This document shows positions 1-57,757 of a stretch of DNA of 57,757 nucleotides, piece after piece. The stretch spans positions 124,001 through 181,757 of the forward strand of contig MEDY01000064.1 of assembly GCA_001724265.1 (NCBI GenBank). The letters run 5' to 3'. A program made the position numbers and the translations under genes. Origin of the DNA: Rhizaria sp. SCN 62-66. Its lineage: Eukaryota. Each line of letters opens with the position of its first letter. Positions within the stretch are counted from its first letter, which is position 1. The notes under the pieces were generated by a model. It made no database searches. It was not told the origin of the DNA and worked only from the letters and a program-made list of their open reading frames with translations.

Positions 1-5
1 GCGAA

Positions 6-2363
6 GTGTGTGCTGCGCTCAAAGATATGACCAGCATGCACCCCACAGCCGCCGCAGTCTCCGCGTCCGCTGCTGCCGCGGCAGCGTCACACGCCCAGGT
101 AAGCAGCGTTGGCTCTACATCTTCTTTTAGTGCAGGCAGTAGCGTTGCTGGGCTCGATGCAGTCGTACCGGGTCTCTCAACACTACTTCTTGCAACGACA
201 AGTGCTCGTCTGCATAGTACAGTTGATGACATGTCTTACGCAACATTGTCAAAGGACGATAAGGCTGAGCTCGCAAGTGCGCTCTCGGATCTGCCCGCGC
301 TCGCCGCCGCTGCTCTGACACGGCTACAGACGCCGCTTCTGCAGGCAGGTTCTCACTCACCTTCGCGGTCATTTACATTGGCGCAGGCGCATGCGCGGGT
401 TTTTGCACTGTCTGCCATTTCGTCGGCTGCTGCAGCCAAGGCATTCGAAGAGGCTGATCGCATTCTACCAATGACTATCGCTCGGCGCCTTGACACTCCA
501 CCTGCGCCGTTTGCATCGAACAATTTCTCTGCGACAACCCTACCGGGTGTGAACAATGCCGAGCCTCTCGCGGCCGCTGTTGAGGCAGGTACAACACTCC
601 ATACAATTGCGATGCCGCGACTTCCTCTGCTGTCGACTAAGACATTCGTCTCAGCTCTGAGCGCAATCTCGCTTGTGCAGTCACACTTGCAAGAGTTGAC
701 TGGATCTGGGTCTACGACAAACCATTCGGACAATTTAGAGTCACGAGCCACAGGTTCTGCCTTGTCATCAGCTGTGACAGCGACACTATCCGCTGCCATT
801 GCCGCAGTATTGAAGCCTGGCACTGTCGTCTTTTCTCCGTTTCACATCCGTGGCTCGACCACAGCTGCACGCGTCAATGTGCTCTCATCTCTGTCACCTG
901 CTGTGGTTGACGCAGGGCTTGTTGCTGCAGACGATGCTATCTGGGGAGGGCGCTCTCTATCTCACTCCTACATTGCACCTGTCGGTCTTATGGACAGCAG
1001 CGCGGTTGATGGAAGCGCAGAGACGCCCGAGTCGCGTGCGGCTGCAGATATAAGGGCGCGACTCATCTTCACAACACTCATTGTGGAACGTGCACGGTTC
1101 ACCTCGTACCAACGTGGCTGTGCTCTAGCGTTGTGGGCCGCCAAACTTGCGCTTGCGTGCGCGAGTGCAACTATCGCTTTGTGTCCGAACGCGACCGTCT
1201 GTGAGGTTGAAGCAGGCGATGCGTGTGCGTTGGTCGCGATTGCAGCTGCGGTAAGGGCGTTGCAGCACAGGGTTTCTGTTCTTCGCGCGCGCATGCGTAC
1301 AGTTACAGCTGCTTTAGGTGGACTTGCGTTGGGAGATGATATTGGCAATTCATCAACACCGTTATCAACCGCTGTCTCTGATATGGCGACGCCGTCTATA
1401 AACAACACGTTAGCTTCCTCAGCGTCCGCCATCGTCCCGTCTGCGGCGATTGTTAGCACAACTGTAACGGATGGTTTAACCTCAGCTCTTACTACAGAAG
1501 CTGCCGCAATTCATCGCCACGCCGTCGCACTTGTTGCAAGTACCAACTGCATCGATGTCATCTCTACTGATGCTGGAGGCAACGATAGCGCGCTCATTAG
1601 TCTTGTCGCCAATGCATACCGCATGATCGACTCATCAGCAGCAACTTCTTACACACCGTTGATTGGTGACACCTCGTCAGCTGTTGCAGCGTTATCCCGT
1701 TGGTGGGGCGCACCACTCGCAACTGCTCTTTTTGCTACGGCCTCAATCATCACAGAATCAGCCTCCCGGCTCGGTTTCAGTCTGAATCGCCGTGTCACAA
1801 TCCCATACCCGTGCCGTCTCCCTTCGCTCATGAACACCAGCAGCTCAGAGAACTTACAAAAACAACAAAATGCCCGTGACGAGCTGTGGCATTGGCAGCC
1901 ACTGTCGCTGCAAGGGAAAGCGGCCGAACGCCGCATGCGCACAGCCGCCGACTGGCTGTGCTCTGCCCTGTCTATGCTTGCTCAAGCGCACGCGACCGCT
2001 TTACTCCAAGGCATTTCGTTTCCGGCACCCGTGCACAGTGCTGAGGTGATTTCGACGGTCGTGTCAAATGCGCGCAGTGATGTTCGAAGGACTTTATGTG
2101 GCGGCCGCGCACTGGGGACCGTGGATTTAGCCTCATTAACACCAGCGTGGCGATCCATTGAGGCAGCCGCGGCGATCGACCAAAGTACGACGTCAGCGGT
2201 AACGATGTCGGCAATTGCATTCCAGAACGAGGTTAGCGCGGTTATGACCGCGCACGTTGCGGCGACGCAACGCGCATATTCTCTTTTACCGCCTACCTCA
2301 AAGGAAACTGTTAGCAATGACAATTCGGCCACGAAGTCTTCCGTAGCGAAAGCCCAACAACAT

Positions 2364-2410
<47 letters not shown>

Positions 2411-5400
2411 AAGCCATGATGCCACCTTGCGCAGTGACCGCGCCCCTGTATTCCTCTCGTACGTAGCTGAGTCTGCGTGTGATGGTGTTGCAGTGGCCAC
2501 GTACAACCTGCACTCTGCTCGCCTTGCAGTTGCCGCTGCAGGCACCCGGGTTTCCCGCGCAGTTGCTGTTGTTGCTGCGGTGACGCAGAGCGTTACTAAC
2601 TGGTATCAGGCCAACAGGATGAATACCACGCTCGACAACATGAACTGCGATAAAATCGCTCGCAACTCAACAGACGACAATGACAATTTTAGTGCAAGTG
2701 ATGTGGCGAAAGAAGAGTATGACATGCCTCTTCACTCGAAATCATGGCAAAAGATTATGCTGAACCCGTTAGCGAAGCCACAGCCTTTCCCGTATCTACC
2801 TGTTGCCCCTGCCGCGCCTGCTAGCAATCATGATGCTGAGGATGGACACGTCGAGAATTCAGTTGTATCCGCCGTGCGCGTTGCTGCTTGTGCTGTTTCG
2901 TTCGCGGCTACGCACGTGTCATCGAGCTTTGCTGGCGTCGGGTTCACGAACTCGCGTCTCTTTGCGTGCTTTTCGAGCTACAACACAAGTACCTCTTTAG
3001 CGACGACTGATACAGCCAAAATGGATGATGGCAGCCCTTCGGCACATCTATCAACACAGGAGCCTCTCTCAGCGTCTGCGTCAGGGTCAACGTCGGCACC
3101 AGCGTCGTCGCTTGCAGCTGCGTCGCTCGCGCTGGGCTCTGCCTCGGTCACTGCACTAGCTGGAATGAAGCTGCCTGCACACTTGGAGCTTTTCACCCCG
3201 GGCTTATCTTCCGATGTTGCTGCTGCGTTGACAGCGGTGTGGCTACTATGGCCAAGCGGTTTTAAGCCTTTATTGCGACTTACTCACATTATTGGGCACA
3301 CTCTTAGCGGCTGGGCGCGCGGAGTATCTGATACCGTGATGGCAGCAACGGCTGCTGTTGCTGCGGACGCAGCTGAGTGTGATATTGAGTCGACGCAAGC
3401 GGTCGATAACAGTGCAAGCGCACGTGCCGATGGCGATGGCGGCGCAGAGAATGCGCTGCAGAACGATGTCGACACTGCTCTTCGTCGTGAGCTTGCGATC
3501 ATCTCATCCCTCTCAAGCCAGCTTCCGCGTCCACTTATAGCTCTCATTCCTAAGGTTCTCGCTGCCCTTACCAAGCTTTCGAGCGAGACCAACCACGCAC
3601 AGTTTCCCATGGGTCAGTCCTCGACAGTTGTAGAGCTCTCTCCGTCGCACCCGCAGTCGTTCGGCCCTGATGAGCCTCTGAGGGGCTACTTACGCACGCT
3701 CCATGGCGTTACCAACTTCACACTGAACCTGCTTGACCCATTGATGCGCGGTGCATTTGCCCCAATGGCCGCACCCGCTGCTGCAGCGCTACGGCAGAGG
3801 CTAGAACCCGCAGCGCCGCGCCAGCGCGTCGACGCCGCTGCGCGCGCGGCCCGCCCCGCGTGGCTTGGCGTGCAGCGGCGCGCAGTCACAGCGCTCACAG
3901 CGCACGCCTTGCAGGGCACGCTTGCGCGATGGCGGTGGCACGTTGAGCGGTGGGACGACAGGCGCTGGGGACTTGGTCCTGCGGCGGGACGCGCGCTTAC
4001 ACTTGCTGTTGCTGCGGGCGTAGGAGTGGTCGAGCCATCGCTGCAAGGAAGTCATTCTAGTCTGGATGGCGTGGACCTCTAGCAAGAGGGGCCATGGTTG
4101 TTTGGACTTTGCCACTGGGTCTCAGACTCCTCGGTCGCATCAGTTGGAGCAAGCACAAGTGATACAGTGCAAATGTCTCAGACTGACCTCAGCTCAACCG
4201 CCTCCGTATTGCCGAAGCTGCCAGTTTGCACTGCGATGTCTGCAGTCACATCGGCCACGCGTCACATGCTCGGAAAGCACATGAGAGCACTGCCGCCTCA
4301 CACACACAAAGATGATCAAAGTTATAACAGCGATCAGAATCGTGCGTTTTCGATGTGTTTGCGCTGTGCGCGCGTATCCGCACTTGCCCGGCGTGCAGTG
4401 CTCATGCAGCCTAGCAGTATGCTACAATCCTTTGCAGCTGCTGCGAACGATGCTGCTCCACATTGGGCACAGGCAGCAACATCACTGCTCAATATTGCTG
4501 ACGACAGCGCAGCGACGGATCTCGCGTTTGCACCACCAACCTTGAGTGCTACTGCAGCCGGTGTTGCAGCAAACTTAGCATCCAAAGCGGCAGATAACGC
4601 AGCTACGAGGGCGATTGATGCCGCGACTACATCATATTTCATGTCGAAGTCAATGCACGTGACAGCAGGATCGAACTCGGATCCGAAGAGGGGTAAACAA
4701 TGTGACAACAATCGCGCTTCTGCTTGTGCAAGTGGCGCCAAGACAGCACACGTGTATGCAGCGGCAGCCGCGACGGCACTGGCGCAAGCTCTATCGTCAC
4801 TTCCTGCGACCGACAGTGATGCTGTCACGCGGCCCGTCACACTTTCTGCGTTTGCAGCTGCTATTGCTGCCAGTGTGGATGCGGGTGCTGACTCAGACGC
4901 GGAGACAATGGCCTTGCTTTCTGCTCTTGGGGTCTCTGGTGTGAGCAGTCGTGAGTTCTTTGCCGCCATTCAAGGAGGCGTGATCGCCGAAGGTGGCGAA
5001 AGCAGCAGTGGGGTCGCTGCCGCTAACCGCGGTACTACTAGCAACGCTGACTGTGCCGCCCCGTGGCTGCGCGGACTGCTCACAGTCACAGTAGAGCTGC
5101 ATCGGCTGCTAACCACGGTTGCTGCCAGGGAGCCAGAGTTGAATCTTGCAAGCTCGGGGAAGATGGCTGTCGTCACAGTTCCTTTCCCTGCATCTGTCTT
5201 AAACAAGTCTTCCCCAGAACCCTCGTCGACTTCTCGTCGTGAGCCCAGTGAAGCCTCGCGTACGGCCGCTGCTTCAACGGCTACTGCGTTGACAACTAAC
5301 GGCACTGATGTGGTAGATATTGACTCGAATAAGAATGATACGAGTGTGCTGGACAACGCTGAGTCCGTGGCACATGCTCTTGAATCGACTGCTGCTGAGC

Positions 5401-8400
5401 CTGCCAATACTGCACCCAGCGACATGACTGATGGCGTCGATGACAACGCTTTCAAAACTCCTTCCACCAGCGCTGCGCAGCCCGCTGCTCCGAAGAGTGG
5501 AAAAAGCAAGAGTGCCCGGAGCAGGGCCAGTCCTGCATTCGGCCCGACCGGCGCAGAGCCCCACGGCACATCTTCTGCTCTTCCCGAGTCGAAGGCGACC
5601 GGGCCTGAGACAGTATTCCCAGTCGCAACTGTTGGAGCAAAGACAGTGGGCGTAACATCGCAATGTGAGACTACGTTTGGTCTCTGGGTTCGGAAGACTG
5701 TTTGCTCAGTGTCGGGAAGCCAATCGGCGTCCGTTGCGCAGAGTCCTTTGCTCAGTGGCCGTGACACGCAAGACAACATCACGGCCACTGTTAGCGACAG
5801 TAACAATCTGGCATATGACCTGAAGATTAGTGCCAGTCAATCCCGCAGTATCACAAGTGGAAGCCGAATTGTTGCGCTGGAGAGTGTTAGACTTGAGCCT
5901 GTTGTATCTGTCTTAGACTCCCTTACTGTCTGGGCAACGTACTCGAACTTGTGTGCATTGCATCAAGCCATGAGCAGCGACAATTCGTCCTCGCCAGCTA
6001 GTGCGCATGCAAAACATGGACCTCAGAGTGAGTATCGTGCAGCGCTCAATAGCGATATGCTCCTTGCGAACCACCCAATTCTTGCGCCACTGGCAATGGC
6101 GCTTATTGCATCTTCCATGATGGCATCATCGAAGACGCCCATCATCGCACGTCGAATCACGGCGGATGGCACGACTGATTCTCGTTGTTCTGAATCCATG
6201 CCCGTACTATCTGAAACGTTCACTTTTGCGCCACCTGCACCTGTTGCGTTCTCTTGGGTTGTCCCAACGGAACACAGCAACAATATTGTTCCCAGCGTTG
6301 CGAGTGACTCAGTATTTGATTTCGCTCCCAATGGCGTTACTAATACCTCTGTTGCCGCATCTGCCTCGCTTGCAACGGCTGCTCTGGCTTCTGGCGACCC
6401 TGTCTCTCGCACCGCTTCGGTTAACTCACTGCTGTATGCGTCAGATGAAGTTCTGTTCCGCTTTGCCGTTCTTGCCGCGGCGACCGCACCCGTGACTTTT
6501 GCGGCCGCAACCGCGGTAGCAGGGATTGACAAGGGCGGCAAGAAGATTCGTGCTGTGGCAGCTTCACTGCCACGGTTTTCAGCAGCAGCCGTGTCATCGG
6601 CGCTCGTTCCTGCGTCGCAACGACTTGCGATGCTTGCAAATGATGCATTCATGGAGTATTACAATGCGCAAAAGAATGCCATCCGCACCAGTGTGCTGCA
6701 GCAGCAACAGCAATTGGACGCAACCACGGTGCCCACAAATGTGCCTGTTGGTCTTAGCGATAATGGGGCTGACAGCGATGACGGAATGAGCAACGACATG
6801 CTAGCGGTGAAACAGCTTCTCGGGCGGTTCAGCCTACATCCGAGCATCGGTGCTCCTATGAAACTGTCATCACAACGCGGCCGCGGGAGGTCCAATGGTA
6901 CAACCAAGAGCAAGGCGATGCCCGGTGAAAAGGGCAAGGCTCGTCGCGGCCGTCCTCGTAAGCACGTCATTGCTGACGACACAACCTCGGTGAAGTATGC
7001 GAATGATGTAGAGACTATGAGTGAAGGCGAAAGCTTCGAGATCCTCAGCGATGATAGCGGCGTTGGCAGCGACATCGACAACGCAGACAGGGACGATCCT
7101 CGCCTGATGGGCGGCGATGTGAGCAAGAGTAAGAACGGCGCCCGCAAGCGTGGCCATGACAGCGATGTTGGACTCGATCAGCGTCGCCCGCAGCAGCCGC
7201 ACGGCAGTGGTCTGCAATCTCACACTTACTCTGGCGATGGATCCGACTCGGCGCTCGAGATTTCAAGCAGAGAGGATGAGAGTGATGCGAGGCCTGGAGG
7301 TACAGGTGCTAAGAGCAAGGGCAAGCGCGGAATCAATGGTAAGAGGCGCAGTAGTCACGGCCACGATGAAGGCGGCGACCTCGACAACAGCAGCTCTGAT
7401 AGTGACGTCGTGCTGATCGCAACTCTACGAAACCCGTACCCACCTACGGCTGCTGCGCTCGCCAATAGTCGCAACCGCGCCTTGATGGGGTCGAGTATGG
7501 CGCGATACGGGTCGAAGCTAATTCGCTATCAACAGAGCGCGCTTCACCATCAGTCGTCGTATCACAGCCAAAACAACAAAATCGCGACTGCTCGAGGCAG
7601 CAAGGTCGGCAAGGGTGCCCTTCGCAGCAAAGGCAAGCTTGACTCAAATCGCAGGGATGTCACATTGGGCAACAGGCTCGGGGGTGCAGTGCCGACGGTT
7701 GATCTTGCAAGCGACGATGACGGCAATGACAGCAACAATAACGAGAGCGAGGAGGGTGATGATGAAGACGATGTTGTGAATGCTGATGGTGACGACAGTG
7801 ATGCGTCTAGTACAGGACACATCTCGCTCTCTGACTCAGATCTTGACGCCGATGCATATAACAGCAAGCTGTTTAACTCGCTCAGCCTTCATAACATGAG
7901 TAATGGTGGCATTCAAAACTTCAATGCTAGACCCGCATACCAGTTCGCCACTCCAATCCAGTCGACAGCGCTCGTAATTGCCCCAAGTGCAGGAGCGCTT
8001 GCAACGCACGACTATCTCTCCGCGACGAGCCGCGCAGGCTCAATGGGCAGCTTGGGCTCCGGTGCCATTTTTATTGGATCGTCACTCTCAAGTCCGGACT
8101 TAAGTCGGAATTTGTTTCATCACAACCTCCCTCTGTCTCAAGGTGGGCTGGCGCCTGCGCAGAGCCTCGGCGAAGTCGTGCCTTACACCAGCAGTCGTGG
8201 TACTAGCAGTGATCTCAGCAGCATCACAGGCGGCTACCTGCCTGCTGTTGACTCAGACGATGCAGCGCAGCAGGGTGCAATGCTTGAGGCACCTGCTCAG
8301 GAAGGAGTGGTGCCTGCGACCTCGTATCCGCTCGCACAAGAGCAACTTGGTGAGCTGCCGCAACGGCAACAGCAGCAACTTCAGCAACTACGACACCAAG

Positions 8401-10241
8401 AGCAGCCGCCGCAGCAACAGCAGCCATTGCCGCACCAACAACAACAACCGCAGCAGCAGATGGACGAATTGATTTTCTGGCCAGTCCATCTCCCGCTTCC
8501 CCCTGCTCCGGCCACTGCATTCGCTGCAGCGCGCTCTCTGCTGCTGCCTTTGCTGCCGCAGCTCCTGCTTACCCTCGCCTCCGCGCCGGACCTTGCACTG
8601 CCGCTTCCCCCTGCACTGCGCCCGTGGTTGTGGGCTTTGCGCTGCGACCACGCGTGGCGCACCATTGCCGACAGCAAACTCGGCCGCAAGTGCGAGCGCG
8701 TTGCAACGGCGCCCGCGCTTGCCGAGCTTGCGTGTGTCACTGGCGAGGAAGGTGCAAGTGGGACGTTTGCGCTCCCCACGGCCGCGGTGACCACGTTGCA
8801 CGCAGCGAACGCAGCAGCTGTGGCAGCGACTGCCGCCGCAGCTGCTGCCGCCGCCGCTGCTGCGGGCGCGAACGCGGCAGCAGCAGCGGTCAGATCGCCT
8901 GGGGTTGTGAAGGCGATGTCCGGTACCGCGACCGCGAGTGACATCGCGGTCAACTTTGCCTCGCGTATCTCTGCGCCACTCCGCATTAACGAGGCAGGCT
9001 CTCTTGTGCCGTGGCAGTCGCGTGCCGCACTTGCTGCAGGCGGTTTGAGTAACACCATGATTGCAGCGCGCCGTACATTTGCGGCGGTGGGGCAAATGCA
9101 AGTTACAATGTGGGCCTCTTCGCTGGGTGCGAGTGTTGCTGCTCTTGCTAAGCTCGTTGTTGTGCTGTGGATCGCGAACACCGCAGCCCCGCCCCTTATC
9201 AACGTCAACACTGACGCGAGCTCTGCGTCAAGCGCGAGTGTAAATGCTGATGACTCTGCTACCGGGAGCAGCAATGCCGGGAATGCTGTCGATGCCGGCG
9301 AAGATGTGGCTGTTAACAGTATCGCGGCGCTGTGGGGCTATGAGGAACTCCCACTGCTCACGCCGCCTGTGATCGACGCCGCGCTCCGTGACTCTGCGGC
9401 CCCAGCCACTCTGGCGCTGCCACCTGGCGCTGCCACCTATCGGGCGACTTCTCCTATTTGTTCTCCTCAAACTCAGAACAGCAGCGCTTTGGCGTGCGCC
9501 TTGTCAACAGCGTTGTCAGTTGCTGCGAACGCTCGTGCGCACGCACGTTCAGCCAACCGCACATGTGCGGCTGTGTCTGCCGTTGCTGTCGCCGGCGTTA
9601 TCGGCGCCGCGGCTGAGGCGGCCACGCGTGCGTTGTTGAGCGACTGGCCCTTGATGACTCAAGCCGCCGACGGCGCCGTAACAGTCAGTGGCGGCGGTGA
9701 AACGGCGCTCCGCGAAGCGCTCGCCTCCGCGGATGTTGCAGCGCGGGCCATGGCAGCTGGTGGCGCGTCTGCCGCCGCTGTTTCGGCCGCGCTGGCCCAA
9801 CCTCTGCAGCCGCGTGGCGGCATGCGCTCGGTGGGTAGTGTCACAGCAGAGTCCGTCGCCGAGGCCGCGAGTCGCATTGCGAAGCTCTCAGCGCAGGCCG
9901 CTGTGCCGGCGACAGTGGAAACCCTTTGGTCTCTCATCGTCACTGGCATCAACAGCGCTATTCCGCGCCTCGACCCCACTGCGGATGCTGCGACGAGTGG
10001 CGCAGGCAGCGGCGCCGCGGGAGCTCCCGGTCAGAGCGCGCCTGTGGGCGCCGGCGCTGCGGTCGCGTGGGCCGAGGCCGGCGGTCGCCTGCTTGACGCA
10101 AAGACAGCGTTGGGGCCGGCGACAGTGGGCGCGGGTGCGGGCGCTGACGCCTCGGCGGTGGGCGGTGCTGGTGCGCCTCGTGGCGGCTTGGGAGTTGGAT
10201 CCGGCACGGTCAGGGGTCGCAGGGCTCGCGCCATGCCTTAA
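6..10241 (+). CDS. Giant (>=3400 aa) Ala/Ser-rich low-complexity hypothetical protein with an AT-hook; probably 5'-partial; internal in-frame TAG at 4080-4082
   Basis: ORFs 6..4082 and 4098..10241 are in the same frame, separated only by TAG (GAC CTC TAG CAA GAG GGG CCA TGG). AT-hook RRGRPRK at ~6942-6962, acidic and basic tracts, ends in TAA. Confidence 0.7.
2355..2411 (+). repeat. (CAG/CAA)n poly-Gln microsatellite
   Basis: Visible CAG run inside the CDS. Confidence 0.95.
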
Positions 10242-10642
10242 GGTACGAAGTAAAACGTTAGAAAACCAAGATAAACACGGATGCAAAAGTCGTCCAAGCA
10301 ACATTACAATAGCTATCTCAATACAGTATCAAGAGTGTTTTTGTCTCCTGATTTGTATCGATGCGGGTATACTCAGTTGTAACAATTGTTGAGAGATTTT
10401 ATAAATGTATTTGTAGTGTGGAGCTGTGACAAAGCGCACACGCAGTGTTCTTATTGTGCCGGAAGCAACCAATGTATTCTTCCAGACAAATACGTACACG
10501 CAGAAATAAACCGACAACACAACTCATGTCCTGATTAAATAATACTTTAAATAGAGTAGTATAGGGTACCCTATACTATTATAGTAAACAGATTCACCTC
10601 CTGTCAAGGCACTTCCATGTGATAACCTTCGCAGTTCAGTGC

Positions 10643-13600
10643 TTAGTGCTTTTTATCGGCGGCCGCCGCAGCCGCAGCAGCGGCAGCGGCAGCACCGACA
10701 CCCGAGCCAGCCTTAGGCGCCATAACACCCTTGGCAGTCCTCAGCGCGTCGCTCCGGCGACCCGCCGTGGCCTGCGCGACTTCGCTGGCGATCTCCGCTC
10801 CGCCGGCGCGGCGCTCGGCGCCGACGGACAGCGACGCGATTGCGGCGTTGCGCGCGGCCGACGCCGAGGCAGCCGCGGCCTCGGCCTCGAGCTCCTTGAC
10901 ACGGTCCGCAAGCTGCAGCTCCCAGTCCTTGACGTTGTCGCCGTAGCCGCGCGCGACGCGGTCGTCGAACAGACGCGGGGCGCGCTTGTCCAGGTAGCAC
11001 TCGATCGTGTCGCCCTCCTGGATGCTCGTCGTGTCAGATAGCAGCACGCCGCACTCCTTGCCCTTGGCGATGCGCGGCACCTCGTCCTTGAAGTGTTTCA
11101 GCGACATGCACTGCAGCCCCTCCTGGACCGTCTTACCCTCACGGATCACGCGCCACTTGAGCTCGGACAGCTGCTTGTCGCGGTCCGGGTGCACGTACTT
11201 GATCAGCTCGCCCTCGGTGACGCGCGAGCCGCACACGACGGGGTCGCCCGTAAACGTGATAAGGCGGTTATACGCGTGCGACACATCGTCGGCGATGCGA
11301 CGCAGCGCGGGTCGCGTAAGGTTGAGCGGGAACAGCTTTTGCACGAGCGCACCGCCCAGCACCTGCGGTGTGTAAGTCGCGGGCAGCTTCTCCGAGATCA
11401 CCTTCTGGATGTGGTCGAACGCGTGGAAGATGACGTCGCTGGTGAAGATCTCGATGCCGAGCTCCTTAGCCTTGGTCGCCGCGCCGCGGGAGGCCGTGGT
11501 GTTGAACGCGACAATGTGTGCCTTGCGCTCGTGCGCGGAGAGCACGTCCTGCTCGCTGACTTCGCCGAGAGTCGCGCGCTGGATGTCGATGATCAAGTTG
11601 TGCGCGTCGGGTGACATACCCAGGTCGTTGACGTAGCTCGTCAGCGCGTCGAGCGAGCCGTGCACGTCGGCCTTGAGGTACAGCGACGCCGTGCGCTCCT
11701 CCTGCTCGGCCATGAGCTGCAGCAGCTCGGGCGTGTCCTGGTACTGCACGGCCGAGAGCCGGCGCGCGAACGGGTTCAGGTGCACGCGCTCGGGCGCCGA
11801 CTTGATGCGCGGGTTGAACGTCTCCTCGTTGGAGCGATCCTGCAGCGCGGCGGACTCGCGGTCCATGGTGCGCTGGCGCACGACGAGGCGCGCGATGTCG
11901 TCAGAAGCCAGCGCGAACAGGTCGTTGGAGAGCGAGTCAAAGCCGTTCTCGAGGTGCAGGCCGAGGACTTGGACGGGATCGCTGTTGAGGCCAGTGGCCT
12001 CGGTGATCTGCTCGCCGTTGGCGTTGATGAGGCCGCGGACGGTGCCCATCTCGGTGCCGCACACGACAGTGTCGCCCACGCGCAGAGAACCCTAAAAGTG
12101 ATGAAGAAAGGTTAGAACAATATAAATGTGTGTGAGCAACTGCAGCATGATATGAAATAAACTATTGATATTCAAAAACCACCGAAGTATATCTTGATGA
12201 TTTGTTGAGTTACGTACCTGGCGGACGACGACGTTGAGCGTCGGCCCCTGTCCCTTGCCGGGGTGCGCCTCGACCACGAAGCCGAAGCCAAGCGTGTAGG
12301 ACGTAAAGTCGCGCGGGTCGAGCCCGTTGACGCCGTCGAGACGGTCCATCTCGGCCTCGATCTTGGCCAGCTGCGCCGCGTCGGTGCGCCGGCGGTGGCG
12401 CGCCACGAAGGCCTCCACCATCGCGGGCGTCGGCTGCGGGCGCGAGACATGCGTGAGGTGGCGCGACTGAGCGATGAGCGCGATGGACTCGACCAGCTCG
12501 TCGATGTTCTGCCCCGTCTTGGCGCTGATCTCGACGGACATGATCTCGCCGCCGAGCCCGTCGGTTTTGATGTCGCACTCTGCGAAGAGGTCCTGGCGCA
12601 CCTTGTCTGGGTCCGCGCCCGCGATGTCGCACTTGTTGATGGCGACGATGAACGGCTGCTTGGACCCGATGGCGAGGCGCGCGGCCTCCTTGGTCTGCGG
12701 CTGCACCGAGTCGACCGCAGACACGACCAGCACGATGATGTCGGTCAGGTTCGCGTCGGCGCCGCGCGCGCGCATGTTCTTGAACACGGCGTGGCCTGGA
12801 GTGTCGAGGAACGTGATCGACGGCACGAACTCACGCAGCTCCTCCGGCACGGCGACGCTGAAGCCGCCGATGGACTGCGTGATGCGACCGGCCTCGTGCG
12901 CCGCCACGTCGGTGCGGCGCAGCGCGTCGAGCAGCGACGTCTTGCCGTGGTCGACGTGGCCCAGGATGCACACCACAGGGGCGCGCATCTGGTCGTCCTC
13001 GCCGCCCTCGCCGTCCGCGCTGTCGTCGTGGCCGGCGGTGAGGCGCGAGGTCGTGCCGCCGACGGCGTCGAGCTTGAGGTCGACGTCAACGTCGAACTCG
13101 GCCGCGATGAGCTGCGCGAGCTCGGCGTTGACCAGCGACGTCATAGTCAGCGAGTTCTCACCCAGCACGCGCGCGGCCTTGATGAGCGCATCGCGCCGCA
13201 CGCCAAGCCGCTGCCCCAGCTGCATCAGCGACTGCGTGGGGAAGATGGGCACCACAGGCCGCAGCGCGCGCGCGGCGTTTTCTTTCTTCTCACGCTCCTG
13301 CTGTGCCCGCGCCAAGTCGGCGGCCTGTCGCGCCGCGCGCTGGCGTTTGTGCTCGCGCTTCGCGTCGGCCTCGTCGCGCTCCTGCTGCACCTTGCGCGCG
13401 ATCATGAGCCGCATGGGATCGAGCCCACGCACGAGCGAGTCGAACAAGTCGAACTTGGACAGGTCGCCGCCGCCGGACGTGCTGTTGGACAGCGGTAGGA
13501 ACGGGTTGTTGTCCGCGCCGGCGGCGGCGGCCAGTCCGGCGGCTGCGGCGGCGGCCTTCTCGCGACGCCGCGCCGTGCGCTCGGCGACCGCGACCGCGCG

Positions 13601-15334
13601 CTCCTCCTCGGTCATGGTCTGCTTCTGGCCGTGACCCAGGCCGCTGCGGGGCCCATCGACGTCGTCGTCGTCGTCATCGTCGTCGAGCTTGGCTTTCTTG
13701 TCTGCGGGGCGCGCCGCAGTGGCAGCGCCGGCGGCGACCTTCTGGCCGCCCGCGGCGTCGCCGGCGCCCGCGCCAGCCGCCTTAGCACCGGCCGCGCCGG
13801 CCCCGGCAGCCCCCTTGCCGCTGGCGCTAGTAGGGATCATGTCCCCGTCGTCGTCCGCGCTCGCGCCGCCGCTACCCGCGCGACCGCCCTTGGCAGCCGC
13901 GGCCGCGGAGGCAACGGGGGTCTTCTTGACGGCGAGCCCGGCCGACGCGAGCAGCGCGCTGTTCTCCGTCTGCTCGCCGTCGTCTTCGTCGCCGCTGACG
14001 TAGCCGCTGCGCTTGCGGCTGACACCCGCGTTGCTCTTGCTGGTCGCGGCCTCGATCGCGGCCGAGTCGACCGACACCGCGAGCGGGGCGCTGGCGCCCG
14101 CGCTGGCGCTCTTGGCCGAGCGCTCGATGCTCGCCAGCGACGACAGCGCCGTCGCCACGCGCGCGCCCGACGACTGCGCCTGCGCCTGCATCTGCATCAG
14201 CCGCTCGCGCGGACTCAGCTCCACGGCCGCGGCGGCGGCGGCCGCGGCGGCAGCGGCGGCGGACGCCGCGTTCGCGGCCGCGGCGGTCGCGGCGGCCTTT
14301 GACGCGGCGGCCGCGTTGGCGACGGCCGCGGCGGCGGCAGACTGATGGATCGACGTGTTGAGCGCCGCAAAGGGATTAGTGCCTGCAGTCAGAGGGTTAC
14401 TCGCGTTCGCGAACGGGTTGGTGGCGCCCGGGGCGAAAGGATTACTCCCCACCGCAAAGGGGTTGGGCGCGACGCCGACACCGACGCCGGCGCCGGCGGC
14501 AAAGGGGTTCGTGGCGCCCATCGCGAAGGGGTTGCTCGCCGAGGGCGCGAAGGGGTTGCCGGCCGCGGGCGCGAACGGGTTGGCTGCAGCGCTGAGGCCC
14601 GCAGCGAAGGGGTTCGGGGACACGCCGGGGGCGCCGGCGGCGCCGGCTGCGAAGGGGTTGGGGGCCGCAGCGAAGGGGTTCACGCCTGGGCGCGCGCCGG
14701 CGGCGGCTGCGGCAGCGGCGGCGGTCGCGGCAGCGGCGGTCGCGGCAGCGAAGGGATTACGTGCGGCTGCCGCGGCGAAGGGGTTCGGCGGCGGCTGTCG
14801 CGCGCCGGTGGCTGCTGCGCCAACAGGGGCACCAGCGGCGGCGGTGGCAAAGGGGTTGTTGCGCGCGCCGAGGCTCGCGAAGGGGTTCACGGGCGGCGGC
14901 GGCGGCGGCGGGGCGCCTGTGCCAGTAGCGCCGGCAGCGGTGGGCGCAGCGGGGGGACGCGAGGCGAAGGGGTTCGGGACCGCGGCGGCCGCAAAGGGGT
15001 TTGGAGGCACAGCGCCTGCTGGGCGAGCCGCAGCGGCCGCGAAGGGGTTCGGCGCGGGCGCGGCAGGTGCGCCCGCGCGACTGGCAGCGGCGGCCGCGGC
15101 GGCGGCGAAGGGGTTCGGGGGCGGCGGGGGCGCACGGGGGCCTGAGGAAGCAAAGCGCGCGCAGCCGCGGGTCAGCACGGGGGCTGCGTGGCGCGCGGCA
15201 GAGCCGATCGCGGTGCTGGTTGCGGAAGCAGCAGACTTTGTGAGTGTAGCAGCGAAGGAAGTCGTTGCGGCGGCGGCGGGGGCGACAAGGCGCACGCGAC
15301 GCCGGGCAGCGCCGACAGTGCCCAGTCCCTGCAT
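10643..15334 (-). CDS. MTIF2: Organellar (probably mitochondrial) translation initiation factor IF-2, ~1521 aa; exons 15334-12218 and 12091-10643
   Basis: G1 GHVDHGKTSLLD, EAGRITQSIG, DTPGHAVFKNMRARGA, NKCD, LKADVHGSLDAL, SLKHFKDEV..GKECGV. The Arg/Ala-rich N-terminus resembles a transit peptide. Splicing joins VVRQ|GSLRVGD. Stop is TAA. Confidence 0.93.
12092..12217 (-). other. Spliceosomal intron (126 nt) in IF2
   Basis: GTACGT...CTAAC...TTTTAG, AT-rich, phase 0, restores the conserved IF2 sequence. Confidence 0.92.
14370..15120 (-). repeat. Array of ~19 NPF(A) peptide repeats in the IF2 N-terminal extension
   Basis: Recurrent GAAGGGGTT on the + strand, equal to AAC CCC TTC (NPF) on the - strand. 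Confidence 0.9.
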
Positions 15335-16035
15335 GGTACCGGCGCGGCGCAAGATTATGGCTTCAGGTAAAAGTGTAGGGTAGGTGGGGGAGCTAGAGAG
15401 CTGTAGGGCTGAGCGAGGCGGTGTGGCGCGGTGCGAAGACCAGAGCAAGAGAGCGAGAGTGGTGAGGCGAGCAGCTCAGTGAGATAAATCCGGGCACAAG
15501 TAGGTATATAGAGCAAAATATCAGAATAAAAGCTATATTCGTGCGCGCATAAAATCATACCGCGACAATATGCTATAATGACGCTTGCAAGACGATAAGA
15601 ATTGATTTTCCGAACTTTTACGCACGGCTGCGGTCGCTTGCCTAAATTCGTTGCAGCTTCTCGTTTCTTCGCCACATCTAGGAAGTTGGCAATATCTGCA
15701 TAAGCTCGCGCTATGTCGGTACTTTCAAGTGTTTCTTCAGGCGTCTGCTATAGAAATAGAACTTTCAGTATCATTGATTTGGTTATTATCCACCAGGCTT
15801 CCTGTAAGGTGTCGAACTGGCTTCACTTGCGGAGTTGGACTGGTGCCAACCACGTGCGGCCAGTTCGAGCATTTCCCCTAGCATGAAGTCTCTAATGTCC
15901 TCAAAATGACATATAATTTCACGTCATTTATGTTACTGTTATTTCCTATTAGAATCACGTGCTTACATCTCCTTTGACGGTCTCCTCACGCTACGCATTC
16001 ACGATTTTCGTTAATCCCTGTTAGTCCGATCGCCA

Positions 16036-18593
16036 ATGAGCAGTGCCGGCAAGAAGCGCAAGGTCGCCGCCAAGGCCTCTAAGGCGGCCACCAAGAAGCC
16101 CACCCAGACGGATTCCCCTGTCTCTTCCGACGACGAAGCCGACCGTCGCACCCGCGACGAGCACGCCGCTGCGCGCGAGTGGCTGTCCACGCTGGCCCCC
16201 ACCGACGTGCTGTCGAAGGACCTGTTCGACGCCGACCGCATCGCAGCGCTGCGCTCTGAGTTCGCCAACAAGCTCCCGTTCCCGCACTGCACGATCGAGA
16301 ACTTTGTCGACTCGCAGTTTCTTGCCGCGATGCTGGATGAGCTCAAGAACCTCGACTACGCCTCGAAGAACAACGACCTGTACAACTTCTCCCAGTCCGA
16401 GGAGGACCTTAAGTGCGTGACCTTCCCGCTCGTGACCCACTTCCGCGAGCTGCTCTACTCCCCGGCGACCGTGGCGGCGCTGTCGCAGATCTCGGGCATC
16501 CCGCTCTACGGCCTTGACAGTCCGTCGCAGCCGGACTTCTTCGCCGCCGTGTACTCAGACAAGTCCCGCCTCCTGTGCCACGACGACGAGCTCGAGGGCC
16601 GTCGCATCGCCTTCATCGTGTACCTCGCCGAGGAGGGCTGGGCCGACGCCGACGGCGGGCAGCTCGACCTGTTTAACACCGACGCCGCGACGGGTCAGCC
16701 CGCGGACATCGCCGTGTCGTACGTGCCCAAGTGGGGCTCGTTCACATTCTTCGAGGTCTCACCCAAGAGCTACCACCAGGTACGTCGCAAGTCAAATATT
16801 TCTATTTTTATAACGCACTTATCAAACTACATCGTATGATGTTTATATTTCTGCTTCAACGCTATTTTTGCTGATGTAGCTTCCAACTGTCGTACCTTGT
16901 TTCTTGCTTTGCTATCTTGATCGCATGTAGGTGCGTGAGGTTCTGTCCAAGAACAAGCTGCGCGTCTCTATGGGCGGCTGGTTCCACGGTCCCCCCATCA
17001 CTCGCAAGGCGCCCGTTATCGAGCCCGTGGCCGCCGCGTTCCCGCCGGTCCCCGCGCCCGTCGGCGCGGCGGCCGGCGGCGTGCTGCCCGGCTGGGTTAA
17101 CAAGCAGTACACGGCCGCCAAGATCGTGCCCCAGATCAAGGCCGCGTTCAGCGAGGACTCGTCGCTGGAGCTCCACAACTTCATCTCCGACGCTCTTTAC
17201 AAGGAGATTCTCGGTGAGATTGTTGCTCTGGAGAAGACCGCGTTCCCCAATGTCGCCGCCAATGGCACTGCTGCCGACGCCAAGACTCCTGTGCCTGCTG
17301 CTGAGGCTGAGGCTGAAGCTAACAACGACGACGACGACGGGAACGACGACGAAAGCGACGAAGAGGACGAGGAGGACGAGGGTGAGACCCCCGAGTCCGC
17401 CAAAACTGCAACGACCGCCGCCAAGAAGGGCGCCAAGGGCAAGGCCAAGGGCAAGGCCGGGACCAAATCCAAGGGGGCCAAGGCCGGCAAGGCGGGCAAG
17501 GGCGTCAAGGCCAAGGCTGCCGCCGCCAAGAAGGCCTCTGCGACCGCTGGTGCCGGCGCCAGCGAGCCGCTAGAGCCCGCGGTGCTGCCTGCGCTGATGA
17601 CCTACCCGGTCCCCGGTCTGGGCCTGTCGCTCGCCGGACCCGCCAACTTCCGCTGCTTCTATGAGCAAGTGTCGCCCGGCCAGGCGTTCGCGTTCCCGCA
17701 GACGCACCCGGAGGCGGCCGGCGCAGGGCCGCAGCAGGGCGCCGTGTTCAGCGGCCCGTCGGTGACGCCGAAGCTCGACGCGCTCGTCGAGGAGCTTAAG
17801 GGGGAGAAGTTCGCGAAGGTACGTTTTCAATCCGATTTATATTTGAAAAGGTTTTGCAATGCTGCAAATGGTGTGTGGCAATTTCGTGTGTATTGTACAA
17901 CTGTGTGTACATTCCTCATATTTTTTTGGCTTTTTTATGTCTGCACGTTTTAGTTCATCGAGACCGTGACCGGGATGACGGTGAGCTCCGTGACGCCCCC
18001 CTCGCGCCGGCTCTTTCGCCGCGGTTGCTACACCCTGGCCCACGACCACGAGCTTGAGACGCTGGAGGAAGCACTCGACGTCACCGTCACCTTTATGGTG
18101 CCCAAGGCGGCGCTCAAGTGGGATGAGTCCGACGGCGGCTCCATTCACTACCTCCAGGCCGGCGCTGACGAGGAGCTGCTCACCGTCATGCCCGTGCCCA
18201 ACGCTGTCACAATGGTCTACCGGTACGTAAACGACGGCATCGCGAATATTGCTGAATTAGCACGTTCACAACTGACGATGAACCAAGAAAAAGTTAAATG
18301 TTTTTATTCTAATTGTGACTACATTGTCTCACATATCGGTTCTGTGTTTTGTCTTTATTTGTGTGTTTTCTTTCGTCTCTGCGTTGTCCGATGGTGTTGT
18401 CTCGATGCTGTTTAGTGCCGGTGCGAGTACAAACGATGACGGCACTCGCGAAGGCGGCGTGATGCAGTTCACCCGCTATCTTTCGCACACCGCGCCTGGG
18501 TTTGTGTTCCAGGTCAAGATGACCTACCGCGGCCTTGAGGGTGACGACGATGATGACGCTGAGGCAGGAGCGGAGGATGGTGCTGATGAGTGA
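16036..18593 (+). CDS. OGFOD1: Prolyl 3-hydroxylase OGFOD1/Tpa1/Ofd1, ~692 aa; exons 16036-16779, 16931-17818, 17954-18222, 18416-18593
   Basis: PFPH, KNNDLYNFSQS, LLCHDDELEGRRIAFIVYL (HxD), FFEVSPKSYHQVREV, RVSMGGWFH, RLFRRGCYTL. Three GTACGT...TAG introns keep frame. Stop is TGA. Confidence 0.92.
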
Positions 18594-19127
18594 ATGAGCT
18601 GGTGAACTACACAAAAGCAAGCGGGCCAGATAGGCTTCATATATTGGTATAAACACACTACGATACAAATGTGTACAATATATTTCCACGACAATACCAA
18701 CATGTATCAACGATCTTATGAACTACTTGACAGGTCGCACTCGCGATCAATACTTGTAATTCCGATCAGTCATATTAATACAGTTGCACACAACACCTGA
18801 ATTAAGTCATTTTTAAGCAAGTGGTGAGAACTAAATGTAATTAATGTAATTAATTTTATTATATTCATGGATTTATTTCATTAATTAATGACGGCGAAGG
18901 CTCAAAATATTTTATGTTTAGTAAGAATCCATCGATCTGCTATTTTACGCGCGTGGGGGGGAACTCACAATAAAAAAGTATTACTCCCCATGTGGCCACG
19001 CAACCAGCGATCAAAAATAACAGCGAGATGTCATTCCACCAAAAGCAAACAAGTCCAATACGTAAGCACTTCAACACTAAATGTGTTCAATCTTGAGCTG
19101 CTAGGTCATCCTCATACTGTTGTCACA

Positions 19128-21578
19128 TCACAGCAAATCAAAGAAGTAGTCGAGCCCCTGCCCACAATCCCATACGGCCACTCCAGCAGCGTCGGCCTTC
19201 TGTGCAGCCTTGACCCTAGCCGCGACCGAGTGCAGCGACGGGTACCACAGGTACTCACTCTCCCCCGTCAGCGTATACACCGTCGTCGCAGCTGACTTCA
19301 AGTTGCCGGCCTCAGTCCGCGTCCCCGTCTCTGCCTCAGATCCTGCTGTGGTGAACAACGGCCGCTGGTAGTAGTGCTCGCCCGACGTGGCGTGGTACTT
19401 AAACCCTCCGCCAATAAGCCCCGCCATAGCGGCGCGCTCCTTCGCACCCGAGGGCACCTTCTTCAAGTCGCCCGACGCAACAGCATCACCCGTCTTGACT
19501 TCGCCCCTCCCCTTCCCCTTGCTCTTGTTCTTGGCAGCCGCGGCAGCGACCTTGGCGGCCTCAGCCGCAGTGACCACAATGGCGGTGCCAGCCTTAACCG
19601 CGGCCACTGCGGCGGCGTCCTGCTGCAGTGTGGCGACAAGGTCCCTGCCCAACACTGGCTGCGACTGCGCGCCGTGGGTGTATCGCATGCCGTAGAAGTT
19701 GAGGCCGGCAAGGGACTTGCTGCGGACCAGGCCCGTGGCGTCGGCCTCGGAGAGGGCCGTAAGAGACTGGGAAAACCATGACAGCGGCGACGCGGGCCAC
19801 CCGTGCACGCGCAAGCGAGACTAGAGGTGATGGAGAAAATGCCACAAACCAGAAAAAGGGAAATTAGAGTAAGTAAAGGAGATGAGAGTTCAAATTTGAT
19901 TGTGAACATTGTCAAAATATTGTTTTAGTCGCCAAATACTGTACATATGATATCATTTAGCACGAAAAAATAACGATGAATTCAATTGCTACTAGACTCA
20001 AGCCGCACATTGCGTTTGTGTGCATACCTCGACCTGGTCCCTGGGCAGCTGCTGACTCAGCAGTTCCCGCACGTTAGACACCACCATAGGGTCCGTAACG
20101 CCGTCCTTAGGTGCAAAATCGTACGTCATCAGCGAAAACCTGTCGACAACATCGGCCAGCACAGCCGCGTCAACGGCCGCAAACACGGGCGGCGGCGGCT
20201 TCTGGCCGCCGTTGTTCGCGGTCTTCGCGTTCGGGCTCGGGGCAATGTAACGGCGATAGGTGGGGTTATTGGGGGCCGCTGGGGTGAGCTTCTTCGCGTC
20301 GCTCTTGCCCCCCGTGGCGCTGGCGCTCTTAGCGTTCGCTGTCGTGATGGGCGTGGGCGCGGAAGGACGCACGACCAGCACGATCGACTTGGCGTGGCTC
20401 GCCGCGTCGCTGCCACTCTCGCCCTAGCTGCTCAGCGCGTTAGCGCGCGCGATATCCTCGCCGAGCGACTTGACAGAGTCGGCGACCTGGCGCACGAGTA
20501 GGTTGAGCACGTGGCGCGGCGACATCAGGTCCGCCTTGGTGAGGTCCTTCGCGCCCACTGTCAAATCCGCGGTGCTCTGCGCGTACAGACCGGGCGTGTG
20601 CTGGGGGTGATCGGGGTACTCGCCGGCAACGGGCCAAAAGTACGTCCACTCCAGAGTTAAGCCATCGTAGTCGTACTTCATCACCAAGTCGGTCAGCAAC
20701 TGGACGATCTGCGCGCGCACGGCGGGCTCGGAGAAGAGCCGCGTCGACAGCTCGTCGCTGGGCTCGGCCAGCACGCGCGGCAGCACGCGGGGGCGGTGCG
20801 CGGGTCGCGGGAAGTTAGGCCGCGGCTTGCCTTCCGCCCCGGATCCGTCATCAGCGGTTCCCTCGCTCATGCGCTTGATGTTGTTGCCTTCACCAGCGCC
20901 GTCGACGCCAGCTCCCGTGAACGCATTCGCGTTGAACCACGCGACGTACGTGCCGATGTCGCGGCCCGTAATGGCGGAGAGCCAGGTGACGTCGACGTCG
21001 TGCTCGCCGTCGAGGTACGCCTCGACGGTGGCGCCCGTCGCCGCCGCGGCCGAGCCCGAGGGAGCGGGGCGGAACTTAAGGCTGTGCCAAACCGGGGACA
21101 CGGACGGGAACCGGTGGGGCGCCTGCTGCACGAGATCGTACCCGTGGCGGTTCCACGGCGTCACGTAGCACAGGCTCTCCGTTGCGGGCAGCGAGAGACC
21201 CCCGCTCGCAGCCCCTGTGTCGACCGCACTGCTGCTGCTGTTGTTGCTGACAGGCAGGAGAGAGCTGGCCAGCGCGTGGTGCTCGAGCACACTCGCCGCG
21301 GTGGGGGACACGGTCACCAAGCCGCGGGCCTGCACCGGCAGCAAGGGGTCAGCGCTGGCGACCGTGGTTGCAGTCGCAGCGGAGGCCTTGATAGCGCTGG
21401 AGAGAGAAACGATCGCCGTGGGCTGCGAGGCAAGGAACATCGAAGCAACGGCGGCGACAACGAGAGCGATAACGGCGACGATAACGTAGATCGAAGTCTT
21501 TCCACGAGCAGGGGGTAAAGCCGCTGCCTTGGTGGACGCGGGAACAGGACCGCGTGGGGCGGCGGGAGGAGCAGCCAT
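19128..21578 (-). CDS. CHID1: Chitinase domain-containing protein 1 (inactive GH18), ~747 aa; exons 21578-20028 and 19820-19128; internal in-frame TAG at 20426-20424
   Basis: N-terminal TM/signal anchor, then YVTPWNRHGYD, VSPVW and YDGLTLEW before the TAG. FSLMTYDF, GLNFYG, LWYPSLHSVAARV and GVAVWDCGQGLDYFFDLL follow it. Intron 20027-19821 is GTATGC...CTAG. Stop is TGA. Confidence 0.88.
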
Positions 21579-22872
21579 GGGTTTAGCCACGTTTTGTCAA
21601 AGACAAGGGAGTCGCGATTGCGGCTGGAAAAGATTGTGGAAAAGTAGATAGAACGAGATGATAAAACCGTATGTAACGAGACTAACAAGTGTACACATAT
21701 TTCATCGAAATTTATATGTGCTCGTGAAATTATGCTATCTGGGAGTGAATTTGTGGTGTAGTGCACATCTTTTTCATAAGGGGCAGTCAAAGAGGTGCAG
21801 GACGAACAAGTGAAATCATATCTGCCAGGTGCGTATTGGCTAGACGTGCGCTTATAATATTAATATTTGAGTATCACATATAAATTGTTTATTGGTATAT
21901 TATACTATGTTTCCACAGCAAAAAGATATCATTAACTAGTATATCCAGTGAGTTAATCATGAAACCAGTGCGTGGCGGCATGAAAACCAGCTATCACACA
22001 GGACCATGATGACCCTTAACGTGGTTCAGCAGACTTGATCGCACAAATTCGAGTCAAACAGTGCATTATGCGAGACTAGGTACAAGTTTTATATGACCCT
22101 TAGTCAATCTCATAAGCACCAAGTATGACGAGCTGACTGTCACTCAAGATGCGAATTGTAACGATCAAGTTTTAGACCAGGTGATGCAGCAAGAATACGC
22201 GCAGAACCGAGTGTATAACAGATGCTATATAGAACAACCTACACTGTTAAAGACTAGGCGTGCGCGCTGCCTACACGCAAGACTATGTTGCAAGAGTGTT
22301 GCATGCGACAGTACTGACTTGAAGTGATCCTCTGCGGCTTTCCATGTCACGCACTAGCAAAGCCGTGACTGGAGGAGCTATTACGCACTTTTAATGATAA
22401 ATTATATGTGTTAAATGGCATATCGCGTCTTTGTTTCAATACGAAGTCGTCTTACGATGCGTGTGTCAAATTTGTATAGAAGCACGGTCACTTCGGGTCT
22501 GCAGCTACCGTTTGTGGTGGAAATCGAGTCGTTCGGTAAGCTTGAATTGTGATGTTCATATCCGAGCCAACTCTTCGTCAAATGGTGCATGGAGTTGGAT
22601 CATGAAACAAACTTGGGTAAAATCTTTGAATCGAATGTCACATTGCTCTATGGCTTATATCATCTGTACTACTCATCCTGCGTTCAAGGTCAATGCAACG
22701 GGTCTCCCATCTCCGACCAATCCTTCACCTAAACTGACGACTAGCTGGACAAAACTGGAGTCCATCTCGACTCTCCGAGTTGATGCTGAATTAACGCGAA
22801 ATATTAAGCCCTGCTATTTCTGTTTTATTTCACGAAATGACTATCTTTACTGTGTACTCTTGTCATTTGTAG

Positions 22873-24332
22873 ATGGAGCCCCAGCACTTCGAGACAGATG
22901 ACGCTGCCGCTTCTGGCGCCACTGCCGGCCCCAAATTCTCCTGGCTCGCCACGTCCCGGCGCTACCATACCGCTTTTGCCACCGTCGGCGCTTTTCCTCT
23001 GCTCGTTACAATTGTGACAGGCTGTGCGTATCGCTTCCTGCGCGCCGTGCTCAACGTCGACAAAGAGCGCATCGGCTGGCTGCTCGGCCTGCACACTTTC
23101 TCCGTCGCCGGCATCGGCGCCTTCTACCCGCTCCTCGTCGCCTTCCTTGTCTTTGGGCTTGCGCTCTCCTCCGCGCTCCCGCTCCTGCGCCACCTCCATG
23201 CGACGTACAACAAGTTAGGCCGCGCCCCGACCTCTGCGATGGCGCGCGCCACCGCCGCCGCGCCGTGGTCCGCCGCCACTGCGCACCGGGCCCTCGGTTA
23301 CGTCTCGCTGCCGCCGCTGCTGCTCTTCGCTGCCACAGGCGCACTGTACACGATGGAGAAGCACTGGGGCGCTGCGGACAAGGCGTACATGAAGACTATG
23401 ATGCGCTGGCATCAGGTGCGTAAACAACGTCACATCAACTGAACTGATGTATCAGCAGGATACCTGTTTTTTTCCGTAATCCTATGTTTCAATTATATTG
23501 CGGTTTTATGTTATTATTGGTATTTCTTGTTTTAAACGTATCCCTTATATCCTAAACATTGCGTACTCACTTACTCAAACTTGTGTGACCATTGTTATGC
23601 ATTACGATCAACTACACCTGCACCTGCAGCTCTCGTTCGCGATGCCTGCAGTTGTCTGGACCACGCTGTCCGCGATTCCCCTTGCCCTTCTTGTCGGATT
23701 TGGTCTTGTTCTGCTTGCGCGTGTGACTTTTAGCGCAATGCAGGCCCGCGGCATCCACATCGTGTAAGTCAAATTACCTGAAAACCAAATGCCTATCGTC
23801 AATATCTTCTCGTATATGTTGTGTGCAGAAGAACATCGCATTGAAAAAATGTTCTTGGAATGTTTTAATTTTGAGAACTCTGTATACCACGTTGTGCTCA
23901 TGAAAAAACCTCGTACATGTTACTTGTTTCTGGCGCAATTGCTTGCCTCATATGCTACACAGGTTCAACCTGCGCTCCATTGACGACCCCCTCCAGTCGC
24001 GCGTGGGCCCTCCCCCGGCCTCCACTGGTGCCTTCCCCAACCCCGCCAGCGGGGGTCGTGGTGGTCTAACTTCCTCCCCGACCCGCATCGCGCCCAGCTC
24101 GGCCCGCAACGGCGCGGCCGCGGTGGCGCCGACCCCGTCCGCCGTCGCGGGCGCCGCGGGGACCGGTTTCGCGCTGGCGATGAGTCCGCGCGAGGCGGCG
24201 GCCGCGGCGGCACGCGAGGCCCAGATCCGGTACGCGCCGGTGCATCACGCGGCCGCGGGGGCGGACTGCGCGCTTTCGCTCGACGACAACGACGACGACT
24301 CGGCGTAGTACGAGTCGGACACCACAGCGTGA
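22873..24332 (+). CDS. Membrane protein with two PepSY-TM-like repeats; exons 22873-23415, 23630-23763, 23963-24332 (ends at 24308 if TAG is a stop)
   Basis: Duplicated unit RRYH..FPLLVTIVTG.Y..LLGLH / AHRALG..PPLLLFAATG.Y..MMRWH. Introns GTGCGT..GCAG (phase 0) and GTAAGT..ACAG (phase 2) join three ORF-track ORFs in frame. Confidence 0.7.
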
Positions 24333-25165
24333 GGGGGCAGTCCGTGGGACGCCGATGGTGTCGTGATTTGATATTTTTAGAGCATACTTGTGCTGATACG
24401 TTAGTTATTGTTTTTTTGTTATTCGTATTTGATTTGAAATGATCATGGTGGATGTTAATAGTTCTGTTGGTATCGTGGTTATATCTGTTTGTTTGTTTTT
24501 GTGTTTGAGTGTTTGATGTTATGTTAATAATCTTCGAGTTTATGGTATTTTGTATAAGTATGTCGTTATTATTAATGTAGAAACCTTATTTGCTTCATCT
24601 TTGTGACAATTTTCCTGGCTCACTAGCAGTCGTTGTCGTCATCCCTAATACGAGTATTTCAACTCGCGTTTACATGGCGTGTCACGATAGCGATTGTTGA
24701 CAGAGCTAGTGATACGTTCATTTATGATTGTGATCTTTGTACGTACATGCTAATCTGGTTTGTTTTAGTAGTCATGTTGATAGATTAAACAATCGTATGG
24801 ATTCGTGATCACGAGTACTCGAAGACTGTGAACGCCGATGAAGGAACGCTTAACGCGAGCTTGATAATGACTCAAGCCCACATACGTGTCACAAAATAAA
24901 TACGGAAATTGAAGAGACATTATGTTCAAACCATTCCCCGATATTTGCCGTCTGTCGCTGCAGACATGGCGTCGTTAAATTAACAGTTAAGCCTACTGTC
25001 AGTCGCATCTCGGGTACTTGTTCCAGAAATGAGATGGCCTGTGTTCTGATTTCAACAAACAATGGTGACATTATTTTTGGCACTGACTCATTAACAATTT
25101 ATCTCGTCAAACTGTCACCAGTGGTCGCTCACCATCCGGCATTCCTACTGCAGAGTGAAGTGCAC

Positions 25166-25537
25166 ATGTCTCACTCAGTTCCGCAGCCAAATGCCGCGTC
25201 TGGTGCAACGGAGGCTCAACCCCAGGCATCTTCCGACTCCCTCGATGGCATGCACCGTTTAAAGACGGTAGTTGCCCCTTCTCCTGCGGCTGAGCAGCGC
25301 AAGCATGTTGAAGGCCGTATCAACCAGCGTCGCCTGTTCCGGGTCAAGAGTCTGACTGAGGACGGGGACGATGCGGTGCTGAGAAAGAAGACCAAGTCGA
25401 CGCAGAGGATGTGGCAGGCGTCAGAGTGGGTGCCGCTGGAATATTCCCAGCGAATGGAGACTACCAACAAGTTGATGGCAGTCATTGTCAGGCTATCAAA
25501 GATCAAAAAGCAACGTAAAACGCAAGAATAGCCTTGA
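25166..25537 (+). CDS. Small basic hypothetical protein (ends at TAG 25531 or, with readthrough, TGA 25537)
   Basis: GC-richer island with a plausible ORF (MSHSVPQ...SKIKKQRKTQE). No recognised domain and the start is uncertain. Confidence 0.5.
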
Positions 25538-25759
25538 ACAAGATTGATCCATCGTTAAGTATCATTTGTGTATTAGACATAAGTGAGGTTCAAATATTAT
25601 TTCGCATAACATGTGTGGAACATGTTTTTTAGGTGGTCATTTCCCTGGCCTGTTCCGACAAAAACTTGGAATCATCACAAAACGATAAGTGTTCGTGTCG
25701 TTACTCAAATCACAATCTTCTCATCCTCTGCGTAAACGGACACCGCAGTGAGAAGTAGA

Positions 25760-28629
25760 TCACCGCGGTGAGTCAGCAAACACACTGCTCCCCGTCGTCG
25801 AGTCATCGTCGCCAATACCCCGGCCCCCGTGTCCGTGCGCCCCACGGCCGTAGCCGCCGCCAAGAGCGACGCCACTGCCGCCGTTGCTGGAGCCCCTGTT
25901 GCCGCTGCTGTTCGACTTGGCGGCGTCAGCCTCCGCGGCGACGGCGGCCCTCTGCAGCGCCGCGGGCCGCCCCGCCGCCCGCGCGCGCGCGCTGAGGCCG
26001 ACGCCCAGCTGGTCGGCCAGCGCCCGCGCGCGGCGCTCCTCGGCCTCGTCGGCGGCCTCGGCAGCCGTCTGCGCCAATGCGCGCCCGCGGGCGTCGGCCT
26101 CGGCCAGCGCGGCCACACTGTGGTCGAACGCCGAGTGAAAGCCGCCGGCAAGACCGTGGGCTGCGCCGTCGTGATGTTCGTCGCCGTGCGCGTCATCAAA
26201 GTCGTAGTTGTGGAGCACGAGCTCGCCTTCGTAGTGCGGGTCGTATCTAAGCGTCTACATCAAACCGGTAGAATCACTAGCGGCGCTGCACGTTGCCGCA
26301 GCAGTCGTACTGTTGTTCATCTACGGGAACGCAAACACGTTGTTCGAATTGCCCCGGCCCGCCTACAGCGCGCGGCCGTGCGCGCCCGCGCCGCCGCTGC
26401 CGAGGTCGTCGATCTCAGCGTCAGCGTTGGGCGGCGGCGGCAGCGGGTCAAAGCGCGGCGAGCCCAGCGGCGGCGCGGGGCGCGGGGTCGAGGCCGGGGT
26501 ACGCACGCCGCCCGCGCTGAGGTTGCCCGAGCCGGCCGTCGCGACGGCGCTGCCCACCATCGCCGTCGCCGCGGGCGTGTCGTGCGCGGGTGCGGGCAGC
26601 GCGGGGAGGTCGCCCGAGTGCGAGAGCGACAGAGAGTGCGTGTACGCCAGCGTGGGGGACATGGCGCCGGCGCTGTTAGGGCCAGACAGGGGCGGCGACA
26701 GCGGGAGAGAGCCGGAGCCAGACGCAGACGCAGAGGCAGACGCGGATGCCGAGGCCGCGGCGGGCACTGACGACGACACCGACAACGCCAGGGCAGTCGC
26801 GGCCGCGTTGCCGCTTCCGCCGGCGGTCTTAGGGGCGGCGCCCGAGAGCGACTGCTGGGCTGCATAGGCGCTCGCGCCCGCGGTGCTGACGCCATGGGGC
26901 GCCGCGTTTGCAGAGATAGTGCTGTTGTGGGACTGCGAGTGCGAGAGAGCGTTGGCGCCAGACACAAACGACACGCCGCCGCCGCCGGGGTTGCCTCGAC
27001 CGGCGGTGACTTTGCCGTCGCCACCGAGATCGTCGTGGCCGGCCGCACCGGTCTCGGCATCGGCCGCGGGCGGCAGCGCGAGGGCGCGCGTATAAGCGTA
27101 CGCGATGCGGGTGCGGCGCATTACCACGGCCACGATCGTCTGTCAGCGAACAAGAACAAACAGCAAAGAAAAAAAATATGGAAATTCGTAAAAAGTGTCA
27201 GAACGATTGTGATAAAACAAGAAACGAGAACATCTTTCAAAAACTACTCCTTCATCGTAGGATCATGCGTTGAGCAGCGCGCAGTGCGTACCTCGGCGAA
27301 GACTGTGCTGATGACGACTACGGCGAGCAGGCGCACGTGCTGCACCGCCGCGTCCAGCACCTCGGGCGCGGGGTGGTCCGGCGCGAAGTGCTTCGTCACG
27401 TTGTCGATGATCGCCGTCTCGGAGAGGTTCAGCGCGAACGCGGCCGTGAGCGCGCCCGCGATGGCGAGCATGGCGTTGGCGGCGGAGAAGGCTCTGAGCA
27501 CCTCGCTGTGGTTGAGGCAGAGTCCGGTGTAGCCCGTGGCGGCGGAGAGGATCGTCGCAACCGTGAGCGCGAGCGTGGCGACGTGCACGCGCGGGGACGC
27601 GAAGGCCGTTTCGGGCAGCGACGCTGTGGCGAAGACCAGCGCGAGCGCGCAGAAGAGCGTGACAGTGACGAGGACGAGCAGGATCAGCACGCGGCGCCGC
27701 GCCGTCGCGAAGGGCGGCGCGTGCGGTATCGAGTAGTCGTCCTGAATTAACAGAATTTAACACAAATAGAATGTAATATGTAAGCCTTGCGTAGAAAGTG
27801 TAGTTTAAGTTCTTGATACTGGATGAAAAACAGCTCGTTTAGAAAGCAACATATTGTTTTGTCGTTAAAATGAAATGAAACGTACGTCGCTGGCGTCATA
27901 TCCGGCGGCGTTGCGCCGCGACCCGCTTGCGTTGGTGCCGCTCGCGCTCGCGCCATTGCCGCCGCCGTTGCCGCCACTGTGCTGCGCGTCGTACTGGTGC
28001 ATGAGGCGCTGCACGGCGCGCTTGCGGTGCGCGCGTTGCTCCCTGCGCTCGGCCTCGACCTGTTGCCGCGACTGCTGCAGCTCGACCGCGCTCTTGGCCA
28101 GGTTCGCGTCCTGCGTGTACCGCTGCAGCGCCTCCTGCAGCGCGTGTGTGCGCTTCGTGAGCGCGCGCGTCTCGGCGGCACGCGCTCGGTCTAGCGCCGC
28201 CTGCTGCTGCAGCCGCTGCTGCAGCCGGTGGTAGGCCGGGGAAGCCGGGTTCAGCCCCGCCGCGTCGCCGTCGGTGGCCCTCGCCACTGCGCCAGAGGCC
28301 GCGGAGCCGGCGGAGGGACTGACGCTGGCGTTGCTCGTGCTGTGCGAGGCGTCGTCGCCGGCCGCCGCGGCAGAGGCCGTGGCGGCGGCGGCAGCGGCGG
28401 CGGCGGCGGCAAGCGCGGCGGGGTAGGCAGTGGCTTCGTCCGAGTCGGAGGAGTAGGCCCAAACCGAGGTCGGCGTCGGCAGCTTGGCCGCGGCGGCGAT
28501 CAGCGCGGCCTCGGACTTGCTATGCGCCATCAGATGCTGCGCCCGACCGCTTCGCGAGCTTCCAGCGCCGGAGCCTGGGCCTGGGGGCGCGCCACCGCCG
28601 GCAAAGTGGGCCCGGGAAGGGCGCGGCAT
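25760..28629 (-). CDS. Four-TM (tetraspanin-like topology) hypothetical protein, ~857 aa; exons 28629-27886, 27741-27292, 27139-25760; three internal in-frame TAGs
   Basis: Phase-0 introns GTACGT..TCAG and GTACGC..ACAG. Coiled-coil N-terminus and four hydrophobic helices. ORFs 26363..27133 and 25760..26218 share a frame, bridged by TAGs at 26365-63, 26323-21 and 26257-55. Stop is TGA. Confidence 0.68.
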
Positions 28630-30304
28630 AGACGGCGGGGGCGACGGGGGCTGTGGCACGAAGCGCGGAGAGTTCTTGGTCTGGGGAAGCGGGGCTCGGA
28701 GAGAGAGAAAGGGATCCGGTCTGGTCTGGGCGAGAACAGAGGAAGCTTTGGGTGCGTGATATACAATGACAAGAAAATACGATGTGTAAGAGTCCCAACA
28801 AGTGGTGTTATGCAATATACCCAATCTTCCACCGCAGTCTTGATTGAAAATACTTCAACGGCGAGGTATGAAGCCCGGGAAAGGGGCAAAGATAGTCGAG
28901 CTAGTCATCAAAGTACAAAGGAGTAGATAAGACAGAACAAGCGACTCGTGGAAGAATAGTAAAAACAAAACTAAACGTTTGCACTCCTGTATACATCGTA
29001 AAAGTATAACGTGCTCCGGTGACGATGATTAGCGGTCATAGTCGCATCGTCCCAGAAAGCTCCGGTTTGAGCGTTGTGTCTGTCAGCGGCCTACCCCCCA
29101 GCCGCTGCCACTAAGAGCGGACGACTGCATGCGTTCCGCTGCAAAAGTATCGATATCTCAGTCATACAAATGTTTATGGTGGAATCACATTGATATAGTT
29201 TGATCCATGTGGTAATAAACAATATGTTGGAGTGAAAATGTGACTGGACAAGTTTTTGATCATGTATCTGTACGTGATAGGTTTGGACACTGCTCTTTAC
29301 GACATTTTATTGCGACACGGTCGCAAGTGAAAGATAGATTAGTTTGTATATCTACTTAAACCCTAATTTAGGGCGGAAAATCTACTTATAATCACAGAGC
29401 CACACATTGTTGTAAGTGGGCTTCGACGCACGCAGAATGAGAAAACTCACACAGCGAGAAAAAAAATCAAAAGCAAAAGTAATTATGACGCGAGCAAACG
29501 ACAAAAAAAAAAAGTAACTCGTGCGAGCTGAGCGACGCTGGCGGTCACTCTAGCGCGTGGTAAATATAGGCAGTTGTTGTGGGAGAAAGTCGCCGAAAAG
29601 AAGATTAGGACTGACTGCGATTCGCGTCTCGGCTCATCGAGCTAAAAAACGACACAAGCAAATGATCCATACTACACAAATGCATCTAGAGCGACATATG
29701 TGCAACAGCGAAGCGCGGCTGAAAAAAAAATGAACAACAAAAGAGAGTTGAGCTTGCAGGCTGAAAACAAAAAGAAAAACTCGCCGCGTGACAGTGGGCT
29801 GTGCTGACAATAGCACAACACACGCGTGATCGAGTTGCTGTAGTGTGTGTAATAAGTTGAAAATAAAATATGGGGAGGGCATGAAATACGTATGACAGAT
29901 AATTAGGTAACTACGCGTGTTACGGGAACATCTATCCATGTTTGCTGGCCTCAATCGATTGCCCTGTCAACTCATGTTGCAACTGCTGTTGATTTGTCTG
30001 TGTGTGAATCTTTGCGTCTGGAATTATGTTGCAGTGTGACGCAAGTAGAATCAGTAACTGCAACAGCTCATCATAAATAATAAGATCAGGGACACATCAT
30101 GGGCACAAATGGTGGCAAATAACCCGAAACAAATAGCAGCAAAAAGGACGACAAGACGATCGACAACAAACAAAGGACTCACAAAGAATATATAGTAATT
30201 AGGATAAGAAAGGAGGAAAATGGGCAAGAAAAAAATATAATTAAATATGACATATTGTCAAAACGATTATTGAGCTCAAGACAACGCAATAGTCAAAAAT
30301 GTGC

Positions 30305-33300
30305 TTACATATTTCTGTAAGGGCTATTGTTTGCACTCTTGTTCCCGCCCGCAATGCTGCAGTTAGCAATGTTAGTTGTCGTGTTATCGCTATTGCCATT
30401 GCTCGCGTTGATGCTGTGGTCGTTGTTGCCCACGTTGTTTTTGTGGCCGTTGTAATACATGTTGGTGATGGCGTTGATGTGCGTCGTCGTCGCCGTGCTG
30501 TAATGGTGGTGCGTCGTGGCCAGCGACGAATCATACTCAGATCCGAGCCACACGTCCTCCTCCTCGTCGTCGTCGTCGTCGCTGTCGTCGCCGTTGTTGA
30601 CGCTGTCCCCAAAGCTAGGCCCGCGGCCGTCGACGCCAGTGACGCCGTCGCCGTCGCCGTCGCCGTCATTGTCGCCACCACCATCACCGGCGCTCTCAGC
30701 ACGAGTGCGGGAGCGGATCACACCGACGCGAGCGCCAGAGGTGACGGCAGCGCCATTGCCGAAGCCGGCGCCTGAGCTCGTGAAAGCGCGGGAGAAAGCG
30801 CCAGCAGCAGCAGCGGAGCCCGCCTTGGTCGTGATGAAGCCGCTGGGACCAGGACCGGCGCTAGCGGTCGCACTGGCGGCGTCGCCAACTGTGGTGAGAT
30901 ACGCGCTGTTGTTGTAATAGGCGTTGTGATCCAAGCAGTCAACGTTGTTGTCGTTATCGTCGTCGTCGCCGTTGTTATGAACGCCGTCGCCGTCGCCGTC
31001 GCAGTCATCGTCGTTGTTGTCTTCATCACTGTTGCCGCCACCGTCGCTGTCACTATGGTTATCGTCCTTCGCACGCGTGCCGCCGCCCCGGGCCCTGCTG
31101 CTCGCGCCAGCACCAGCCGCCGCAGTGGACGCACCAGCGTTGCCCTGGCCCCGCCTCTCGTCGCCAGCAGCACCAGCATCCGTCATGGGCTTCGCCGACT
31201 GAGCTCCAGCCGCGCTGGCGGCAATCGCGCTGTTTGCGCGGTAACGGCGCGGCGCGGTCGCCATCGATACAGACCGGCTGCTGCGCGCGCGCGTGCGGGC
31301 GGGGACGAAGATCAGAGACGCCGCGGTCACAGGCACCACGGTGGCAGCGGCGTCGGCGGCCGCGTCCTCGGCACCAGCGGCGTGGGCAGGCGTGGCGCCG
31401 GCGCTGGCGGTGGGGCTGAAAGTGATGACTGGCGCCTGAGCAGTGAACGAGTCGGGTCCAAAGCCATGGACGGCGACGGTGACGGGAGCGAACGAGGAAG
31501 CTGAGGCCAAGTTGAAGGCCGAGAGCGGGACAGGAACAGCTGATGCTGATGCTGCCATCGGGAACGGCGCTCCTGCCGCCGCCGCTGCTGCTGCTGCTGA
31601 AGCCGTCGTAGTAGTGAACGCGCTGGGCGAGAGGGACGACGACGGCAGGTACGGCGACGGGGGCGACCGCGGCGACAGCGGGGAGCGCGGCGAGCGCTGC
31701 TGAGTCAGCAAGTCGCAGTTGCACGCGCAGTCGCAAGTGCGCACGCAGTTACAGTCGCGCTCGCAGTCGCAGGCGGTCGCTGAGCGGTCGTTCGGGTCGG
31801 CGTGACGGACGCCACTGTTGCTGTCACCGTAGTGGCTGCGGGTGTGAACGAGGCTGTGCCGGTGTTTGTTGTGGCTGCCCTTGCCGCTATTTGCGTGCGG
31901 CGAAGTGTGGCTGTTCAGGTGGTGATGTGCGTGACTGTGACTATGACTGGGACCGTGGCTGATGTGGCTGTGGCTGCAGCCGTCATGAACACTCATGTTG
32001 TCCGCCTCACAATCACCGTCTGCAGTGATGTTGCCACCGTTGCCGTCGTTGCCGTCGTTGTCGTCGCTCATAACGCGCTGGCGCGCAGTCATCGGAGTAT
32101 GACCAAGGGCATCACCGTCAGCATCAGTCTCCGCAGCAGCAGCAGCACCACCACCAGCAACAGACTTGCTACTGCTGGTGTTGTAGTACACGAACTGGTC
32201 GCAGTCGCTGCTCGCGCGGGCGCGCGACGCCACCGGTCGCGGCCGCTTCATACTGTTGGTGTTGATGTTGTTCGCATGAGTCGCGCTCGAGCTCGCGTTC
32301 GCGGCGACATTGGGACTCGCGGTAGAACCAACGGTGCTCGCCTCCACGTCAGCTGACTGTCCGTTGGCAGTAACAGTAACGGTGGGCAGGGCGGTGGCGT
32401 GAACGTCGCTCACGGCCGGAGGAGGCGTCTCGCCAGTGAGTGCGAGCGGAGTGTCGGCGACTGTGGGCGCAGGCAAAGGAGAAACCATGGGCGGAGTGAC
32501 CGTGAGCCGAAGCGTACAGCCGTTTACGTCGCTTTGCTCGTCCTCCTGCTGCGGCTCGGCCGCTGGAGTCGAAGTGGCTGTTGCAGGATGCGTGTATTGG
32601 CGCATAATGGCGCCCATGCTCCCCATCGTCGCCGACGCCGCTGTCGCCAGCGAGCGCAGCGCAGTGACAAACGTCTGCGGAATCGTTGCCGCTGTGAAAC
32701 CGCCGCTGCCGTCGACGTCACCATCGAAGTGACGCTGCTGCTGATGAGAGATCTCACTGTGGCCCTGGTCGTAGCTGTGGTCGTGCGCGGCGTGGCCGTG
32801 ACCGTGGGCAATGTGGCTGTGGGCAATGTGGCTGCGGGCCTCCGCGTCCGTATCGTCAGTCATCACGACCTGGTCGCCCGCGTCGCAGTCCCCGCCGACA
32901 GCGTCGGCATCAGCATCGGCATCAGCGTCGGCATCAGCATCGGCATCAGCGACTCCGCACTCGGTGGCAGCGTAGCCGTCGCTGTCGTCGCCGTCGTTAC
33001 TGTTGTTGTTCAAGGCGTTGACACTGAAGTCGCTGCTGTCGCAGTAGCAGTCGTCGGCAGCGCGGGGCGTCATGGCCTCTGCGGCGCCTTGCTGTGCGAG
33101 CATTTGCTGCTGAAGCTGAAGCTGCAGCTGCAGCTGCAACTGCTGTTCCTGCTCTGCGGCAAACATCTGGGCATGCGCCAGTGTCTGGAGCTGTGTTTGC
33201 GCATCTGACTGTGGCTGCGAACTCAGCTGCAACTGCGCAAGCTGTTGCTGCTGCTCTTGAATCTGGCGGTGTTGCTGCTGTGCCTGGAGCAAAAGCAACA

Positions 33301-35523
33301 ACTGGTGCTGCTGTTGGAGTTGGTGTGCGCTCGGTTGTTGGTCGTGTTGCTGCTGCTCATGTTGTTGTTGCTGCAACGAAAGCGCAATCGACGACAAAAG
33401 CGACGGGAATCCAAGGTTAACATCACGATTGACCCCACTGGGACTGCTAGTGTTCCTGTTGTTAGCGTCCGTGTCCGAGGGGCTGTTCGTGCAATTGATG
33501 TTCCCGTGACTGTTACTGTTTTGTGACAAACTGAAGTGCGACGGCTGCGGGTGGCCGTGAGCAGTGCCAGCATTCGCACCATCAGTTGCATCAGCGTAGC
33601 GCTCGCTCAGCTCCGTGTGACTGTGGGACGCTGCGGAATGACTGTGAGCAGAGGTGAAGTGACTGTGCGCAGCCGAGTTTGTCATGTGACTGTGAGCAGG
33701 AGAGGTCGAGGCGCACATGGACGGCGACATCACCTCTTGCCCGTTGCTGTTATTATTGTTGTTGTTGTTGTTGTTGTTGTTGTCATCATAGTTGTTGTTA
33801 CCATGCTCAGCATCGTGACTATGATTGCGGTGACTGTGTGCCTCGGCGTCGTGACTGCGGTGCGCGCTACGGGAGTGACTGTGGGCGCTGTTGACGCTAC
33901 GCTGGCCATGGCGCGTGTGACCGTGGTTGCGGTGGCTATGGGGACGACGGTCGCGGGGATCACCAGCAACGACAACGCGCTCGTCTCCGTCGCCATGACT
34001 GTGCCTGTGCCTGTGGCCGTGGCTGTTGTTGGTCGAGCTTGTAGTCACGGGAATGAGCGGAGGAGACGGGAAGTCCAGCGTCTCAAGTGTGAACTCACAT
34101 GGCAAGGCGCCAAAGTGCACTGTGTCTCCAGGGCGCAGCTCTGAGAAAGGTCAGTGAAACGAAGCAAATCAACAAAGTTTGGAGGATGAGCGAGGAGCCA
34201 AAGGGGGGGGAAATATGGTCTTGAGCTAAGTGGATTAATAGTCACGATATATGCATGTCTTAAAAAATAAAACAAAATAATGATATACATGACTGAGTTT
34301 TTTCTACAATATTGTGACTAGAGTTTAAAACATTTTGCATAAACCACAAATATTCAAGTTCCTGAGAAACCGGATCTTAAACCCAGTTTCCAGAAGGAAA
34401 AAACCTTCTTTCATGGAAGTTTAGGCGTACCATAATAGGTCATGGGCTCAATCCGGACCCTGTTGATATACGTCCCGTGTTGCGACACAAGATCAAAGAG
34501 AAACACGCGCTCCTTTCCGGGCAAACTGGCCGCGAGCGCGGGCGTCTCGTCCAGCTGCGCGGAGCTGTCACCGCTCGCCTCGGTCTGGTCAGTGTCGGGG
34601 TCTGCGCCTGGCTGATCTCTCTTGCGGCCCGCCTTGCTCTGCTCGCTCTCCCCGTCACCGTCCTCCTACGCACCCCGCGTGGTAGCGCCGGGAGCGCCGC
34701 CACGCGCGTGTGGGCCTCTGTTATCCCCGCCGGAGCCGGAGTTATTGCCGAGGCTTGTCAGACTGGCCTGGCTAGTATTGCGCCGAATGCCCGACACGGC
34801 GTCTCCGGCGCTCACCGTCACCGCGACGGGCGCCTCCGCGTCCGGCCCACTCTCCTGCAGCTGCGGCGGCAGTGTTTGCGCCAGCGCGGTGAAGTGCGGC
34901 GAGGACGGGGACGCGAATTGGATGATGGCGTGCTGGCGTGACAGCGAGGGGTGCGAGAACGTGAGCACGCTCGACGGCAGCCGGCCGATTGTGAGTGTGG
35001 CGAGGCCAAAGGACGTCAAATCAAGCGGCGGAAAAGGTGCGCCGTTGAGAAACGTCGAGAGGTAGAACGGGGTGCGCGGCGGAGCGCCCCAGTCAGGCGG
35101 GACGTAGGTCTTAAGCGAGCCGCCGCCTGGGTTTCCAGTAGCAGTCCCGACGCTGGGGCCGAAGGGTGGCGGTACGGCGGAGTTTGCTGTGTCTGCAGAG
35201 CTCGTTGTAACGTGCATTTGACGCTGTGTGGAAGTATCGGAAGCAGTGGCGCCGGTGTGGGCAGAAAATGGCGGGGAGTGGCGGCCGGTGAAGGGCGAGA
35301 AGAAGGGCCCGGAATTGGTCGGGGAACGGCGTAAGGAGAGAGACGAAGCCGGGAGAAACGAGATGGGACGGCGAACCAGGGGTGAAGCTGGAATGATAAC
35401 AACGCCCTGGTGTTTTCGTGGAGATGATCCAATGACAGTCGTTGCTGGAATCTTCCTAGGACTTGGTGCGGGTGGTGGGGGCATCGAAGTTCGCCCTGTT
35501 GGGGGCGTCGTGGAGGGCCTCAT
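30305..35523 (-). CDS. FHA-domain protein with a very long low-complexity C-terminus, ~1642 aa; exons 35523-34431 and 34140-30305; internal in-frame TAG at 34668-34666
   Basis: YVPPDWG..TIGRLP..HPSLSRQHAIIQF lies before the TAG. VFLFDLVSQHGTYINRVRIEPMTYY|ELRPGDTVHFG lies after it, across phase-1 intron 34430-34141 (GTACGC..CTGAC..CTCAG). Stop is TAA. Confidence 0.85.
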
Positions 35524-35941
35524 AACCCTCCGGTACTAAAAACACAGATATGGCACATATAGCGGGGCATAGAATGAGCGATCAATTTGACATAATCGAG
35601 GTGATCTGAAATAGAACCGTCGCTAAATGAATGCAATGAAGATGGACGGAAGTAAACGTGACTAAATCTGATGTGTATTCAGCACCCCATCCCCAACGCT
35701 CACGTCGGGCTTGGGGGTGGGGGGGCGAGAGAGGAGGCATGAGCTCGGTCAACGGGCGAACAGTACGGAGGAGAAAGAATCTCTGACCTACTGCACTCCA
35801 ACGCCGCCACCTCGCTCCTTCTCCCCACTCTCTCATTATCTCAAAAAACAACAACAACACAACCACCATCAACGAGTTGTCTCATTTTCCCTTCCTTTCC
35901 CTCTCCATGTTTGACCGTAGCTGGAACACTGGGTGAGTGAC

Positions 35942-37171
35942 TTACCAGCGGCGGACGAACTTGAAGGCGGTGTTGCCGGCCTCCTTGGGAACGAGGCCCG
36001 CGCGGACGTAAGGGCCAACGGTGGGGAGGTGGGCGGCGACGGCGAGGAGGACCTCGCCCGACTTGTCGCCAGTGAGCTGCTTGAGCGCGACGAGACCGTT
36101 CTTCTTGACGGCGGCATCGACGGGGGCCTGGCCGAACTTCTTGTACAGCACCTCGCGGAGCTTGAGGACGAAGTTGTTCATGGCGTTCTTCTTGAGCCCG
36201 GCGAGGTCCTTGTTGAGGGCCTTCATCGCCTTGGCCTTGAGCTGGTCAACGCGGTCCATCTGGCCGTCGGTGATGTAGGCGTTGGCGAGCTCGTGGAGCT
36301 CCTTGGCGCGCTCGGCGGTCGACGCAACGTAGGACTTCTTGAGCTGGGCGACGCGGGCGTGCTCGGCGGCCTCAAAGTCGATGACCTGGGAGGAGGTCGC
36401 CTTGAGAGCCTTGAGGGTGTTCTTCTTGAAGTTCCACTTCTTGACCTGCTTCATGAGCTTGCGGGCCTGCTTAGCGAGCTTCTTGACCTCAATGAAGTCA
36501 CCCTCAGCGACGGCCTTCTTGCCGTTGCGCTCAGCGCGGACAACCTCGTTCATGAGGATCTTGCCCTGGTCCTTAACCTGCTTGTGGAGCTTCTTGATGA
36601 TCTTCGCACCACGAGCGAGGACGGCGTCCGTCTTCTCGGGGGTGGGGATCGCGTGGTCGGCATAGACGAACGTGTAGGGGTCGTCGTTCTCGTAGTCCTT
36701 GTCGGGCAGAGCGGGCTCCTTGGCCTCGACGGGGGACTTGCCGGATGCCTTGCCAACCTTGAGGTCGGCGTCGGTCAGGAGAGCCGGGATGGCCGCGGAG
36801 GCACCCTTGGAGTCGGTCTTCTTGGCGTCAGCCTTCTTGGCAGCAGGCTTCTTGGCAATGACCTTCTTGGGAGCAGCAGCAGCCTTGGGGTCCTCGATGA
36901 ACGAGTGCTGGTTGAGGGCAGAGTTCATGCGCTCGTCGGTGTTGGCGAGCTCAGACTCGAGGTGGGACCAGAACTCATCCTTAGACATGGTCTGGAGAGC
37001 GCTGAACTCGGCCGCAGAGAAGTCCTGACTGGTCATGACATCCTCAGCAGAGAGGCCCAAGGTCGAGGCCTCGGCGGCAGCACGAGCGAAAAGCTCGGCC
37101 GTCGAAAACACTTGAGCGGCGTGCGCGAGGCACACGCACGCAAGTGCACACAAGACGACGGAAAAACGCAT
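35942..37171 (-). CDS. Secreted Lys/Ala-rich helical hypothetical protein (~409 aa), probably highly expressed
   Basis: Signal peptide MRFSVVLCALACVCLAHA and strongly biased codons (AAG, GCC, CTC). Ends TGG TAA. Confidence 0.8.
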   Translation of the reverse strand: MRFSVVLCALACVCLAHAAQVFSTAELFARAAAEASTLGLSAEDVMTSQDFSAAEFSALQTMSKDEFWSHLESELANTDERMNSALNQHSFIEDPKAAAAPKKVIAKKPAAKKADAKKTDSKGASAAIPALLTDADLKVGKASGKSPVEAKEPALPDKDYENDDPYTFVYADHAIPTPEKTDAVLARGAKIIKKLHKQVKDQGKILMNEVVRAERNGKKAVAEGDFIEVKKLAKQARKLMKQVKKWNFKKNTLKALKATSSQVIDFEAAEHARVAQLKKSYVASTAERAKELHELANAYITDGQMDRVDQLKAKAMKALNKDLAGLKKNAMNNFVLKLREVLYKKFGQAPVDAAVKKNGLVALKQLTGDKSGEVLLAVAAHLPTVGPYVRAGLVPKEAGNTAFKFVRRW

Positions 37172-37795
37172 TCGTCTACACCACGGAGCGAATAGGGAAA
37201 GCAGGAAGGGCGAAAACAAGAGCAGCCCAAAGGGGGGTGGGAGAGAGAGGAGTGAGAAGGAGACTTTGAAGAGGCCCCAGATGCAGCCACCAGCGCACCC
37301 AGTGCGACGGGGACATAAATTTATATCATCATATAGATGTCAACAACCTGCTGCTAAAATGACAAATCCACACAGGGACGCCTATGCCTCCAAATCACCC
37401 CGTTTTGCCCCCGCCCAGCCCCAAAAATTGGTCCCTGTCCCCCCTTACCCCCCAGTAAGTTAGGTCGCATCAGCCGAGTGACCGTGGGCAGAGACCAGCC
37501 GATCACCAGACCGAGACCGACCGACCCGCCCGTTCGACCACAGAGAGATTGGAAAGAGCGACTAGAGCCGTGACGGAATAAGGTCTGTAACGGCATGTAT
37601 CTTCCGATAATTGTGTTTATGTTCTACGTATAGTAATTTTGTGCATCAAATTACCTATTTTTTAATTTCAAAGAGCGATAAAGCTCGTCTCCCCTCCATA
37701 CTGACCACCTCTTTTTTCCTCCCACAACCCTATGCATCTATCCCTTCCATTCCTCGCCTGCTTCCTGGATGACCGCTTAATAGCCAACACTCTCG

Positions 37796-38497
37796 ATGCC
37801 GAAGCGCAACCGGATTGTTCACCTGACGAAGACGTCCAAGAAGGGTCATGCGCACAAGGAGCGCCTGATCGAGGACGTGCGCACGGCGTGCGACACGTAC
37901 GCCCACGCCTTCGTCTTCACTGTGCCCAACGCGCGCAACCAGACCTTCTCGGAGCTGCGCGGCGAGTGGGCTGACTCGCGCTTCTTCCTTGGCAAGAACA
38001 AGGTCATGGCCGTTGCTCTGGGCCAGACGCTCGAGTCCGAGCACTGCCCCGGCGCGTTCAAGCTGGCCTCGATGCTCAAGGGCCAGTGCGGGCTGCTCTT
38101 CACCAACCGGTCCGCCGAGGACGTGCTGGAGTTCTTCAGCAACGTTGAGGAGCCCAACTTCGCGCGCTCCGGCTTTGTCGCCACGCATGACTTCGCGCTC
38201 AACAAGGGCATCCTGGAGGACCAGCCGTTCTCGATCGAGCCCACCCTGCGCAAGCTCGGCCTCATGACCCGCCTCAACAACGGCCAGGTCGAGCTTGAGT
38301 GCGACACGCAGGTCTGCCGCAAGGGCGACAAGCTGACGCCCAACCAATGCGTCATTCTCGAGCGTTTCAACGTCATGATGGCCGTCATGCGCGTGCTTAT
38401 CCACGGCCACTTCGACATTAAGGCCGGCAAGATCCAGAAGTTCGAGCACGAGGAGGTCGAGGTCGACGACGACGACGAGGAGGAGGACCAGGAGTAA
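37796..38497 (+). CDS. MRT4: Ribosome assembly factor Mrt4 (mRNA turnover protein 4)
   Basis: MPKRNRIVHLTKT, SRFFLGKNKVMAVALG, GQCGLLFTN, FARSG, SIEPTLRKLG, acidic tail. Intronless, stop is TAA. Confidence 0.96.
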   Translation: MPKRNRIVHLTKTSKKGHAHKERLIEDVRTACDTYAHAFVFTVPNARNQTFSELRGEWADSRFFLGKNKVMAVALGQTLESEHCPGAFKLASMLKGQCGLLFTNRSAEDVLEFFSNVEEPNFARSGFVATHDFALNKGILEDQPFSIEPTLRKLGLMTRLNNGQVELECDTQVCRKGDKLTPNQCVILERFNVMMAVMRVLIHGHFDIKAGKIQKFEHEEVEVDDDDEEEDQE

Positions 38498-39165
38498 GCA
38501 AATGACAGATTAGAGAGTTTCAACTACTACTCTTAGTCCATGTGTGTGAACTCTGCGCGCTCTTGTTCTCTCTCAACAAGCGTTGTGCCTCTTCTGATTT
38601 ATTTTGGCTCCTGGTGATCGTCTTAAGGGACCGCTCGAAGCACTTGTTGCTATCAATCAATATGCGGTTTATATGTGCGTCACAAATGGGAGCATCAACA
38701 TGTTACGATAGTCGTTTTATTTTTGGTGTGTTTGTTTCCCTTTTTTGTTTTCTATGTGCGCTTTTTACAATGCTTTACACAACATGCAATCACTCAAAAT
38801 CGTTATTAGTATAAATACAGATCTTTTCTTGCTGTAAACTTCTACGTAGTCCTTCCAGAGTTTATGTTAATATCACAGTGGTGCATCTACAAAGCGAATT
38901 GCGATTTTATATTACTGCTGTTGTGTATTGGCACTGTGATCAGTGTCAGGATCGTTCTGTTTATGTTGGGAATGAAGGTAGTGACTTCACATGGTAAAAA
39001 GCAAACAGAGACAAAACAAATGAACAAAACAAATGTCGCTAGTTATTATTTCTTTTAGCAAGGTAACTGTCGCGCGGCACAAGACATCTTAGAAAAGCGC
39101 GCTCTACGTCTTAGATTGCGATAGTTATAGACGTCTAAGGGCCTCGCGGTACTGAGTCTGTCTGC

Positions 39166-42100
39166 TCAGTACCGCTCCTGGTGTGCCAGCCTCAGCCCCT
39201 GTCGGTGCTTCGTCAGCCAAGCATTGCCCCCGCTGCCCGCACCCGCGCCCGCGCCAGCGCCGTCGTGCTGGTGCTGCGACTGGGCGGATGCGCCGGTGAG
39301 CGAGCTACCGAGCGAGCGCTCGAGCATAGCCGAGTGAAGCTCGCTGCCGAGGTCGTGGAACGCCGAGGCCATAAGCTTCTGCTCGCGGCGCGCGGCAAGC
39401 GCGGCCTCCTTGCGCAGCCGCTCCGAGTCGGAGAGCGCGACCTCGAGGTCAACGATGCGCTGCTGCGCGAGCAGGAGGTCGGCGGCGGCCGCGGCGGCAG
39501 CGGCGGCGGCGGAGGAAGACGAGGAAGTGAGCGAGCGACGCTCCTCCTATATAAACGAAAGATAATGGAGGCGAAACACATGAAGTTCAGAGAATGATAA
39601 GAAAATGAATGATGTGGTGCGAAAAATTACATATTGATAACAATTAGAAAGCACAACAACGGAACAAGGAGGCGGCGTAGTTTCGGTGTGTGCGACAATT
39701 TGTGAGAAGGTTGAGAGATCCAACAGTGCTGCTTGTTTGCTTTAAAAATACGTTGTTTCGGCGTTGCTGTTCCTTGTGAAAGCGTATGAGTGTTGCGTGT
39801 GTTGCTAATATGATTATGGCTTGCCTGTGTGTCCGTTTGTGTGTGTGTCGTGAAGCCTTGTCCAACCGACGATATTGTGCGAGCTGCTTGCTAGATTGGA
39901 GAAACAATGGGAAATCAAACACAACAGATGTTGCAGCGTATGCACGTGTGAGCGATTCTGTAATAGTGAGGTAATGTGTACGTAGTACCACGACAAAAAC
40001 AACAGTGAAGTAGTAGTAGTCGTAATAAAATACAATCAGAGCTCTACAGTAACCGCAAAACAGTCACGCACACATTGTGCCCACAACTTATCACACGAAT
40101 GCACAGCAGCACACTATCGCAGCGCGAAATGACGTAAACACACGAATGAACCCAGAAACACACCGACGCAAGTGTCGGCACTCGAGAGCGCAAACACATA
40201 ATCGACGGCGAGAGCACCAGCTCAAACAGCACACACACGCACACAGATAGAAACAAACATTGAAGCATAGAAACGAAACACATCGTTGAATAAAAGAGTA
40301 GTTGGAACGCACCTATATTGTGAGGAAAGCAGTCGCTAAACCACCAACACACGAACACGTACACGCACAGGAACATGCAAAACCAAATTATGTTTAAATT
40401 AACACACAGACGCGACAACAACAGTCGCACAACTTAAAGCAAACAAGCAAAGCACGTTAAACACTGAAAGTGACAAAGACCATGTGACGAGTGCTAGCGA
40501 GGAACAGAACAATGCGTGTTTTCATCGCCAGTATACCGCAAATTCGACAAGAGATTATTGACATTGTGAAGCTTTGAGTGATAGGCAAGTGTGAGCAAAG
40601 ACTGGACAACACTGTGGTGATCGAGAGCAGGGACTAGGCTGCAGATAACTGAAGAAATGAAGTAGCTAGAAAAATAACGTTTAAAACTGCAATAAATAGG
40701 TAAGGATTAATAGAAACGGACAAAGGAATAGACCTGCGCAAGTCCACGCTCTCATCATCATCAACATTAGCTAGCACTATTACCACATGACCCTACACTC
40801 AAGTCGCACGAACTCCACAACAATAAGCATGCCTAAGCGGTACAAAAGGTCGCATCAAACACATAAATAAGGAATCTCCTGCTTAACTAACACCCTCACA
40901 ATCGGTTTCGGTCGCACTTCAGTTTCTCCTCCTCCCTCACAAAATGAACCACACACACTGAGACAACTTCAAGATGAACGAGAACGTGGACGAGAACGAA
41001 ACACTCAGCGCGTGCTGCTGCGCTCCATGGTAACCGTGGTCACCACTGAGCTCACAGTCCCGCCCATGACAAGCGCGAGTGCGAGCAGCAGCACGACCTT
41101 CCATGTCTTGACCTGCCGCTGCAGCAGCAGCGCGTCGCCGCACGCGCTCGCGAACGCGCGCCCGCCGTAGACGACCCGGGCCACGGCCGCGGTGATCGCA
41201 GCCAGCCCGCTCGCGTCGGCGCGGGCCTCGGTCGCGGCGGCGCCGGCGGCCGCAGCGGCGGCGGCGTCCTGGGCGTCGTCGCCGGCGCCGGTAGCCTTGC
41301 TGTTCTTGCCCTTATTCTTGTTCTTCTTGCTATCCTTGGCGTCCATCGCGGCCAGCTTAGACTGTGCCAGCGCGACAGCGGCCGCCGTCTCCTCCTTGCG
41401 TCGCGCGCGCGCAGCCTCCTCCTCGGCCTGGGCAGCCGCAGCAGCTGCCGCAGCCGCTGCAGCAGCCGCGGCAGCCGAAGTGGCAGCCGCGCTCGCACTT
41501 GCCGTTGTTCCAGTCGGTGATGTAACAGCTAAACGGTGCAACTGACTGGGCGCAATCGCGTCCAAACCTACCTCCTTGACGCGCTTGTTGGCGTCGAGCA
41601 CGTAGCGCTCCATCTTGCTGCGCAGCGTCTGCTCCTGCGCAAGCTTCTCCTGCGCCAGCCTCAGCTGCTCTCTATTCGTGCGCAGCTCGCTCTCGGCCGC
41701 CGACAGCCGCGTCGCCGTGGCCTGGTGCGTCTTCTCCTGCGCCGCCACCTTGGCCTGCACGCTCGCCATCTGCGCCTCGTAGGCCTTCTTGACCTCGGAC
41801 ACGCGCTTGTCGTCGCCCGCAGACTCGCGGTGGCGCATCAGCTCGCGCTCCGCCTCGGCCTTGGCCTTGAGGATCGCGGCCTGGTCCTCCTGCGCATCCT
41901 TGATCGCGACGGCAGCACGCGCACGCTCCTTGGCCAGCGCCTGCTTCGCCGCAGCGACCTCGGACTCGAGATCGGTGATGCGCGCAGCGGCCGCGGCTTC
42001 GGCGGCGGCCTTGGCGGACGCGGCAGCGGCGTCGGCAGCCGCGGCGGACGCGGCGGCGGCGGCAGCGGCGGACGCAGCCTGGTCGCCTGCAGCAGCAGCG

Positions 42101-45100
42101 GTCGCCGCGGTGGCTGCGGCAGCCTTCTCCTCGGCGGCCTTGACCGCGCTCTTCGCAGCGGCCTTGGCGGCAGCTTCCTCGGCCTTGGCAGTCTCCGCGG
42201 AGGCCGCGGCGGCCTCGGCCGTCTTGCTGGCCTTGGCGGCGGCGGCCACGGCGGCGTCGGCGCGAGCACGCTCAGACTCAACATCCCGCTTCGCGGCGGC
42301 GGCCTCGGCGCGCGCGGCCTCGGCGGCGGTGGCGTCGGCCGCGGCACGGTCGCGCGCAGAAGCAAGGTCAAGCTCAGCGTCGGCCTTGGCGGCCGTGGCG
42401 GCGGCGGCCTCAGCGCGTGCAGCGTCGGCCGCAGCCTCGGCGGCGGCGGCAGCGGCCGTCAGGCGCGCGCAGTCGTCCTGCTTCGACTTGAGCTCGTCCT
42501 TGAGCGCGGCGGCGGCGGCACTGGCGGCGGCGATGGCGGCTGACTCGGAGGCCTCGCCCGCCGCGGCCGCGCTGGCCGCCGCAGTCTCCTGCTCCTGCAA
42601 CAGCGCGTGGTAGCGCGTCTCCAGCTCCGCAAACCGGGCCCCCGCTGCGGCCTCTGCGGCAGCCTTGGCGTCGGCAGCGGCCTTGGCGGCCTCCAAGTCC
42701 TTGTCCTTGGCGGCAAGGCGCGCAGCCGTCTTCTTGGCCTCGGCCACGGCGTCGTCGCGCGCGTCGCGGGCAGCCTTGGCCTCGGCCTCAGCGGCGGCAG
42801 TTGCCTCCGCGGCGGCCTTAGCGGCGGCAGCGGCGGAAGTCTTGATCGCGGCAAGCTCAGCCTCGCCCGCAGCAACGGCCTCGGCGACAGCGGCCTCCTT
42901 CGCGGCAACCGCAGCGGCCACAGCGGCAGCCGCAGCGGCCGCGGCGGCCTCGGCTTCGCGGCAGCGCTCGTCAGCCTCCGCGGCGGCGGCTTTGGCGGCG
43001 CTCACGGCGGCCGCGAGCTCGACGTTGAGCGTGCTGAGGCTCTTGGCGCGCTCCTCGGCCGCGCTCGCCGTCGCCGTCGCGGCCGCGGCGTCGGCCGAGG
43101 CGCGGACCGCGCGCGCCTCGGCGTCGGCGCAGGCGCGGAGCTGCTCGGTGAGGCGGCCGCGCAGTGCCTCTTCAGCGGCGGCGGCGTCGTCGGCGGCGGT
43201 CGTGGCGGCGGCGCGCGCGGCGGCCAGGTCGGCGCGCAGCGTGACGACCTCGTCCTGCAGCGCGGCGGAGGGCGTCGCGCCCGCGCTCGACTGCGTGGCC
43301 CCCGCGGCCGCGGCAGCGGGGGCGGCGGAGGACGAGGGGAGCGTGACGGTGAGCGAGCCCAGCTGCTCCTCGTTGCCGTCCGCGGCGGTGCCGGCGGAGG
43401 ACGAGAAGAGCGCGGCGCGGTTCAGCCCCACACCGACGCCGCCGCCGAGTCCGCGGCTGGCGGCGCCCGCGAGCGGCGAGGTCAGCGGCGAGAAGAGCCC
43501 CGATTGCGACGTCAGCGCCTGCGCGCGCGTGAGGTCGTCCTGCGCGCGCACGAGCTGCTCGTTGAGCGAGGCCTGCTCCGCCCGCGACGACGCGAGCTCG
43601 GAGCGCAGCGCAGTGACCTGGTTGCCGCTGCTCTCGGCCGCAATCTCCACCTCAGTGAGCTTCATCTGCAGCTCGCGCACCTGCGCCACGGCCTTGGCGC
43701 TGCGCTTCTCGCTGGCCAGGAGCTCGCGCACGTGCGCCTCGGACAGCGCGAGCCGCTCCTTCAGCGAAGCCGCGTCGGCGCGCAGCACGTCCGTCTCGGC
43801 CGACGTGTCCGTTTGCTGCGTCGCCGTCGACGCCAGCTGCTTCTTGTACTGCGCGACCGTCAGCTCCAGCTGCGCCACCTGCCGCGCGCGCTCCAGCGCC
43901 GCGTCGAGCTTGTCGTTAAGCGACGACAGCTCCTCGGCGTGGCGGCGCTGCTCCTCCTCGCGCCGCTCCTGCAGCCGCGTCAGCGCCTCCTGCGTCCGCA
44001 GCAGCTGCGCACGAAGCCCGTGCAGCTCGCGCTCGGCCGCCGCGCTGACCTCGTGCGTCTCGGAGCGGAGGCGGTCCGTCTCGTCCTCGCGCGCCACGCG
44101 CGCCTTCTCAAGCGCGGCCACCACGGCGGCCTCGTGCGCGTCGCGCAGCTGCTCCACCTCGGTCTGGTGCGTGTACACCAGTTTGTCGATCTGGCGCCGC
44201 AGCGCCGCCATCTCGGTGCCCGCAGCGTCGACCTGGGCCGCCAAGTCGTCGCGCTCGTTGGTGAGGCGGTCGAGCTGCAGCTGCACCACGGGCGACACAC
44301 CGGGGGGTGCGCCCGCGGCCGAGTGCGCGGCGGCGGCCGCGGCAGCGGCAGCGAGCGTGGCAGCCGTGAGCCCGCTGGGAGACCGGTGGTGCGACATGCG
44401 GCGTGAGGCGGCGATCGCCGACGACGGGTTCGACACCGAGAGCTGCTGCTGCAGCCCGGGCGGCGCGAGGCTGCCGCCGGGGGTGGTCGCGGCGCCGGCC
44501 GCGCCGAGTGTGTTAGTGCGCGAGCGCGTGCTGGAGCGCGCCGGCGTGGTGAGGTCGGCGCGGTCCAGGTTGCGCTCGAGACGCTTGACGATGGACGAAC
44601 CGCGCGCGCCGCCGGAGAGCGTGCTGCTGCTGTCGTCGCCGGTCAGAGACGCCGCGTCGCTGTTGCTGTGGTTCGCGTCAGCGTCGGCGTTGCTGTCGGC
44701 GTCGGCGAGCTGGTCCGCGAACGAGTGCGACACGGAGCCTGAGCGGCTGCGGGCAATGGTCTTGATGTTGTCCTCCACGCCGCTGAGGTCGCTATCGTCG
44801 TCATCGTCGTCGTCGTCGTCGTTATCGTCGTCGTTGTTGGGCATGAAGTCAGTGACCATCATCATCAGCGTGTGCTGCGCGTCGTCGTTGAGGTCCATGA
44901 TGCGCGGGATCACGCTGTCGCGCTGCGGTGAGTTGAGCGCAATGGCCAGCACTAGCTGACACACCTTCAACACGTTCTCGTTCGACGCAGGAGCGTCGGC
45001 AGCGGTGAATGCGTCAACAGAAAGACCGAGCTCGGAGTCTACGGTCGAGTTGAAGGTCTTGAGGAAGAAAGCGTTGATCTCAGGCAGGATCCGCGGCCAG

Positions 45101-45510
45101 GTGTCCGTAGAACTCGCCGAGGACGCATTGGCCGGCGGGGAGGCGAAGTCCTCGGGGGACAAGTAGTGCAGGACGGCCATGATAACCCCGCCAGAAGCGA
45201 GGGTGGAGAGCGATGCAGCGGGGGACTCGTTGATGTCCTGTGCGAAGGTGTTGATGAAGCTCAACACGGCCGCGGCCTGGAACTCGGTCTGTTGCGACTG
45301 TTGCGGGAATCGGGCAGAACAAAGGCGATGGATAAAGCACAACAAGGAGGGTGGTTTAAAGAACGTGAGGCAGAATAATAGGGATGATAAATATTCGGTA
45401 GTCGGGTAGAGATAGAGATTTAGCGAAACATCAATGAGTTGGGGTCTGCGGAGCCCGGATAGTGAAGACAACGGTCCGGAAGATAAGCGGCAACGTACCT
45501 CGATGTCCAT
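39166..45510 (-). CDS. HOOK: Hook-family dynein adaptor, soluble isoform (~1369 aa); exons 45510-45499, ~45288-41572, 39546-39166
   Basis: N-terminal Hook (CH-like) domain (LASGGVIMAVLHYLSPEDF; KVCQLVLAIALNSPQRDSVIPRIMDLNDDAQHTLM) and a long coiled coil. The terminal exon encodes the Hook C-terminal motif REQKLMASAFHDLG...WLTKHRQ. Phase-0 join GAG|GTAGGT...TATAG|GAG. Stop is TGA. Confidence 0.8.
41005..45510 (-). CDS. HOOK: Hook-family protein, alternative tail-anchored isoform (~1431 aa, donor at 41571 not used)
   Basis: The frame stays open for ~188 GC-rich codons past the donor and ends WKVVLLLALALVMGGTVSSVVTTVTMERSSTR-TGA. Confidence 0.62.
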   Translation of the reverse strand: MDIEVRCRLSSGPLSSLSGLRRPQLIDVSLNLYLYPTTEYLSSLLFCLTFFKPPSLLCFIHRLCSARFPQQSQQTEFQAAAVLSFINTFAQDINESPAASLSTLASGGVIMAVLHYLSPEDFASPPANASSASSTDTWPRILPEINAFFLKTFNSTVDSELGLSVDAFTAADAPASNENVLKVCQLVLAIALNSPQRDSVIPRIMDLNDDAQHTLMMMVTDFMPNNDDDNDDDDDDDDDSDLSGVEDNIKTIARSRSGSVSHSFADQLADADSNADADANHSNSDAASLTGDDSSSTLSGGARGSSIVKRLERNLDRADLTTPARSSTRSRTNTLGAAGAATTPGGSLAPPGLQQQLSVSNPSSAIAASRRMSHHRSPSGLTAATLAAAAAAAAAHSAAGAPPGVSPVVQLQLDRLTNERDDLAAQVDAAGTEMAALRRQIDKLVYTHQTEVEQLRDAHEAAVVAALEKARVAREDETDRLRSETHEVSAAAERELHGLRAQLLRTQEALTRLQERREEEQRRHAEELSSLNDKLDAALERARQVAQLELTVAQYKKQLASTATQQTDTSAETDVLRADAASLKERLALSEAHVRELLASEKRSAKAVAQVRELQMKLTEVEIAAESSGNQVTALRSELASSRAEQASLNEQLVRAQDDLTRAQALTSQSGLFSPLTSPLAGAASRGLGGGVGVGLNRAALFSSSAGTAADGNEEQLGSLTVTLPSSSAAPAAAAAGATQSSAGATPSAALQDEVVTLRADLAAARAAATTAADDAAAAEEALRGRLTEQLRACADAEARAVRASADAAAATATASAAEERAKSLSTLNVELAAAVSAAKAAAAEADERCREAEAAAAAAAAAVAAAVAAKEAAVAEAVAAGEAELAAIKTSAAAAAKAAAEATAAAEAEAKAARDARDDAVAEAKKTAARLAAKDKDLEAAKAAADAKAAAEAAAGARFAELETRYHALLQEQETAAASAAAAGEASESAAIAAASAAAAALKDELKSKQDDCARLTAAAAAAEAAADAARAEAAAATAAKADAELDLASARDRAAADATAAEAARAEAAAAKRDVESERARADAAVAAAAKASKTAEAAAASAETAKAEEAAAKAAAKSAVKAAEEKAAAATAATAAAAGDQAASAAAAAAASAAAADAAAASAKAAAEAAAAARITDLESEVAAAKQALAKERARAAVAIKDAQEDQAAILKAKAEAERELMRHRESAGDDKRVSEVKKAYEAQMASVQAKVAAQEKTHQATATRLSAAESELRTNREQLRLAQEKLAQEQTLRSKMERYVLDANKRVKEVGLDAIAPSQLHRLAVTSPTGTTASASAAATSAAAAAAAAAAAAAAAQAEEEAARARRKEETAAAVALAQSKLAAMDAKDSKKNKNKGKNSKATGAGDDAQDAAAAAAAGAAATEARADASGLAAITAAVARVVYGGRAFASACGDALLLQRQVKTWKVVLLLALALVMGGTVSSVVTTVTMERSSTR

Positions 45511-46298
45511 CGTGCGCGGGGAGGGCTCACCGGAAGGTGATGTAGGGTCTTAGGTAGCGAAAAGCGCGCGCAGAGCACAAGACAGTTGTCACAGACAGGA
45601 GTCAGTCACGAAATAACAAGCCGGGGCGACGGCGGGTGTGCGACGGGCTCGCAGAAACGGTGTCGGTTGGGAGCTGACGCGGCACAAGCTTACAGCACAA
45701 ACCTGTAGAACTAGGGCGAACCTGTACGTCAATAAAATCAAAAACAGTAGTATCAAAAAATATATGAGGTGGAGTATCTATTCAAATCATAATCATTATG
45801 TTTGCCGAAGCACAGCACGTATGGTGGTTTATTGAAAACAGCGAAGATTTTGTCGCTCCCGTCTCTCCTTGCCTCGCGTCGCCGACCGTGGGTTTTTGCG
45901 AACCTCGCCTTGCCGACTGGTGATTGCCGCAAGATGAGGACTCGTCTGGTCGTCCGCGGTCGAGGCGAATCTCGTGACGTCAGTCGACTTCGGCGAAGTG
46001 TGTGCGCCGTGGGGACTCCGTTGACGCTTATTTGACTTGTGAATCTGGCGGTAGTCCGCTGTTAATTATCTAATCTTTTCTTAGTTTGCTTGCCAGCTCC
46101 TTTTTTAGCGCGGTATATCTTCTGTGTAATCCCAACGGTCCTCTCACCTCTCCTCATCCCCCACCACTGCCTTCTCTTGCTGATGGACGTAGGCCCGTTC
46201 CCGCTTGCTGAAACGGTCACTGTTGCAGTGAGCTACTTTTCTTTGGTTGCTTTAAGTCCAGTCTCCCGCATCCTAGCTGCGAGTCTCGGCCTCCGTCT

Positions 46299-49200
46299 AT
46301 GACGAAGAAGTCGTCGAACCCAGGCAACCAGCGGGGCCCCGCCGCGGGCCCCGCTGTCCCGGCCTCCGCCGCCGCCCCTGCCACCGCCTCGATTTCTACT
46401 TCTTCCTCCAAGCCCTCCGCCTCTTCTGCTGCACCCGCAAAGGCGGTTAAGCCTGTCTCTGCTCGTGCTCGCCTGTCCTCGTCCCGCTTCAAGGTCAGTC
46501 ACGTGCCCTCCCACATCAGCTCATGATATCCCACCTGCCCTCTCACTCTCGTGCTCCGTATCAACCATCTCGCCCTTCTCTCACTGACATATCACCCTGC
46601 ATTGCTCTTTTTCTGTTTTTCCCGCTCCAGCTGTCGTCTGTGATCGCCGTACTCGTGGTGCTGCTCGCCGCGGCGGCCATGTCCCCCACCCCCGTCGGTG
46701 TTTCACTCCGCTCCCTTGCCGTCACCCTCCGCGCCAAGCTCACCGGGGCCGCCGCCGTGGCCGCCGCCCGCGTCACGGGCGCCGCCAATGGCAACGGCAA
46801 CAACGCCAGCAATAACAACAACAACGTCAACCGCCCTACGCCGCAGCAGCAGCACCACCACCACCACCACCACGACGTGCATGCGCGCCACAGCCACATC
46901 CCGATGCTGCACGAGGCGACCGTGGGCTCGGACGTCATTAAGGCCGTCACCGCGGCGGCGGGCCCGCTGCCGCTGTCGACGCACACGCCGTACAAGTGGG
47001 GCACGTATCGCCCCAGCGTGTATGTCGGCCTCCGCGCGCGCCACCCCGCGTCGCCTCTCTTCGGGCTCATGTGGTTCGACCCCTACCAGGCGGCGCCGCT
47101 GGACCTGCTGCGCCACGAGGCGCGCTCCGAGGAGCACCCCGCGCGGCTCGAGTGGGCCATCCACGATGGGCGCCACTACGGCATGCAGACGGTGCTCGAC
47201 GGCGCCTACAACGTCACCACCGAGTTCATCCAGGACCCCGCGCGCGAGGACTCGTTCGCACTGTCGCTGCGCGTGCAGGCGCACGAGCCGCCCGCGGGCT
47301 CCGAAGCGGCGCGCGTGTACCACTCGCACCACACGGCCGAGCCGCGCCAGGCGCTCAAGCGCACGCCCGTGCACCAGGGCAAGGAGCCGGCCATCTCGCT
47401 ATTGTGGTACTGGGTGTTGCCCGACGACGCCGACGACGTGCTCATGCCCGCCTTCCCGCCCGCCGTCACCACGGCGCTCGCCACCAGCAACAGCAACAGC
47501 GGCGCGCGCAAGGAGAACCCTGGGTATCCGCTGTCTGCGCCGCTGACGACGCGGCTTATCTTAAACTCGACCAAGCGCGCGTTTGACTTCACGTCCAAGC
47601 GCGTCAAGGGCGCCCCGGCGCCCACGCTCGACACGGCCGCGTTGCCCGCCGCCGTGGAGGCGTACCTCGCGCAGGTCAACGCCAGCTTCGACCCCAACAA
47701 CAGCAAGAACAAGAAGGGTAGCAAGGATGGCAAGGACGCCAACAGCGGCTACAAGGACTCCAACACGGGCAGCGCGAGCGTGAGCAGCGGCAAGGCCGTG
47801 CGCGAGCGCAACCCGCTTTACCAGCCGCCGCCGCAGCAGCACCACGCGCATTACTTTCATCACCGCCCGCTGCCGCCGCCGGAGCGCCGCTGGCGGTACC
47901 AGCATCCGGCCTTCACGGCGCCGCACCGGCCGGCGGACGAGGTGCGCTTCACCGCGTACCGCACGAGCAAGGACCCGTGGCGCGTGCACGACGTCGCCGT
48001 GTCGGTGCTGACCCAGAACGCGATGACTGCGCAGCACCCGGCGTACGGCGAGCAGCAGAAGCTGCTCAACGGCGTCGCCAAGGCCGAGGACGCTTGGGAC
48101 AGCAGCAGCAATAGTGATAGCAGCATCGCGGCCGCCAAGGCCATCGGCGACGGCAAGAGCCCGCTGACGCCGCAGCAGCTGCAGGAGCGCGCGCGCGCCG
48201 AGGCCGCGAACAAGCACGGCAACCTGCAGGTCCCGCGCGGGCTCACGCACGAGCTCGGCATCTCGATGCCGCAGCTCGACAACACGTTGCGCGCGACGGC
48301 GCCGCCGCCGAACAACCACCACTTCATGTTCCACGGCGGTCAGCCCCCGCCGGTGGAGGCGCACAAGTACGCCAGCAGCGTCAACGGCCCCGTGTCGGGA
48401 ACTGGGATGTCGCGCGTGGTGGTGTTTCAGGCCACGCTCAAGCTGCCCGTCGAGATGGAGTACACACTCTTCCCCGCCACCGGCGAGCTGGTGCCCAAGT
48501 CTGCTGTTGCTTCGACTGCGAACAAGGATGGCAAGAATGCTGCTGTTGCGAACGGCAAGTCCGCCGTGGAGGCCGTCACTGTCGAGGGCGACGCCAAGTC
48601 CGCCGCCGCCTACGCGCCCGCCGTCACTGCGGCCCGTCGCGACGGCGCCGCGGCCTTTGCGGTCCCCGCCTCAACTGCGCACGGCGAGTATATGAGCAAG
48701 AAGGTGCCCGAGCTGCGGGCCGACGCACGCAAGCGCTTTCACGATCGGTTTGAGAAGGAGTTCGGGCTCTCGAGCAAGAACTTCACTGCTGACCAGGTAC
48801 ATAACTAAAACAAATAATACCTGAATTCATGTTCATCACTCCGCCTCTGTTGTAATCAAATATTATCGCACTATCGATCACTCATATTTATTCTTATTTA
48901 TTTGTTTTATTTTCCTTCTATCTGCCCAGGTTGCTTTCGGCAAGATGGCGATGTCGTCGCTGCTGGGCGGCATGGGCTACTGGCACGGCCGCGGCCGTCT
49001 GATGCAGCGCGTCGGCTACGGCGACGCCACGACGGCGCTCGACAGCGACTTCAAGCAGTTCTACGCGGACTCGGCGGCCAAGAAGTTCATCTCGCCGCAC
49101 CGCCTGACGACGCTCGAGAACGGGCGCAACAACGAGATCAAGGCCGTGCAGGTGCGCAACTACCGCACGCTGCAGAACCCCGAGCAGGAGCTCTTCTCTT

Positions 49201-51089
49201 GCTCGCCCTCGCGCGTGTGCTTCCCGCGCGGCTTCCTGTGGGACGAGGGCTTCCACCAGCTGCTCGTGTCGCGCTGGGACCCAGCGCTGAGCCAGCAGGT
49301 CTTCGCGACCTGGGCCGCGATGATCGACTCGGAGGGCTGGCTGCCGCGCGAGCAAATCCTCGGCGACGAGGCACGCACGCGCGTGCCCGAGGAGTTCCAG
49401 ACGCAGCGCAGTGACATCGCGAACCCGCCGACGCAGGTGCTTGCGCTCAAGACGATGCTGGCGCACATGCTCGAGCGCGAGGGCGCGCGCCTGGGCTGCG
49501 AGCTCAAGCTCGCGGGCTCGCTGCACCACGCCGTCGACAAGTGCGGCGGCGCCGACAACATCAAGTGGTCGTCTGAGTTCACGCAGTTCGTGGCGTTCCT
49601 GCGGGACGTGTTGCCGTCGTACCGCCGCCAGGCGATGTGGTACCTGCAGAGCCAGGCTGCGCCCGCGCACGCCGACCCGCAGGCCACAGGCGTGAGCTAC
49701 GAGGAGCTGGTCAAGGCCACGACCGCGACGCAGCCCGGCCAGGTGAGCGAGGCTGCGGTCGAAGCGCTCCTGGCCGACGCGAAGGCCAAGGCGGCCGCCC
49801 GCGCCGAGGACGCCGCCGCGAGCAGAATCGTGCCGGACGATCTGCCGTGGACTCTGACGCGCGACCTCTCGTGGCTCAACGCGAGCGTGTACATGTGGCA
49901 CTCGCGCACGCGCGCGCACGCGCTGTCATCGGGGCTGGACGACTACCCGCGGCTGCCGATCGGGCCTAGTCCGTTCGTGCTGTCCGAGGGCCACGTCGAC
50001 TTGCAGGCGTGGCTCATCATGTCGGCCAACACGCTCGCCGACCTCTCCGAGACGTTGTTGGACCTTGCGACGATCATCGGCGACGAGAACATCAACAACA
50101 TCATCACCAGCAACAACACGAACAAGAACAAGAACGCGAACTACCGCGACGACACCAACAAAAACAACGCCGACAGCACTGAGGAAGTGCCCGCCCCCGA
50201 GCGCATCACGGTCAACAACCGCGCGTTCCCCGTCACGGGCCCCGCGCGCTCCCTGCGTTTCCCGCCCGGCACCACGCCCGCGGCGCGCGACTTTTACACC
50301 GCGCTGGCGATGCACGAGCACGCGGCCGAGAGCGAGCTGACGCAGCAGACGCTGAACCAGCTCCCGCCGCTGCTGCCCGTCCCGCCGCCGCGGCGCCCGT
50401 TCAACCGTGCTGCGCTGGAGAAGGACATCATATTTTTCCGCTCCAAGGCCGAGTCGCTGCTGCAGACGATGAACCGGCTGATGTACGACCCCGTGGCGAA
50501 GAAGTACGCCGACTTCGCCGTCATCGCAGGCAACTACGACGCCGAGGCGCAGAACGTGTACGACCGGTTCGTGCGCAAGTTCGGCGTCAAGGACGGCGCC
50601 AAGGACGTCAAGCCGGGGCACGTGTTCATTCACCACGACGGCTACGTGTCACTGATGCCGCTGTTCTTGGGGCTTGTGCCCGTCGAGTCCAACTCGACCA
50701 AGACGCCCTCGAAGCTGCTGAGCATGCTCGACGTGCTGTCGTCGCCGCAGGTCATGACCAACTTCGGCATCCGCTCGCTCTCGCGCGCGGACCCGCTGTT
50801 CGGGGCCGGGGAAAACTACTGGCGCGGCAACGTTTGGGTGCCCGTCAACGTGCTTGCGCTGCAAGGCCTCACGGGCTACGTTGAGGCCACGAGCGGGGAG
50901 ATGCGGGAGAAGATCGTCAAGCTGCGGGAGAAGCTCAAGGATGGAATCATTAGCAACTTGTATCAGGAGTATAAGAAGAAGGGTTATTTGTTTGAGAACT
51001 ATGAGGCTAACTCGGGGCACGGTGCGCGTTGTGCGCCGTTCACCGGGTGGAGTGCGCTCGTGGTGCTGCTGATGGACGGATCCGTCTAA
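46299..51089 (+). CDS. MOGS: Mannosyl-oligosaccharide glucosidase I (GH63), ~1506 aa; exons 46299-46493, 46631-48796, 48930-51089
   Basis: Type II TM anchor, WGTYRPSVYVG, FGLMW, HDGRHYG, SLLGGMGYWHG, PSRVCFPRGFLWDEGFH, GWLPREQILG, LSSGLDDYPR, NYWRGNVW, FENY...PFTGWSALV. Two phase-0 introns. Stop is TAA. Confidence 0.95.
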
Positions 51090-53071
51090 GTTCGATCTAC
51101 GCTCCCTTCGACTCGCAAGGTTTAAGGAGTGAAACTTAACTGTCCGCTTGAAGTAGCGTCAGCGATGCAGTCACTTTGTGCTTTTTTTGTCATGATGAGT
51201 TGCGACTTGTTATTTCGAAACAAAAAAAAAAAATCCTCATAACTATTTGTACAGCAGCGACCACACGGCTTACTATGTGGTTGGTATCCTATTATGTATT
51301 TGTTTTCTGCCAGTTTCCTACTCTTTATATGGTTGCACTAATTTACTTTTTGCTCTTGATGTTTTATAGTTCCGATCATTTCCTCGTTCCCAATTTCTTT
51401 TGTTCAAGTATATCTTGGCACATATTTGCACTGTTCTTTGTTCTGCTCGCGTTTATTTTTTCAACCATGCATCGCTTGTTCTTGCTCACCCGCACGCTCT
51501 CAAATTTGCAGTTGCTCTTTCTGAAAGTTCAACACGAACATCACTACTATGACTCGAGAACAGTGGCTTGTATAGTTGTCTTTGCCTAGTTGCATGGTGT
51601 CTCTTTTATTCTTTATTCGTCTTCGGGGAGGAGTTCCTATTGCGTCTCTCAACATGCATCGGTCTCTTTCCCTCCTGGCTTCCTTGTAACTTGCATCAGT
51701 ATCACGCACTCACAGTTATTAGGCCTGCTGTGATGCTTCTTGTTGATACTTATTGTTTCTTGATCATGTGGATCACAATCCGTCCAGTAAAAACACTTCA
51801 AAACGTGTTGCTATTGTTATATTTTCATTTCAGACACTAACAATGCTTACGTCTCAACAGCTCTCTCTTTGCTCGATCGAGAGTGCGTTGTACTGACGCT
51901 ATTGCTTCTTCGAAGCAACTCCACTACTCAACTATGTAAGGCTCTTTTTATTTTTCAACTATGTTTACTGAACCCACTTTGCCTGTCTATATATTCGCCT
52001 GTATTTCAACCGCGTCTGTGGGGGGGCTATCAGGAATGTGTGTACTGCTCTGTTCATATGTCACAACATCCGCGGTATCCGCGGCAACTGTATATTTCGA
52101 TGCAATCCAACAATAAAATTTCGACTTTTATGTCACAAACAAACGCCTCGATCTGAATTCGTATTTCTCTAATTCTTTGAACGAGCTTACTGTGAGGAAC
52201 AATAACTGTTGTGTGTATAGAAGATAAGATCGATATGAAGAACCAAGTACAAATACGACAATATACACTTGATGGCACAAGAAAAAAGAAAAAGACGAAT
52301 AAAACAAAAATGACCATGCTCACGAATAAAAGGGGAAATCGTCCACGCAATCATTCACAGCAGCATCATACAACTCTACATTGTAGACTATGGGCACAGT
52401 AGTCTCAATCCTGTAAACTGACAGAAAAGAACACTACAACAGCAACAGCACAGAGCAACAATCAAAAAAAGCAACGACAAAAAATACACACAGAGACACA
52501 AACATGTGCGGATAAACGATATTAAATATGCAACACAGATCTGGGCTATTGTCAACAAGAAGTCCTGTCGAGACACAAAGACAAGGTGGAAACGTCAAAC
52601 GTTATGGCCTGTGTCTGTTGTACGATTATCACGACTGTTTTCGCAAGAGCCATTTACATCACCACTCAAATATGTTACAAGAAACACGTTTAAAAAAAAG
52701 AAAATACGCCTTGCTACTGCTGAATCACAAACACAGTCACGACCTGTCTCTCGTTCTCACTCTAAAACAAAAAGACTCAAGACAAGACTGGTCGAATCAA
52801 GCAAAAACAAAAACGAAACGAAATATGTAAGAGCATACAAAATACAAGACATGATGTGTCGAAAGACACTCACAGACGTACATCGTACTTGCGTACGCAA
52901 AATGAAACTAACGTACAAAGAGGATATCGAATGCACTGGATATAGGACCATACCACTGGACATGTCGAAACAAACACGGACACTAGATGCTAGCTAGCAT
53001 GGCAACATCGGCAGCAAGTGTGTTTTTCGGGCATGTCAGCATCACTGATCGCGTTTAGGTTGTCCGCTCGG

Positions 53072-53832
53072 TTAGAACCCGCCCTGGCCAGAGTTGTCGT
53101 TACTGTGGAACAGCTCCGACGGCAGCAGCGCGCCGCCACTCACGTTGACGCCCAAGCCCATGGCGCTTGACGCCGAGGCCGAGGGCGACTGCTTGAGTCC
53201 GCCGCCAATCACCCCGCTGCCGCCAGCGCCACCGGAGACGTTGAGGTCGCTGCCGGCGCCCGCGAGCCCGGTGTGGGGGCTGTGCGAGTGTGAGTGCAGC
53301 GAGAGCGCGTCGCTGCCCAGCCCGCCGACACCGACGCCAGCGTTGGTATTGCTGCTGGAGAGCTGCATGCCAAGCGGGGACGAGAAGCCGAAGATGTCGT
53401 AGCCGCCGCCGCTGCCGAGCCCGACGCTGCTGCTGCCGCCGAGACCGCCCATGCCGAGCCCGCCCAGCCCCGCGCCGGCGCCGAGGCCAAGGCCAGTGGC
53501 GGAGCCGATGGTGGAGCCGTGCACCGACACAGAACCCATGTCGCCGCCGGCGATGCTGCTGTGCAGACTGGCGTTGCTGACCGAGACGCCGCCCAGCGAG
53601 CCGTGGTGATGGTGCTGCTGCTGCGGGTGCTGCCCGTGGGCGTGCGAGTGCGAGTGCGCCAGATGGCCGCTGCCCAGCAACGCGTTGTGGCCGTGGGCCG
53701 AGGGCGCGTGGAGAATGTTGCCGAGGCCGAGGTTGCTGTTGCCGAGCCCGTGCGCGTGGCCCATGAGCGGGTTGTAGTGGCCGTGTGCCAGCGACGACCC
53801 GCCCTGTGACTGTTGCTGGGACTGCTGCTGCA

Positions 53833-53863
<31 letters not shown>

Positions 53864-56800
53864 GTACTGGCCGACAGACGCGCTGTCACCGACCAGCATC
53901 CCGCCGAAGGGCGAGGCCGAGTTGGCCAGGCCGCCGGAGGATGTGTTGACCACAGTGCTGTTGTTCGAGAGCATCATCATGCCCGTCGACGTCGAAGACG
54001 ACGAGGACGAGGCCGAGGCAACCGAGCCCGAGTGCAGCGGGAACTGTTGCGATTTGCTCGACGCGTTCTTGAAGTCGGTTGAGTTGAAGAAGTCGGCCAC
54101 GTGGTGCGCGTTGAAGGGCGCCACGGCGTCGAATGACTGGTGGTGCGCGCGTTGCTGCTGTTGCTGTTGCTGTTGTTGTTGCTGCTGCATTTGCTGAAAC
54201 TGCTGCATCTGCTGCTGCTGTTGCTGCTGGTTCGCGTTGCTGTTGAAGTTGGCGTTGTTGTTATTGTTGCTGCTGTACTGGCCCATCCCCTGCATTGGTC
54301 CCAGGCCGGCAATTATCGTATTGTTGTTACTGTTGCTGTTGCCGCCACCAGTGCCAGCGCCGGCGTTGAACATCCCGCCCATCATGCCGCCCGCTCCGGG
54401 GCCCGCGGCCACGGCGGCGGCGGCGGCCGCGGCGGCGGCGGCGTAAGGCGTGAGCATCGGCGAAGGCGCCCCGAAGGATGAGCCCGCACTGGTGGAGGCG
54501 CCGCTCTTGACGTGGCCGCTCATGCTGTTGCTGCTGCTGCCGCCGATGCCCTGCACGCCCGCGCCCGCAGCGCCGCGATTGGCGTTGCTGTTGGCGTTGG
54601 CGGTCGAGTTGGTCAGCATGTCGCCGACGCCGACGCCGACGCCGACGCCGCCCATCCCGGCGCCAGAGGCGGCGGCGTTGGCGGCGGCGGCGGCGGCGGC
54701 GGCCGCGAGCTGGTTGTTGTGGAGCGCGGAGGACGCGGACAATGGTGGCAGCGCGGGGGAGCCGTGCTGCAACTGTTGTTGTTGCTGCTGCTGCTGCTGC
54801 TGCTGTTGCTGCTGCTGTTGCTGCTGCTGGCCGAGGGCGAAGCGGTATTGCGCCACGGCGTGGTTGAACGAGGCCGAGTCCGCGCCCGCGGCCACTGCAG
54901 CGGCGGTGGCGGCGGCGCGCTGCTGCATCTGCAGTTGTGCCTGAGCCTGAGCCTGCGCCTGCGCTTGAGCCTGGGCCTGGGCCTGAGCTTGGGCCTGCGC
55001 CTGGGCCTGAGCCTGGAAGGCCTGCTGCTGGTGCTGCTGGTGCTGTTGTTGCTGCTGCTGCAGGAAGTGGTACAGGAACATCTCCGTCGTGGCCACGTCC
55101 GCGCCCGCCGCCGCAGCCGCGGCCGCGGCCGCGGCGCCCGCCGCGCCCGCGCCCATGCCGTGGCTCAGCGCGGCGTGGTTGTGGCTCTGCCCGTGGCTGT
55201 GGCTGAGGCTGTGGCCCTGGCCGTGGGCGCCGTGGCCGAGCCCGTGCCCGTGCGCGCTGCCCGCGACCGAGCCCGGGTGCGATCCCAGGCGCATGGAGCC
55301 GGCGCTGGCGGACCCGCTGGGCTTAAAGCCGAGCTCGCCGCCGGAGCCAGCCAGCGGGTTCATGCCGGCCGCGAGCCCGTTGAGCGCGTTGCTGCTGCCA
55401 CTCGACGGCAGGCCCGCGAAGACGCCGCCGCCGACGCCGCCAGTGCTGCCGGAGCGCGCCTGCGGCAGTGGGACGCCGCCGGCCCCGTACGCGCCGCTGC
55501 CCGTGCTGCCGTGGTGGTGCATCCCGTGCCCGCCGGCCCCCGCGGCAGCGGCAGCGGCCGCGGCCGCGGTCGTGCGGCGGCTGCTACCGAGCCCGCCGCC
55601 CGCGTTGCCCGCGGCGACAGCGGCCGCGGCGGCGGCGGACACCGCGGCCGACGCCGAGGGCGAGCCAGGGATGCCCGAGCCCGCGGCGCCCGCGGCGGGG
55701 GTCGTCGCCGCGGAGCCGGGGACGCGGGCGCCGGTGTAGGCGTTCGCGTTGGCGTTGGTGCCAGTGGCACTGGAGCCTGCCGACACGCCCGAGCGTGCCA
55801 GCTGCTGCTGTTGCTGTTGCTGGTGCTGGGCGGTGGAGCCGCTGGCGCTGGCGCTGCCACTGACGCTGCCGCTGGGCGTGAGCGCGCTGGTGAAGGCGGG
55901 CGCGGTCGCCGCGAGCAGCAGCATCTGCTGGTGTTGATGTGACTGCGCGCCGTCCGCGGGGCCCGCCACGCTGCCGCTCGCGCTCACGGCCCCGCTCGCC
56001 GCCTTGTCGCCCGCGATGCCGGGGGCGGTCGCGGCGGCGGCGGCGGCGCCCGCGGCCGCGCTGGCGCTGGCGCTGGCCGCCGCGGCAACGGCAGCGGCCG
56101 CGGCGGCGGCGGCCGCGGCCCCAGTCGGGTCTGGCGCGAGCGCGACCTGGGGGTTGTACTGGTGGTCCGTGCCGACGATGAAGTAGCCCTTGGTGTGGTG
56201 CTCCAGGAAGCGCTTAAGCCCGCCGTAGCGCTCCTTAAGCATCGTCGGCAGCGAGTGGTTGTTGGTCTCGGCGTGGAGCAGCGAGCCCAGTCGGCCGACG
56301 GGCAGCGAGCCCTTGCGCCGCAGAATGCGGTGGATCAGGTCGATCAGCTGGTCCTTGCTCAGCTCCGGCGGGTCGAACTGCTTCGCGTGTGCCAGGTGCC
56401 GCACCATCGAGCTGATGCCGCCGTCCAGGTTGTCCGCGGGGGTCGCAGAAGTCACGGCGGCCGCGGCGGCCGCGGCGGCGGCTGCAGCGGTGGCGGCTGC
56501 CACGGCCGCGGAGGCAGCGGTGCTGGGGGTGGCCGCGGCCGCAGCCGCAGTTCCAGCCGCCGCGGCAGTCGCTGCGCCGGCGGTGCCGGTGACCGTGACG
56601 ACCGCGGGCTGCGCGGCCCCGTCGACGGCCACAGCAGCGTCGCCCGCGGCGGCCGCAGCGGCCGCGGCCAGCTGCGGCGACTGGAGCGGACTGGGGCTCG
56701 CCACCGCAGTGGTGGCGGACTTGGTGCTCACGCTGATGTGCGTCAGCGTCTGTGACCGCAGCGGCGCGCCCAACGGCCGGTCGCCACCCGCGCCGCCGGC

Positions 56801-57757
56801 ACCGGGCGCGCCCGCGCCGGCGCTACCGTCGGCCGCGGCGGCCGAAGAGTCATGCGAACTGCTGTTGGCGCCGTCATCGTCGACGTCGTCGTCGTCGTCT
56901 TCGTGGAGCCCGGCCTCGCTGTGGTCGCCGTCGTGCGCCTCGTCCTCTTCGTCGTCATCGTCGTCGCCGTGTAGCAGCGTGTCGGCGTCGTCGCCGTCGC
57001 CGTCGCTGTCGTTGTCGCTCGTCGCCGCGCTGCGCGACACGCCGCTACCGCGGCGCCGCTGCGGGCGCGGCAGCAGCTGCTGTCCCGGCTTGCCGCTGCC
57101 ATCGGCCGCGGTGGCGGTCGCCGCAGAGTCGGTCTCGGTCGAGGCAGCGCCCGCGGCATCACCGGCGTTGGCAGCGCTGCCGTCCGCGCCGACTGCGTGC
57201 TTGTCGCCAGCAGCCGCGGCAGCAGCGCGACCGCGGGACTTGGTGGCGCTCGCCTCCGCGGCCGCGGCGACGCCGGTGATCACTGGCGCCGCCGCGGACT
57301 CGACCGCAGCCGCAGCGCCGCCGGCCGCAGCGGTGGGGGACGCTGCGCTCGCGGCGGCGGCAGCAGCGGCGGCGACGGCCGCGGCGGCCGCGGCGTTGGC
57401 CCTGCGGCCGCCCCTGGTGCCAGCGGCGCCATGCTGGCCGCCTTGCAGCAGCTGCTGCTGCAGGTGCTGCTGGTGCGTCGAGGCGACTAAGCGGACCTTG
57501 GAGGCGTCGGCGACGGTCTGGCCGCAGCGCAGGGATGTCATGCCGCTGGTGCTCGTCGCCGCCGTCGCGTCCGAGACCATGGACCGCGCGCTCGAGGGGC
57601 GCGCGGGGCCCGCGCCCGCTCCGGCCGCGCCGGTGACAACGACGGAGCCGCCGCCGCCGCCGCTTGAGGGGACAGAGGGCAGCAGGCTCGGCGCCGCTGC
57701 GCCCGCAGCCGTCGCGGGCGCGGGCTGGCCGGGCACTGAGGCGGCCGCGGCAGCCGC
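53072..57757 (-). CDS. Q/A/G/H-rich low-complexity protein with one LOTUS/OST-HTH-like winged-helix domain (~56370-56140); 5'-partial
   Basis: Open frame runs to the window edge. The only globular-looking segment is LIDLIHRILRRKGSLPVGRLGSLL...LKERYGGLKRFLEHH...FIV. Stop is TAA. The domain call is tentative. Confidence 0.7.
54935..55015 (-). repeat. (Gln-Ala)n hexanucleotide repeat flanked by poly-Gln tracts
   Basis: Repeated CAGGCN units inside the CDS. Confidence 0.9.

Follow-up and report, generated by a model that had tools for sequence, protein, structure and literature searches.

In-frame UAG codons in a GC-rich eukaryote

Six in-frame TAG triplets interrupt four protein-coding genes in a 57.7-kb stretch of DNA (hereafter the window, meaning the whole stretch analysed), and we conclude, with a probability of roughly 0.6, that UAG is decoded in this organism as a sense codon that is rare (0.4 per 1000 codons) and occurs only at unconserved positions, with UAA and UGA serving as stops. 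The six positions named in the original prediction were all borne out, and each is flanked by long open frames (Table 1). As for its broader claim, a reassignment of UAG alone, the homologues, the FHA domain, and the codon usage place the TAGs within read-through coding sequence, and TAA and TGA act as stops; the claim is partly supported, a genome-wide reassignment being probable. As causes of the TAGs, canonical introns, misassembly, and the presence of separate genes are either ruled out or improbable.

Table 1. Interrupted genes, in-frame TAG triplets, and introns of the window
Feature	Position	Strand	Description
Giant gene	3..10241	+	At least 3412 codons, 5′ end beyond the window; stop TAA 10239-41; collinearity with P0126 extends almost as far as the C-terminus
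In-frame TAG no. 1	4080..4082	+	Giant Ala/Ser-rich gene; 1359 codons upstream, 2052 downstream until TAA 10239
IF2 control intron	12092..12217	-	126 nt, about 32% GC, GTACGT...CTAAC...TTTTAG; an in-frame TAG forms its final three bases
OGFOD1 control intron	17819..17953	+	135 nt, 35% GC, GTACGT...TTTTAG; ends with an in-frame TAG
CHID1/GH18-like gene	19128..21596	-	Exons 21596-20028 and 19820-19128; end TGA
CHID1 intron	20027-19821	-	207 nt, GTATGC...CTCTAG, about 35% GC
In-frame TAG no. 2	20424..20426	-	Exon 1 of CHID1/GH18-like gene; 390 codons upstream, 141 downstream
Gene without family	25760..27756	-	Exon 1 27756-27292, exon 2 27139-25760; end TGA
Intron of gene 25760..27756	27291-27140	-	152 nt, GTACGC...GACAG
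In-frame TAG no. 3	26363..26365	-	Gene 25760..27756; coding-like flanks (codon usage, six-frame scan)
In-frame TAG no. 4	26321..26323	-	Gene 25760..27756; coding-like flanks (codon usage, six-frame scan)
In-frame TAG no. 5	26255..26257	-	Gene 25760..27756; coding-like flanks (codon usage, six-frame scan)
FHA-domain gene	30305..35535	-	Exons 35535-34431 and 34140-30305; end TAA
FHA gene intron	34430-34141	-	290 nt, GTACGC...CTCAG
In-frame TAG no. 6	34666..34668	-	132-residue insert inside FHA domain; 289 codons upstream, 84 downstream

Homologue and domain continuity at three of the TAG sites

Orthologues or a domain support continuity across three of the in-frame UAGs, those at 4080, 20424, and 34666. 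The clearest comparison is that of the giant gene with P0126, an uninterrupted protein of a relative (1724 aa, 41% identity), whose alignment runs through TAG 4080 for 85 residues with no gap. Conserved motifs lie on either side of this TAG (RWHVE.WDDRRWGL about 45 residues upstream, PWL.GL.HW 4 residues downstream), and 9 of the 18 residues just downstream are identical. The ungapped alignment rules out two separate genes meeting at 4080. The residue opposite the TAG in P0126, the sole aligned residue available for any of the six, is an Asn, and the position is not conserved. A Pfam search assigned no family to either protein, and the codon usage of the giant gene is atypical (GC3 0.53-0.57 versus 0.8-0.9 elsewhere).

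The second relative's protein, P0003 (42% identity, likewise uninterrupted, and with no family in Pfam), aligns on either side of TAG 20424 in the CHID1/GH18-like gene; the TAG sits in a 21-residue stretch missing from P0003, and the alignment holds several further gaps of comparable size. The TGA end originally assigned to this gene stands, and the TGA at 20000 proved to be intronic. In the FHA-domain gene, positions 2-29 of the Pfam FHA profile match upstream of TAG 34666 and positions 31-54 downstream, so that the profile is split around the TAG, and it is then completed in the next exon. Here too the predicted TAA end holds, with the amendment that the gene continues into the 30305-34140 exon; the TGA at 34413 is intronic.

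The gene at 25760..27756 combines long hydrophobic stretches in exon 1 with a long low-complexity tail in exon 2. It has no Pfam family, and a homologue search with 25763-27142, in which low-complexity words swamped the query, returned no match; continuity across TAGs 3-5 (26255-26365) is supported by codon usage only. The TAGs at 26365, 26323, and 26257 divide the open frame into 259, 13, 21, and 164 codons, ending at TGA 25762, and fall within 37 codons of one another. So tight a cluster is odd for a codon this rare.

TAG is the only stop triplet with coding-like flanks

Across 14,081 confident codons of the gene models, 6 in-frame TAGs were counted, with no TAA and no TGA. Since open frames had been used to define the exons, this count involves some circularity, and we therefore scanned every stop triplet of the window in six frames, requiring the 30-50 codons to its left and right to have their highest score in that frame under the window's own codon usage. 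With flanks of either 50 or 30 codons, 5 stops passed, all of them TAG and all among the six predicted; 4 passed with 40-codon flanks and 3 under a strict setting. TAA and TGA gave 0 throughout, in keeping with the earlier statement that coding exons contain neither. TAG 4080 never passed, owing to the atypical codon usage of its gene. At the CHID1, no-family, and FHA sites, both flanks, and also the 35 codons lying between the clustered TAGs, scored -3.6 to -3.9 per codon in frame, and introns and spacers scored about -5. The sequence in which the TAGs lie is rich in GC and codon-biased.

Among off-frame stops in the same coding sequence, TAG makes up only 91 of 667 (14%) and TGA 68%, which places the TAG-only set far from random open frames (0.14^6). 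Random nonsense mutations are another matter: with this codon usage 68-75% of them would give TAG, so a TAG-only set of six (0.68^6 to 0.75^6, about 0.10-0.18) is weak evidence against nonsense alleles. The 12 gene ends in the window comprise 8 TAA, 4 TGA, and no TAG, and the expectation that genes here end in TAA or TGA was confirmed, one of the Hook ends having been inspected (TGA 41005). Were one stop in four TAG in a genome with the standard code, a proportion that is assumed and not measured, the probability of 0/12 would be about 0.03; coming from a single 57.7-kb window, the absence of TAG among these terminators is only suggestive. The 237-aa length of MRT4 agrees with its homologues (230-250 aa).

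None of the six TAGs occupies a conserved residue: one lies opposite the unconserved Asn, one in the 21-residue stretch, one in the domain insert, and three in the tail that has no homologues. This placement at unconserved or disordered positions, together with the rarity of UAG (6 in about 14,000 codons), is consistent with a reassignment that is young or inefficiently decoded. The codons that follow the six TAGs (CAA, GGC, GCG, ATG, ACG, and GAG) all differ and reveal no common downstream context, consistent with the absence of a shared motif noted previously; we were unable to assign the eight bases listed there to eight sites.

Intron structure, DNA, and RNA at the TAG sites

Seven introns were tabulated in the window (126-290 nt, 32-39% GC), with GTAYRY donors and a pyrimidine-rich tract before YAG. 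Two additional in-frame TAGs, at 12092-94 (-) in IF2 and 17951-53 (+) in OGFOD1, are acceptors of canonical in-frame introns, the former breaking the conserved VVRQ|GSLRVGD of IF2 domain II, and these served as controls. They share the AT-rich composition, size, GTAYRY donor, and tract before YAG of the other introns, none of which combination applies to the six TAGs, all located outside every AT-rich island of the window. The 400 nt preceding TAG 4080 and the 400 nt preceding TAG 34668 contain no GTAY donor. At the CHID1 and clustered-TAG loci, the only in-frame intron candidates measure 351-528 nt with 66-70% GC, and the one at CHID1 would remove blocks conserved in P0003. Composition, absent donors, codon usage, and the ungapped alignment together rule out that all six are in-frame introns of the IF2 and OGFOD1 kind.

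The TAGs are also real in DNA. The contigs of run X3, from another study, show 0 differences from the window across 19418-21207, 25173-27043, and 34371-35599, and five of the six TAGs are therefore not assembly errors. The original prediction had named reads with CAG, or an allele, in place of TAG as a possible refutation; no variant letter was reported at any TAG in the four runs compared (Logan contigs). A metagenome scan with the CHID1 alignment returned solely a separate contig of 1981 bases (L001), 100% identical over the CHID1 TAG site, and two assemblies give the same open frame beginning after TAG 4080. Placement of DNA and RNA contigs covered one 20-kb stretch, with site 4080 and the IF2 intron outside it.

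Of the sampled words, 23% occur in the polyA metatranscriptome X5. The RNA pieces listed, beyond which there are 2921 further pieces, cover neither a TAG nor a known intron and show no splice joint; the joints listed in RNA contigs, with sides of 18-24 letters, are low-complexity artefacts.

Weighing the alternative explanations

Under a standard code, each UAG might be recoded individually, by programmed or leaky readthrough with a near-cognate tRNA or by UAG-to-UIG editing read as UGG (Trp). We consider this unlikely, even though the codon is very rare (6/14,081) and its unconserved positions would tolerate whichever residue was inserted. Editing that rescues premature UAG codons occurs in filamentous fungi, and A-to-I editing in filamentous ascomycetes is likewise specific for in-frame TAG, with the full-length protein still made; however, it affects well under 1% of genes and leaves TAG a normal terminator, whereas here 4 of about 14 genes would require recoding and no TAG is found among 12 terminators. 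To our knowledge, that proportion of genes is far above any readthrough or editing system. The lack of a common downstream context also argues against recoding, and the X5 RNA contigs, at small coverage, differ from the DNA by C>T (3) and G>A (1), with none of the A>G or T>C changes that would point to editing. Genuine nonsense mutations, in pseudogenes or in truncating alleles tolerated by a clonal population, would explain the avoidance of conserved residues and the lower GC3 (0.57) of the stretch with two of the three clustered TAGs, as if it were mutationally relaxed, and the high TAG share of random nonsense mutations makes the TAG-only set not improbable on this account. Nevertheless, we find it quite improbable that six such mutations should strike four of about 14 genes and yet be followed by 2052, 132+230, 164, and 78+1278 codons free of any frameshift or other stop, with downstream codon bias intact. 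Truncation would moreover leave only half of the FHA domain and deprive CHID1 of its conserved C-terminal half, and the same letters recur in another study's DNA.

Frame-keeping excision of the TAGs from mRNA by an unconventional route, whether as GC-rich introns devoid of the usual signals or as another kind of intervening sequence, seems very improbable to us. It could account for the absence from P0003 of the 21 residues around TAG 20424, which is nonetheless one of several gaps of similar size in that alignment, and for the position of TAG 34666 inside a domain insert of 132 residues. By eye, GT...AG pairs whose spacing is a multiple of three can be placed around TAG 4080 (63 nt) and around the clustered TAGs (120 nt), but loss of the 63 nt at 4080 would delete 21 residues from a block conserved with P0126. 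Codon usage around and between the TAGs is exon-like, unlike that of the seven tabulated introns, and non-coding stretches should show mostly TGA, of which there is none. Finally, although the window comes from a metagenome assembly, an assembly or sequencing artefact or a strain chimera carries hardly any weight given the zero differences over five TAGs in the other study's contigs, the lack of any reported variant letter at a TAG in four runs, the identical contig at the CHID1 site, and the open frame that two assemblies share after 4080.

Lineage and decoding of UAG

The host is an uncultured, GC-rich, intron-poor eukaryote that occurs in metagenomes of bioreactors and wastewater. An MRT4 tree of the search hits, which included neither ciliates nor green algae, places the window with uncultured sequences only; its nearest named matches are a transcriptome entry for Ploeotia vitrea (54%), animals (about 45-51%), and Pigoraptor (47%). 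A protein atlas search with MOGS gave no indication of the lineage. Scans of genome contigs and viral contigs with the MRT4 alignment gave no match. The relatives' contigs span 14.4 and 17.1 kb; the proteins P0003 and P0126 are uninterrupted, and nothing in them points to the trait being common to the relatives.

If UAG is indeed a sense codon, it would be translated as an amino acid and UAA and UGA would stay terminators. Such decoding would call for a tRNA with anticodon CUA, or for very efficient near-cognate decoding, alongside an eRF1 in which UAG recognition is lost or weakened; tRNA and Rfam scans of the 57.7-kb window returned nothing, and eRF1 is not among its genes. We give about even odds to the view that a eukaryotic lineage lacking any named close relative, and encountered repeatedly in communities of wastewater and bioreactors, freed UAG independently and has been caught early, with the codon absent from gene ends and used rarely as a sense codon at unconstrained positions.

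Comparison with known UAG reassignments

UAA and UAG nearly always change meaning together, and the cases limited to UAG are few (PMC5304391, PMC11687900). Panek et al. 2017 report two of them, the rhizarian exLh (UAG = Leu) and the fornicate Iotanema spirale (UAG = Gln), which resemble the window in that their nuclear genes show UAG in frame and neither UAA nor UGA, with UAA as the dominant terminator (PMC5304391). In exLh, 384 in-frame UAGs were described in 71 transcripts, many at conserved positions from which the amino acid could be inferred (PMC5304391), whereas the present case comprises 6 UAGs in about 14 genes, 0 of them conserved. Both published cases are based on transcripts, and the present one comes from DNA only. 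UAG is also reassigned in phyllopharyngean ciliates and Protocruzia, and to Ser in the green alga Scotinosphaera, where, as would be the case here, it is decoupled from UAA (PMC11687900). NCBI translation table 15 (TAG = Gln; TAA and TGA stops) has the same stop set as the window, but Gln receives no support from any test made here. With its GC-rich DNA (50-77% in 2-kb windows), long genes, and GTAYRY introns of 126-290 nt, we take the window to be unlike ciliate genomes.

UAG-only reassignment is thus already known as a kind, and the present case would add a member in an unplaced lineage. Because gene callers split the genes at TAG, databases contain no more than fragments of this organism's CHID1-like and giant proteins, and any bin of the organism needs a modified translation table. 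If the reassignment is real, it would provide a further independent data point on code evolution, a GC-rich, intron-poor, non-ciliate genome with a new sense codon that is still rare, and it could inform the choice between codon capture and an ambiguous intermediate, as well as the question of why UAA is retained. It would then offer a natural snapshot of stop-codon capture, and the relatives at about 40% protein identity, with their uninterrupted orthologues, may bracket the transition.

Gene content, source, and canonical introns

The window carries about 14 eukaryotic genes in its 57,757 bases, with both strands used and a GC content of 50% to 77% (2-kb windows); a search for tRNAs and Rfam families across the window returned none. 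Bioreactor, wastewater, and activated-sludge metagenomes, spread over several studies and years, contain sampled words of the window, and one polyA metatranscriptome contains 23% of them, which identifies the window as metagenomic, a contig from an uncultured eukaryote. Assemblies contain long contigs of this organism, one of them 103 kb in length. At low-complexity coding repeats (GCN and CTG runs; 17077-17081, 21229-21249, 24194-24211, and 30982), mapping of metagenome runs to the window pulls in numerous foreign contigs and spurious joints, and read depth there is uninformative for its organism. AT-rich islands and short GC3-rich frames are both plentiful at 21600-25700 and 38500-41000, which are probably multi-exon genes. 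The N-terminal 700 residues of the IF2 protein (~13600-15200, minus strand) form a very long, Ala-rich extension in which NPF(A) recurs dozens of times; NPF is an EH-domain-binding motif, and such an extension is unusual for an organellar-type IF2.

Genes, short frames, canonical introns, and in-frame TAGs of the window
Feature	Coordinates	Strand	Terminator
Giant Ala/Ser-rich gene	3-10241	+	TAA
IF2-type GTPase, long N-terminal extension	10643-15475	-	TAA
OGFOD1	16015-18593	+	TGA (18591)
CHID1/GH18-like gene	19128-21596	-	TGA (19128)
Short frame, weak PepSY_TM-like match	22873-23442	+	
Gene without family assignment, long hydrophobic stretches in first exon	25760-27756	-	TGA (25760)
Gene 27865			TAA
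FHA-domain gene	30305-35535	-	TAA (30305)
Gene 35942			TAA
MRT4	37784-38497	+	TAA
Coiled-coil-like short frame	39166-39546	-	
Hook	41005-45549	-	TGA (41005)
GH63 glucosidase MOGS	46451-51089	+	TAA
Gene 53072			TAA
Intron, IF2	12092-12217	-	
Intron, OGFOD1	17819-17953	+	
Intron, OGFOD1	18223-18415	+	
Intron, CHID1	19821-20027	-	
Intron, gene without family assignment	27140-27291	-	
Intron, FHA gene	34141-34430	-	
Intron, MOGS	48797-48929	+	
TAG, giant gene	4080	+	
TAG, CHID1	20424-20426	-	
TAG, gene without family assignment	26363-26365	-	
TAG, gene without family assignment	26321-26323	-	
TAG, gene without family assignment	26255-26257	-	
TAG, FHA gene	34666-34668	-	

The canonical introns are AT-rich islands amid GC-rich exons (126 to 290 nt, 32% to 39% GC), with GTACGT, GTACGC, GTATGC, or GTACAT donors, a pyrimidine-rich tract followed by YAG at the 3′ end, and, in some, CTAAC or CTAAT upstream. 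Three have lengths that are multiples of three, namely those of IF2 (126 nt) and CHID1 (207 nt) and the 135-nt intron of OGFOD1 (17819-17953). The IF2 intron interrupts the conserved VVRQ/GSLRVGD and the 135-nt OGFOD1 intron the Ofd1 C-terminal domain; both are in frame with their terminal TAG as the sole in-frame stop, so that the 2 genes appear continuous across them. Such introns are a trap when a genetic code is inferred from DNA alone.

In-frame TAGs lie within continuous coding sequence

All six TAGs of the original prediction were found at their coordinates, and the follow-up confirmed and sharpened the observation. The suspicion, raised by IF2 and OGFOD1, that all six are intronic was rejected, since the sites are unlike canonical introns: none overlaps an AT-rich island, and the 400 nt preceding TAG 4080 and those preceding TAG 34668 contain no GTAY donor. 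At the other two loci, the sole candidates that keep the frame measure 351 to 528 nt with 66% to 70% GC, and removal of those in CHID1 would take out conserved blocks.

For the giant gene, which has one polyQ run and no Pfam domain that we could find, HMMER, run exhaustively against 1.84 billion representatives, returned 2 proteins, the window's own downstream frame and P0126, its sole detectable homologue from elsewhere (1724 residues, uninterrupted, 41% identical, from a 17-kb metagenome contig). BLASTP aligned 85 residues of P0126 without gaps across TAG 4080 (X; window, ...LDGVDLXQEGPWLFGLCHWVSDSSV; P0126, ...CNDVTGNWASPWLLGLHHWASQTPV); some 45 residues before the TAG, the two proteins share the conserved RWHVE.WDDRRWGL, and further collinear blocks extend to the C-terminus. 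Within a conserved block the TAG thus takes up exactly one codon, which rules out both an excised segment and 2 separate genes meeting at this point. Opposite it P0126 has Asn, at an unconserved position; this is the sole aligned residue among the six TAGs, and it lends no support to Gln, the amino acid favoured in the original prediction.

At the other loci, we scored the flanks with a codon-usage model for which the window's other genes served as training set. The TAG's own frame scored best around the CHID1, FHA, and clustered TAGs, and also over the 35 codons among the latter (−3.6 to −3.9 per codon); one intron and two spacers scored about −5. The giant gene is beyond the resolving power of this model, its codon usage being atypical (GC3 of 0.53 to 0.57 versus 0.8 to 0.9 in all neighbours), and it is homology that settles TAG 4080. 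P0003, an uninterrupted relative of the CHID1-like protein (407 residues, 42% identical), aligns on both sides of the TAG, which falls in a 21-residue stretch missing from P0003; similar gaps occur at several other points of the alignment. In the FHA protein (~1,650 residues), Pfam positions 2-29 lie upstream of the TAG and 31-54 downstream, with the last strands (ELRPGDTVHFG) following the canonical intron; the TAG falls in a disordered insert of 132 residues within a single domain. No homologue was found for the gene without family assignment, the continuity of which rests on codon usage, an intact 164-codon frame after the TAGs, and the AT-rich spacer (25449-25740) that starts shortly past its TGA. 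Its three TAGs lie within 37 codons, where GC3 is lower (0.57, 21 codons), which would fit a relaxed segment collecting a tolerated rare codon.

Stops with coding flanks and terminators of genes

The 14,081 confident codons contain 6 in-frame TAGs and no TAA or TGA, a count that is partly circular because the exon models were built from open frames. A six-frame scan was therefore run over all stop triplets, with coding-like flanks demanded on both sides. Five stops passed with 50- or 30-codon flanks, all of them TAGs from the predicted six; 4 passed with 40-codon flanks and 3 under strict thresholds, with no TAA or TGA at any setting. Random non-coding sequence cannot explain this pattern, as TAG makes up just 91 of 667 off-frame stops. 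The terminator could be fixed at 12 gene ends, which use TAA (8) or TGA (4) and never TAG; the length of MRT4 is consistent with its homologues. TAA predominates in a genome whose GC3 is close to 0.85, much as UAA was retained in the first two UAG-only cases, as described in PMC5304391.

Probable decoding of UAG as sense

On the best explanation, UAG would be decoded as sense, with UAA and UGA terminating, a reading to which we assign a probability of about 60%. Under a standard code, UAG would have to be read through, or edited to UIG, at particular sites, which is unlikely. Nonsense alleles are less probable still: the TAG-only pattern is a weak argument against them, given that 68% to 75% of random nonsense changes would yield TAG with this codon usage, but they would have to strike 4 of ~14 genes, and half of the FHA domain would be lost, as would the conserved C-terminal half of CHID1. 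Moreover, long frames continue past the TAGs without a frameshift or further stop, codon bias downstream is unimpaired, and DNA contigs from another study carry identical letters, with no differences over 19418-21207, 25173-27043, and 34371-35599. Unconventional in-frame excision is slightly more doubtful again, and an artefact is very improbable. Among the RNA contigs listed (2921 further pieces exist), none covers a TAG or contains a splice joint.

Implications

Reassignment of UAG alone is reported for the rhizarian exLh and for Iotanema in PMC5304391, and for Scotinosphaera, Protocruzia, and phyllopharyngean ciliates in PMC11687900; the organism of the window would therefore join a known set as a new case. 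In an MRT4 tree built from search hits, its protein clusters exclusively with uncultured sequences (P0005, P0006, P0058, P0012, and P0010; 49% to 66% identical in the alignment), of which P0006 comes from a 317-kb contig and another from a 97-kb contig, and named taxa fall outside this clade. These habitats may harbour an entire group of eukaryotes that is still unsampled, and sense decoding of UAG, if true, would be notable for affecting an unplaced lineage with a GC-rich genome and a codon of very low frequency.

Follow-up and report, generated by a model that had tools for sequence, protein, structure and literature searches.

We found evidence that the genetic code of Rhizaria sp. SCN 62-66, an uncultured wastewater protist with at least 11 dynein heavy-chain loci and a mitochondrial IF2 gene, has probably changed genome-wide at one stop codon: UAG would be a rare sense codon, and UAA and UGA would still be stops. 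The analysis concerns a stretch of 57,757 nucleotides (the window; contig MEDY01000064.1 of assembly GCA_001724265.1, positions 124,001 to 181,757), in which a gene for a CHID1-like protein contains an in-frame TAG. In this organism TAG most likely stands for an amino acid, since many rare in-frame TAGs were detected, including one in the gene for the release factor eRF1, and we infer that translation proceeds through UAG. A change of code is preferred over damage because of the codons used at gene ends, the TAG in the only eRF1 gene found, and the identity of independent sequencing runs. The TAG in the CHID1-like gene most likely reflects this genome-wide cause and not a gene-specific readthrough, an explanation that was absent from an earlier account of the window made from its letters (the sequence-only reading).

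The CHID1-like gene and its in-frame TAG

CHID1 is a catalytically degenerate member of the GH18 family. The gene in the window consists of two exons with 747 codons in total (Table 1). Its N-terminal part matches human CHID1 (3BXW) with an E value of 6e-10 and exon 2 does so with an E value of 1.6e-12, homology to the human protein being present at both gene ends. As in human CHID1/SI-CLP, the catalytic motif is degenerate (DGLTLE in this gene), and the YVTPWN region, FSLMTYD, GLNFYG and the C-terminal motif all align. The two differ in length, 747 codons versus 393, because of low-complexity insertions in the protist gene, one of which contains the in-frame TAG. Pfam GH18 scores were below the cut-off, an Atlas search gave only weak GH18 leads, and a single-sequence AlphaFold model was unusable (pLDDT 35).

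On either side of the TAG the frame runs without a stop, for 390 codons upstream and 141 codons downstream. P0003, the only CHID1 relative found (42% identical), aligns on both sides of the TAG and lacks exactly 21 residues around it, with the preceding helix and the following strand kept. The sequence-only reading had proposed that the barrel continues through the TAG, and the resumption of the P0003 alignment on both sides supports this; on these alignments the GH18-like barrel appears to be continuous. The peptide it quoted, the TAG at 20426-20424 on the minus strand and a candidate intron of 63 nt (CAG/GTCGCC...TAG) are all as it described. Its further claim that the flanking helix and strand match consecutive CHID1 elements holds as continuity relative to P0003 but not relative to human CHID1, whose alignment with an E value of 6e-10 covers residues 57-203 and 470-491 only and does not extend over the helix and strand on either side of the TAG. 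Under the proposed code, CHID1 would be made as a full chitinase-like protein of 747 residues, with the UAG residue in a lineage-specific loop.

Table 1. Features of the CHID1-like gene, candidate introns at its TAG and other in-frame TAGs in the window (positions of the window).
Feature	Position	Strand	Remarks
CHID1 exon 1	20028..21578	-	517 codons; hydrophobic N-terminal segment, GH18-like barrel, YVTPWN and FSLMTYD motifs
CHID1 intron	19821..20027	-	207 nt, phase 0, GT-AG, GC 0.35; ordinary; predicted from sequence
CHID1 exon 2	19128..19820	-	230 codons; conserved C-terminal motif, then TGA
In-frame TAG, codon 385 of CHID1	20424..20426	-	would be read as an amino acid
Lineage-specific 21-codon insertion around the TAG	20391..20453	-	19/21 third positions G/C; coding-like score
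Candidate intron, 63 nt, of the sequence-only reading	20424..20486	-	disfavoured; GC 0.65, pyrimidine share 0.45
Second candidate intron, 60 nt, GTCGCT...CAG	20410..20469	-	disfavoured; GC 0.68, pyrimidine share 0.25
In-frame TAG in an insertion splitting the FHA domain of a neighbouring gene	34666..34668 (gene 34414-35535)	-	
Three in-frame TAGs (26365, 26323, 26257) in one low-complexity ORF	26255..26365 (ORF 25772-27142)	-	no Pfam match
TAG, then 7 codons and a TGA	24306..24308	+	late sense codon or terminal TAG

The TAG is real DNA, and an assembly or sequencing error is excluded. Four sequencing runs (X3, X4, X5 and X7) were compared over positions 17000-23000. A contig of run X3, which comes from another study, spans the TAG (19418-21207) with 0 differences, and long X3 pieces showed 0 differences across about 5.8 kb. 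Errors at the rate needed would differ between independent runs, and X3 had none. Run X4 yielded a contig at 20410-21212, also with 0 differences, in which the TAG lies at most 17 letters from the contig end; this run behaves as DNA since it spans an intron and intergenic DNA. The JGI record L002 is identical at 1981 of 1981 positions and may share its source with this assembly. None of the contigs of the poly(A) RNA run X5 or of run X7 covers the site. Runs of three studies (2015-2025) were near-identical across 6 kb of the same region. X4 also contained a divergent CHID1 contig with 8 differences at 20063-20112, downstream of the TAG, of which 6 are synonymous. Standard gene callers split TAG-bearing genes, and a read-through protein with E or Q at the TAG was found in 0 of 8 cases in the protein collection.

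Irrespective of the code elsewhere, a short GC-rich intron (63, 60, 51 or 72 nt) could remove the TAG from the CHID1 message. Several GT-AG pairs that keep the frame are available at the site, and two of five lone TAGs in kinase genes are intron acceptors. The sequence-only reading had set the 63-nt intron aside as GC-rich and as deleting conserved sequence. Both objections were borne out, with a GC content of 0.65 compared with 0.30-0.52 for the 12 introns that could be located within identified genes, and with the loss of residues that align to P0003. It had missed that splicing of the 63 nt yields exactly the segment length of P0003, that a 60-nt splice spares most of the helix, and that a branch-like CTAAC lies upstream of the TAG. 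We nevertheless regard such an intron as very unlikely. The candidates lie beyond the range of the 12 located introns in GC content (0.65-0.68) and in the pyrimidine share before the AG (0.25-0.45, reference introns 0.55-0.85), and 19 of the 21 codons of the insert end in G or C. Moreover, the TAGs in eRF1, UBE2J and two kinases lie in ungapped alignments and therefore cannot be introns. A larger reference set of 113 introns was discarded because it had been chosen for low GC, which makes the comparison circular.

The neighbouring genes at positions 10643-51089 of the window encode a mitochondrial IF2-like GTPase, an OGFOD1-like oxygenase, an MRT4/L10-like protein, a HOOK-like coiled coil and glucosidase I (GH63), and most of them contain long Ala-rich insertions.

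Stop codons inside genes and at gene ends

The genome measures 34.9 Mb, of which 1.0 Mb was surveyed for codons and gene ends, the survey of gene ends being heuristic. Within strict windows, 148,257 coding-frame codons included 28 TAG, 3 TAA and 2 TGA. The TAG frequency of about 0.19 per 1000 codons is similar to that of ATA (24). On inspection, the five internal TAA/TGA candidates resemble gene ends, intron-adjacent sites or wrong-frame calls. Two relaxed scans, both noisy, returned 44 TAG, 9 TAA and 19 TGA, and 65 TAG, 26 TAA and 66 TGA, respectively; the second scan added 26 TAG candidates, and the 16 of them that were compared with Pfam gave no match. We do not use the ratio of TAG to TAA and TGA as proof, since random nonsense changes would already be 73% TAG given the codon usage (P = 0.09 for at least 28 of 33).

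A TAG is spanned by a Pfam domain above the cut-off in each of eRF1, UBE2J, PLA2G12, two kinases and a ubiquitin copy, whereas 0 of 12 TAA/TGA control candidates are spanned in this way. In eRF1, UBE2J, a NEK-like kinase and a CaMK-like kinase the TAG lies ungapped inside conserved sequence. Lone TAGs occurred in 5 of 106 kinase matches, of which three are exonic and two are intron acceptors. Ten dynein genes contained no exonic TAG over 37,247 aligned positions, from which we conclude that TAG is a rare codon. The counts leave out the lone TAGs of kinases L087 and L088 and of dynein L178, as well as the remaining dynein TAGs, all of which lie in introns or serve as intron acceptors. TAG sites in PTEN-C2 and condensin had one weak alignment each and were left unscored. 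A retrotransposon-like stretch with several TAGs (L011:2029-8217, minus strand) is probably decayed and stands outside the domain evidence. UAG would be a very rare sense codon, so that just scattered genes, CHID1 among them, carry it.

Gene ends were marked by 48 TAA and 26 TGA; a smaller census gave 38 TAA, 23 TGA and 9 TAG. All 13 apparent TAG ends continue in frame, with a median of 141 open codons, although two do so for just 7 and 19 codons and could be true ends. The codon score downstream was +5.8 after TAG versus -5.9 and -5.8 after TAA and TGA, and the sequence following TAA and TGA ends is non-coding-like.

Some further loci were recorded. The 18S rRNA gene (L129:1501-5945, plus strand, G000:C706) is highly divergent, contains four group I introns and may stem from another cell. 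The first of these introns is long and has an apparent ORF with what we take to be a His-Cys-box-like motif. Ubiquitin (L130, L133, L134, L137) is likewise divergent, with monomers that begin MSMQ, and the assembly contains no polyubiquitin junction. An insertion at polyubiquitin monomer junctions is described for Rhizaria (PMC13746701); it is unreadable in this assembly because polyubiquitin is collapsed at contig ends. The TAG-bearing ubiquitin copy (L132:1-2100, plus strand, G000:C681) has the TAG at a Q position and is fused to a Peptidase_S74 chaperone domain. The stretch around its ORF is A+T-richer and mobile or virus-like, and the ubiquitin copy itself is host-like.

Release factor, tRNAs and the residue at UAG

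A single eRF1 locus was found (L083:1181-1827, minus strand, G000:C63), the other match being Pelota-like. Its in-frame TAG corresponds to human position 107 and is ungapped relative to solved eRF1 sequences. The ORF beginning after this TAG was present on four contigs (JGI, Logan, ENA and MetaClust) with 5 of 10 look-ups positive, and these sources may share reads. In a tree the query joins only P0007, an 86%-identical relative from which the TAG is absent. Compared with its homologues, the eRF1 carries the changes T32S, M34V, G57S, T58K and K130Q, at which 115-116 of 117 homologues agree on another residue. P0007 shares M34V and T58K and retains T32 and G57. The L69A change of the exLh type is absent. 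In human eRF1, T32S leaves the response to all three stops largely unaffected (PMC3632111), and because this change is nearly harmless there, no eRF1 change is singled out as causal. Under the proposed code, eRF1 would have lost recognition of UAG. The first intron of the gene has an unusual GTCCGT donor and a GC content of 0.52.

UAG could be decoded by a near-cognate tRNA, or by a tRNA-CUA that the assembly lacks. Of 506 tRNA candidates 63 were scored, and the 50 scored hits that were read included no tRNA-CUA. Three sequence patterns gave 0, 3 and 67 matches, none of them tRNA-like on inspection, and DNA searches for tRNA-CUA returned just 5 identical tRNA-Gln(CUG) and 8 identical tRNA-Glu(CUC). 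Low-threshold ARAGORN predictions were rejected as noise. The tRNA-Gln(CUG) carries a U28:A42 pair, which is said to promote readthrough of UAG (10.1101/2023.06.19.543857). In the tRNA-Trp(CCA) (L171:43-115, G000:C90), the D loop lacks GG and the anticodon stem has a mismatch, A31:C39, at its base.

To identify the amino acid, the columns aligned to the TAGs were compared. In eRF1 the column contains E in 104, D in 12 and V in 1 of 117 sequences, V being that of the closest relative P0007, and Q in 0 of 117. The UBE2J column contains D93, E17, S12, N12 and Q2 among 147. For the NEK-like kinase, the 89%-identical relative P0124 has E, human NEK1 has Q, and the column of 24 includes Q5, D4 and E3. 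The CaMK-like site is occupied by E8, A7, D5 and Q1 among 27 of the organism's own paralogues, and by Y or A in solved CaMKs. The ubiquitin copy in the mobile or virus-like element disagrees, as 7 of 7 ubiquitin-like paralogues of the organism have Q there. A residue classifier trained on 7,475 columns was applied to five aligned TAG sites and gave sums of 5.7 for E, 4.1 for D, 0.5 for Q, -12.7 for Y, -14 for L and -16 for W. Site likelihoods on a fixed tree gave a joint posterior of 0.97 for E and 0.02 for Q, a difference that shrinks once residue frequency is discounted, with Leu below 0.005 at each of 5 sites. The flanking composition of the 28 sites preferred Q over E by 5.6 log units, an earlier scoring of flank context having been undiscriminating. 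This preference arises from two polyQ sites, which a CAG-to-TAG mutation explains under either code.

Our initial guess of Gln from polyQ runs was downgraded by the eRF1, kinase and UBE2J columns, the classifier and the site likelihoods, and a UAG=Leu code was rejected since the sites do not fall in Leu columns (-14 log units). Leu, Trp and Tyr are excluded at the five aligned sites by these comparisons. Glu is somewhat favoured as the residue, Gln is clearly the less likely choice, and another or a mixed residue is improbable; these gradings rest on few sites, of which the ubiquitin site disagrees with Glu. That UAG means Glu while UAA is kept as a stop seems to us slightly short of an even prospect.

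Competing explanations and known genetic codes

Counting against a change of code are the lack of any tRNA-CUA among those found, the lack of exonic TAG in the dyneins, the weak excess of TAG, and the two possibly terminal TAGs. The main rival is a transitional, ambiguous code, because no tRNA-CUA was found and the tRNA-Gln(CUG) carries U28:A42. Here eRF1 would partly terminate at UAG and near-cognate tRNAs, such as tRNA-Gln(CUG) with its readthrough-promoting pair, would read through. The TAG of eRF1 would be a negative-feedback gate, and CHID1 would give rise to full-length and 384-residue products. Such a state would be in line with the extreme rarity of TAG and its occurrence at both E-type and Q-type sites. 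By the rate of 28 in 148,257, a gene of about 430 codons such as eRF1 contains a TAG by chance in about 8% of cases, which also speaks for it; a regulatory role of this TAG is putative. We consider the transitional code unlikely all the same, as TAG has essentially vanished from gene ends, which is expected if it no longer stops, and as the eRF1 TAG is not common to P0007. In addition, tRNA arrays interrupt the assembly, so that the tRNA may be missing from it, and the constrained sites lean towards Glu, which tRNA-Gln would not insert. Less likely again is an early reassignment of UAG to Glu, with UAA and UGA as stops, without a dedicated tRNA-CUA and with the UAG of eRF1 acting as a prfB-like feedback loop. 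Bacterial prfB is a case of release-factor self-regulation by readthrough. Self-regulation is also described for a readthrough circuit of plant eRF1 (PMC5397192). The protist gene resembles both in having a stop codon in or after the reading frame of a release factor, but differs in that the UAG is at codon ~107 of a cellular eRF1 and in a genome with scattered UAGs.

Ordinary nonsense mutations would turn CHID1 and the other genes into recent pseudogenes of a clonal lineage. The catalytically degenerate motif of CHID1, the 73% share of TAG among random nonsense changes and the near-identity of samples from three studies agree with this. It is highly improbable, since loss of eRF1 function is lethal and the TAG is in the sole eRF1 found, since the shortage of TAG at gene ends would be unexplained, and since CHID1 has no further lesion; the nature of the five TAA/TGA candidates argues in the same direction. 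Editing of the mRNA, either A-to-I to give UGG (Trp) or U-to-C to give CAG (Gln), would affect TAG selectively, and A-to-I editing of stops occurs in filamentous ascomycetes. Of all explanations this is the one we expect least, because Trp is among the worst-fitting residues and editing would not clear TAG from gene ends.

The preferred reading, a reassignment of UAG alone, has counterparts in other eukaryotes. UAG encodes Gln, with UAA and UGA as stops, in Iotanema spirale (PMC5304391) and in Hartmannula sinica, Trochilia petrani and Protocruzia tuzeti (PMC11687900). The Iotanema eRF1 is altered by T32G (PMC5304391, section 9) and thus, like the present one, at T32, and the protist shares with these codes the use of both UAA and UGA as ends. 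It differs from them in constrained sites that lean towards Glu, a mild T32S, very rare TAG, and a lineage in which a mitochondrial IF2 gene and no fewer than 11 dynein heavy-chain loci are present. UAG means Leu in the rhizarian exLh, with 384 UAGs in 71 genes (PMC5304391, section 6), and in three TARA phyllopharyngean ciliates (PMC11687900), which also retain UAA and UGA. Unlike in exLh, Leu is rejected here, UAG is far sparser (28 in 148,257 codons) and L69A is missing. Ser is assigned in Scotinosphaera (PMC11687900). Glu, the leading residue here, is encoded by UAG in Oligohymenophorea sp. PL0344, which has UAA=Lys and ten tRNA-Sup(CUA) genes (PMC10553269), and by UAR in Blastocrithidia (PMC12153298). 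In those two UAA is also a sense codon, whereas the protist uses it as its main stop and yielded no tRNA-CUA.

Few codes separate the meaning of UAG from that of UAA. In the published examples of a change at UAG alone that we found, the residue is Leu, Gln or Ser; the literature searched, mostly open-access main texts, yielded no code in which UAG means Glu and UAA is a stop. Glu, if true, would represent a new code table, and Gln would still represent an independent origin in a wastewater protist. Given that UAG is so rare and has already disappeared from gene ends, the genome appears to be at a stage just after codon loss, at which codon-capture and ambiguous-intermediate models may be tested against each other. 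With a close relative that has sense codons at two of the TAG sites and an eRF1 that differs at G57 and T32, the organism would form a natural pair for the study of UAG recognition.

What the first reader, a model, noticed from the sequence alone, without database searches (positions are those of the whole stretch)
34431..34990. FHA domain split by an in-frame TAG: strongest single readthrough evidence
The N-terminal half (GR, SxSRxHA) precedes the TAG. The essential DLxSxxGTxxN strand and the final ELRPGDxVHFG strand follow it in the same frame, joined by a canonical intron to a ~1280-codon exon. Stopping at the TAG would leave half a domain and orphan that exon. The region around the TAG is GC-rich and codon-like, unlike the introns here.
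Basis: partly seen in the sequence, partly recalled or inferred. Interest (0 to 1): 0.8.

Follow-up and report, generated by a model that had tools for sequence, protein, structure and literature searches.

The report
In-frame TAG inside an FHA gene
A gene of an uncultured wastewater microbe with a nucleus has a TAG stop codon in the middle of an otherwise intact protein domain, and at least two neighbouring genes show the same, so this organism probably reads TAG as an amino acid rather than as a stop.

Summary
On the minus strand a kanadaptin-type FHA gene has exon 1 at 35217..34431, a GTACGC..CAG intron at 34430..34141, exon 2 at 34140..30308 and a TAA stop. It carries one in-frame TAG at 34668..34666.

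The FHA halves before and after the TAG match consecutive profile positions (75-144 and 146-172). Exon 2 continues at 174-193. The TAG lies in a loop of about 129 codons that is coding-like in the gene frame on both sides.

No credible intron removes the TAG: 0 of 91 in-frame GT-AG candidates score near the 9 real introns. The same sequence stands in a second, independently assembled contig.

The case is not isolated. A CHID1-like gene (TAG at 20426) and a third gene (three TAGs at 26365-26255) are interrupted in the same way. Ten of 11 gene ends use TAA or TGA.

Best reading (about 0.5): UAG is decoded as an amino acid. It is very rare (6 in 13,512 codons) and never sits at a conserved position, so which amino acid it gives is unknown.

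No RNA, tRNA or eRF1 evidence could be obtained. A tolerated premature stop, or removal or editing at the RNA level, remains possible.

The parts
34431..35217 (-). Exon 1 of the FHA gene, counted from ATG 35217. An upstream in-frame ATG at 35523 is the start used by the database ORF P0002.
34900..35115 (-). N-terminal half of the FHA domain (YVPPDW .. TIGR .. HPSLSRQHAIIQF); own-profile positions 75-144.
34513..34899 (-). Loop of about 129 codons inserted where homologues have about 7-12 residues. Low complexity, coding-like in the gene frame, low pLDDT in the model.
34666..34668 (-). The in-frame TAG (codon 184 counted from ATG 35217); context GGT GCG TAG GAG GAC.
   Evidence: identical in L001 and in an X5 contig
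34432..34512 (-). FHA strands after the TAG (ERVFLFDLVSQHGTYINRVRIEPMTYY); own-profile positions 146-172.
34141..34430 (-). Canonical AT-rich intron, GTACGC..CTCAG, 290 nt, GC 0.36, phase 1.
34079..34140 (-). Start of exon 2: completes the split codon (E) and encodes the last FHA strands (LRPGDTVHFGALPCEFTLET); own-profile positions 174-193.
30305..34078 (-). Rest of exon 2 (low-complexity tail, no Pfam family), ending with the TAA stop at 30307..30305.
20424..20426 (-). Second in-frame TAG, in a CHID1-like (GH18-like) gene. Conserved parts lie before and after it in one frame.
26255..26365 (-). Three in-frame TAGs (26365-3, 26323-1, 26257-5) within 37 codons of the last exon of a third gene. 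The stretches between them are coding-like in frame.
4080..4082 (+). In-frame TAG joining open frames of 1359 and 2052 codons. Uncertain, because the frame signal is weak around it and an in-frame 63-nt GTAGGA..TCTAG candidate ends at it.

Best explanation
This is an intact gene for a kanadaptin/SNIP1-type FHA protein of an uncultured, GC-rich, intron-bearing eukaryote found in wastewater and activated sludge. A disordered loop of about 129 codons has been inserted in the hairpin between the SRxHA strand and the DLxSxHGT strand, and that loop holds one UAG. To make the domain the ribosome must pass the UAG in frame. The most likely way is that this organism decodes UAG as an amino acid, while UAA and UGA end its genes. 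That would need a tRNA with anticodon CUA, weakened eRF1 recognition of UAG, or both. Shown here: the split domain, its continuity across the TAG and the intron, the lack of a credible intron, coding statistics on both sides, reproducibility of the TAG, and more in-frame TAGs in two other genes. Inferred: that UAG is translated, by what means, and into which amino acid (unknown).
For: (1) One domain, three pieces in order: profile positions 75-144, then the TAG loop, then 146-172, then the intron, then 174-193. Pfam FHA gives E 9e-10 in 2 stretches. (2) The AlphaFold2 model of exon 1 has pLDDT above 90 for residues 41-110 and about 235-262, and below 55 for 121-230, which holds the TAG codon 184. 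Its best solved match is the human kanadaptin FHA domain 4h87_A (E 1.5e-5, 225 columns), so both halves align. (3) No intron: the 9 bona fide introns are 126-290 nt with GC 0.31-0.39 and donors GTACGT x5, GTACGC x2, GTATGC and GTACAT. Of 91 in-frame GT..AG pairs that would remove the TAG, the best donor scores 3.5 (real sites 10.3 or more) and the best acceptor -0.7 (real sites 14.6 or more). (4) The gene frame is the best of the three frames by 0.67 bit per codon upstream and 0.98 downstream of the TAG. The best-looking 150-nt candidate has a margin of +0.73, equal to the median of 140 exon windows. (5) The TAG is not an assembly slip. A JGI contig (L001) is 100% identical over 2359 nt including the TAG. 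An X5 contig covers it without differences. The ORF ending at the TAG (P0002) is on record on 6 contigs from three sources. (6) Other genes show the same. In the CHID1-like gene, solved CHID1 (3bxw) aligns before (63-209) and after (476-497) the TAG codon 391, with no GT in the 45 nt before that TAG; its ORF ending at the TAG is on 5 contigs. A third gene has three TAGs in 37 codons with coding-like sequence between them. In all there are 6 TAGs in 13,512 codons of 11 gene frames. No two long frames on a sense strand are joined across a single TAA or TGA. (7) Gene ends: TAA 6, TGA 4, TAG 1 of 11, and the one TAG is followed by TGA 7 codons later.
Against: UAG is very rare (0.04% of codons). 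There are 0 TAGs in 3,742 codons of the conserved, strongly biased genes, and none of the 6 lies at a conserved position, so nothing shows which amino acid it would give. In known UAG-reassigned lineages UAG is common and sits at conserved sites, for example 384 in 71 genes of the rhizarian exLh (PMC5304391, passages read). With this codon usage about four in five random nonsense mutations would give TAG (my estimate from the codon counts), so 'only TAG' does not by itself separate decoding from plain nonsense mutations. No tRNA and no Rfam family is in the window, and eRF1 is not available. A relative's CHID1-like protein (P0155) has no interruption and lacks the 21-residue stretch that holds the TAG. 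One gene may really end at TAG (24306). The three clustered TAGs could all be removed by an in-frame 120-nt GTAGGC..CTTAG candidate, by my reading. The gene A TAG could be removed by an in-frame 63-nt candidate.
Confidence: 0.5

Rival explanations
1. The organism uses the standard code and the TAG is a true premature stop. It would be a recent nonsense allele, either in a dying gene or in a gene kept partly alive by low basal readthrough, in an organism or population that tolerates such alleles.
For: TAG is rare and lies only in non-conserved, low-complexity stretches. G-ending codons dominate, so most chance nonsense mutations would be TAG (my estimate from those counts). One gene seems to end at TAG. 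No tRNA(CUA) was seen.
Against: At least three of 11 genes in 57 kb would carry nonsense mutations while showing no frameshift over 1,539, 516 and 932 codons. Codon bias is undiminished downstream of the TAGs. Three TAGs in 37 codons of one gene would leave almost no product under leaky readthrough. No readthrough context or structure was found (z -0.9 to 0.2). No alternative allele at the TAG appears in the contigs laid.
Confidence: 0.2
2. The UAG never reaches the ribosome. Either it is removed by an unconventional, GC-rich, in-frame intron (for example 34815..34666, 150 nt, GTGAGC..GTAG), or it is changed by RNA editing (for example UAG to UGG).
For: In-frame GT..AG candidates exist at three of the four loci: 150 nt in the FHA gene, 120 nt spanning all three TAGs of the third gene (my reading), and 63 nt in gene A. 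Homologues have only about 7-12 residues where this loop sits. Correction of premature UAG by A-to-I editing is known in some fungi (recalled; no paper read here).
Against: Splice scores are far below those of the 9 real introns. GC is 0.56-0.70 against 0.31-0.39 in real introns. The candidate segments prefer the gene frame like exons, with margins of +0.56 to +0.84. The CHID1-like TAG has no GT in the 45 nt before it, and the only in-frame candidate would delete a helix that aligns with the relative. No joint and no changed letter at the TAG appears in any run laid, though these were contigs of uncertain RNA origin.
Confidence: 0.2
3. The TAG is an error of sequencing or assembly.
For: Nothing specific; it is the default worry for a metagenome contig.
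Against: The same letters stand in a separately assembled JGI contig, in a short-read contig of run X5 and in 6 contigs that hold P0002. Some of these may come from the same sample as the window.
Confidence: 0.03

Closest known systems
Nuclear codes in which only UAG is a sense codon: rhizarian exLh (Leu), Iotanema spirale (Gln), phyllopharyngean ciliates (Leu or Gln), Protocruzia tuzeti (Gln), Scotinosphaera (Ser). Sources: PMC5304391 (passages read); PMC11687900 (abstract and passages read).
   Same: Only UAG interrupts reading frames, and UAA and UGA end the genes. In exLh the bona fide stops were 56 UAA and 15 UGA with no UAG. Here they are 6 TAA, 4 TGA and one doubtful TAG.
   Different: In those lineages UAG is frequent (384 in 71 genes of exLh; hundreds in the ciliates) and falls on conserved Leu or Gln positions, which gave its meaning. 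Here there are 6 in 13,512 codons, none at a conserved position, and no tRNA or eRF1 data. The window is GC-rich with 126-290-nt introns, unlike ciliate genomes (the ciliate genome features are recalled, not read).
Programmed stop-codon readthrough (viral and cellular; the signals are recalled, no paper read)
   Same: A single in-frame UAG with coding sequence continuing in the same frame.
   Different: The six sites share no context (+4 base G, G, G, A, A, C). None has an unusually stable downstream structure. The stop is in the middle of a domain, not before an optional C-terminal extension.
Kanadaptin (SLC4A1AP) / SNIP1 / DDL / Pml1 group of FHA domains
   Same: The best solved match is the human kanadaptin FHA domain 4h87_A, followed by two spliceosome chains (7dvq_X, 8i0p_X; which subunit was not checked), Arabidopsis DDL and yeast Pml1. 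The gene shares the Y-x-x-P-x-W lead-in, G-R, S-R-x-H-A and D-L-x-S-x-H-G-T.
   Different: It has a loop of about 129 codons where homologues have about 7-12 residues. The C-terminal GDGxTxLN motif, seen in 14 of 149 homologues, is absent. The 1,277-codon tail has no Pfam family.
Premature-UAG genes rescued by A-to-I mRNA editing in some filamentous fungi (recalled; no paper read)
   Same: Otherwise intact genes interrupted only by UAG.
   Different: There is no RNA evidence here. About one gene in four is affected in this window, far more than I recall for those fungi. The long AT-rich introns with GTACGY donors do not look like those fungi (recalled).

Membership tests
FHA domain (Pfam PF00498) | Profile match above the curated cut-off | tested here: met
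   39.3 bits against 20.7, E 9e-10, 2 stretches
FHA domain (Pfam PF00498) | Conserved G-R, S-x-x-H and the later S/T-x-x-G-T..N residues, all present in one frame | tested here: met
   In the 77-row alignment G78, S93, R94, H96, D242 and G248 are invariant, and R79, L243, S245, H247, T249 and N252 nearly so. The first four invariant residues lie before the TAG and the last two after it.
FHA domain (Pfam PF00498) | Beta-sandwich fold formed by both halves | tested here: met
   pLDDT is above 90 for both halves. Foldseek against 4h87_A gives prob 1.00 over 225 columns. The model covers exon 1 only; the last strands lie in exon 2.
Kanadaptin proper | C-terminal W-x-P-P..Q-x-G-D-G-x-T-x-L-N motif of the long homologues | tested here: not met
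   Absent from the exon 2 protein; present in 14 of 149 homologues. I therefore file it as kanadaptin-type FHA, not as a kanadaptin orthologue.
UAG stop-to-sense genetic code | In-frame UAG in several otherwise intact genes, and no in-frame UAA or UGA | tested here: met
   5 firm TAGs in 3 genes plus 1 doubtful. No long frames are joined across a TAA or TGA on a sense strand. One TGA candidate at 4180(-) lies in an ambiguous stretch.
UAG stop-to-sense genetic code | UAG is not used to end genes | tested here: inconclusive
   10 of 11 gene ends are TAA or TGA. One is TAG followed by TGA after 7 codons. The sample is too small to decide.
UAG stop-to-sense genetic code | UAG falls on conserved positions that reveal one amino acid | tested here: not met
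   0 of 6 TAGs lie at a position alignable to homologues. There are 0 TAGs in 3,742 codons of conserved genes.
UAG stop-to-sense genetic code | A tRNA with anticodon CUA and/or an altered eRF1 | not testable with these tools
   There is no tRNA in the window and no Rfam match. No genome is held for this window.
UAG stop-to-sense genetic code | The mRNA keeps the UAG and the protein continues past it | tested here: inconclusive
   Only contigs could be laid. There were no splice joints even at the certain intron, and a polyA-library contig covers the intron.
Programmed readthrough | A shared stop context or a stable downstream RNA structure | tested here: not met
   The contexts differ. Fold z-scores are -0.83, 0.03, 0.19 and -0.88, against -0.14, 1.21 and -0.34 for three control stretches.
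Pseudogene | Frameshifts, several kinds of stop, loss of codon bias | tested here: not met
   One TAG and no frameshift in 1,539 codons. The frame preference downstream of the TAG is as in real exons.

The most novel reading that the evidence does not exclude
This uncultured wastewater eukaryote is caught at an early or ambiguous stage of a UAG stop-to-sense change. UAG is already avoided as a terminator and is decoded well enough for genes to carry it, even three times in 37 codons. But it is still among the rarest codons (0.04%) and is confined to unconstrained loops. That would be a natural 'ambiguous intermediate' outside the ciliates.
Probability: 0.25. Interest if true: 0.8.

Novelty: new member of a known kind. 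Interest (0 to 1): 0.6.

Why it matters
Changes of the nuclear genetic code that affect UAG alone are known from only a handful of lineages. In all of them the codon is already in common use, so the early steps are unseen. If this organism really decodes a very rare UAG, it would add a non-ciliate lineage and might show what the start of a reassignment looks like. On the practical side, gene callers using the standard code cut these genes in two: the database holds the FHA gene and the CHID1-like gene as ORFs ending at the TAG. Proteins of this organism are therefore truncated in public catalogues.

Tried and rejected
RNA evidence:
- Four runs were laid, and all are stored as contigs.
- No joint appeared at the certain intron (34430/34141) or around the TAG in any run.
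- A contig of the polyA library X3 lies on the intron (34262-34442), so that library holds unspliced RNA or DNA.
- An X1 contig ends exactly at the exon end, 34431. X1 has no depth in the two bins from 33828 to 34395, which hold most of the intron and the start of exon 2. This is only a weak hint of spliced RNA.
- Whether X1 covers the TAG itself could not be read from the tables.
- Nothing here counts for or against translation of the TAG.

Search for relatives:
- A word-index search found only the window's own ORF.
- An exhaustive search of 1.84 billion representatives found 229 proteins at E up to 0.001. Apart from the window's own ORF, the best was 43% identical over the FHA domain.
- The metagenome scan found only an identical 2.4-kb contig.
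- Two scans of genome contigs and one of viral contigs found nothing.
- A search with the three-TAG exon found nothing.
- Comparing the TAG with a sister species was therefore not possible, except for the CHID1-like gene.

Which organism:
- Two Atlas searches gave no more than 'Eukaryota'.
- Rfam gave no match and there are no tRNA genes.
- A literature search for the GTACGT donor consensus gave no lead (listing only).
- The lineage stays unknown.

TAGs that turned out to be ordinary:
- The TAG at 12094 (IF-2 gene) and four TAGs at 16814-18436 (2OG-oxygenase gene) lie in AT-rich introns or are intron acceptors.

Tests that did not discriminate:
- GC3 alone cannot tell sense from one antisense frame.
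- A six-frame likelihood test with a margin was too strict and passed no site.
- In a later version with 30-codon flanks, the FHA TAG missed the 0.3 margin on its upstream side (0.16). It passes at 40-80 codons with 0.52-0.76.

A coincidence dismissed:
- Runs of exactly 63 nt from a GT to the TAG occur in gene A and the CHID1-like gene. I put this down to chance, because in the CHID1-like gene that stretch aligns with the relative's helix.

Tools not available:
- No whole genome is held for this window.
- Supplements of the two papers were not opened.

Full report
What the window is. The 57.7-kb window has GC-rich open frames (GC3 about 0.9 in the conserved genes) separated by AT-rich stretches. 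Nine certain introns are 126-290 nt long with GC 0.31-0.39. Their donors are GTACGT (5), GTACGC (2), GTATGC and GTACAT, and all end in YAG. Pfam finds typical eukaryotic genes: organellar IF-2, GH63 glucosidase, a HOOK-domain protein and a 2OG-Fe(II) oxygenase with an Ofd1-type C-terminal match below its cut-off. Public runs that hold the stretch are wastewater and activated-sludge libraries. No whole genome is held, and neither Atlas search placed the organism beyond 'Eukaryota'. So this is a contig of an uncultured microbial eukaryote of unknown lineage.

On the minus strand an open frame runs from ATG 35217 to 34431. An upstream in-frame ATG at 35523 is the start of the database ORF P0002. 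The intron spans 34430..34141 (GTACGC..CTCAG, 290 nt, phase 1). The gene continues from 34140 to a TAA at 30307..30305. One TAG lies in frame at 34668..34666. Pfam FHA matches the read-through translation in two stretches (39.3 bits, cut-off 20.7).

An exhaustive search of 1.84 billion representatives found the window's own ORF ending at the TAG and 228 distant FHA proteins. Nearly all of those listed match in two stretches, one on each side of the loop. I built a profile from 103 of the 149 listed homologues; the rest lacked the S-[RK]-x-H-A anchor or enough flank. The piece before the TAG matches positions 75-144 (66 bits). The piece after it matches 146-172 (31.1 bits). The first 20 residues of exon 2 match 174-193, with 1.1 bits for the sequence and 0.8 for the stretch, above all 499 scored shuffles.

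An AlphaFold2 model of exon 1 (alignment of 77 rows) is confident for both halves (pLDDT above 90) and poor for residues 121-230, which include the TAG at codon 184. Its best solved match is the FHA domain of human kanadaptin, 4h87_A (E 1.5e-5, 225 alignment columns). Two spliceosome chains, Arabidopsis DDL and yeast Pml1 follow. Homologues have about 7-12 residues where this gene has about 129 codons of low-complexity loop. The C-terminal motif of the long kanadaptin-like homologues is absent, so I call it a kanadaptin-type FHA protein, not an orthologue.

Is the TAG removed by splicing? I built donor and acceptor matrices from the nine introns. Of 91 GT..AG pairs that would remove the TAG and keep the frame, the best donor scores 3.5 and the best acceptor -0.7. 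Real sites score at least 10.3 and 14.6; left-one-out scores are lower, down to 5.6 and -0.1. The most conventional-looking candidate is 34815..34666 (GTGAGC..GTAG, 150 nt). It has GC 0.70 and prefers the gene frame by 0.73 bit per codon, which is the median of 140 exon windows. The loop prefers the gene frame by 0.67 bit per codon upstream and 0.98 downstream of the TAG, while the real intron shows no such preference. With only nine training introns the matrices are rough. An in-frame intron inside coding sequence (an 'exitron', a term I recall) would also look coding, so this rival is weakened, not excluded.

Is the TAG real? A JGI metagenome contig (L001, 2359 nt) is 100% identical to 34371-36729. 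A contig of run X5 covers 34378-34936 with no differences. P0002 is on record on 6 contigs from JGI/IMG, Logan and ENA. Some of these may stem from the same sample as the window, but they are separate assemblies.

It is not an isolated case. Reading TAG through joins long frames in several places, while reading TAA or TGA through only extends frames into untranslated ends. Two of these joins are ordinary: the IF-2 TAG at 12094 is an intron acceptor, and the four TAGs of the oxygenase gene lie in introns. Three others are not.

(a) A CHID1-like gene has a TAG at 20426-20424. Solved human CHID1 (3bxw) aligns with residues 63-209 and again with 476-497, on either side of codon 391, in one frame. 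The 45 bases before the TAG hold no GT. Both flanks prefer the gene frame by 1.27 and 0.92 bit per codon. The ORF ending at the TAG is on 5 contigs. A relative (P0155, 42% identical, 407 residues, uninterrupted) lacks a 21-residue stretch that contains the TAG.

(b) The last exon of a gene at 25763-27139 has three TAGs within 37 codons. The stretches between them prefer the gene frame. An in-frame 120-nt GTAGGC..CTTAG candidate (26366..26247, my reading of the sequence) would remove all three, but it is coding-like, with a margin of +0.84.

(c) A TAG at 4080 joins frames of 1359 and 2052 codons. The frame signal is weak for about 600 nt around it, a minus-strand frame scores as well there, and an in-frame 63-nt GTAGGA..TCTAG candidate ends at this TAG. 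I count this one as doubtful.

In all, 13,512 codons of 11 gene frames hold 6 TAGs. The absence of TAA and TGA from these frames is by construction. Gene ends are TAA in 6, TGA in 4 and TAG in 1 of 11, and that TAG (24306) is followed by TGA seven codons later.

What this means. The simplest reading that covers all loci is that this organism's ribosomes pass UAG in frame, most likely by decoding it as an amino acid. Three UAGs in 37 codons would leave almost no product under inefficient readthrough. The six sites share no context, and the four stretches downstream of a TAG that I folded have no unusually stable structure (z -0.83, 0.03, 0.19, -0.88; three control stretches gave -0.14, 1.21, -0.34). 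That speaks against classical programmed readthrough.

There are real weaknesses.
- UAG is very rare. None occurs in 3,742 codons of the conserved, strongly biased genes. That is about as rare as ATA, TTA or AGA there.
- None of the six is at a position that aligns with homologues, so the amino acid cannot be named.
- With this codon usage, about four in five chance nonsense mutations would produce TAG (my estimate from the counts). 'Only TAG' is therefore weak evidence on its own.
- The small numbers do not show that TAG avoids conserved positions or biased genes (my rough estimates: p about 0.3 and 0.14).
- No tRNA gene or Rfam family is in the window.
- The RNA libraries could only be read as contigs, which showed no splice joints at all.

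Comparison with what is known. UAG-only sense codes are described for the rhizarian exLh (Leu) and Iotanema spirale (Gln) (PMC5304391, passages read). They are also described for three uncultivated phyllopharyngean ciliates (Leu) and for Hartmannula and Trochilia (Gln). Protocruzia tuzeti (Gln) and Scotinosphaera (Ser) are cited there (PMC11687900, abstract and passages read). The same paper states that Amoeboaphelidium reassigns both UAA and UAG, which corrected my recollection. In these lineages UAG is common and marks conserved residues, UAA is the main stop, and suppressor tRNAs were found in two of the ciliate genomes. The present case shares the pattern of interrupted frames and TAA/TGA gene ends. 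It fails the test of conserved positions and could not be tested for tRNA or eRF1. I did not search for, or find, a report of this organism. My literature searches looked for code variants and for the donor motif only. Supplements were not opened.

Verdict. The mechanism is not shown. If true, this is a new member of a known kind, possibly at an unusually early stage.

Noticed in passing
window 12217, 16780, 17819, 18223, 20027, 27291, 27885, 34430, 48797 (intron starts): The 5' splice sites are unusually uniform: GTACGT in 5, GTACGC in 2, GTATGC in 1 and GTACAT in 1 of 9 introns. Five of the nine acceptors are TAG. A listing-only literature search for this donor motif gave no lead to a lineage.
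   Followed up: partly
window 24306-24332 (+): A gene with membrane-like exons at 22873-24305 reaches TAG at 24306, followed by seven GC3-rich codons and TGA. This is either the only TAG terminator in the window or one more read-through TAG. A GTACGA donor-like site overlaps the TAG.
   Followed up: partly
window 26255-26365 (-): Three in-frame TAGs lie within 37 codons of one exon. A 120-nt in-frame GTAGGC..CTTAG segment spans all three.
   Followed up: partly
window 3780-4380: Inside the 3412-codon frame the coding signal fades for about 600 nt, and a minus-strand frame scores as well. The 'gene' may be two genes, or may hold an unrecognised element.
   Followed up: partly
window 36365-36533 and 36983-37145: Contigs of runs X5 and X3 differ from the window at many places spaced by multiples of three. 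These are third codon positions of the minus-strand gene 35945-37339. A related strain, species or paralogue is present in the same samples.
   Followed up: no
window about 13900-15300 (-), N-terminal part of the IF-2 gene: Many NPF tripeptides are embedded in alanine-rich sequence ahead of the GTPase domain. This is an unusual extension for an organellar-type IF-2.
   Followed up: no
window 35670-37137: Run X1 holds one 1.5-kb contig over the gene 35945-37339 at about five times the depth of its FHA-gene contigs, with an adaptor-like loose end at 35670. It may be a well-expressed transcript.
   Followed up: no

Follow-up and report, generated by a model that had tools for sequence, protein, structure and literature searches.

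Structure and family assignment of the Hook gene

The minus strand of the analysed window, by which we mean the whole stretch of 57,757 nucleotides, carries a Hook-family gene that begins with an exon of four codons, followed by a 201-nt intron and then an exon of 3.7 kb. The open frame of the large exon runs across a candidate splice donor into a read-through tail, and the same donor is in phase with the acceptor of a distal last exon. The features are as follows.

45499..45510, minus strand: exon 1, M-D-I-E (ATG and three further codons), with GTACGT as its donor
45298..45498, minus strand: intron 1, 201 nt, GTACGT...AACAG, GC 0.48
41572..45297, minus strand: main exon, open frame of 1242 codons
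44854..45267, minus strand: N-terminal HOOK domain (PF19047 and HOOK3 structures)
41566..41571, minus strand: donor, GAG/GTAGGT, phase 0; the G of GT is 41571 and the exon ends in ...AAG GAG
41008..41571, minus strand: read-through tail, continuing the main-exon frame for 188 codons; stop codon 41007-41005
41032..41097, minus strand: predicted transmembrane helix of 22 residues; 8 more residues precede the stop codon
39547..41004, minus strand: remainder of the long candidate intron, AT-rich (GC 0.43), T-rich in the sense direction, with a T-rich tract and a TAG acceptor at its end
39547/39546, minus strand: acceptor, ...TTTATATAG / GAG GAG, TATAG/GAG, phase 0
39169..39546, minus strand: distal last exon, 126 codons, matching the conserved Hook C-terminal region; stop codon 39168-39166

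The ATG of exon 1 is the first one past an in-frame stop codon (45552-45550), and the HOOK_N match starts directly after intron 1. An alternative acceptor for this intron lies 9 nt further on. The main exon encodes, in this order, the HOOK domain, an acidic low-complexity run and a long, Ala-rich, coiled-coil-like region. Its GC content by codon position is 0.74/0.56/0.89, and its in-frame codon score, obtained with a codon-usage measure trained on two other genes, is +0.47 to +0.72.

The N-terminal domain matched PF19047 (HOOK_N) over profile positions 6-144 of 146 with an E-value of 1.7e-6 and a score of 28.3 bits, above the Pfam cut-off of 23.5. Among known structures it matched human HOOK3 over nearly the whole domain length (PDB 6b9h_A, residues 9-151, E 5e-6; 5j8e_A, E 5.4e-6) and Hook1 (1wix_A, E 0.0026). 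By these profile and structure matches the gene belongs to the Hook family, as had been proposed in an earlier reading of the DNA letters and their translations (the sequence-only reading). The N-terminal HOOK domain of characterised Hooks binds the dynein light intermediate chain. A word-based search with HOOK_N among proteins of 273-2000 aa returned nothing. Three pieces of the main exon (140, 240 and 265 aa) gave no match to PF05622 at E-values up to 10, and in Pfam only weak matches to assorted coiled-coil families; the central sequence is Ala-rich and looks heptad-like by eye. For the 76 aa at the end of the main exon, the PDB search gave no Hook match, so that homology cannot place the junction.

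Joining the donor at 41571 to the acceptor at 39547 would remove a 2025-nt intron, and both sites have the same phase. The donor, the intron and the distal exon all lie where the sequence-only reading had placed them. That reading had also described the intron as far longer than its neighbours, which holds; the range it gave for the latter, 126-290 nt, narrows to 126-201 nt for the seven candidate introns elsewhere in the window, all of which have a GC content of 0.31-0.48. The donor is GTACGT in six of these seven, from which GTAGGT at 41571 differs at the fourth intron base. In the 1458 nt between the tail stop codon and the distal exon, codon scores were negative in all six frames. Over 38500-41700, the three matches to RNA families in Rfam were far below gathering scores and all fell on a GCN repeat, and a tRNA scan found none. 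There is no second copy of the AT-rich 1458 nt in the window and hence no sign of a repeated mobile element.

The distal last exon

The 126 codons of the distal exon have a GC3 of 0.865 and an in-frame codon score of +0.357. The sequence-only reading had recognised in them the canonical Hook C-terminal motif. The motif is real, covering positions 430-498 of the 514-position PF05622 (HOOK) profile with an E-value of 0.0037, and it is weak, at 16.5 bits against a cut-off of 35. A search of 1.84 billion representative sequences returned three matches, namely the exon itself and two relatives, P0002 (56% identity, on a contig of 3761 nt) and P0003 (43% identity, on a contig of 21877 nt). Both relatives match the same part of PF05622 (approximately 430-498 of 514; E 0.011 and 2.7e-4, respectively), likewise below the 35-bit cut-off. 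A profile built from all three sequences reached the HOOK3 C-terminal chain 8qat_A at an E-value of 0.035, and the same chain was the top PDB match of P0003 alone (E 0.17). The Hook C-terminal matches thus appear consistent in place and weak in score. Five ASC/PYCARD chains ranked above HOOK3 in the profile search (E 0.0024-0.0027); they were judged spurious because the alignment passes through a Gly/Ala/Pro-rich linker and reflects composition. The distal exon alone had no Hook among its 34 weak PDB matches, and a word-based search among proteins of 69-221 aa returned nothing. Scanning prokaryote genome contigs with a pattern gave 20 matches, of which none was confirmed, and the exon alignment, run against metagenomes, recovered the loci L001 and L002, each a piece of the same organism at 100% identity and therefore without comparative information.

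Conservation of the distal exon begins at residue 23, whereas its only Met is residue 59. The codon directly 5' of the acceptor at 39547 is TAG, so the distal frame (39546..39169) cannot extend upstream. Since conservation starts 5' of the only Met and a stop codon adjoins the acceptor, the exon must join an upstream exon. These observations support the view that it is a conserved Hook C-terminal piece, expressible only by splicing to an upstream exon. That the distal exon is the end of some other gene is hard to credit, given that it has no usable start, is Hook-like and has no other Hook N-terminus in between.

The read-through tail

If the donor at 41571 is ignored, the main frame continues for 188 codons, as the sequence-only reading had noted in describing a tail of about this length with a hydrophobic helix and a short terminus; the helix measures 22 residues and the terminus 8. 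The composition of the tail is not uniform. The first 144 nt past the donor contain rare codons, have a codon score of -0.257 and are not coding-like in any frame. From 41427 to 41008 the in-frame score is +0.574, with the other five frames at most 0.03, and GC3 is 0.84-0.96 in 150-nt windows starting at 41421-41196 (spanning 41421..41047), compared with 0.48 in the first 150 nt. The maximum-likelihood GC changepoint, from 0.70 to 0.434, falls at 41008/41007, which is the tail stop codon. Most of the tail therefore looks coding, in the correct frame and up to its stop. This pattern bears on the alternative in which function is confined to the spliced, soluble Hook and the GC-rich tail represents either the relic of a former 3' end or a degraded, rarely translated product of a retained intron. 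The rare codons directly after the donor are in line with such a view. One would expect a relic to have drifted towards the non-coding GC of the seven introns, whereas 41427..41008 retains exon-like in-frame codon usage, a high GC3 and a composition break at its stop.

The end of the tail argues in the same direction. The transmembrane prediction bore out the helix, with a Kyte-Doolittle 19-mer mean of 2.45 at residues 1400-1418 of the 1429-aa read-through protein scored; this is the only strongly hydrophobic segment of the protein, the next-best being poly-Ala segments at 1.6. A C-terminal segment with a 19-mer mean of at least 2.2 occurred in four of the 247 stop-to-stop ORFs of at least 100 aa in the window and in two of the 176 window ORFs with GC-rich ends, counts that may each include the Hook frame itself; when the residues of the tail were shuffled 5000 times, 3 shuffles reached this value. 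A terminal helix of this kind is thus rare by chance, which again speaks against a relic. A single segment within about 30 residues of the C-terminus and no other hydrophobic segment or signal peptide are the features of the tail-anchored class, and the data support a tail-anchor-type helix at the end of the tail. With one C-terminal helix 8 residues from the end, the product would be a tail-anchored protein inserted post-translationally.

A KASH domain is defined by a luminal peptide of some tens of residues with a PPPX-like end that binds SUN. The tail has a C-terminal transmembrane helix and lacks the luminal PPPX peptide, since only 8 residues follow the helix, none of them proline, in agreement with the earlier remark that the canonical PPPx end is missing. 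The tail is not a KASH domain, and a link between nucleus and centrosome like that of ZYG-12 is consequently only one of several possible targets.

Of the two termini for which relatives were sought, the distal exon has them (P0002 and P0003) and none were found for the tail. The tail region had no match in a word-based search of proteins 785-2501 aa long, and comparison with the ESM Atlas gave no usable match. Short main-exon fragments of relatives, such as one on the 3761-nt contig of P0002, fall outside the length windows of the word-based searches. Conservation shown for the distal exon alone favors a functional soluble form as the only product. The only Pfam match of the tail, to PIG-L at E 0.053, was rejected, as were frame-shifting introns of 43 or 74 nt past the donor, which are too short and lead into frames with negative scores.

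RNA evidence came from RNA-library contigs, including those of a poly(A) metatranscriptome run (X2). In X2, one error-free contig bridges the donor unspliced (41502-41765) and another bridges the tail stop codon (40807-41051). These two contigs speak weakly for the read-through form. One X2 contig also crosses the intron-1 donor unspliced (45466-45749), and the X2 contigs may accordingly come from DNA or pre-mRNA; to this extent they are compatible with a soluble Hook as the only functional form. The joint 41572^39546 and the poly(A) sites predicted by the sequence-only reading were not seen: the joint was absent among the 15 of 124 joints listed, and the RNA-library contigs over the gene were unspliced only and revealed no poly(A) site. 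X2 had no cover over 39420-40271, restarting at 40549, and none over 44816-45383 either; as the latter is an exon, these gaps are not evidence. A depth of 22 at 39136-39419 probably reflects low-complexity cross-matches. A few bases ahead of 40549, where the X2 contig ends, there is an AATAAT; contig ends are arbitrary. In view of composition and helix, a restriction of function to the soluble form is unlikely, in our estimate.

The non-coding-like start of the tail also fits a second alternative, in which both forms are real and the tail is reached by splicing from 41571 to an acceptor at 41429/41428; the last exons would then be mutually exclusive and the tail 140 aa long. The intron would measure 144 nt, within the local range of 126-201 nt, and would remove exactly the non-coding-like stretch with the frame kept. 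Against this, the candidate has a GC content of 0.65 and, at its GC-rich 3' end, no T-rich tract, which sets it apart from all seven reference introns; in addition, an RNA-library contig runs unspliced from the exon to 41502. We regard this arrangement as distinctly improbable.

Two further arrangements have very little in their favor. The distal exon could be joined from another donor, such as the phase-0 site CAG/GTCAAG at 41112, just 5' of the helix and, read by eye, in phase with the acceptor, which would make most of the tail constitutive and only the helix alternative; GTCAAG departs from the local GTACGT, the donor of six of the seven local introns, at all four of the last positions, and no such joint is among the 15 of 124 listed. 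Equally far-fetched is a separate small tail-anchored gene starting at the Met codon at 41346, the one in-frame ATG, 113 codons before the stop, since coding-like composition begins upstream of it in the Hook frame and leaves no room for a promoter.

A proposed choice between two C-termini

We favor, with a probability of roughly 0.6, a single Hook gene with a composite terminal exon, in which splicing would give a soluble canonical Hook and read-through a tail-anchored Hook. What the analysis shows is the family, the two open frames with the phase of each, a coding-like composition at either end, and a tail-anchor topology. From this anatomy we infer two mRNAs, a choice between splicing and intronic polyadenylation, and the functions and target membrane of the products. 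Splicing of the off-consensus donor (41571) to the acceptor at 39547 would produce a soluble Hook, about 1372 aa long, with the conserved Hook C-terminal region at its end. That region, in Hooks that have been characterised, attaches the adaptor to cargo, on fungal endosomes by way of FTS and FHIP. When the donor is left unused and the 3' end of the transcript is formed inside the intron by cleavage and polyadenylation, translation would continue for 188 codons to yield a membrane form of about 1434 aa with a single transmembrane helix 8 residues from its C-terminus; the 3' UTR and poly(A) site of this form would then lie in the intron remainder (39547..41004). The Hook domain and coiled coil would face the cytosol, and a dynein activator would be fixed directly to the membrane of an organelle, with no need for the usual cargo-binding complex. 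The arrangement resembles the secreted/membrane switch of immunoglobulin mu, a composite terminal exon subject to splicing versus intronic polyadenylation, in that one donor would choose between read-through and a downstream exon and so between membrane-bound and soluble products. It differs in that the membrane form would here come from read-through and the soluble form from splicing, and in that the mechanism is deduced from anatomy.

The N-terminal Hook domain and, by matches of low score, the C-terminal region are common to this protein and the canonical Hooks (human HOOK1-3, Aspergillus HookA and Ustilago Hok1). At about 1372 aa it is about twice as long as HookA (638 aa), owing to its Ala-rich expansions. 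It differs further in its putative extra membrane-anchored ending and in its central region, of which the three pieces compared gave no PF05622 match.

The closest comparison is C. elegans ZYG-12, of which two of three isoforms carry a transmembrane KASH domain and one does not (PMC2717649), so that the earlier reference to its soluble and membrane isoforms was correct. Both genes combine a Hook N-terminal domain and a coiled coil with forms, proposed in the present case, that have and lack a C-terminal transmembrane segment. ZYG-12 differs in its KASH domain, in contrast to a helix with 8 residues past it and no PPPX-type end; the non-membrane form here, unlike that of ZYG-12, would retain the canonical Hook C-terminal region; and the isoforms of ZYG-12 are documented, whereas those proposed here are deduced from sequence. 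No Hook with a transmembrane or tail-anchored form besides ZYG-12 was found in the literature searched, and others may be in print. To our knowledge, ZYG-12 is the only membrane-form precedent in the Hook family. The suggestion of a convergent origin for a membrane-tethered Hook is plausible. The more specific scenario is doubtful: that a toggle between a soluble, FTS/FHIP-dependent adaptor and a KASH-less, membrane-inserted activator, set by a weak donor against an intronic poly(A) site, evolved independently of nematodes in a free-living protist, and that its anchored form tethers dynein to the nuclear envelope or ER, linking nucleus and centrosome without a SUN-KASH handshake, or to another organelle, for example mitochondria. 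Outside the Hook family, a C-terminal helix directly links to a membrane, as proposed here, the dynein adaptor KASH5 (PMC10071310) and the Dictyostelium kinesin Kif9, a motor with a C-terminal membrane anchor (PMC11816917). Both lack a Hook domain and are members of unrelated protein families.

The organism is uncultured and occurs in wastewater and activated-sludge samples. Because of its uncultured source, the case is a lead, not an experiment-ready system. A small set of activating adaptors connects dynein with its many cargoes, and Hook proteins normally need the FTS-FHIP complex for cargo. An integral-membrane Hook, if true, would be a second, independent way of fixing dynein on an organelle, and a simple choice between splicing and polyadenylation would suffice to move one adaptor from regulated to constitutive attachment of cargo and back. 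Were the anchored form to sit on the nuclear envelope while lacking a KASH peptide, this would have implications for the evolution of nucleus-centrosome coupling outside animals, for which Dictyostelium Kif9 is a comparable case (PMC11816917).

The Hook gene and its surroundings

By sequence similarity, the gene at 39166-45510 on the minus strand is identified as a member of the Hook family. The start of its main exon matched HOOK_N (PF19047) over nearly the full profile (E 1.7e-6; 28.3 bits against a cut-off of 23.5), and PDB matches were obtained to the N-terminal domains of human HOOK3 (6b9h_A, E 5e-6; 5j8e_A, E 5.4e-6) and to Hook1 (1wix_A, E 0.0026). In the alignment to these structures the domain's last helix, which in HOOK3 carries the residues contacting the dynein light intermediate chain, is well conserved. 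The middle of the main exon is long, Ala-rich and coiled-coil-like; none of the three main-exon pieces tested matched the Pfam Hook coiled-coil model. At 42311, within the Ala-rich repeat region, contigs from all four runs carry a 3-base omission, for which an in-frame length variant and a repeat cross-hit are possible explanations.

Features of the Hook gene and its neighbors
39166-45510, minus: Hook gene, one eukaryotic gene
45510, minus: Hook start codon, first ATG after an in-frame stop
45498-45298, minus: Hook intron 1, 201 nt, AT-rich, GTACGT donor four codons after the ATG
45297-41572, minus: Hook main exon, single exon of 3726 nt
41571-41008, minus: read-through tail
39546-39169, minus: distal exon
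10646-15475, minus: eIF5B-type translation GTPase gene (GTP_EFTU, E 1.4e-28; IF-2 domain, E 5.2e-21), interrupted by an intron of 126 nt
46451-51086, plus: mannosyl-oligosaccharide glucosidase (GH63) gene (N-terminal domain, E 1.1e-22; C-terminal domain, E 2.3e-108), containing an intron of 133 nt
12092-12217, 16780-16930, 17819-17953, 18223-18415, 27742-27885, 45298-45498, 48797-48929: candidate introns

Coding DNA in the window is GC-rich and non-coding DNA AT-rich: GC at codon positions 1, 2 and 3 of the main exon is 0.74, 0.56 and 0.89, versus about 0.43 at all three positions in stretches taken as non-coding. The seven candidate introns (126-201 nt, AT-rich, GC 0.31-0.48), three of them in nameable genes (eIF5B, glucosidase and Hook intron 1) and the other four chosen by composition and GT..AG ends, have an unusually uniform donor, GTACGT in six and GTACAT in one, which might help to place the organism.

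The glucosidase gene is divergent to the Hook gene, with the starts about 0.9 kb apart. Their common upstream region contains a candidate intron at 45724-45841 on the plus strand (GTACGT...AACAG, 118 nt, GC 0.32), which may belong to the 5' UTR of the glucosidase gene. The N-terminal extension of eIF5B (about 830 aa) had no Pfam match. Very long open frames at 3-10241 (plus, 1359 and 2052 aa), 30308-34150 (minus, 1281 aa) and 53075-57757 (minus, 1561 aa) abound in Asn, Gln and Asp runs, and Pfam searches at E up to 0.001 found no family in them. The longest AT-rich stretch in the window (1956 nt, GC about 0.40-0.43) lies at 51103-53058. Sequencing runs containing the window's DNA come from wastewater and activated sludge.

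The distal exon and its probable joining to the main exon

The main exon ends in AAG GAG followed by GTAGGT, with the donor at 41571 in phase 0, and 2025 nt downstream a T-rich tract and TATAG form an acceptor at 39547, also in phase 0; the donor and the intron boundaries given in the sequence-only reading are thus present in the sequence. At its fourth base the donor deviates from the consensus, and the intron would have tenfold the usual local length; both features would be compatible with a donor used only some of the time.

A 126-codon frame opens at this acceptor and is not extendable upstream because of a TAG immediately before it. The frame is coding-like, with a GC3 of 0.865 and a per-codon score, from a codon-usage table trained on the eIF5B and glucosidase genes, of +0.357 in frame and below zero in the other five. 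The canonical Hook C-terminal motif previously read in this exon agrees in position with PF05622, the exon aligning with profile positions 430-498 of 514 (E 0.0037), at a score short of the family cut-off. When 1.84 billion representatives were searched exhaustively with HMMER, three matches were returned, namely the ORF in the window itself and the relatives P0002 (103 aa, 56% identity; 3761-nt contig) and P0003 (114 aa, 43% identity; 21877-nt contig), each of the two relatives independently matching the same part of PF05622 (E 0.011 and 2.7e-4, respectively). A profile of the three sequences matched the HOOK3 C-terminal chain 8qat_A (E 0.035), which was also the top PDB match of P0003 (E 0.17), in an alignment spanning the conserved ...KL-x-x-SA-[FW]-[HY]-x-[LM]-G block. 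These comparisons suggest that the distal exon encodes a Hook C-terminal region. Five ASC chains placed above 8qat_A in the profile search were regarded as composition matches. Word-based protein searches gave no matches for the distal exon (69-221 aa), the tail region (proteins of 785-2501 aa) or HOOK_N (273-2000 aa), and a scan of prokaryote genome contigs gave no confirmed match.

Conservation among the three sequences starts at residue 23, before the exon's single methionine, and the exon must therefore be spliced to an upstream exon. No Hook-like gene body other than that of this gene lies upstream. Joining of the distal exon to the main exon is highly probable, and we infer a joint at 41571 as by far the best candidate donor.

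The RNA evidence consists of assembled contigs of public runs, and the expected joint, 41572^39546, was absent among the 15 of 124 joints listed. In X2, a poly(A) metatranscriptome, an error-free contig (41502-41765) spans the donor unspliced, another (40807-41051) spans the tail stop codon, and a third covers 40549-40793. A further X2 contig (45466-45749) crosses the intron-1 donor, indicating that this library includes DNA or unspliced RNA. Run X4 has cover in every bin, with 39536-41178 as one piece, and behaves like DNA. Neither the soluble nor the membrane form is proved or refuted by these contigs. A metagenome scan yielded, from different public records, two contigs that match the window at 100% identity, L001 (38329-42268, 3940 nt) and L002 (39261-41059, 1799 nt); the identity includes the AT-rich non-coding part, pointing to a single strain, or a species with very little variation, that recurs in several samples.

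The predicted read-through tail

Past the donor at 41571 the frame continues for 188 codons before a TGA at 41007-41005, which by itself counts little in 70% GC DNA because other frames are also open there. However, 41427..41008 scores +0.574 per codon in the Hook frame versus at most 0.03 in the other five (real exons of the Hook gene score +0.36 to +0.72), with a GC3 of 0.84-0.96. The best single GC changepoint from 41571 to 40400, a drop from 0.70 to 0.434, falls at 41008/41007, right where the stop codon begins.

In none of the frames do the first 144 nt past the donor resemble coding sequence (-0.257 in frame, GC3 0.48). They could be removed by splicing from 41571 to an in-frame acceptor at 41429/41428, as an intron whose 144 nt fall inside the local size range. 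This candidate intron has a GC of 0.65 and lacks the T-rich 3' end present in all seven reference introns, and an X2 contig continues unspliced from the main exon to 41502. On these grounds we prefer read-through, in which the 144 nt would be translated as a weakly constrained linker and would also form the 5' part of the long intron, with the proximal acceptor retained as an alternative.

At the C-terminus of the tail lie a hydrophobic segment of 22 residues (41097-41032) and then 8 further residues. The segment's Kyte-Doolittle 19-mer mean is 2.45, compared to at most 1.6, in poly-Ala runs, in the rest of the 1429-aa protein. A comparably hydrophobic segment, with a mean reaching 2.2, occurs within the last 35 residues of 4 of the 247 window ORFs of at least 100 aa, and shuffling the tail residues produced one in 3 of 5000 trials. 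The read-through product has the predicted topology of a tail-anchored protein. Its helix, of moderate hydrophobicity, is flanked on either side by basic residues, and the 8-residue end has a net charge of about +1. Under the sorting rules for tail anchors, such a pattern would suit either the ER or nuclear envelope or the outer membrane of mitochondria.

Two predicted endings of a dynein adaptor

We estimate a probability of about 0.6 that this is a Hook gene with two coding-competent C-termini, and this part of the sequence-only reading is retained, as is its description of the tail (about 188 aa, a hydrophobic helix, a short terminus and no canonical KASH PPPx end); a ZYG-12-like nuclear role for the membrane form is a possibility of low probability. 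The closest precedent for two endings is C. elegans ZYG-12. In agreement with that reading, a passage in PMC2717649 describes soluble and membrane isoforms of this Hook-family protein: two of the three have a transmembrane KASH domain and are at the nuclear envelope through SUN-1, and the third, without it, is located at the centrosome. Unlike the KASH isoforms, the tail has just 8 residues after the helix, none of them proline, and is therefore not classed as a KASH domain, though it may nonetheless work like one. Among the titles and abstract openings searched, no membrane-anchored Hook was found outside ZYG-12; KASH5 (PMC10071310) is another dynein adaptor inserted in a membrane.

The overall anatomy would be that of a composite terminal exon. 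Splicing of the donor at 41571 to 39547 would yield a canonical soluble Hook, whose N-terminal domain would, together with the coiled coil, activate dynein-dynactin and whose C-terminal region would attach to cargo indirectly, in the manner of Aspergillus HookA, the C-terminus of which is described in PMC3998793 as necessary and sufficient for early-endosome binding. If the donor is bypassed and RNA processing takes place within the intron, the cargo-binding region would be swapped for a Lys/Asn-rich linker and a membrane anchor, and the same dynein-activating part would become fixed on a membrane.
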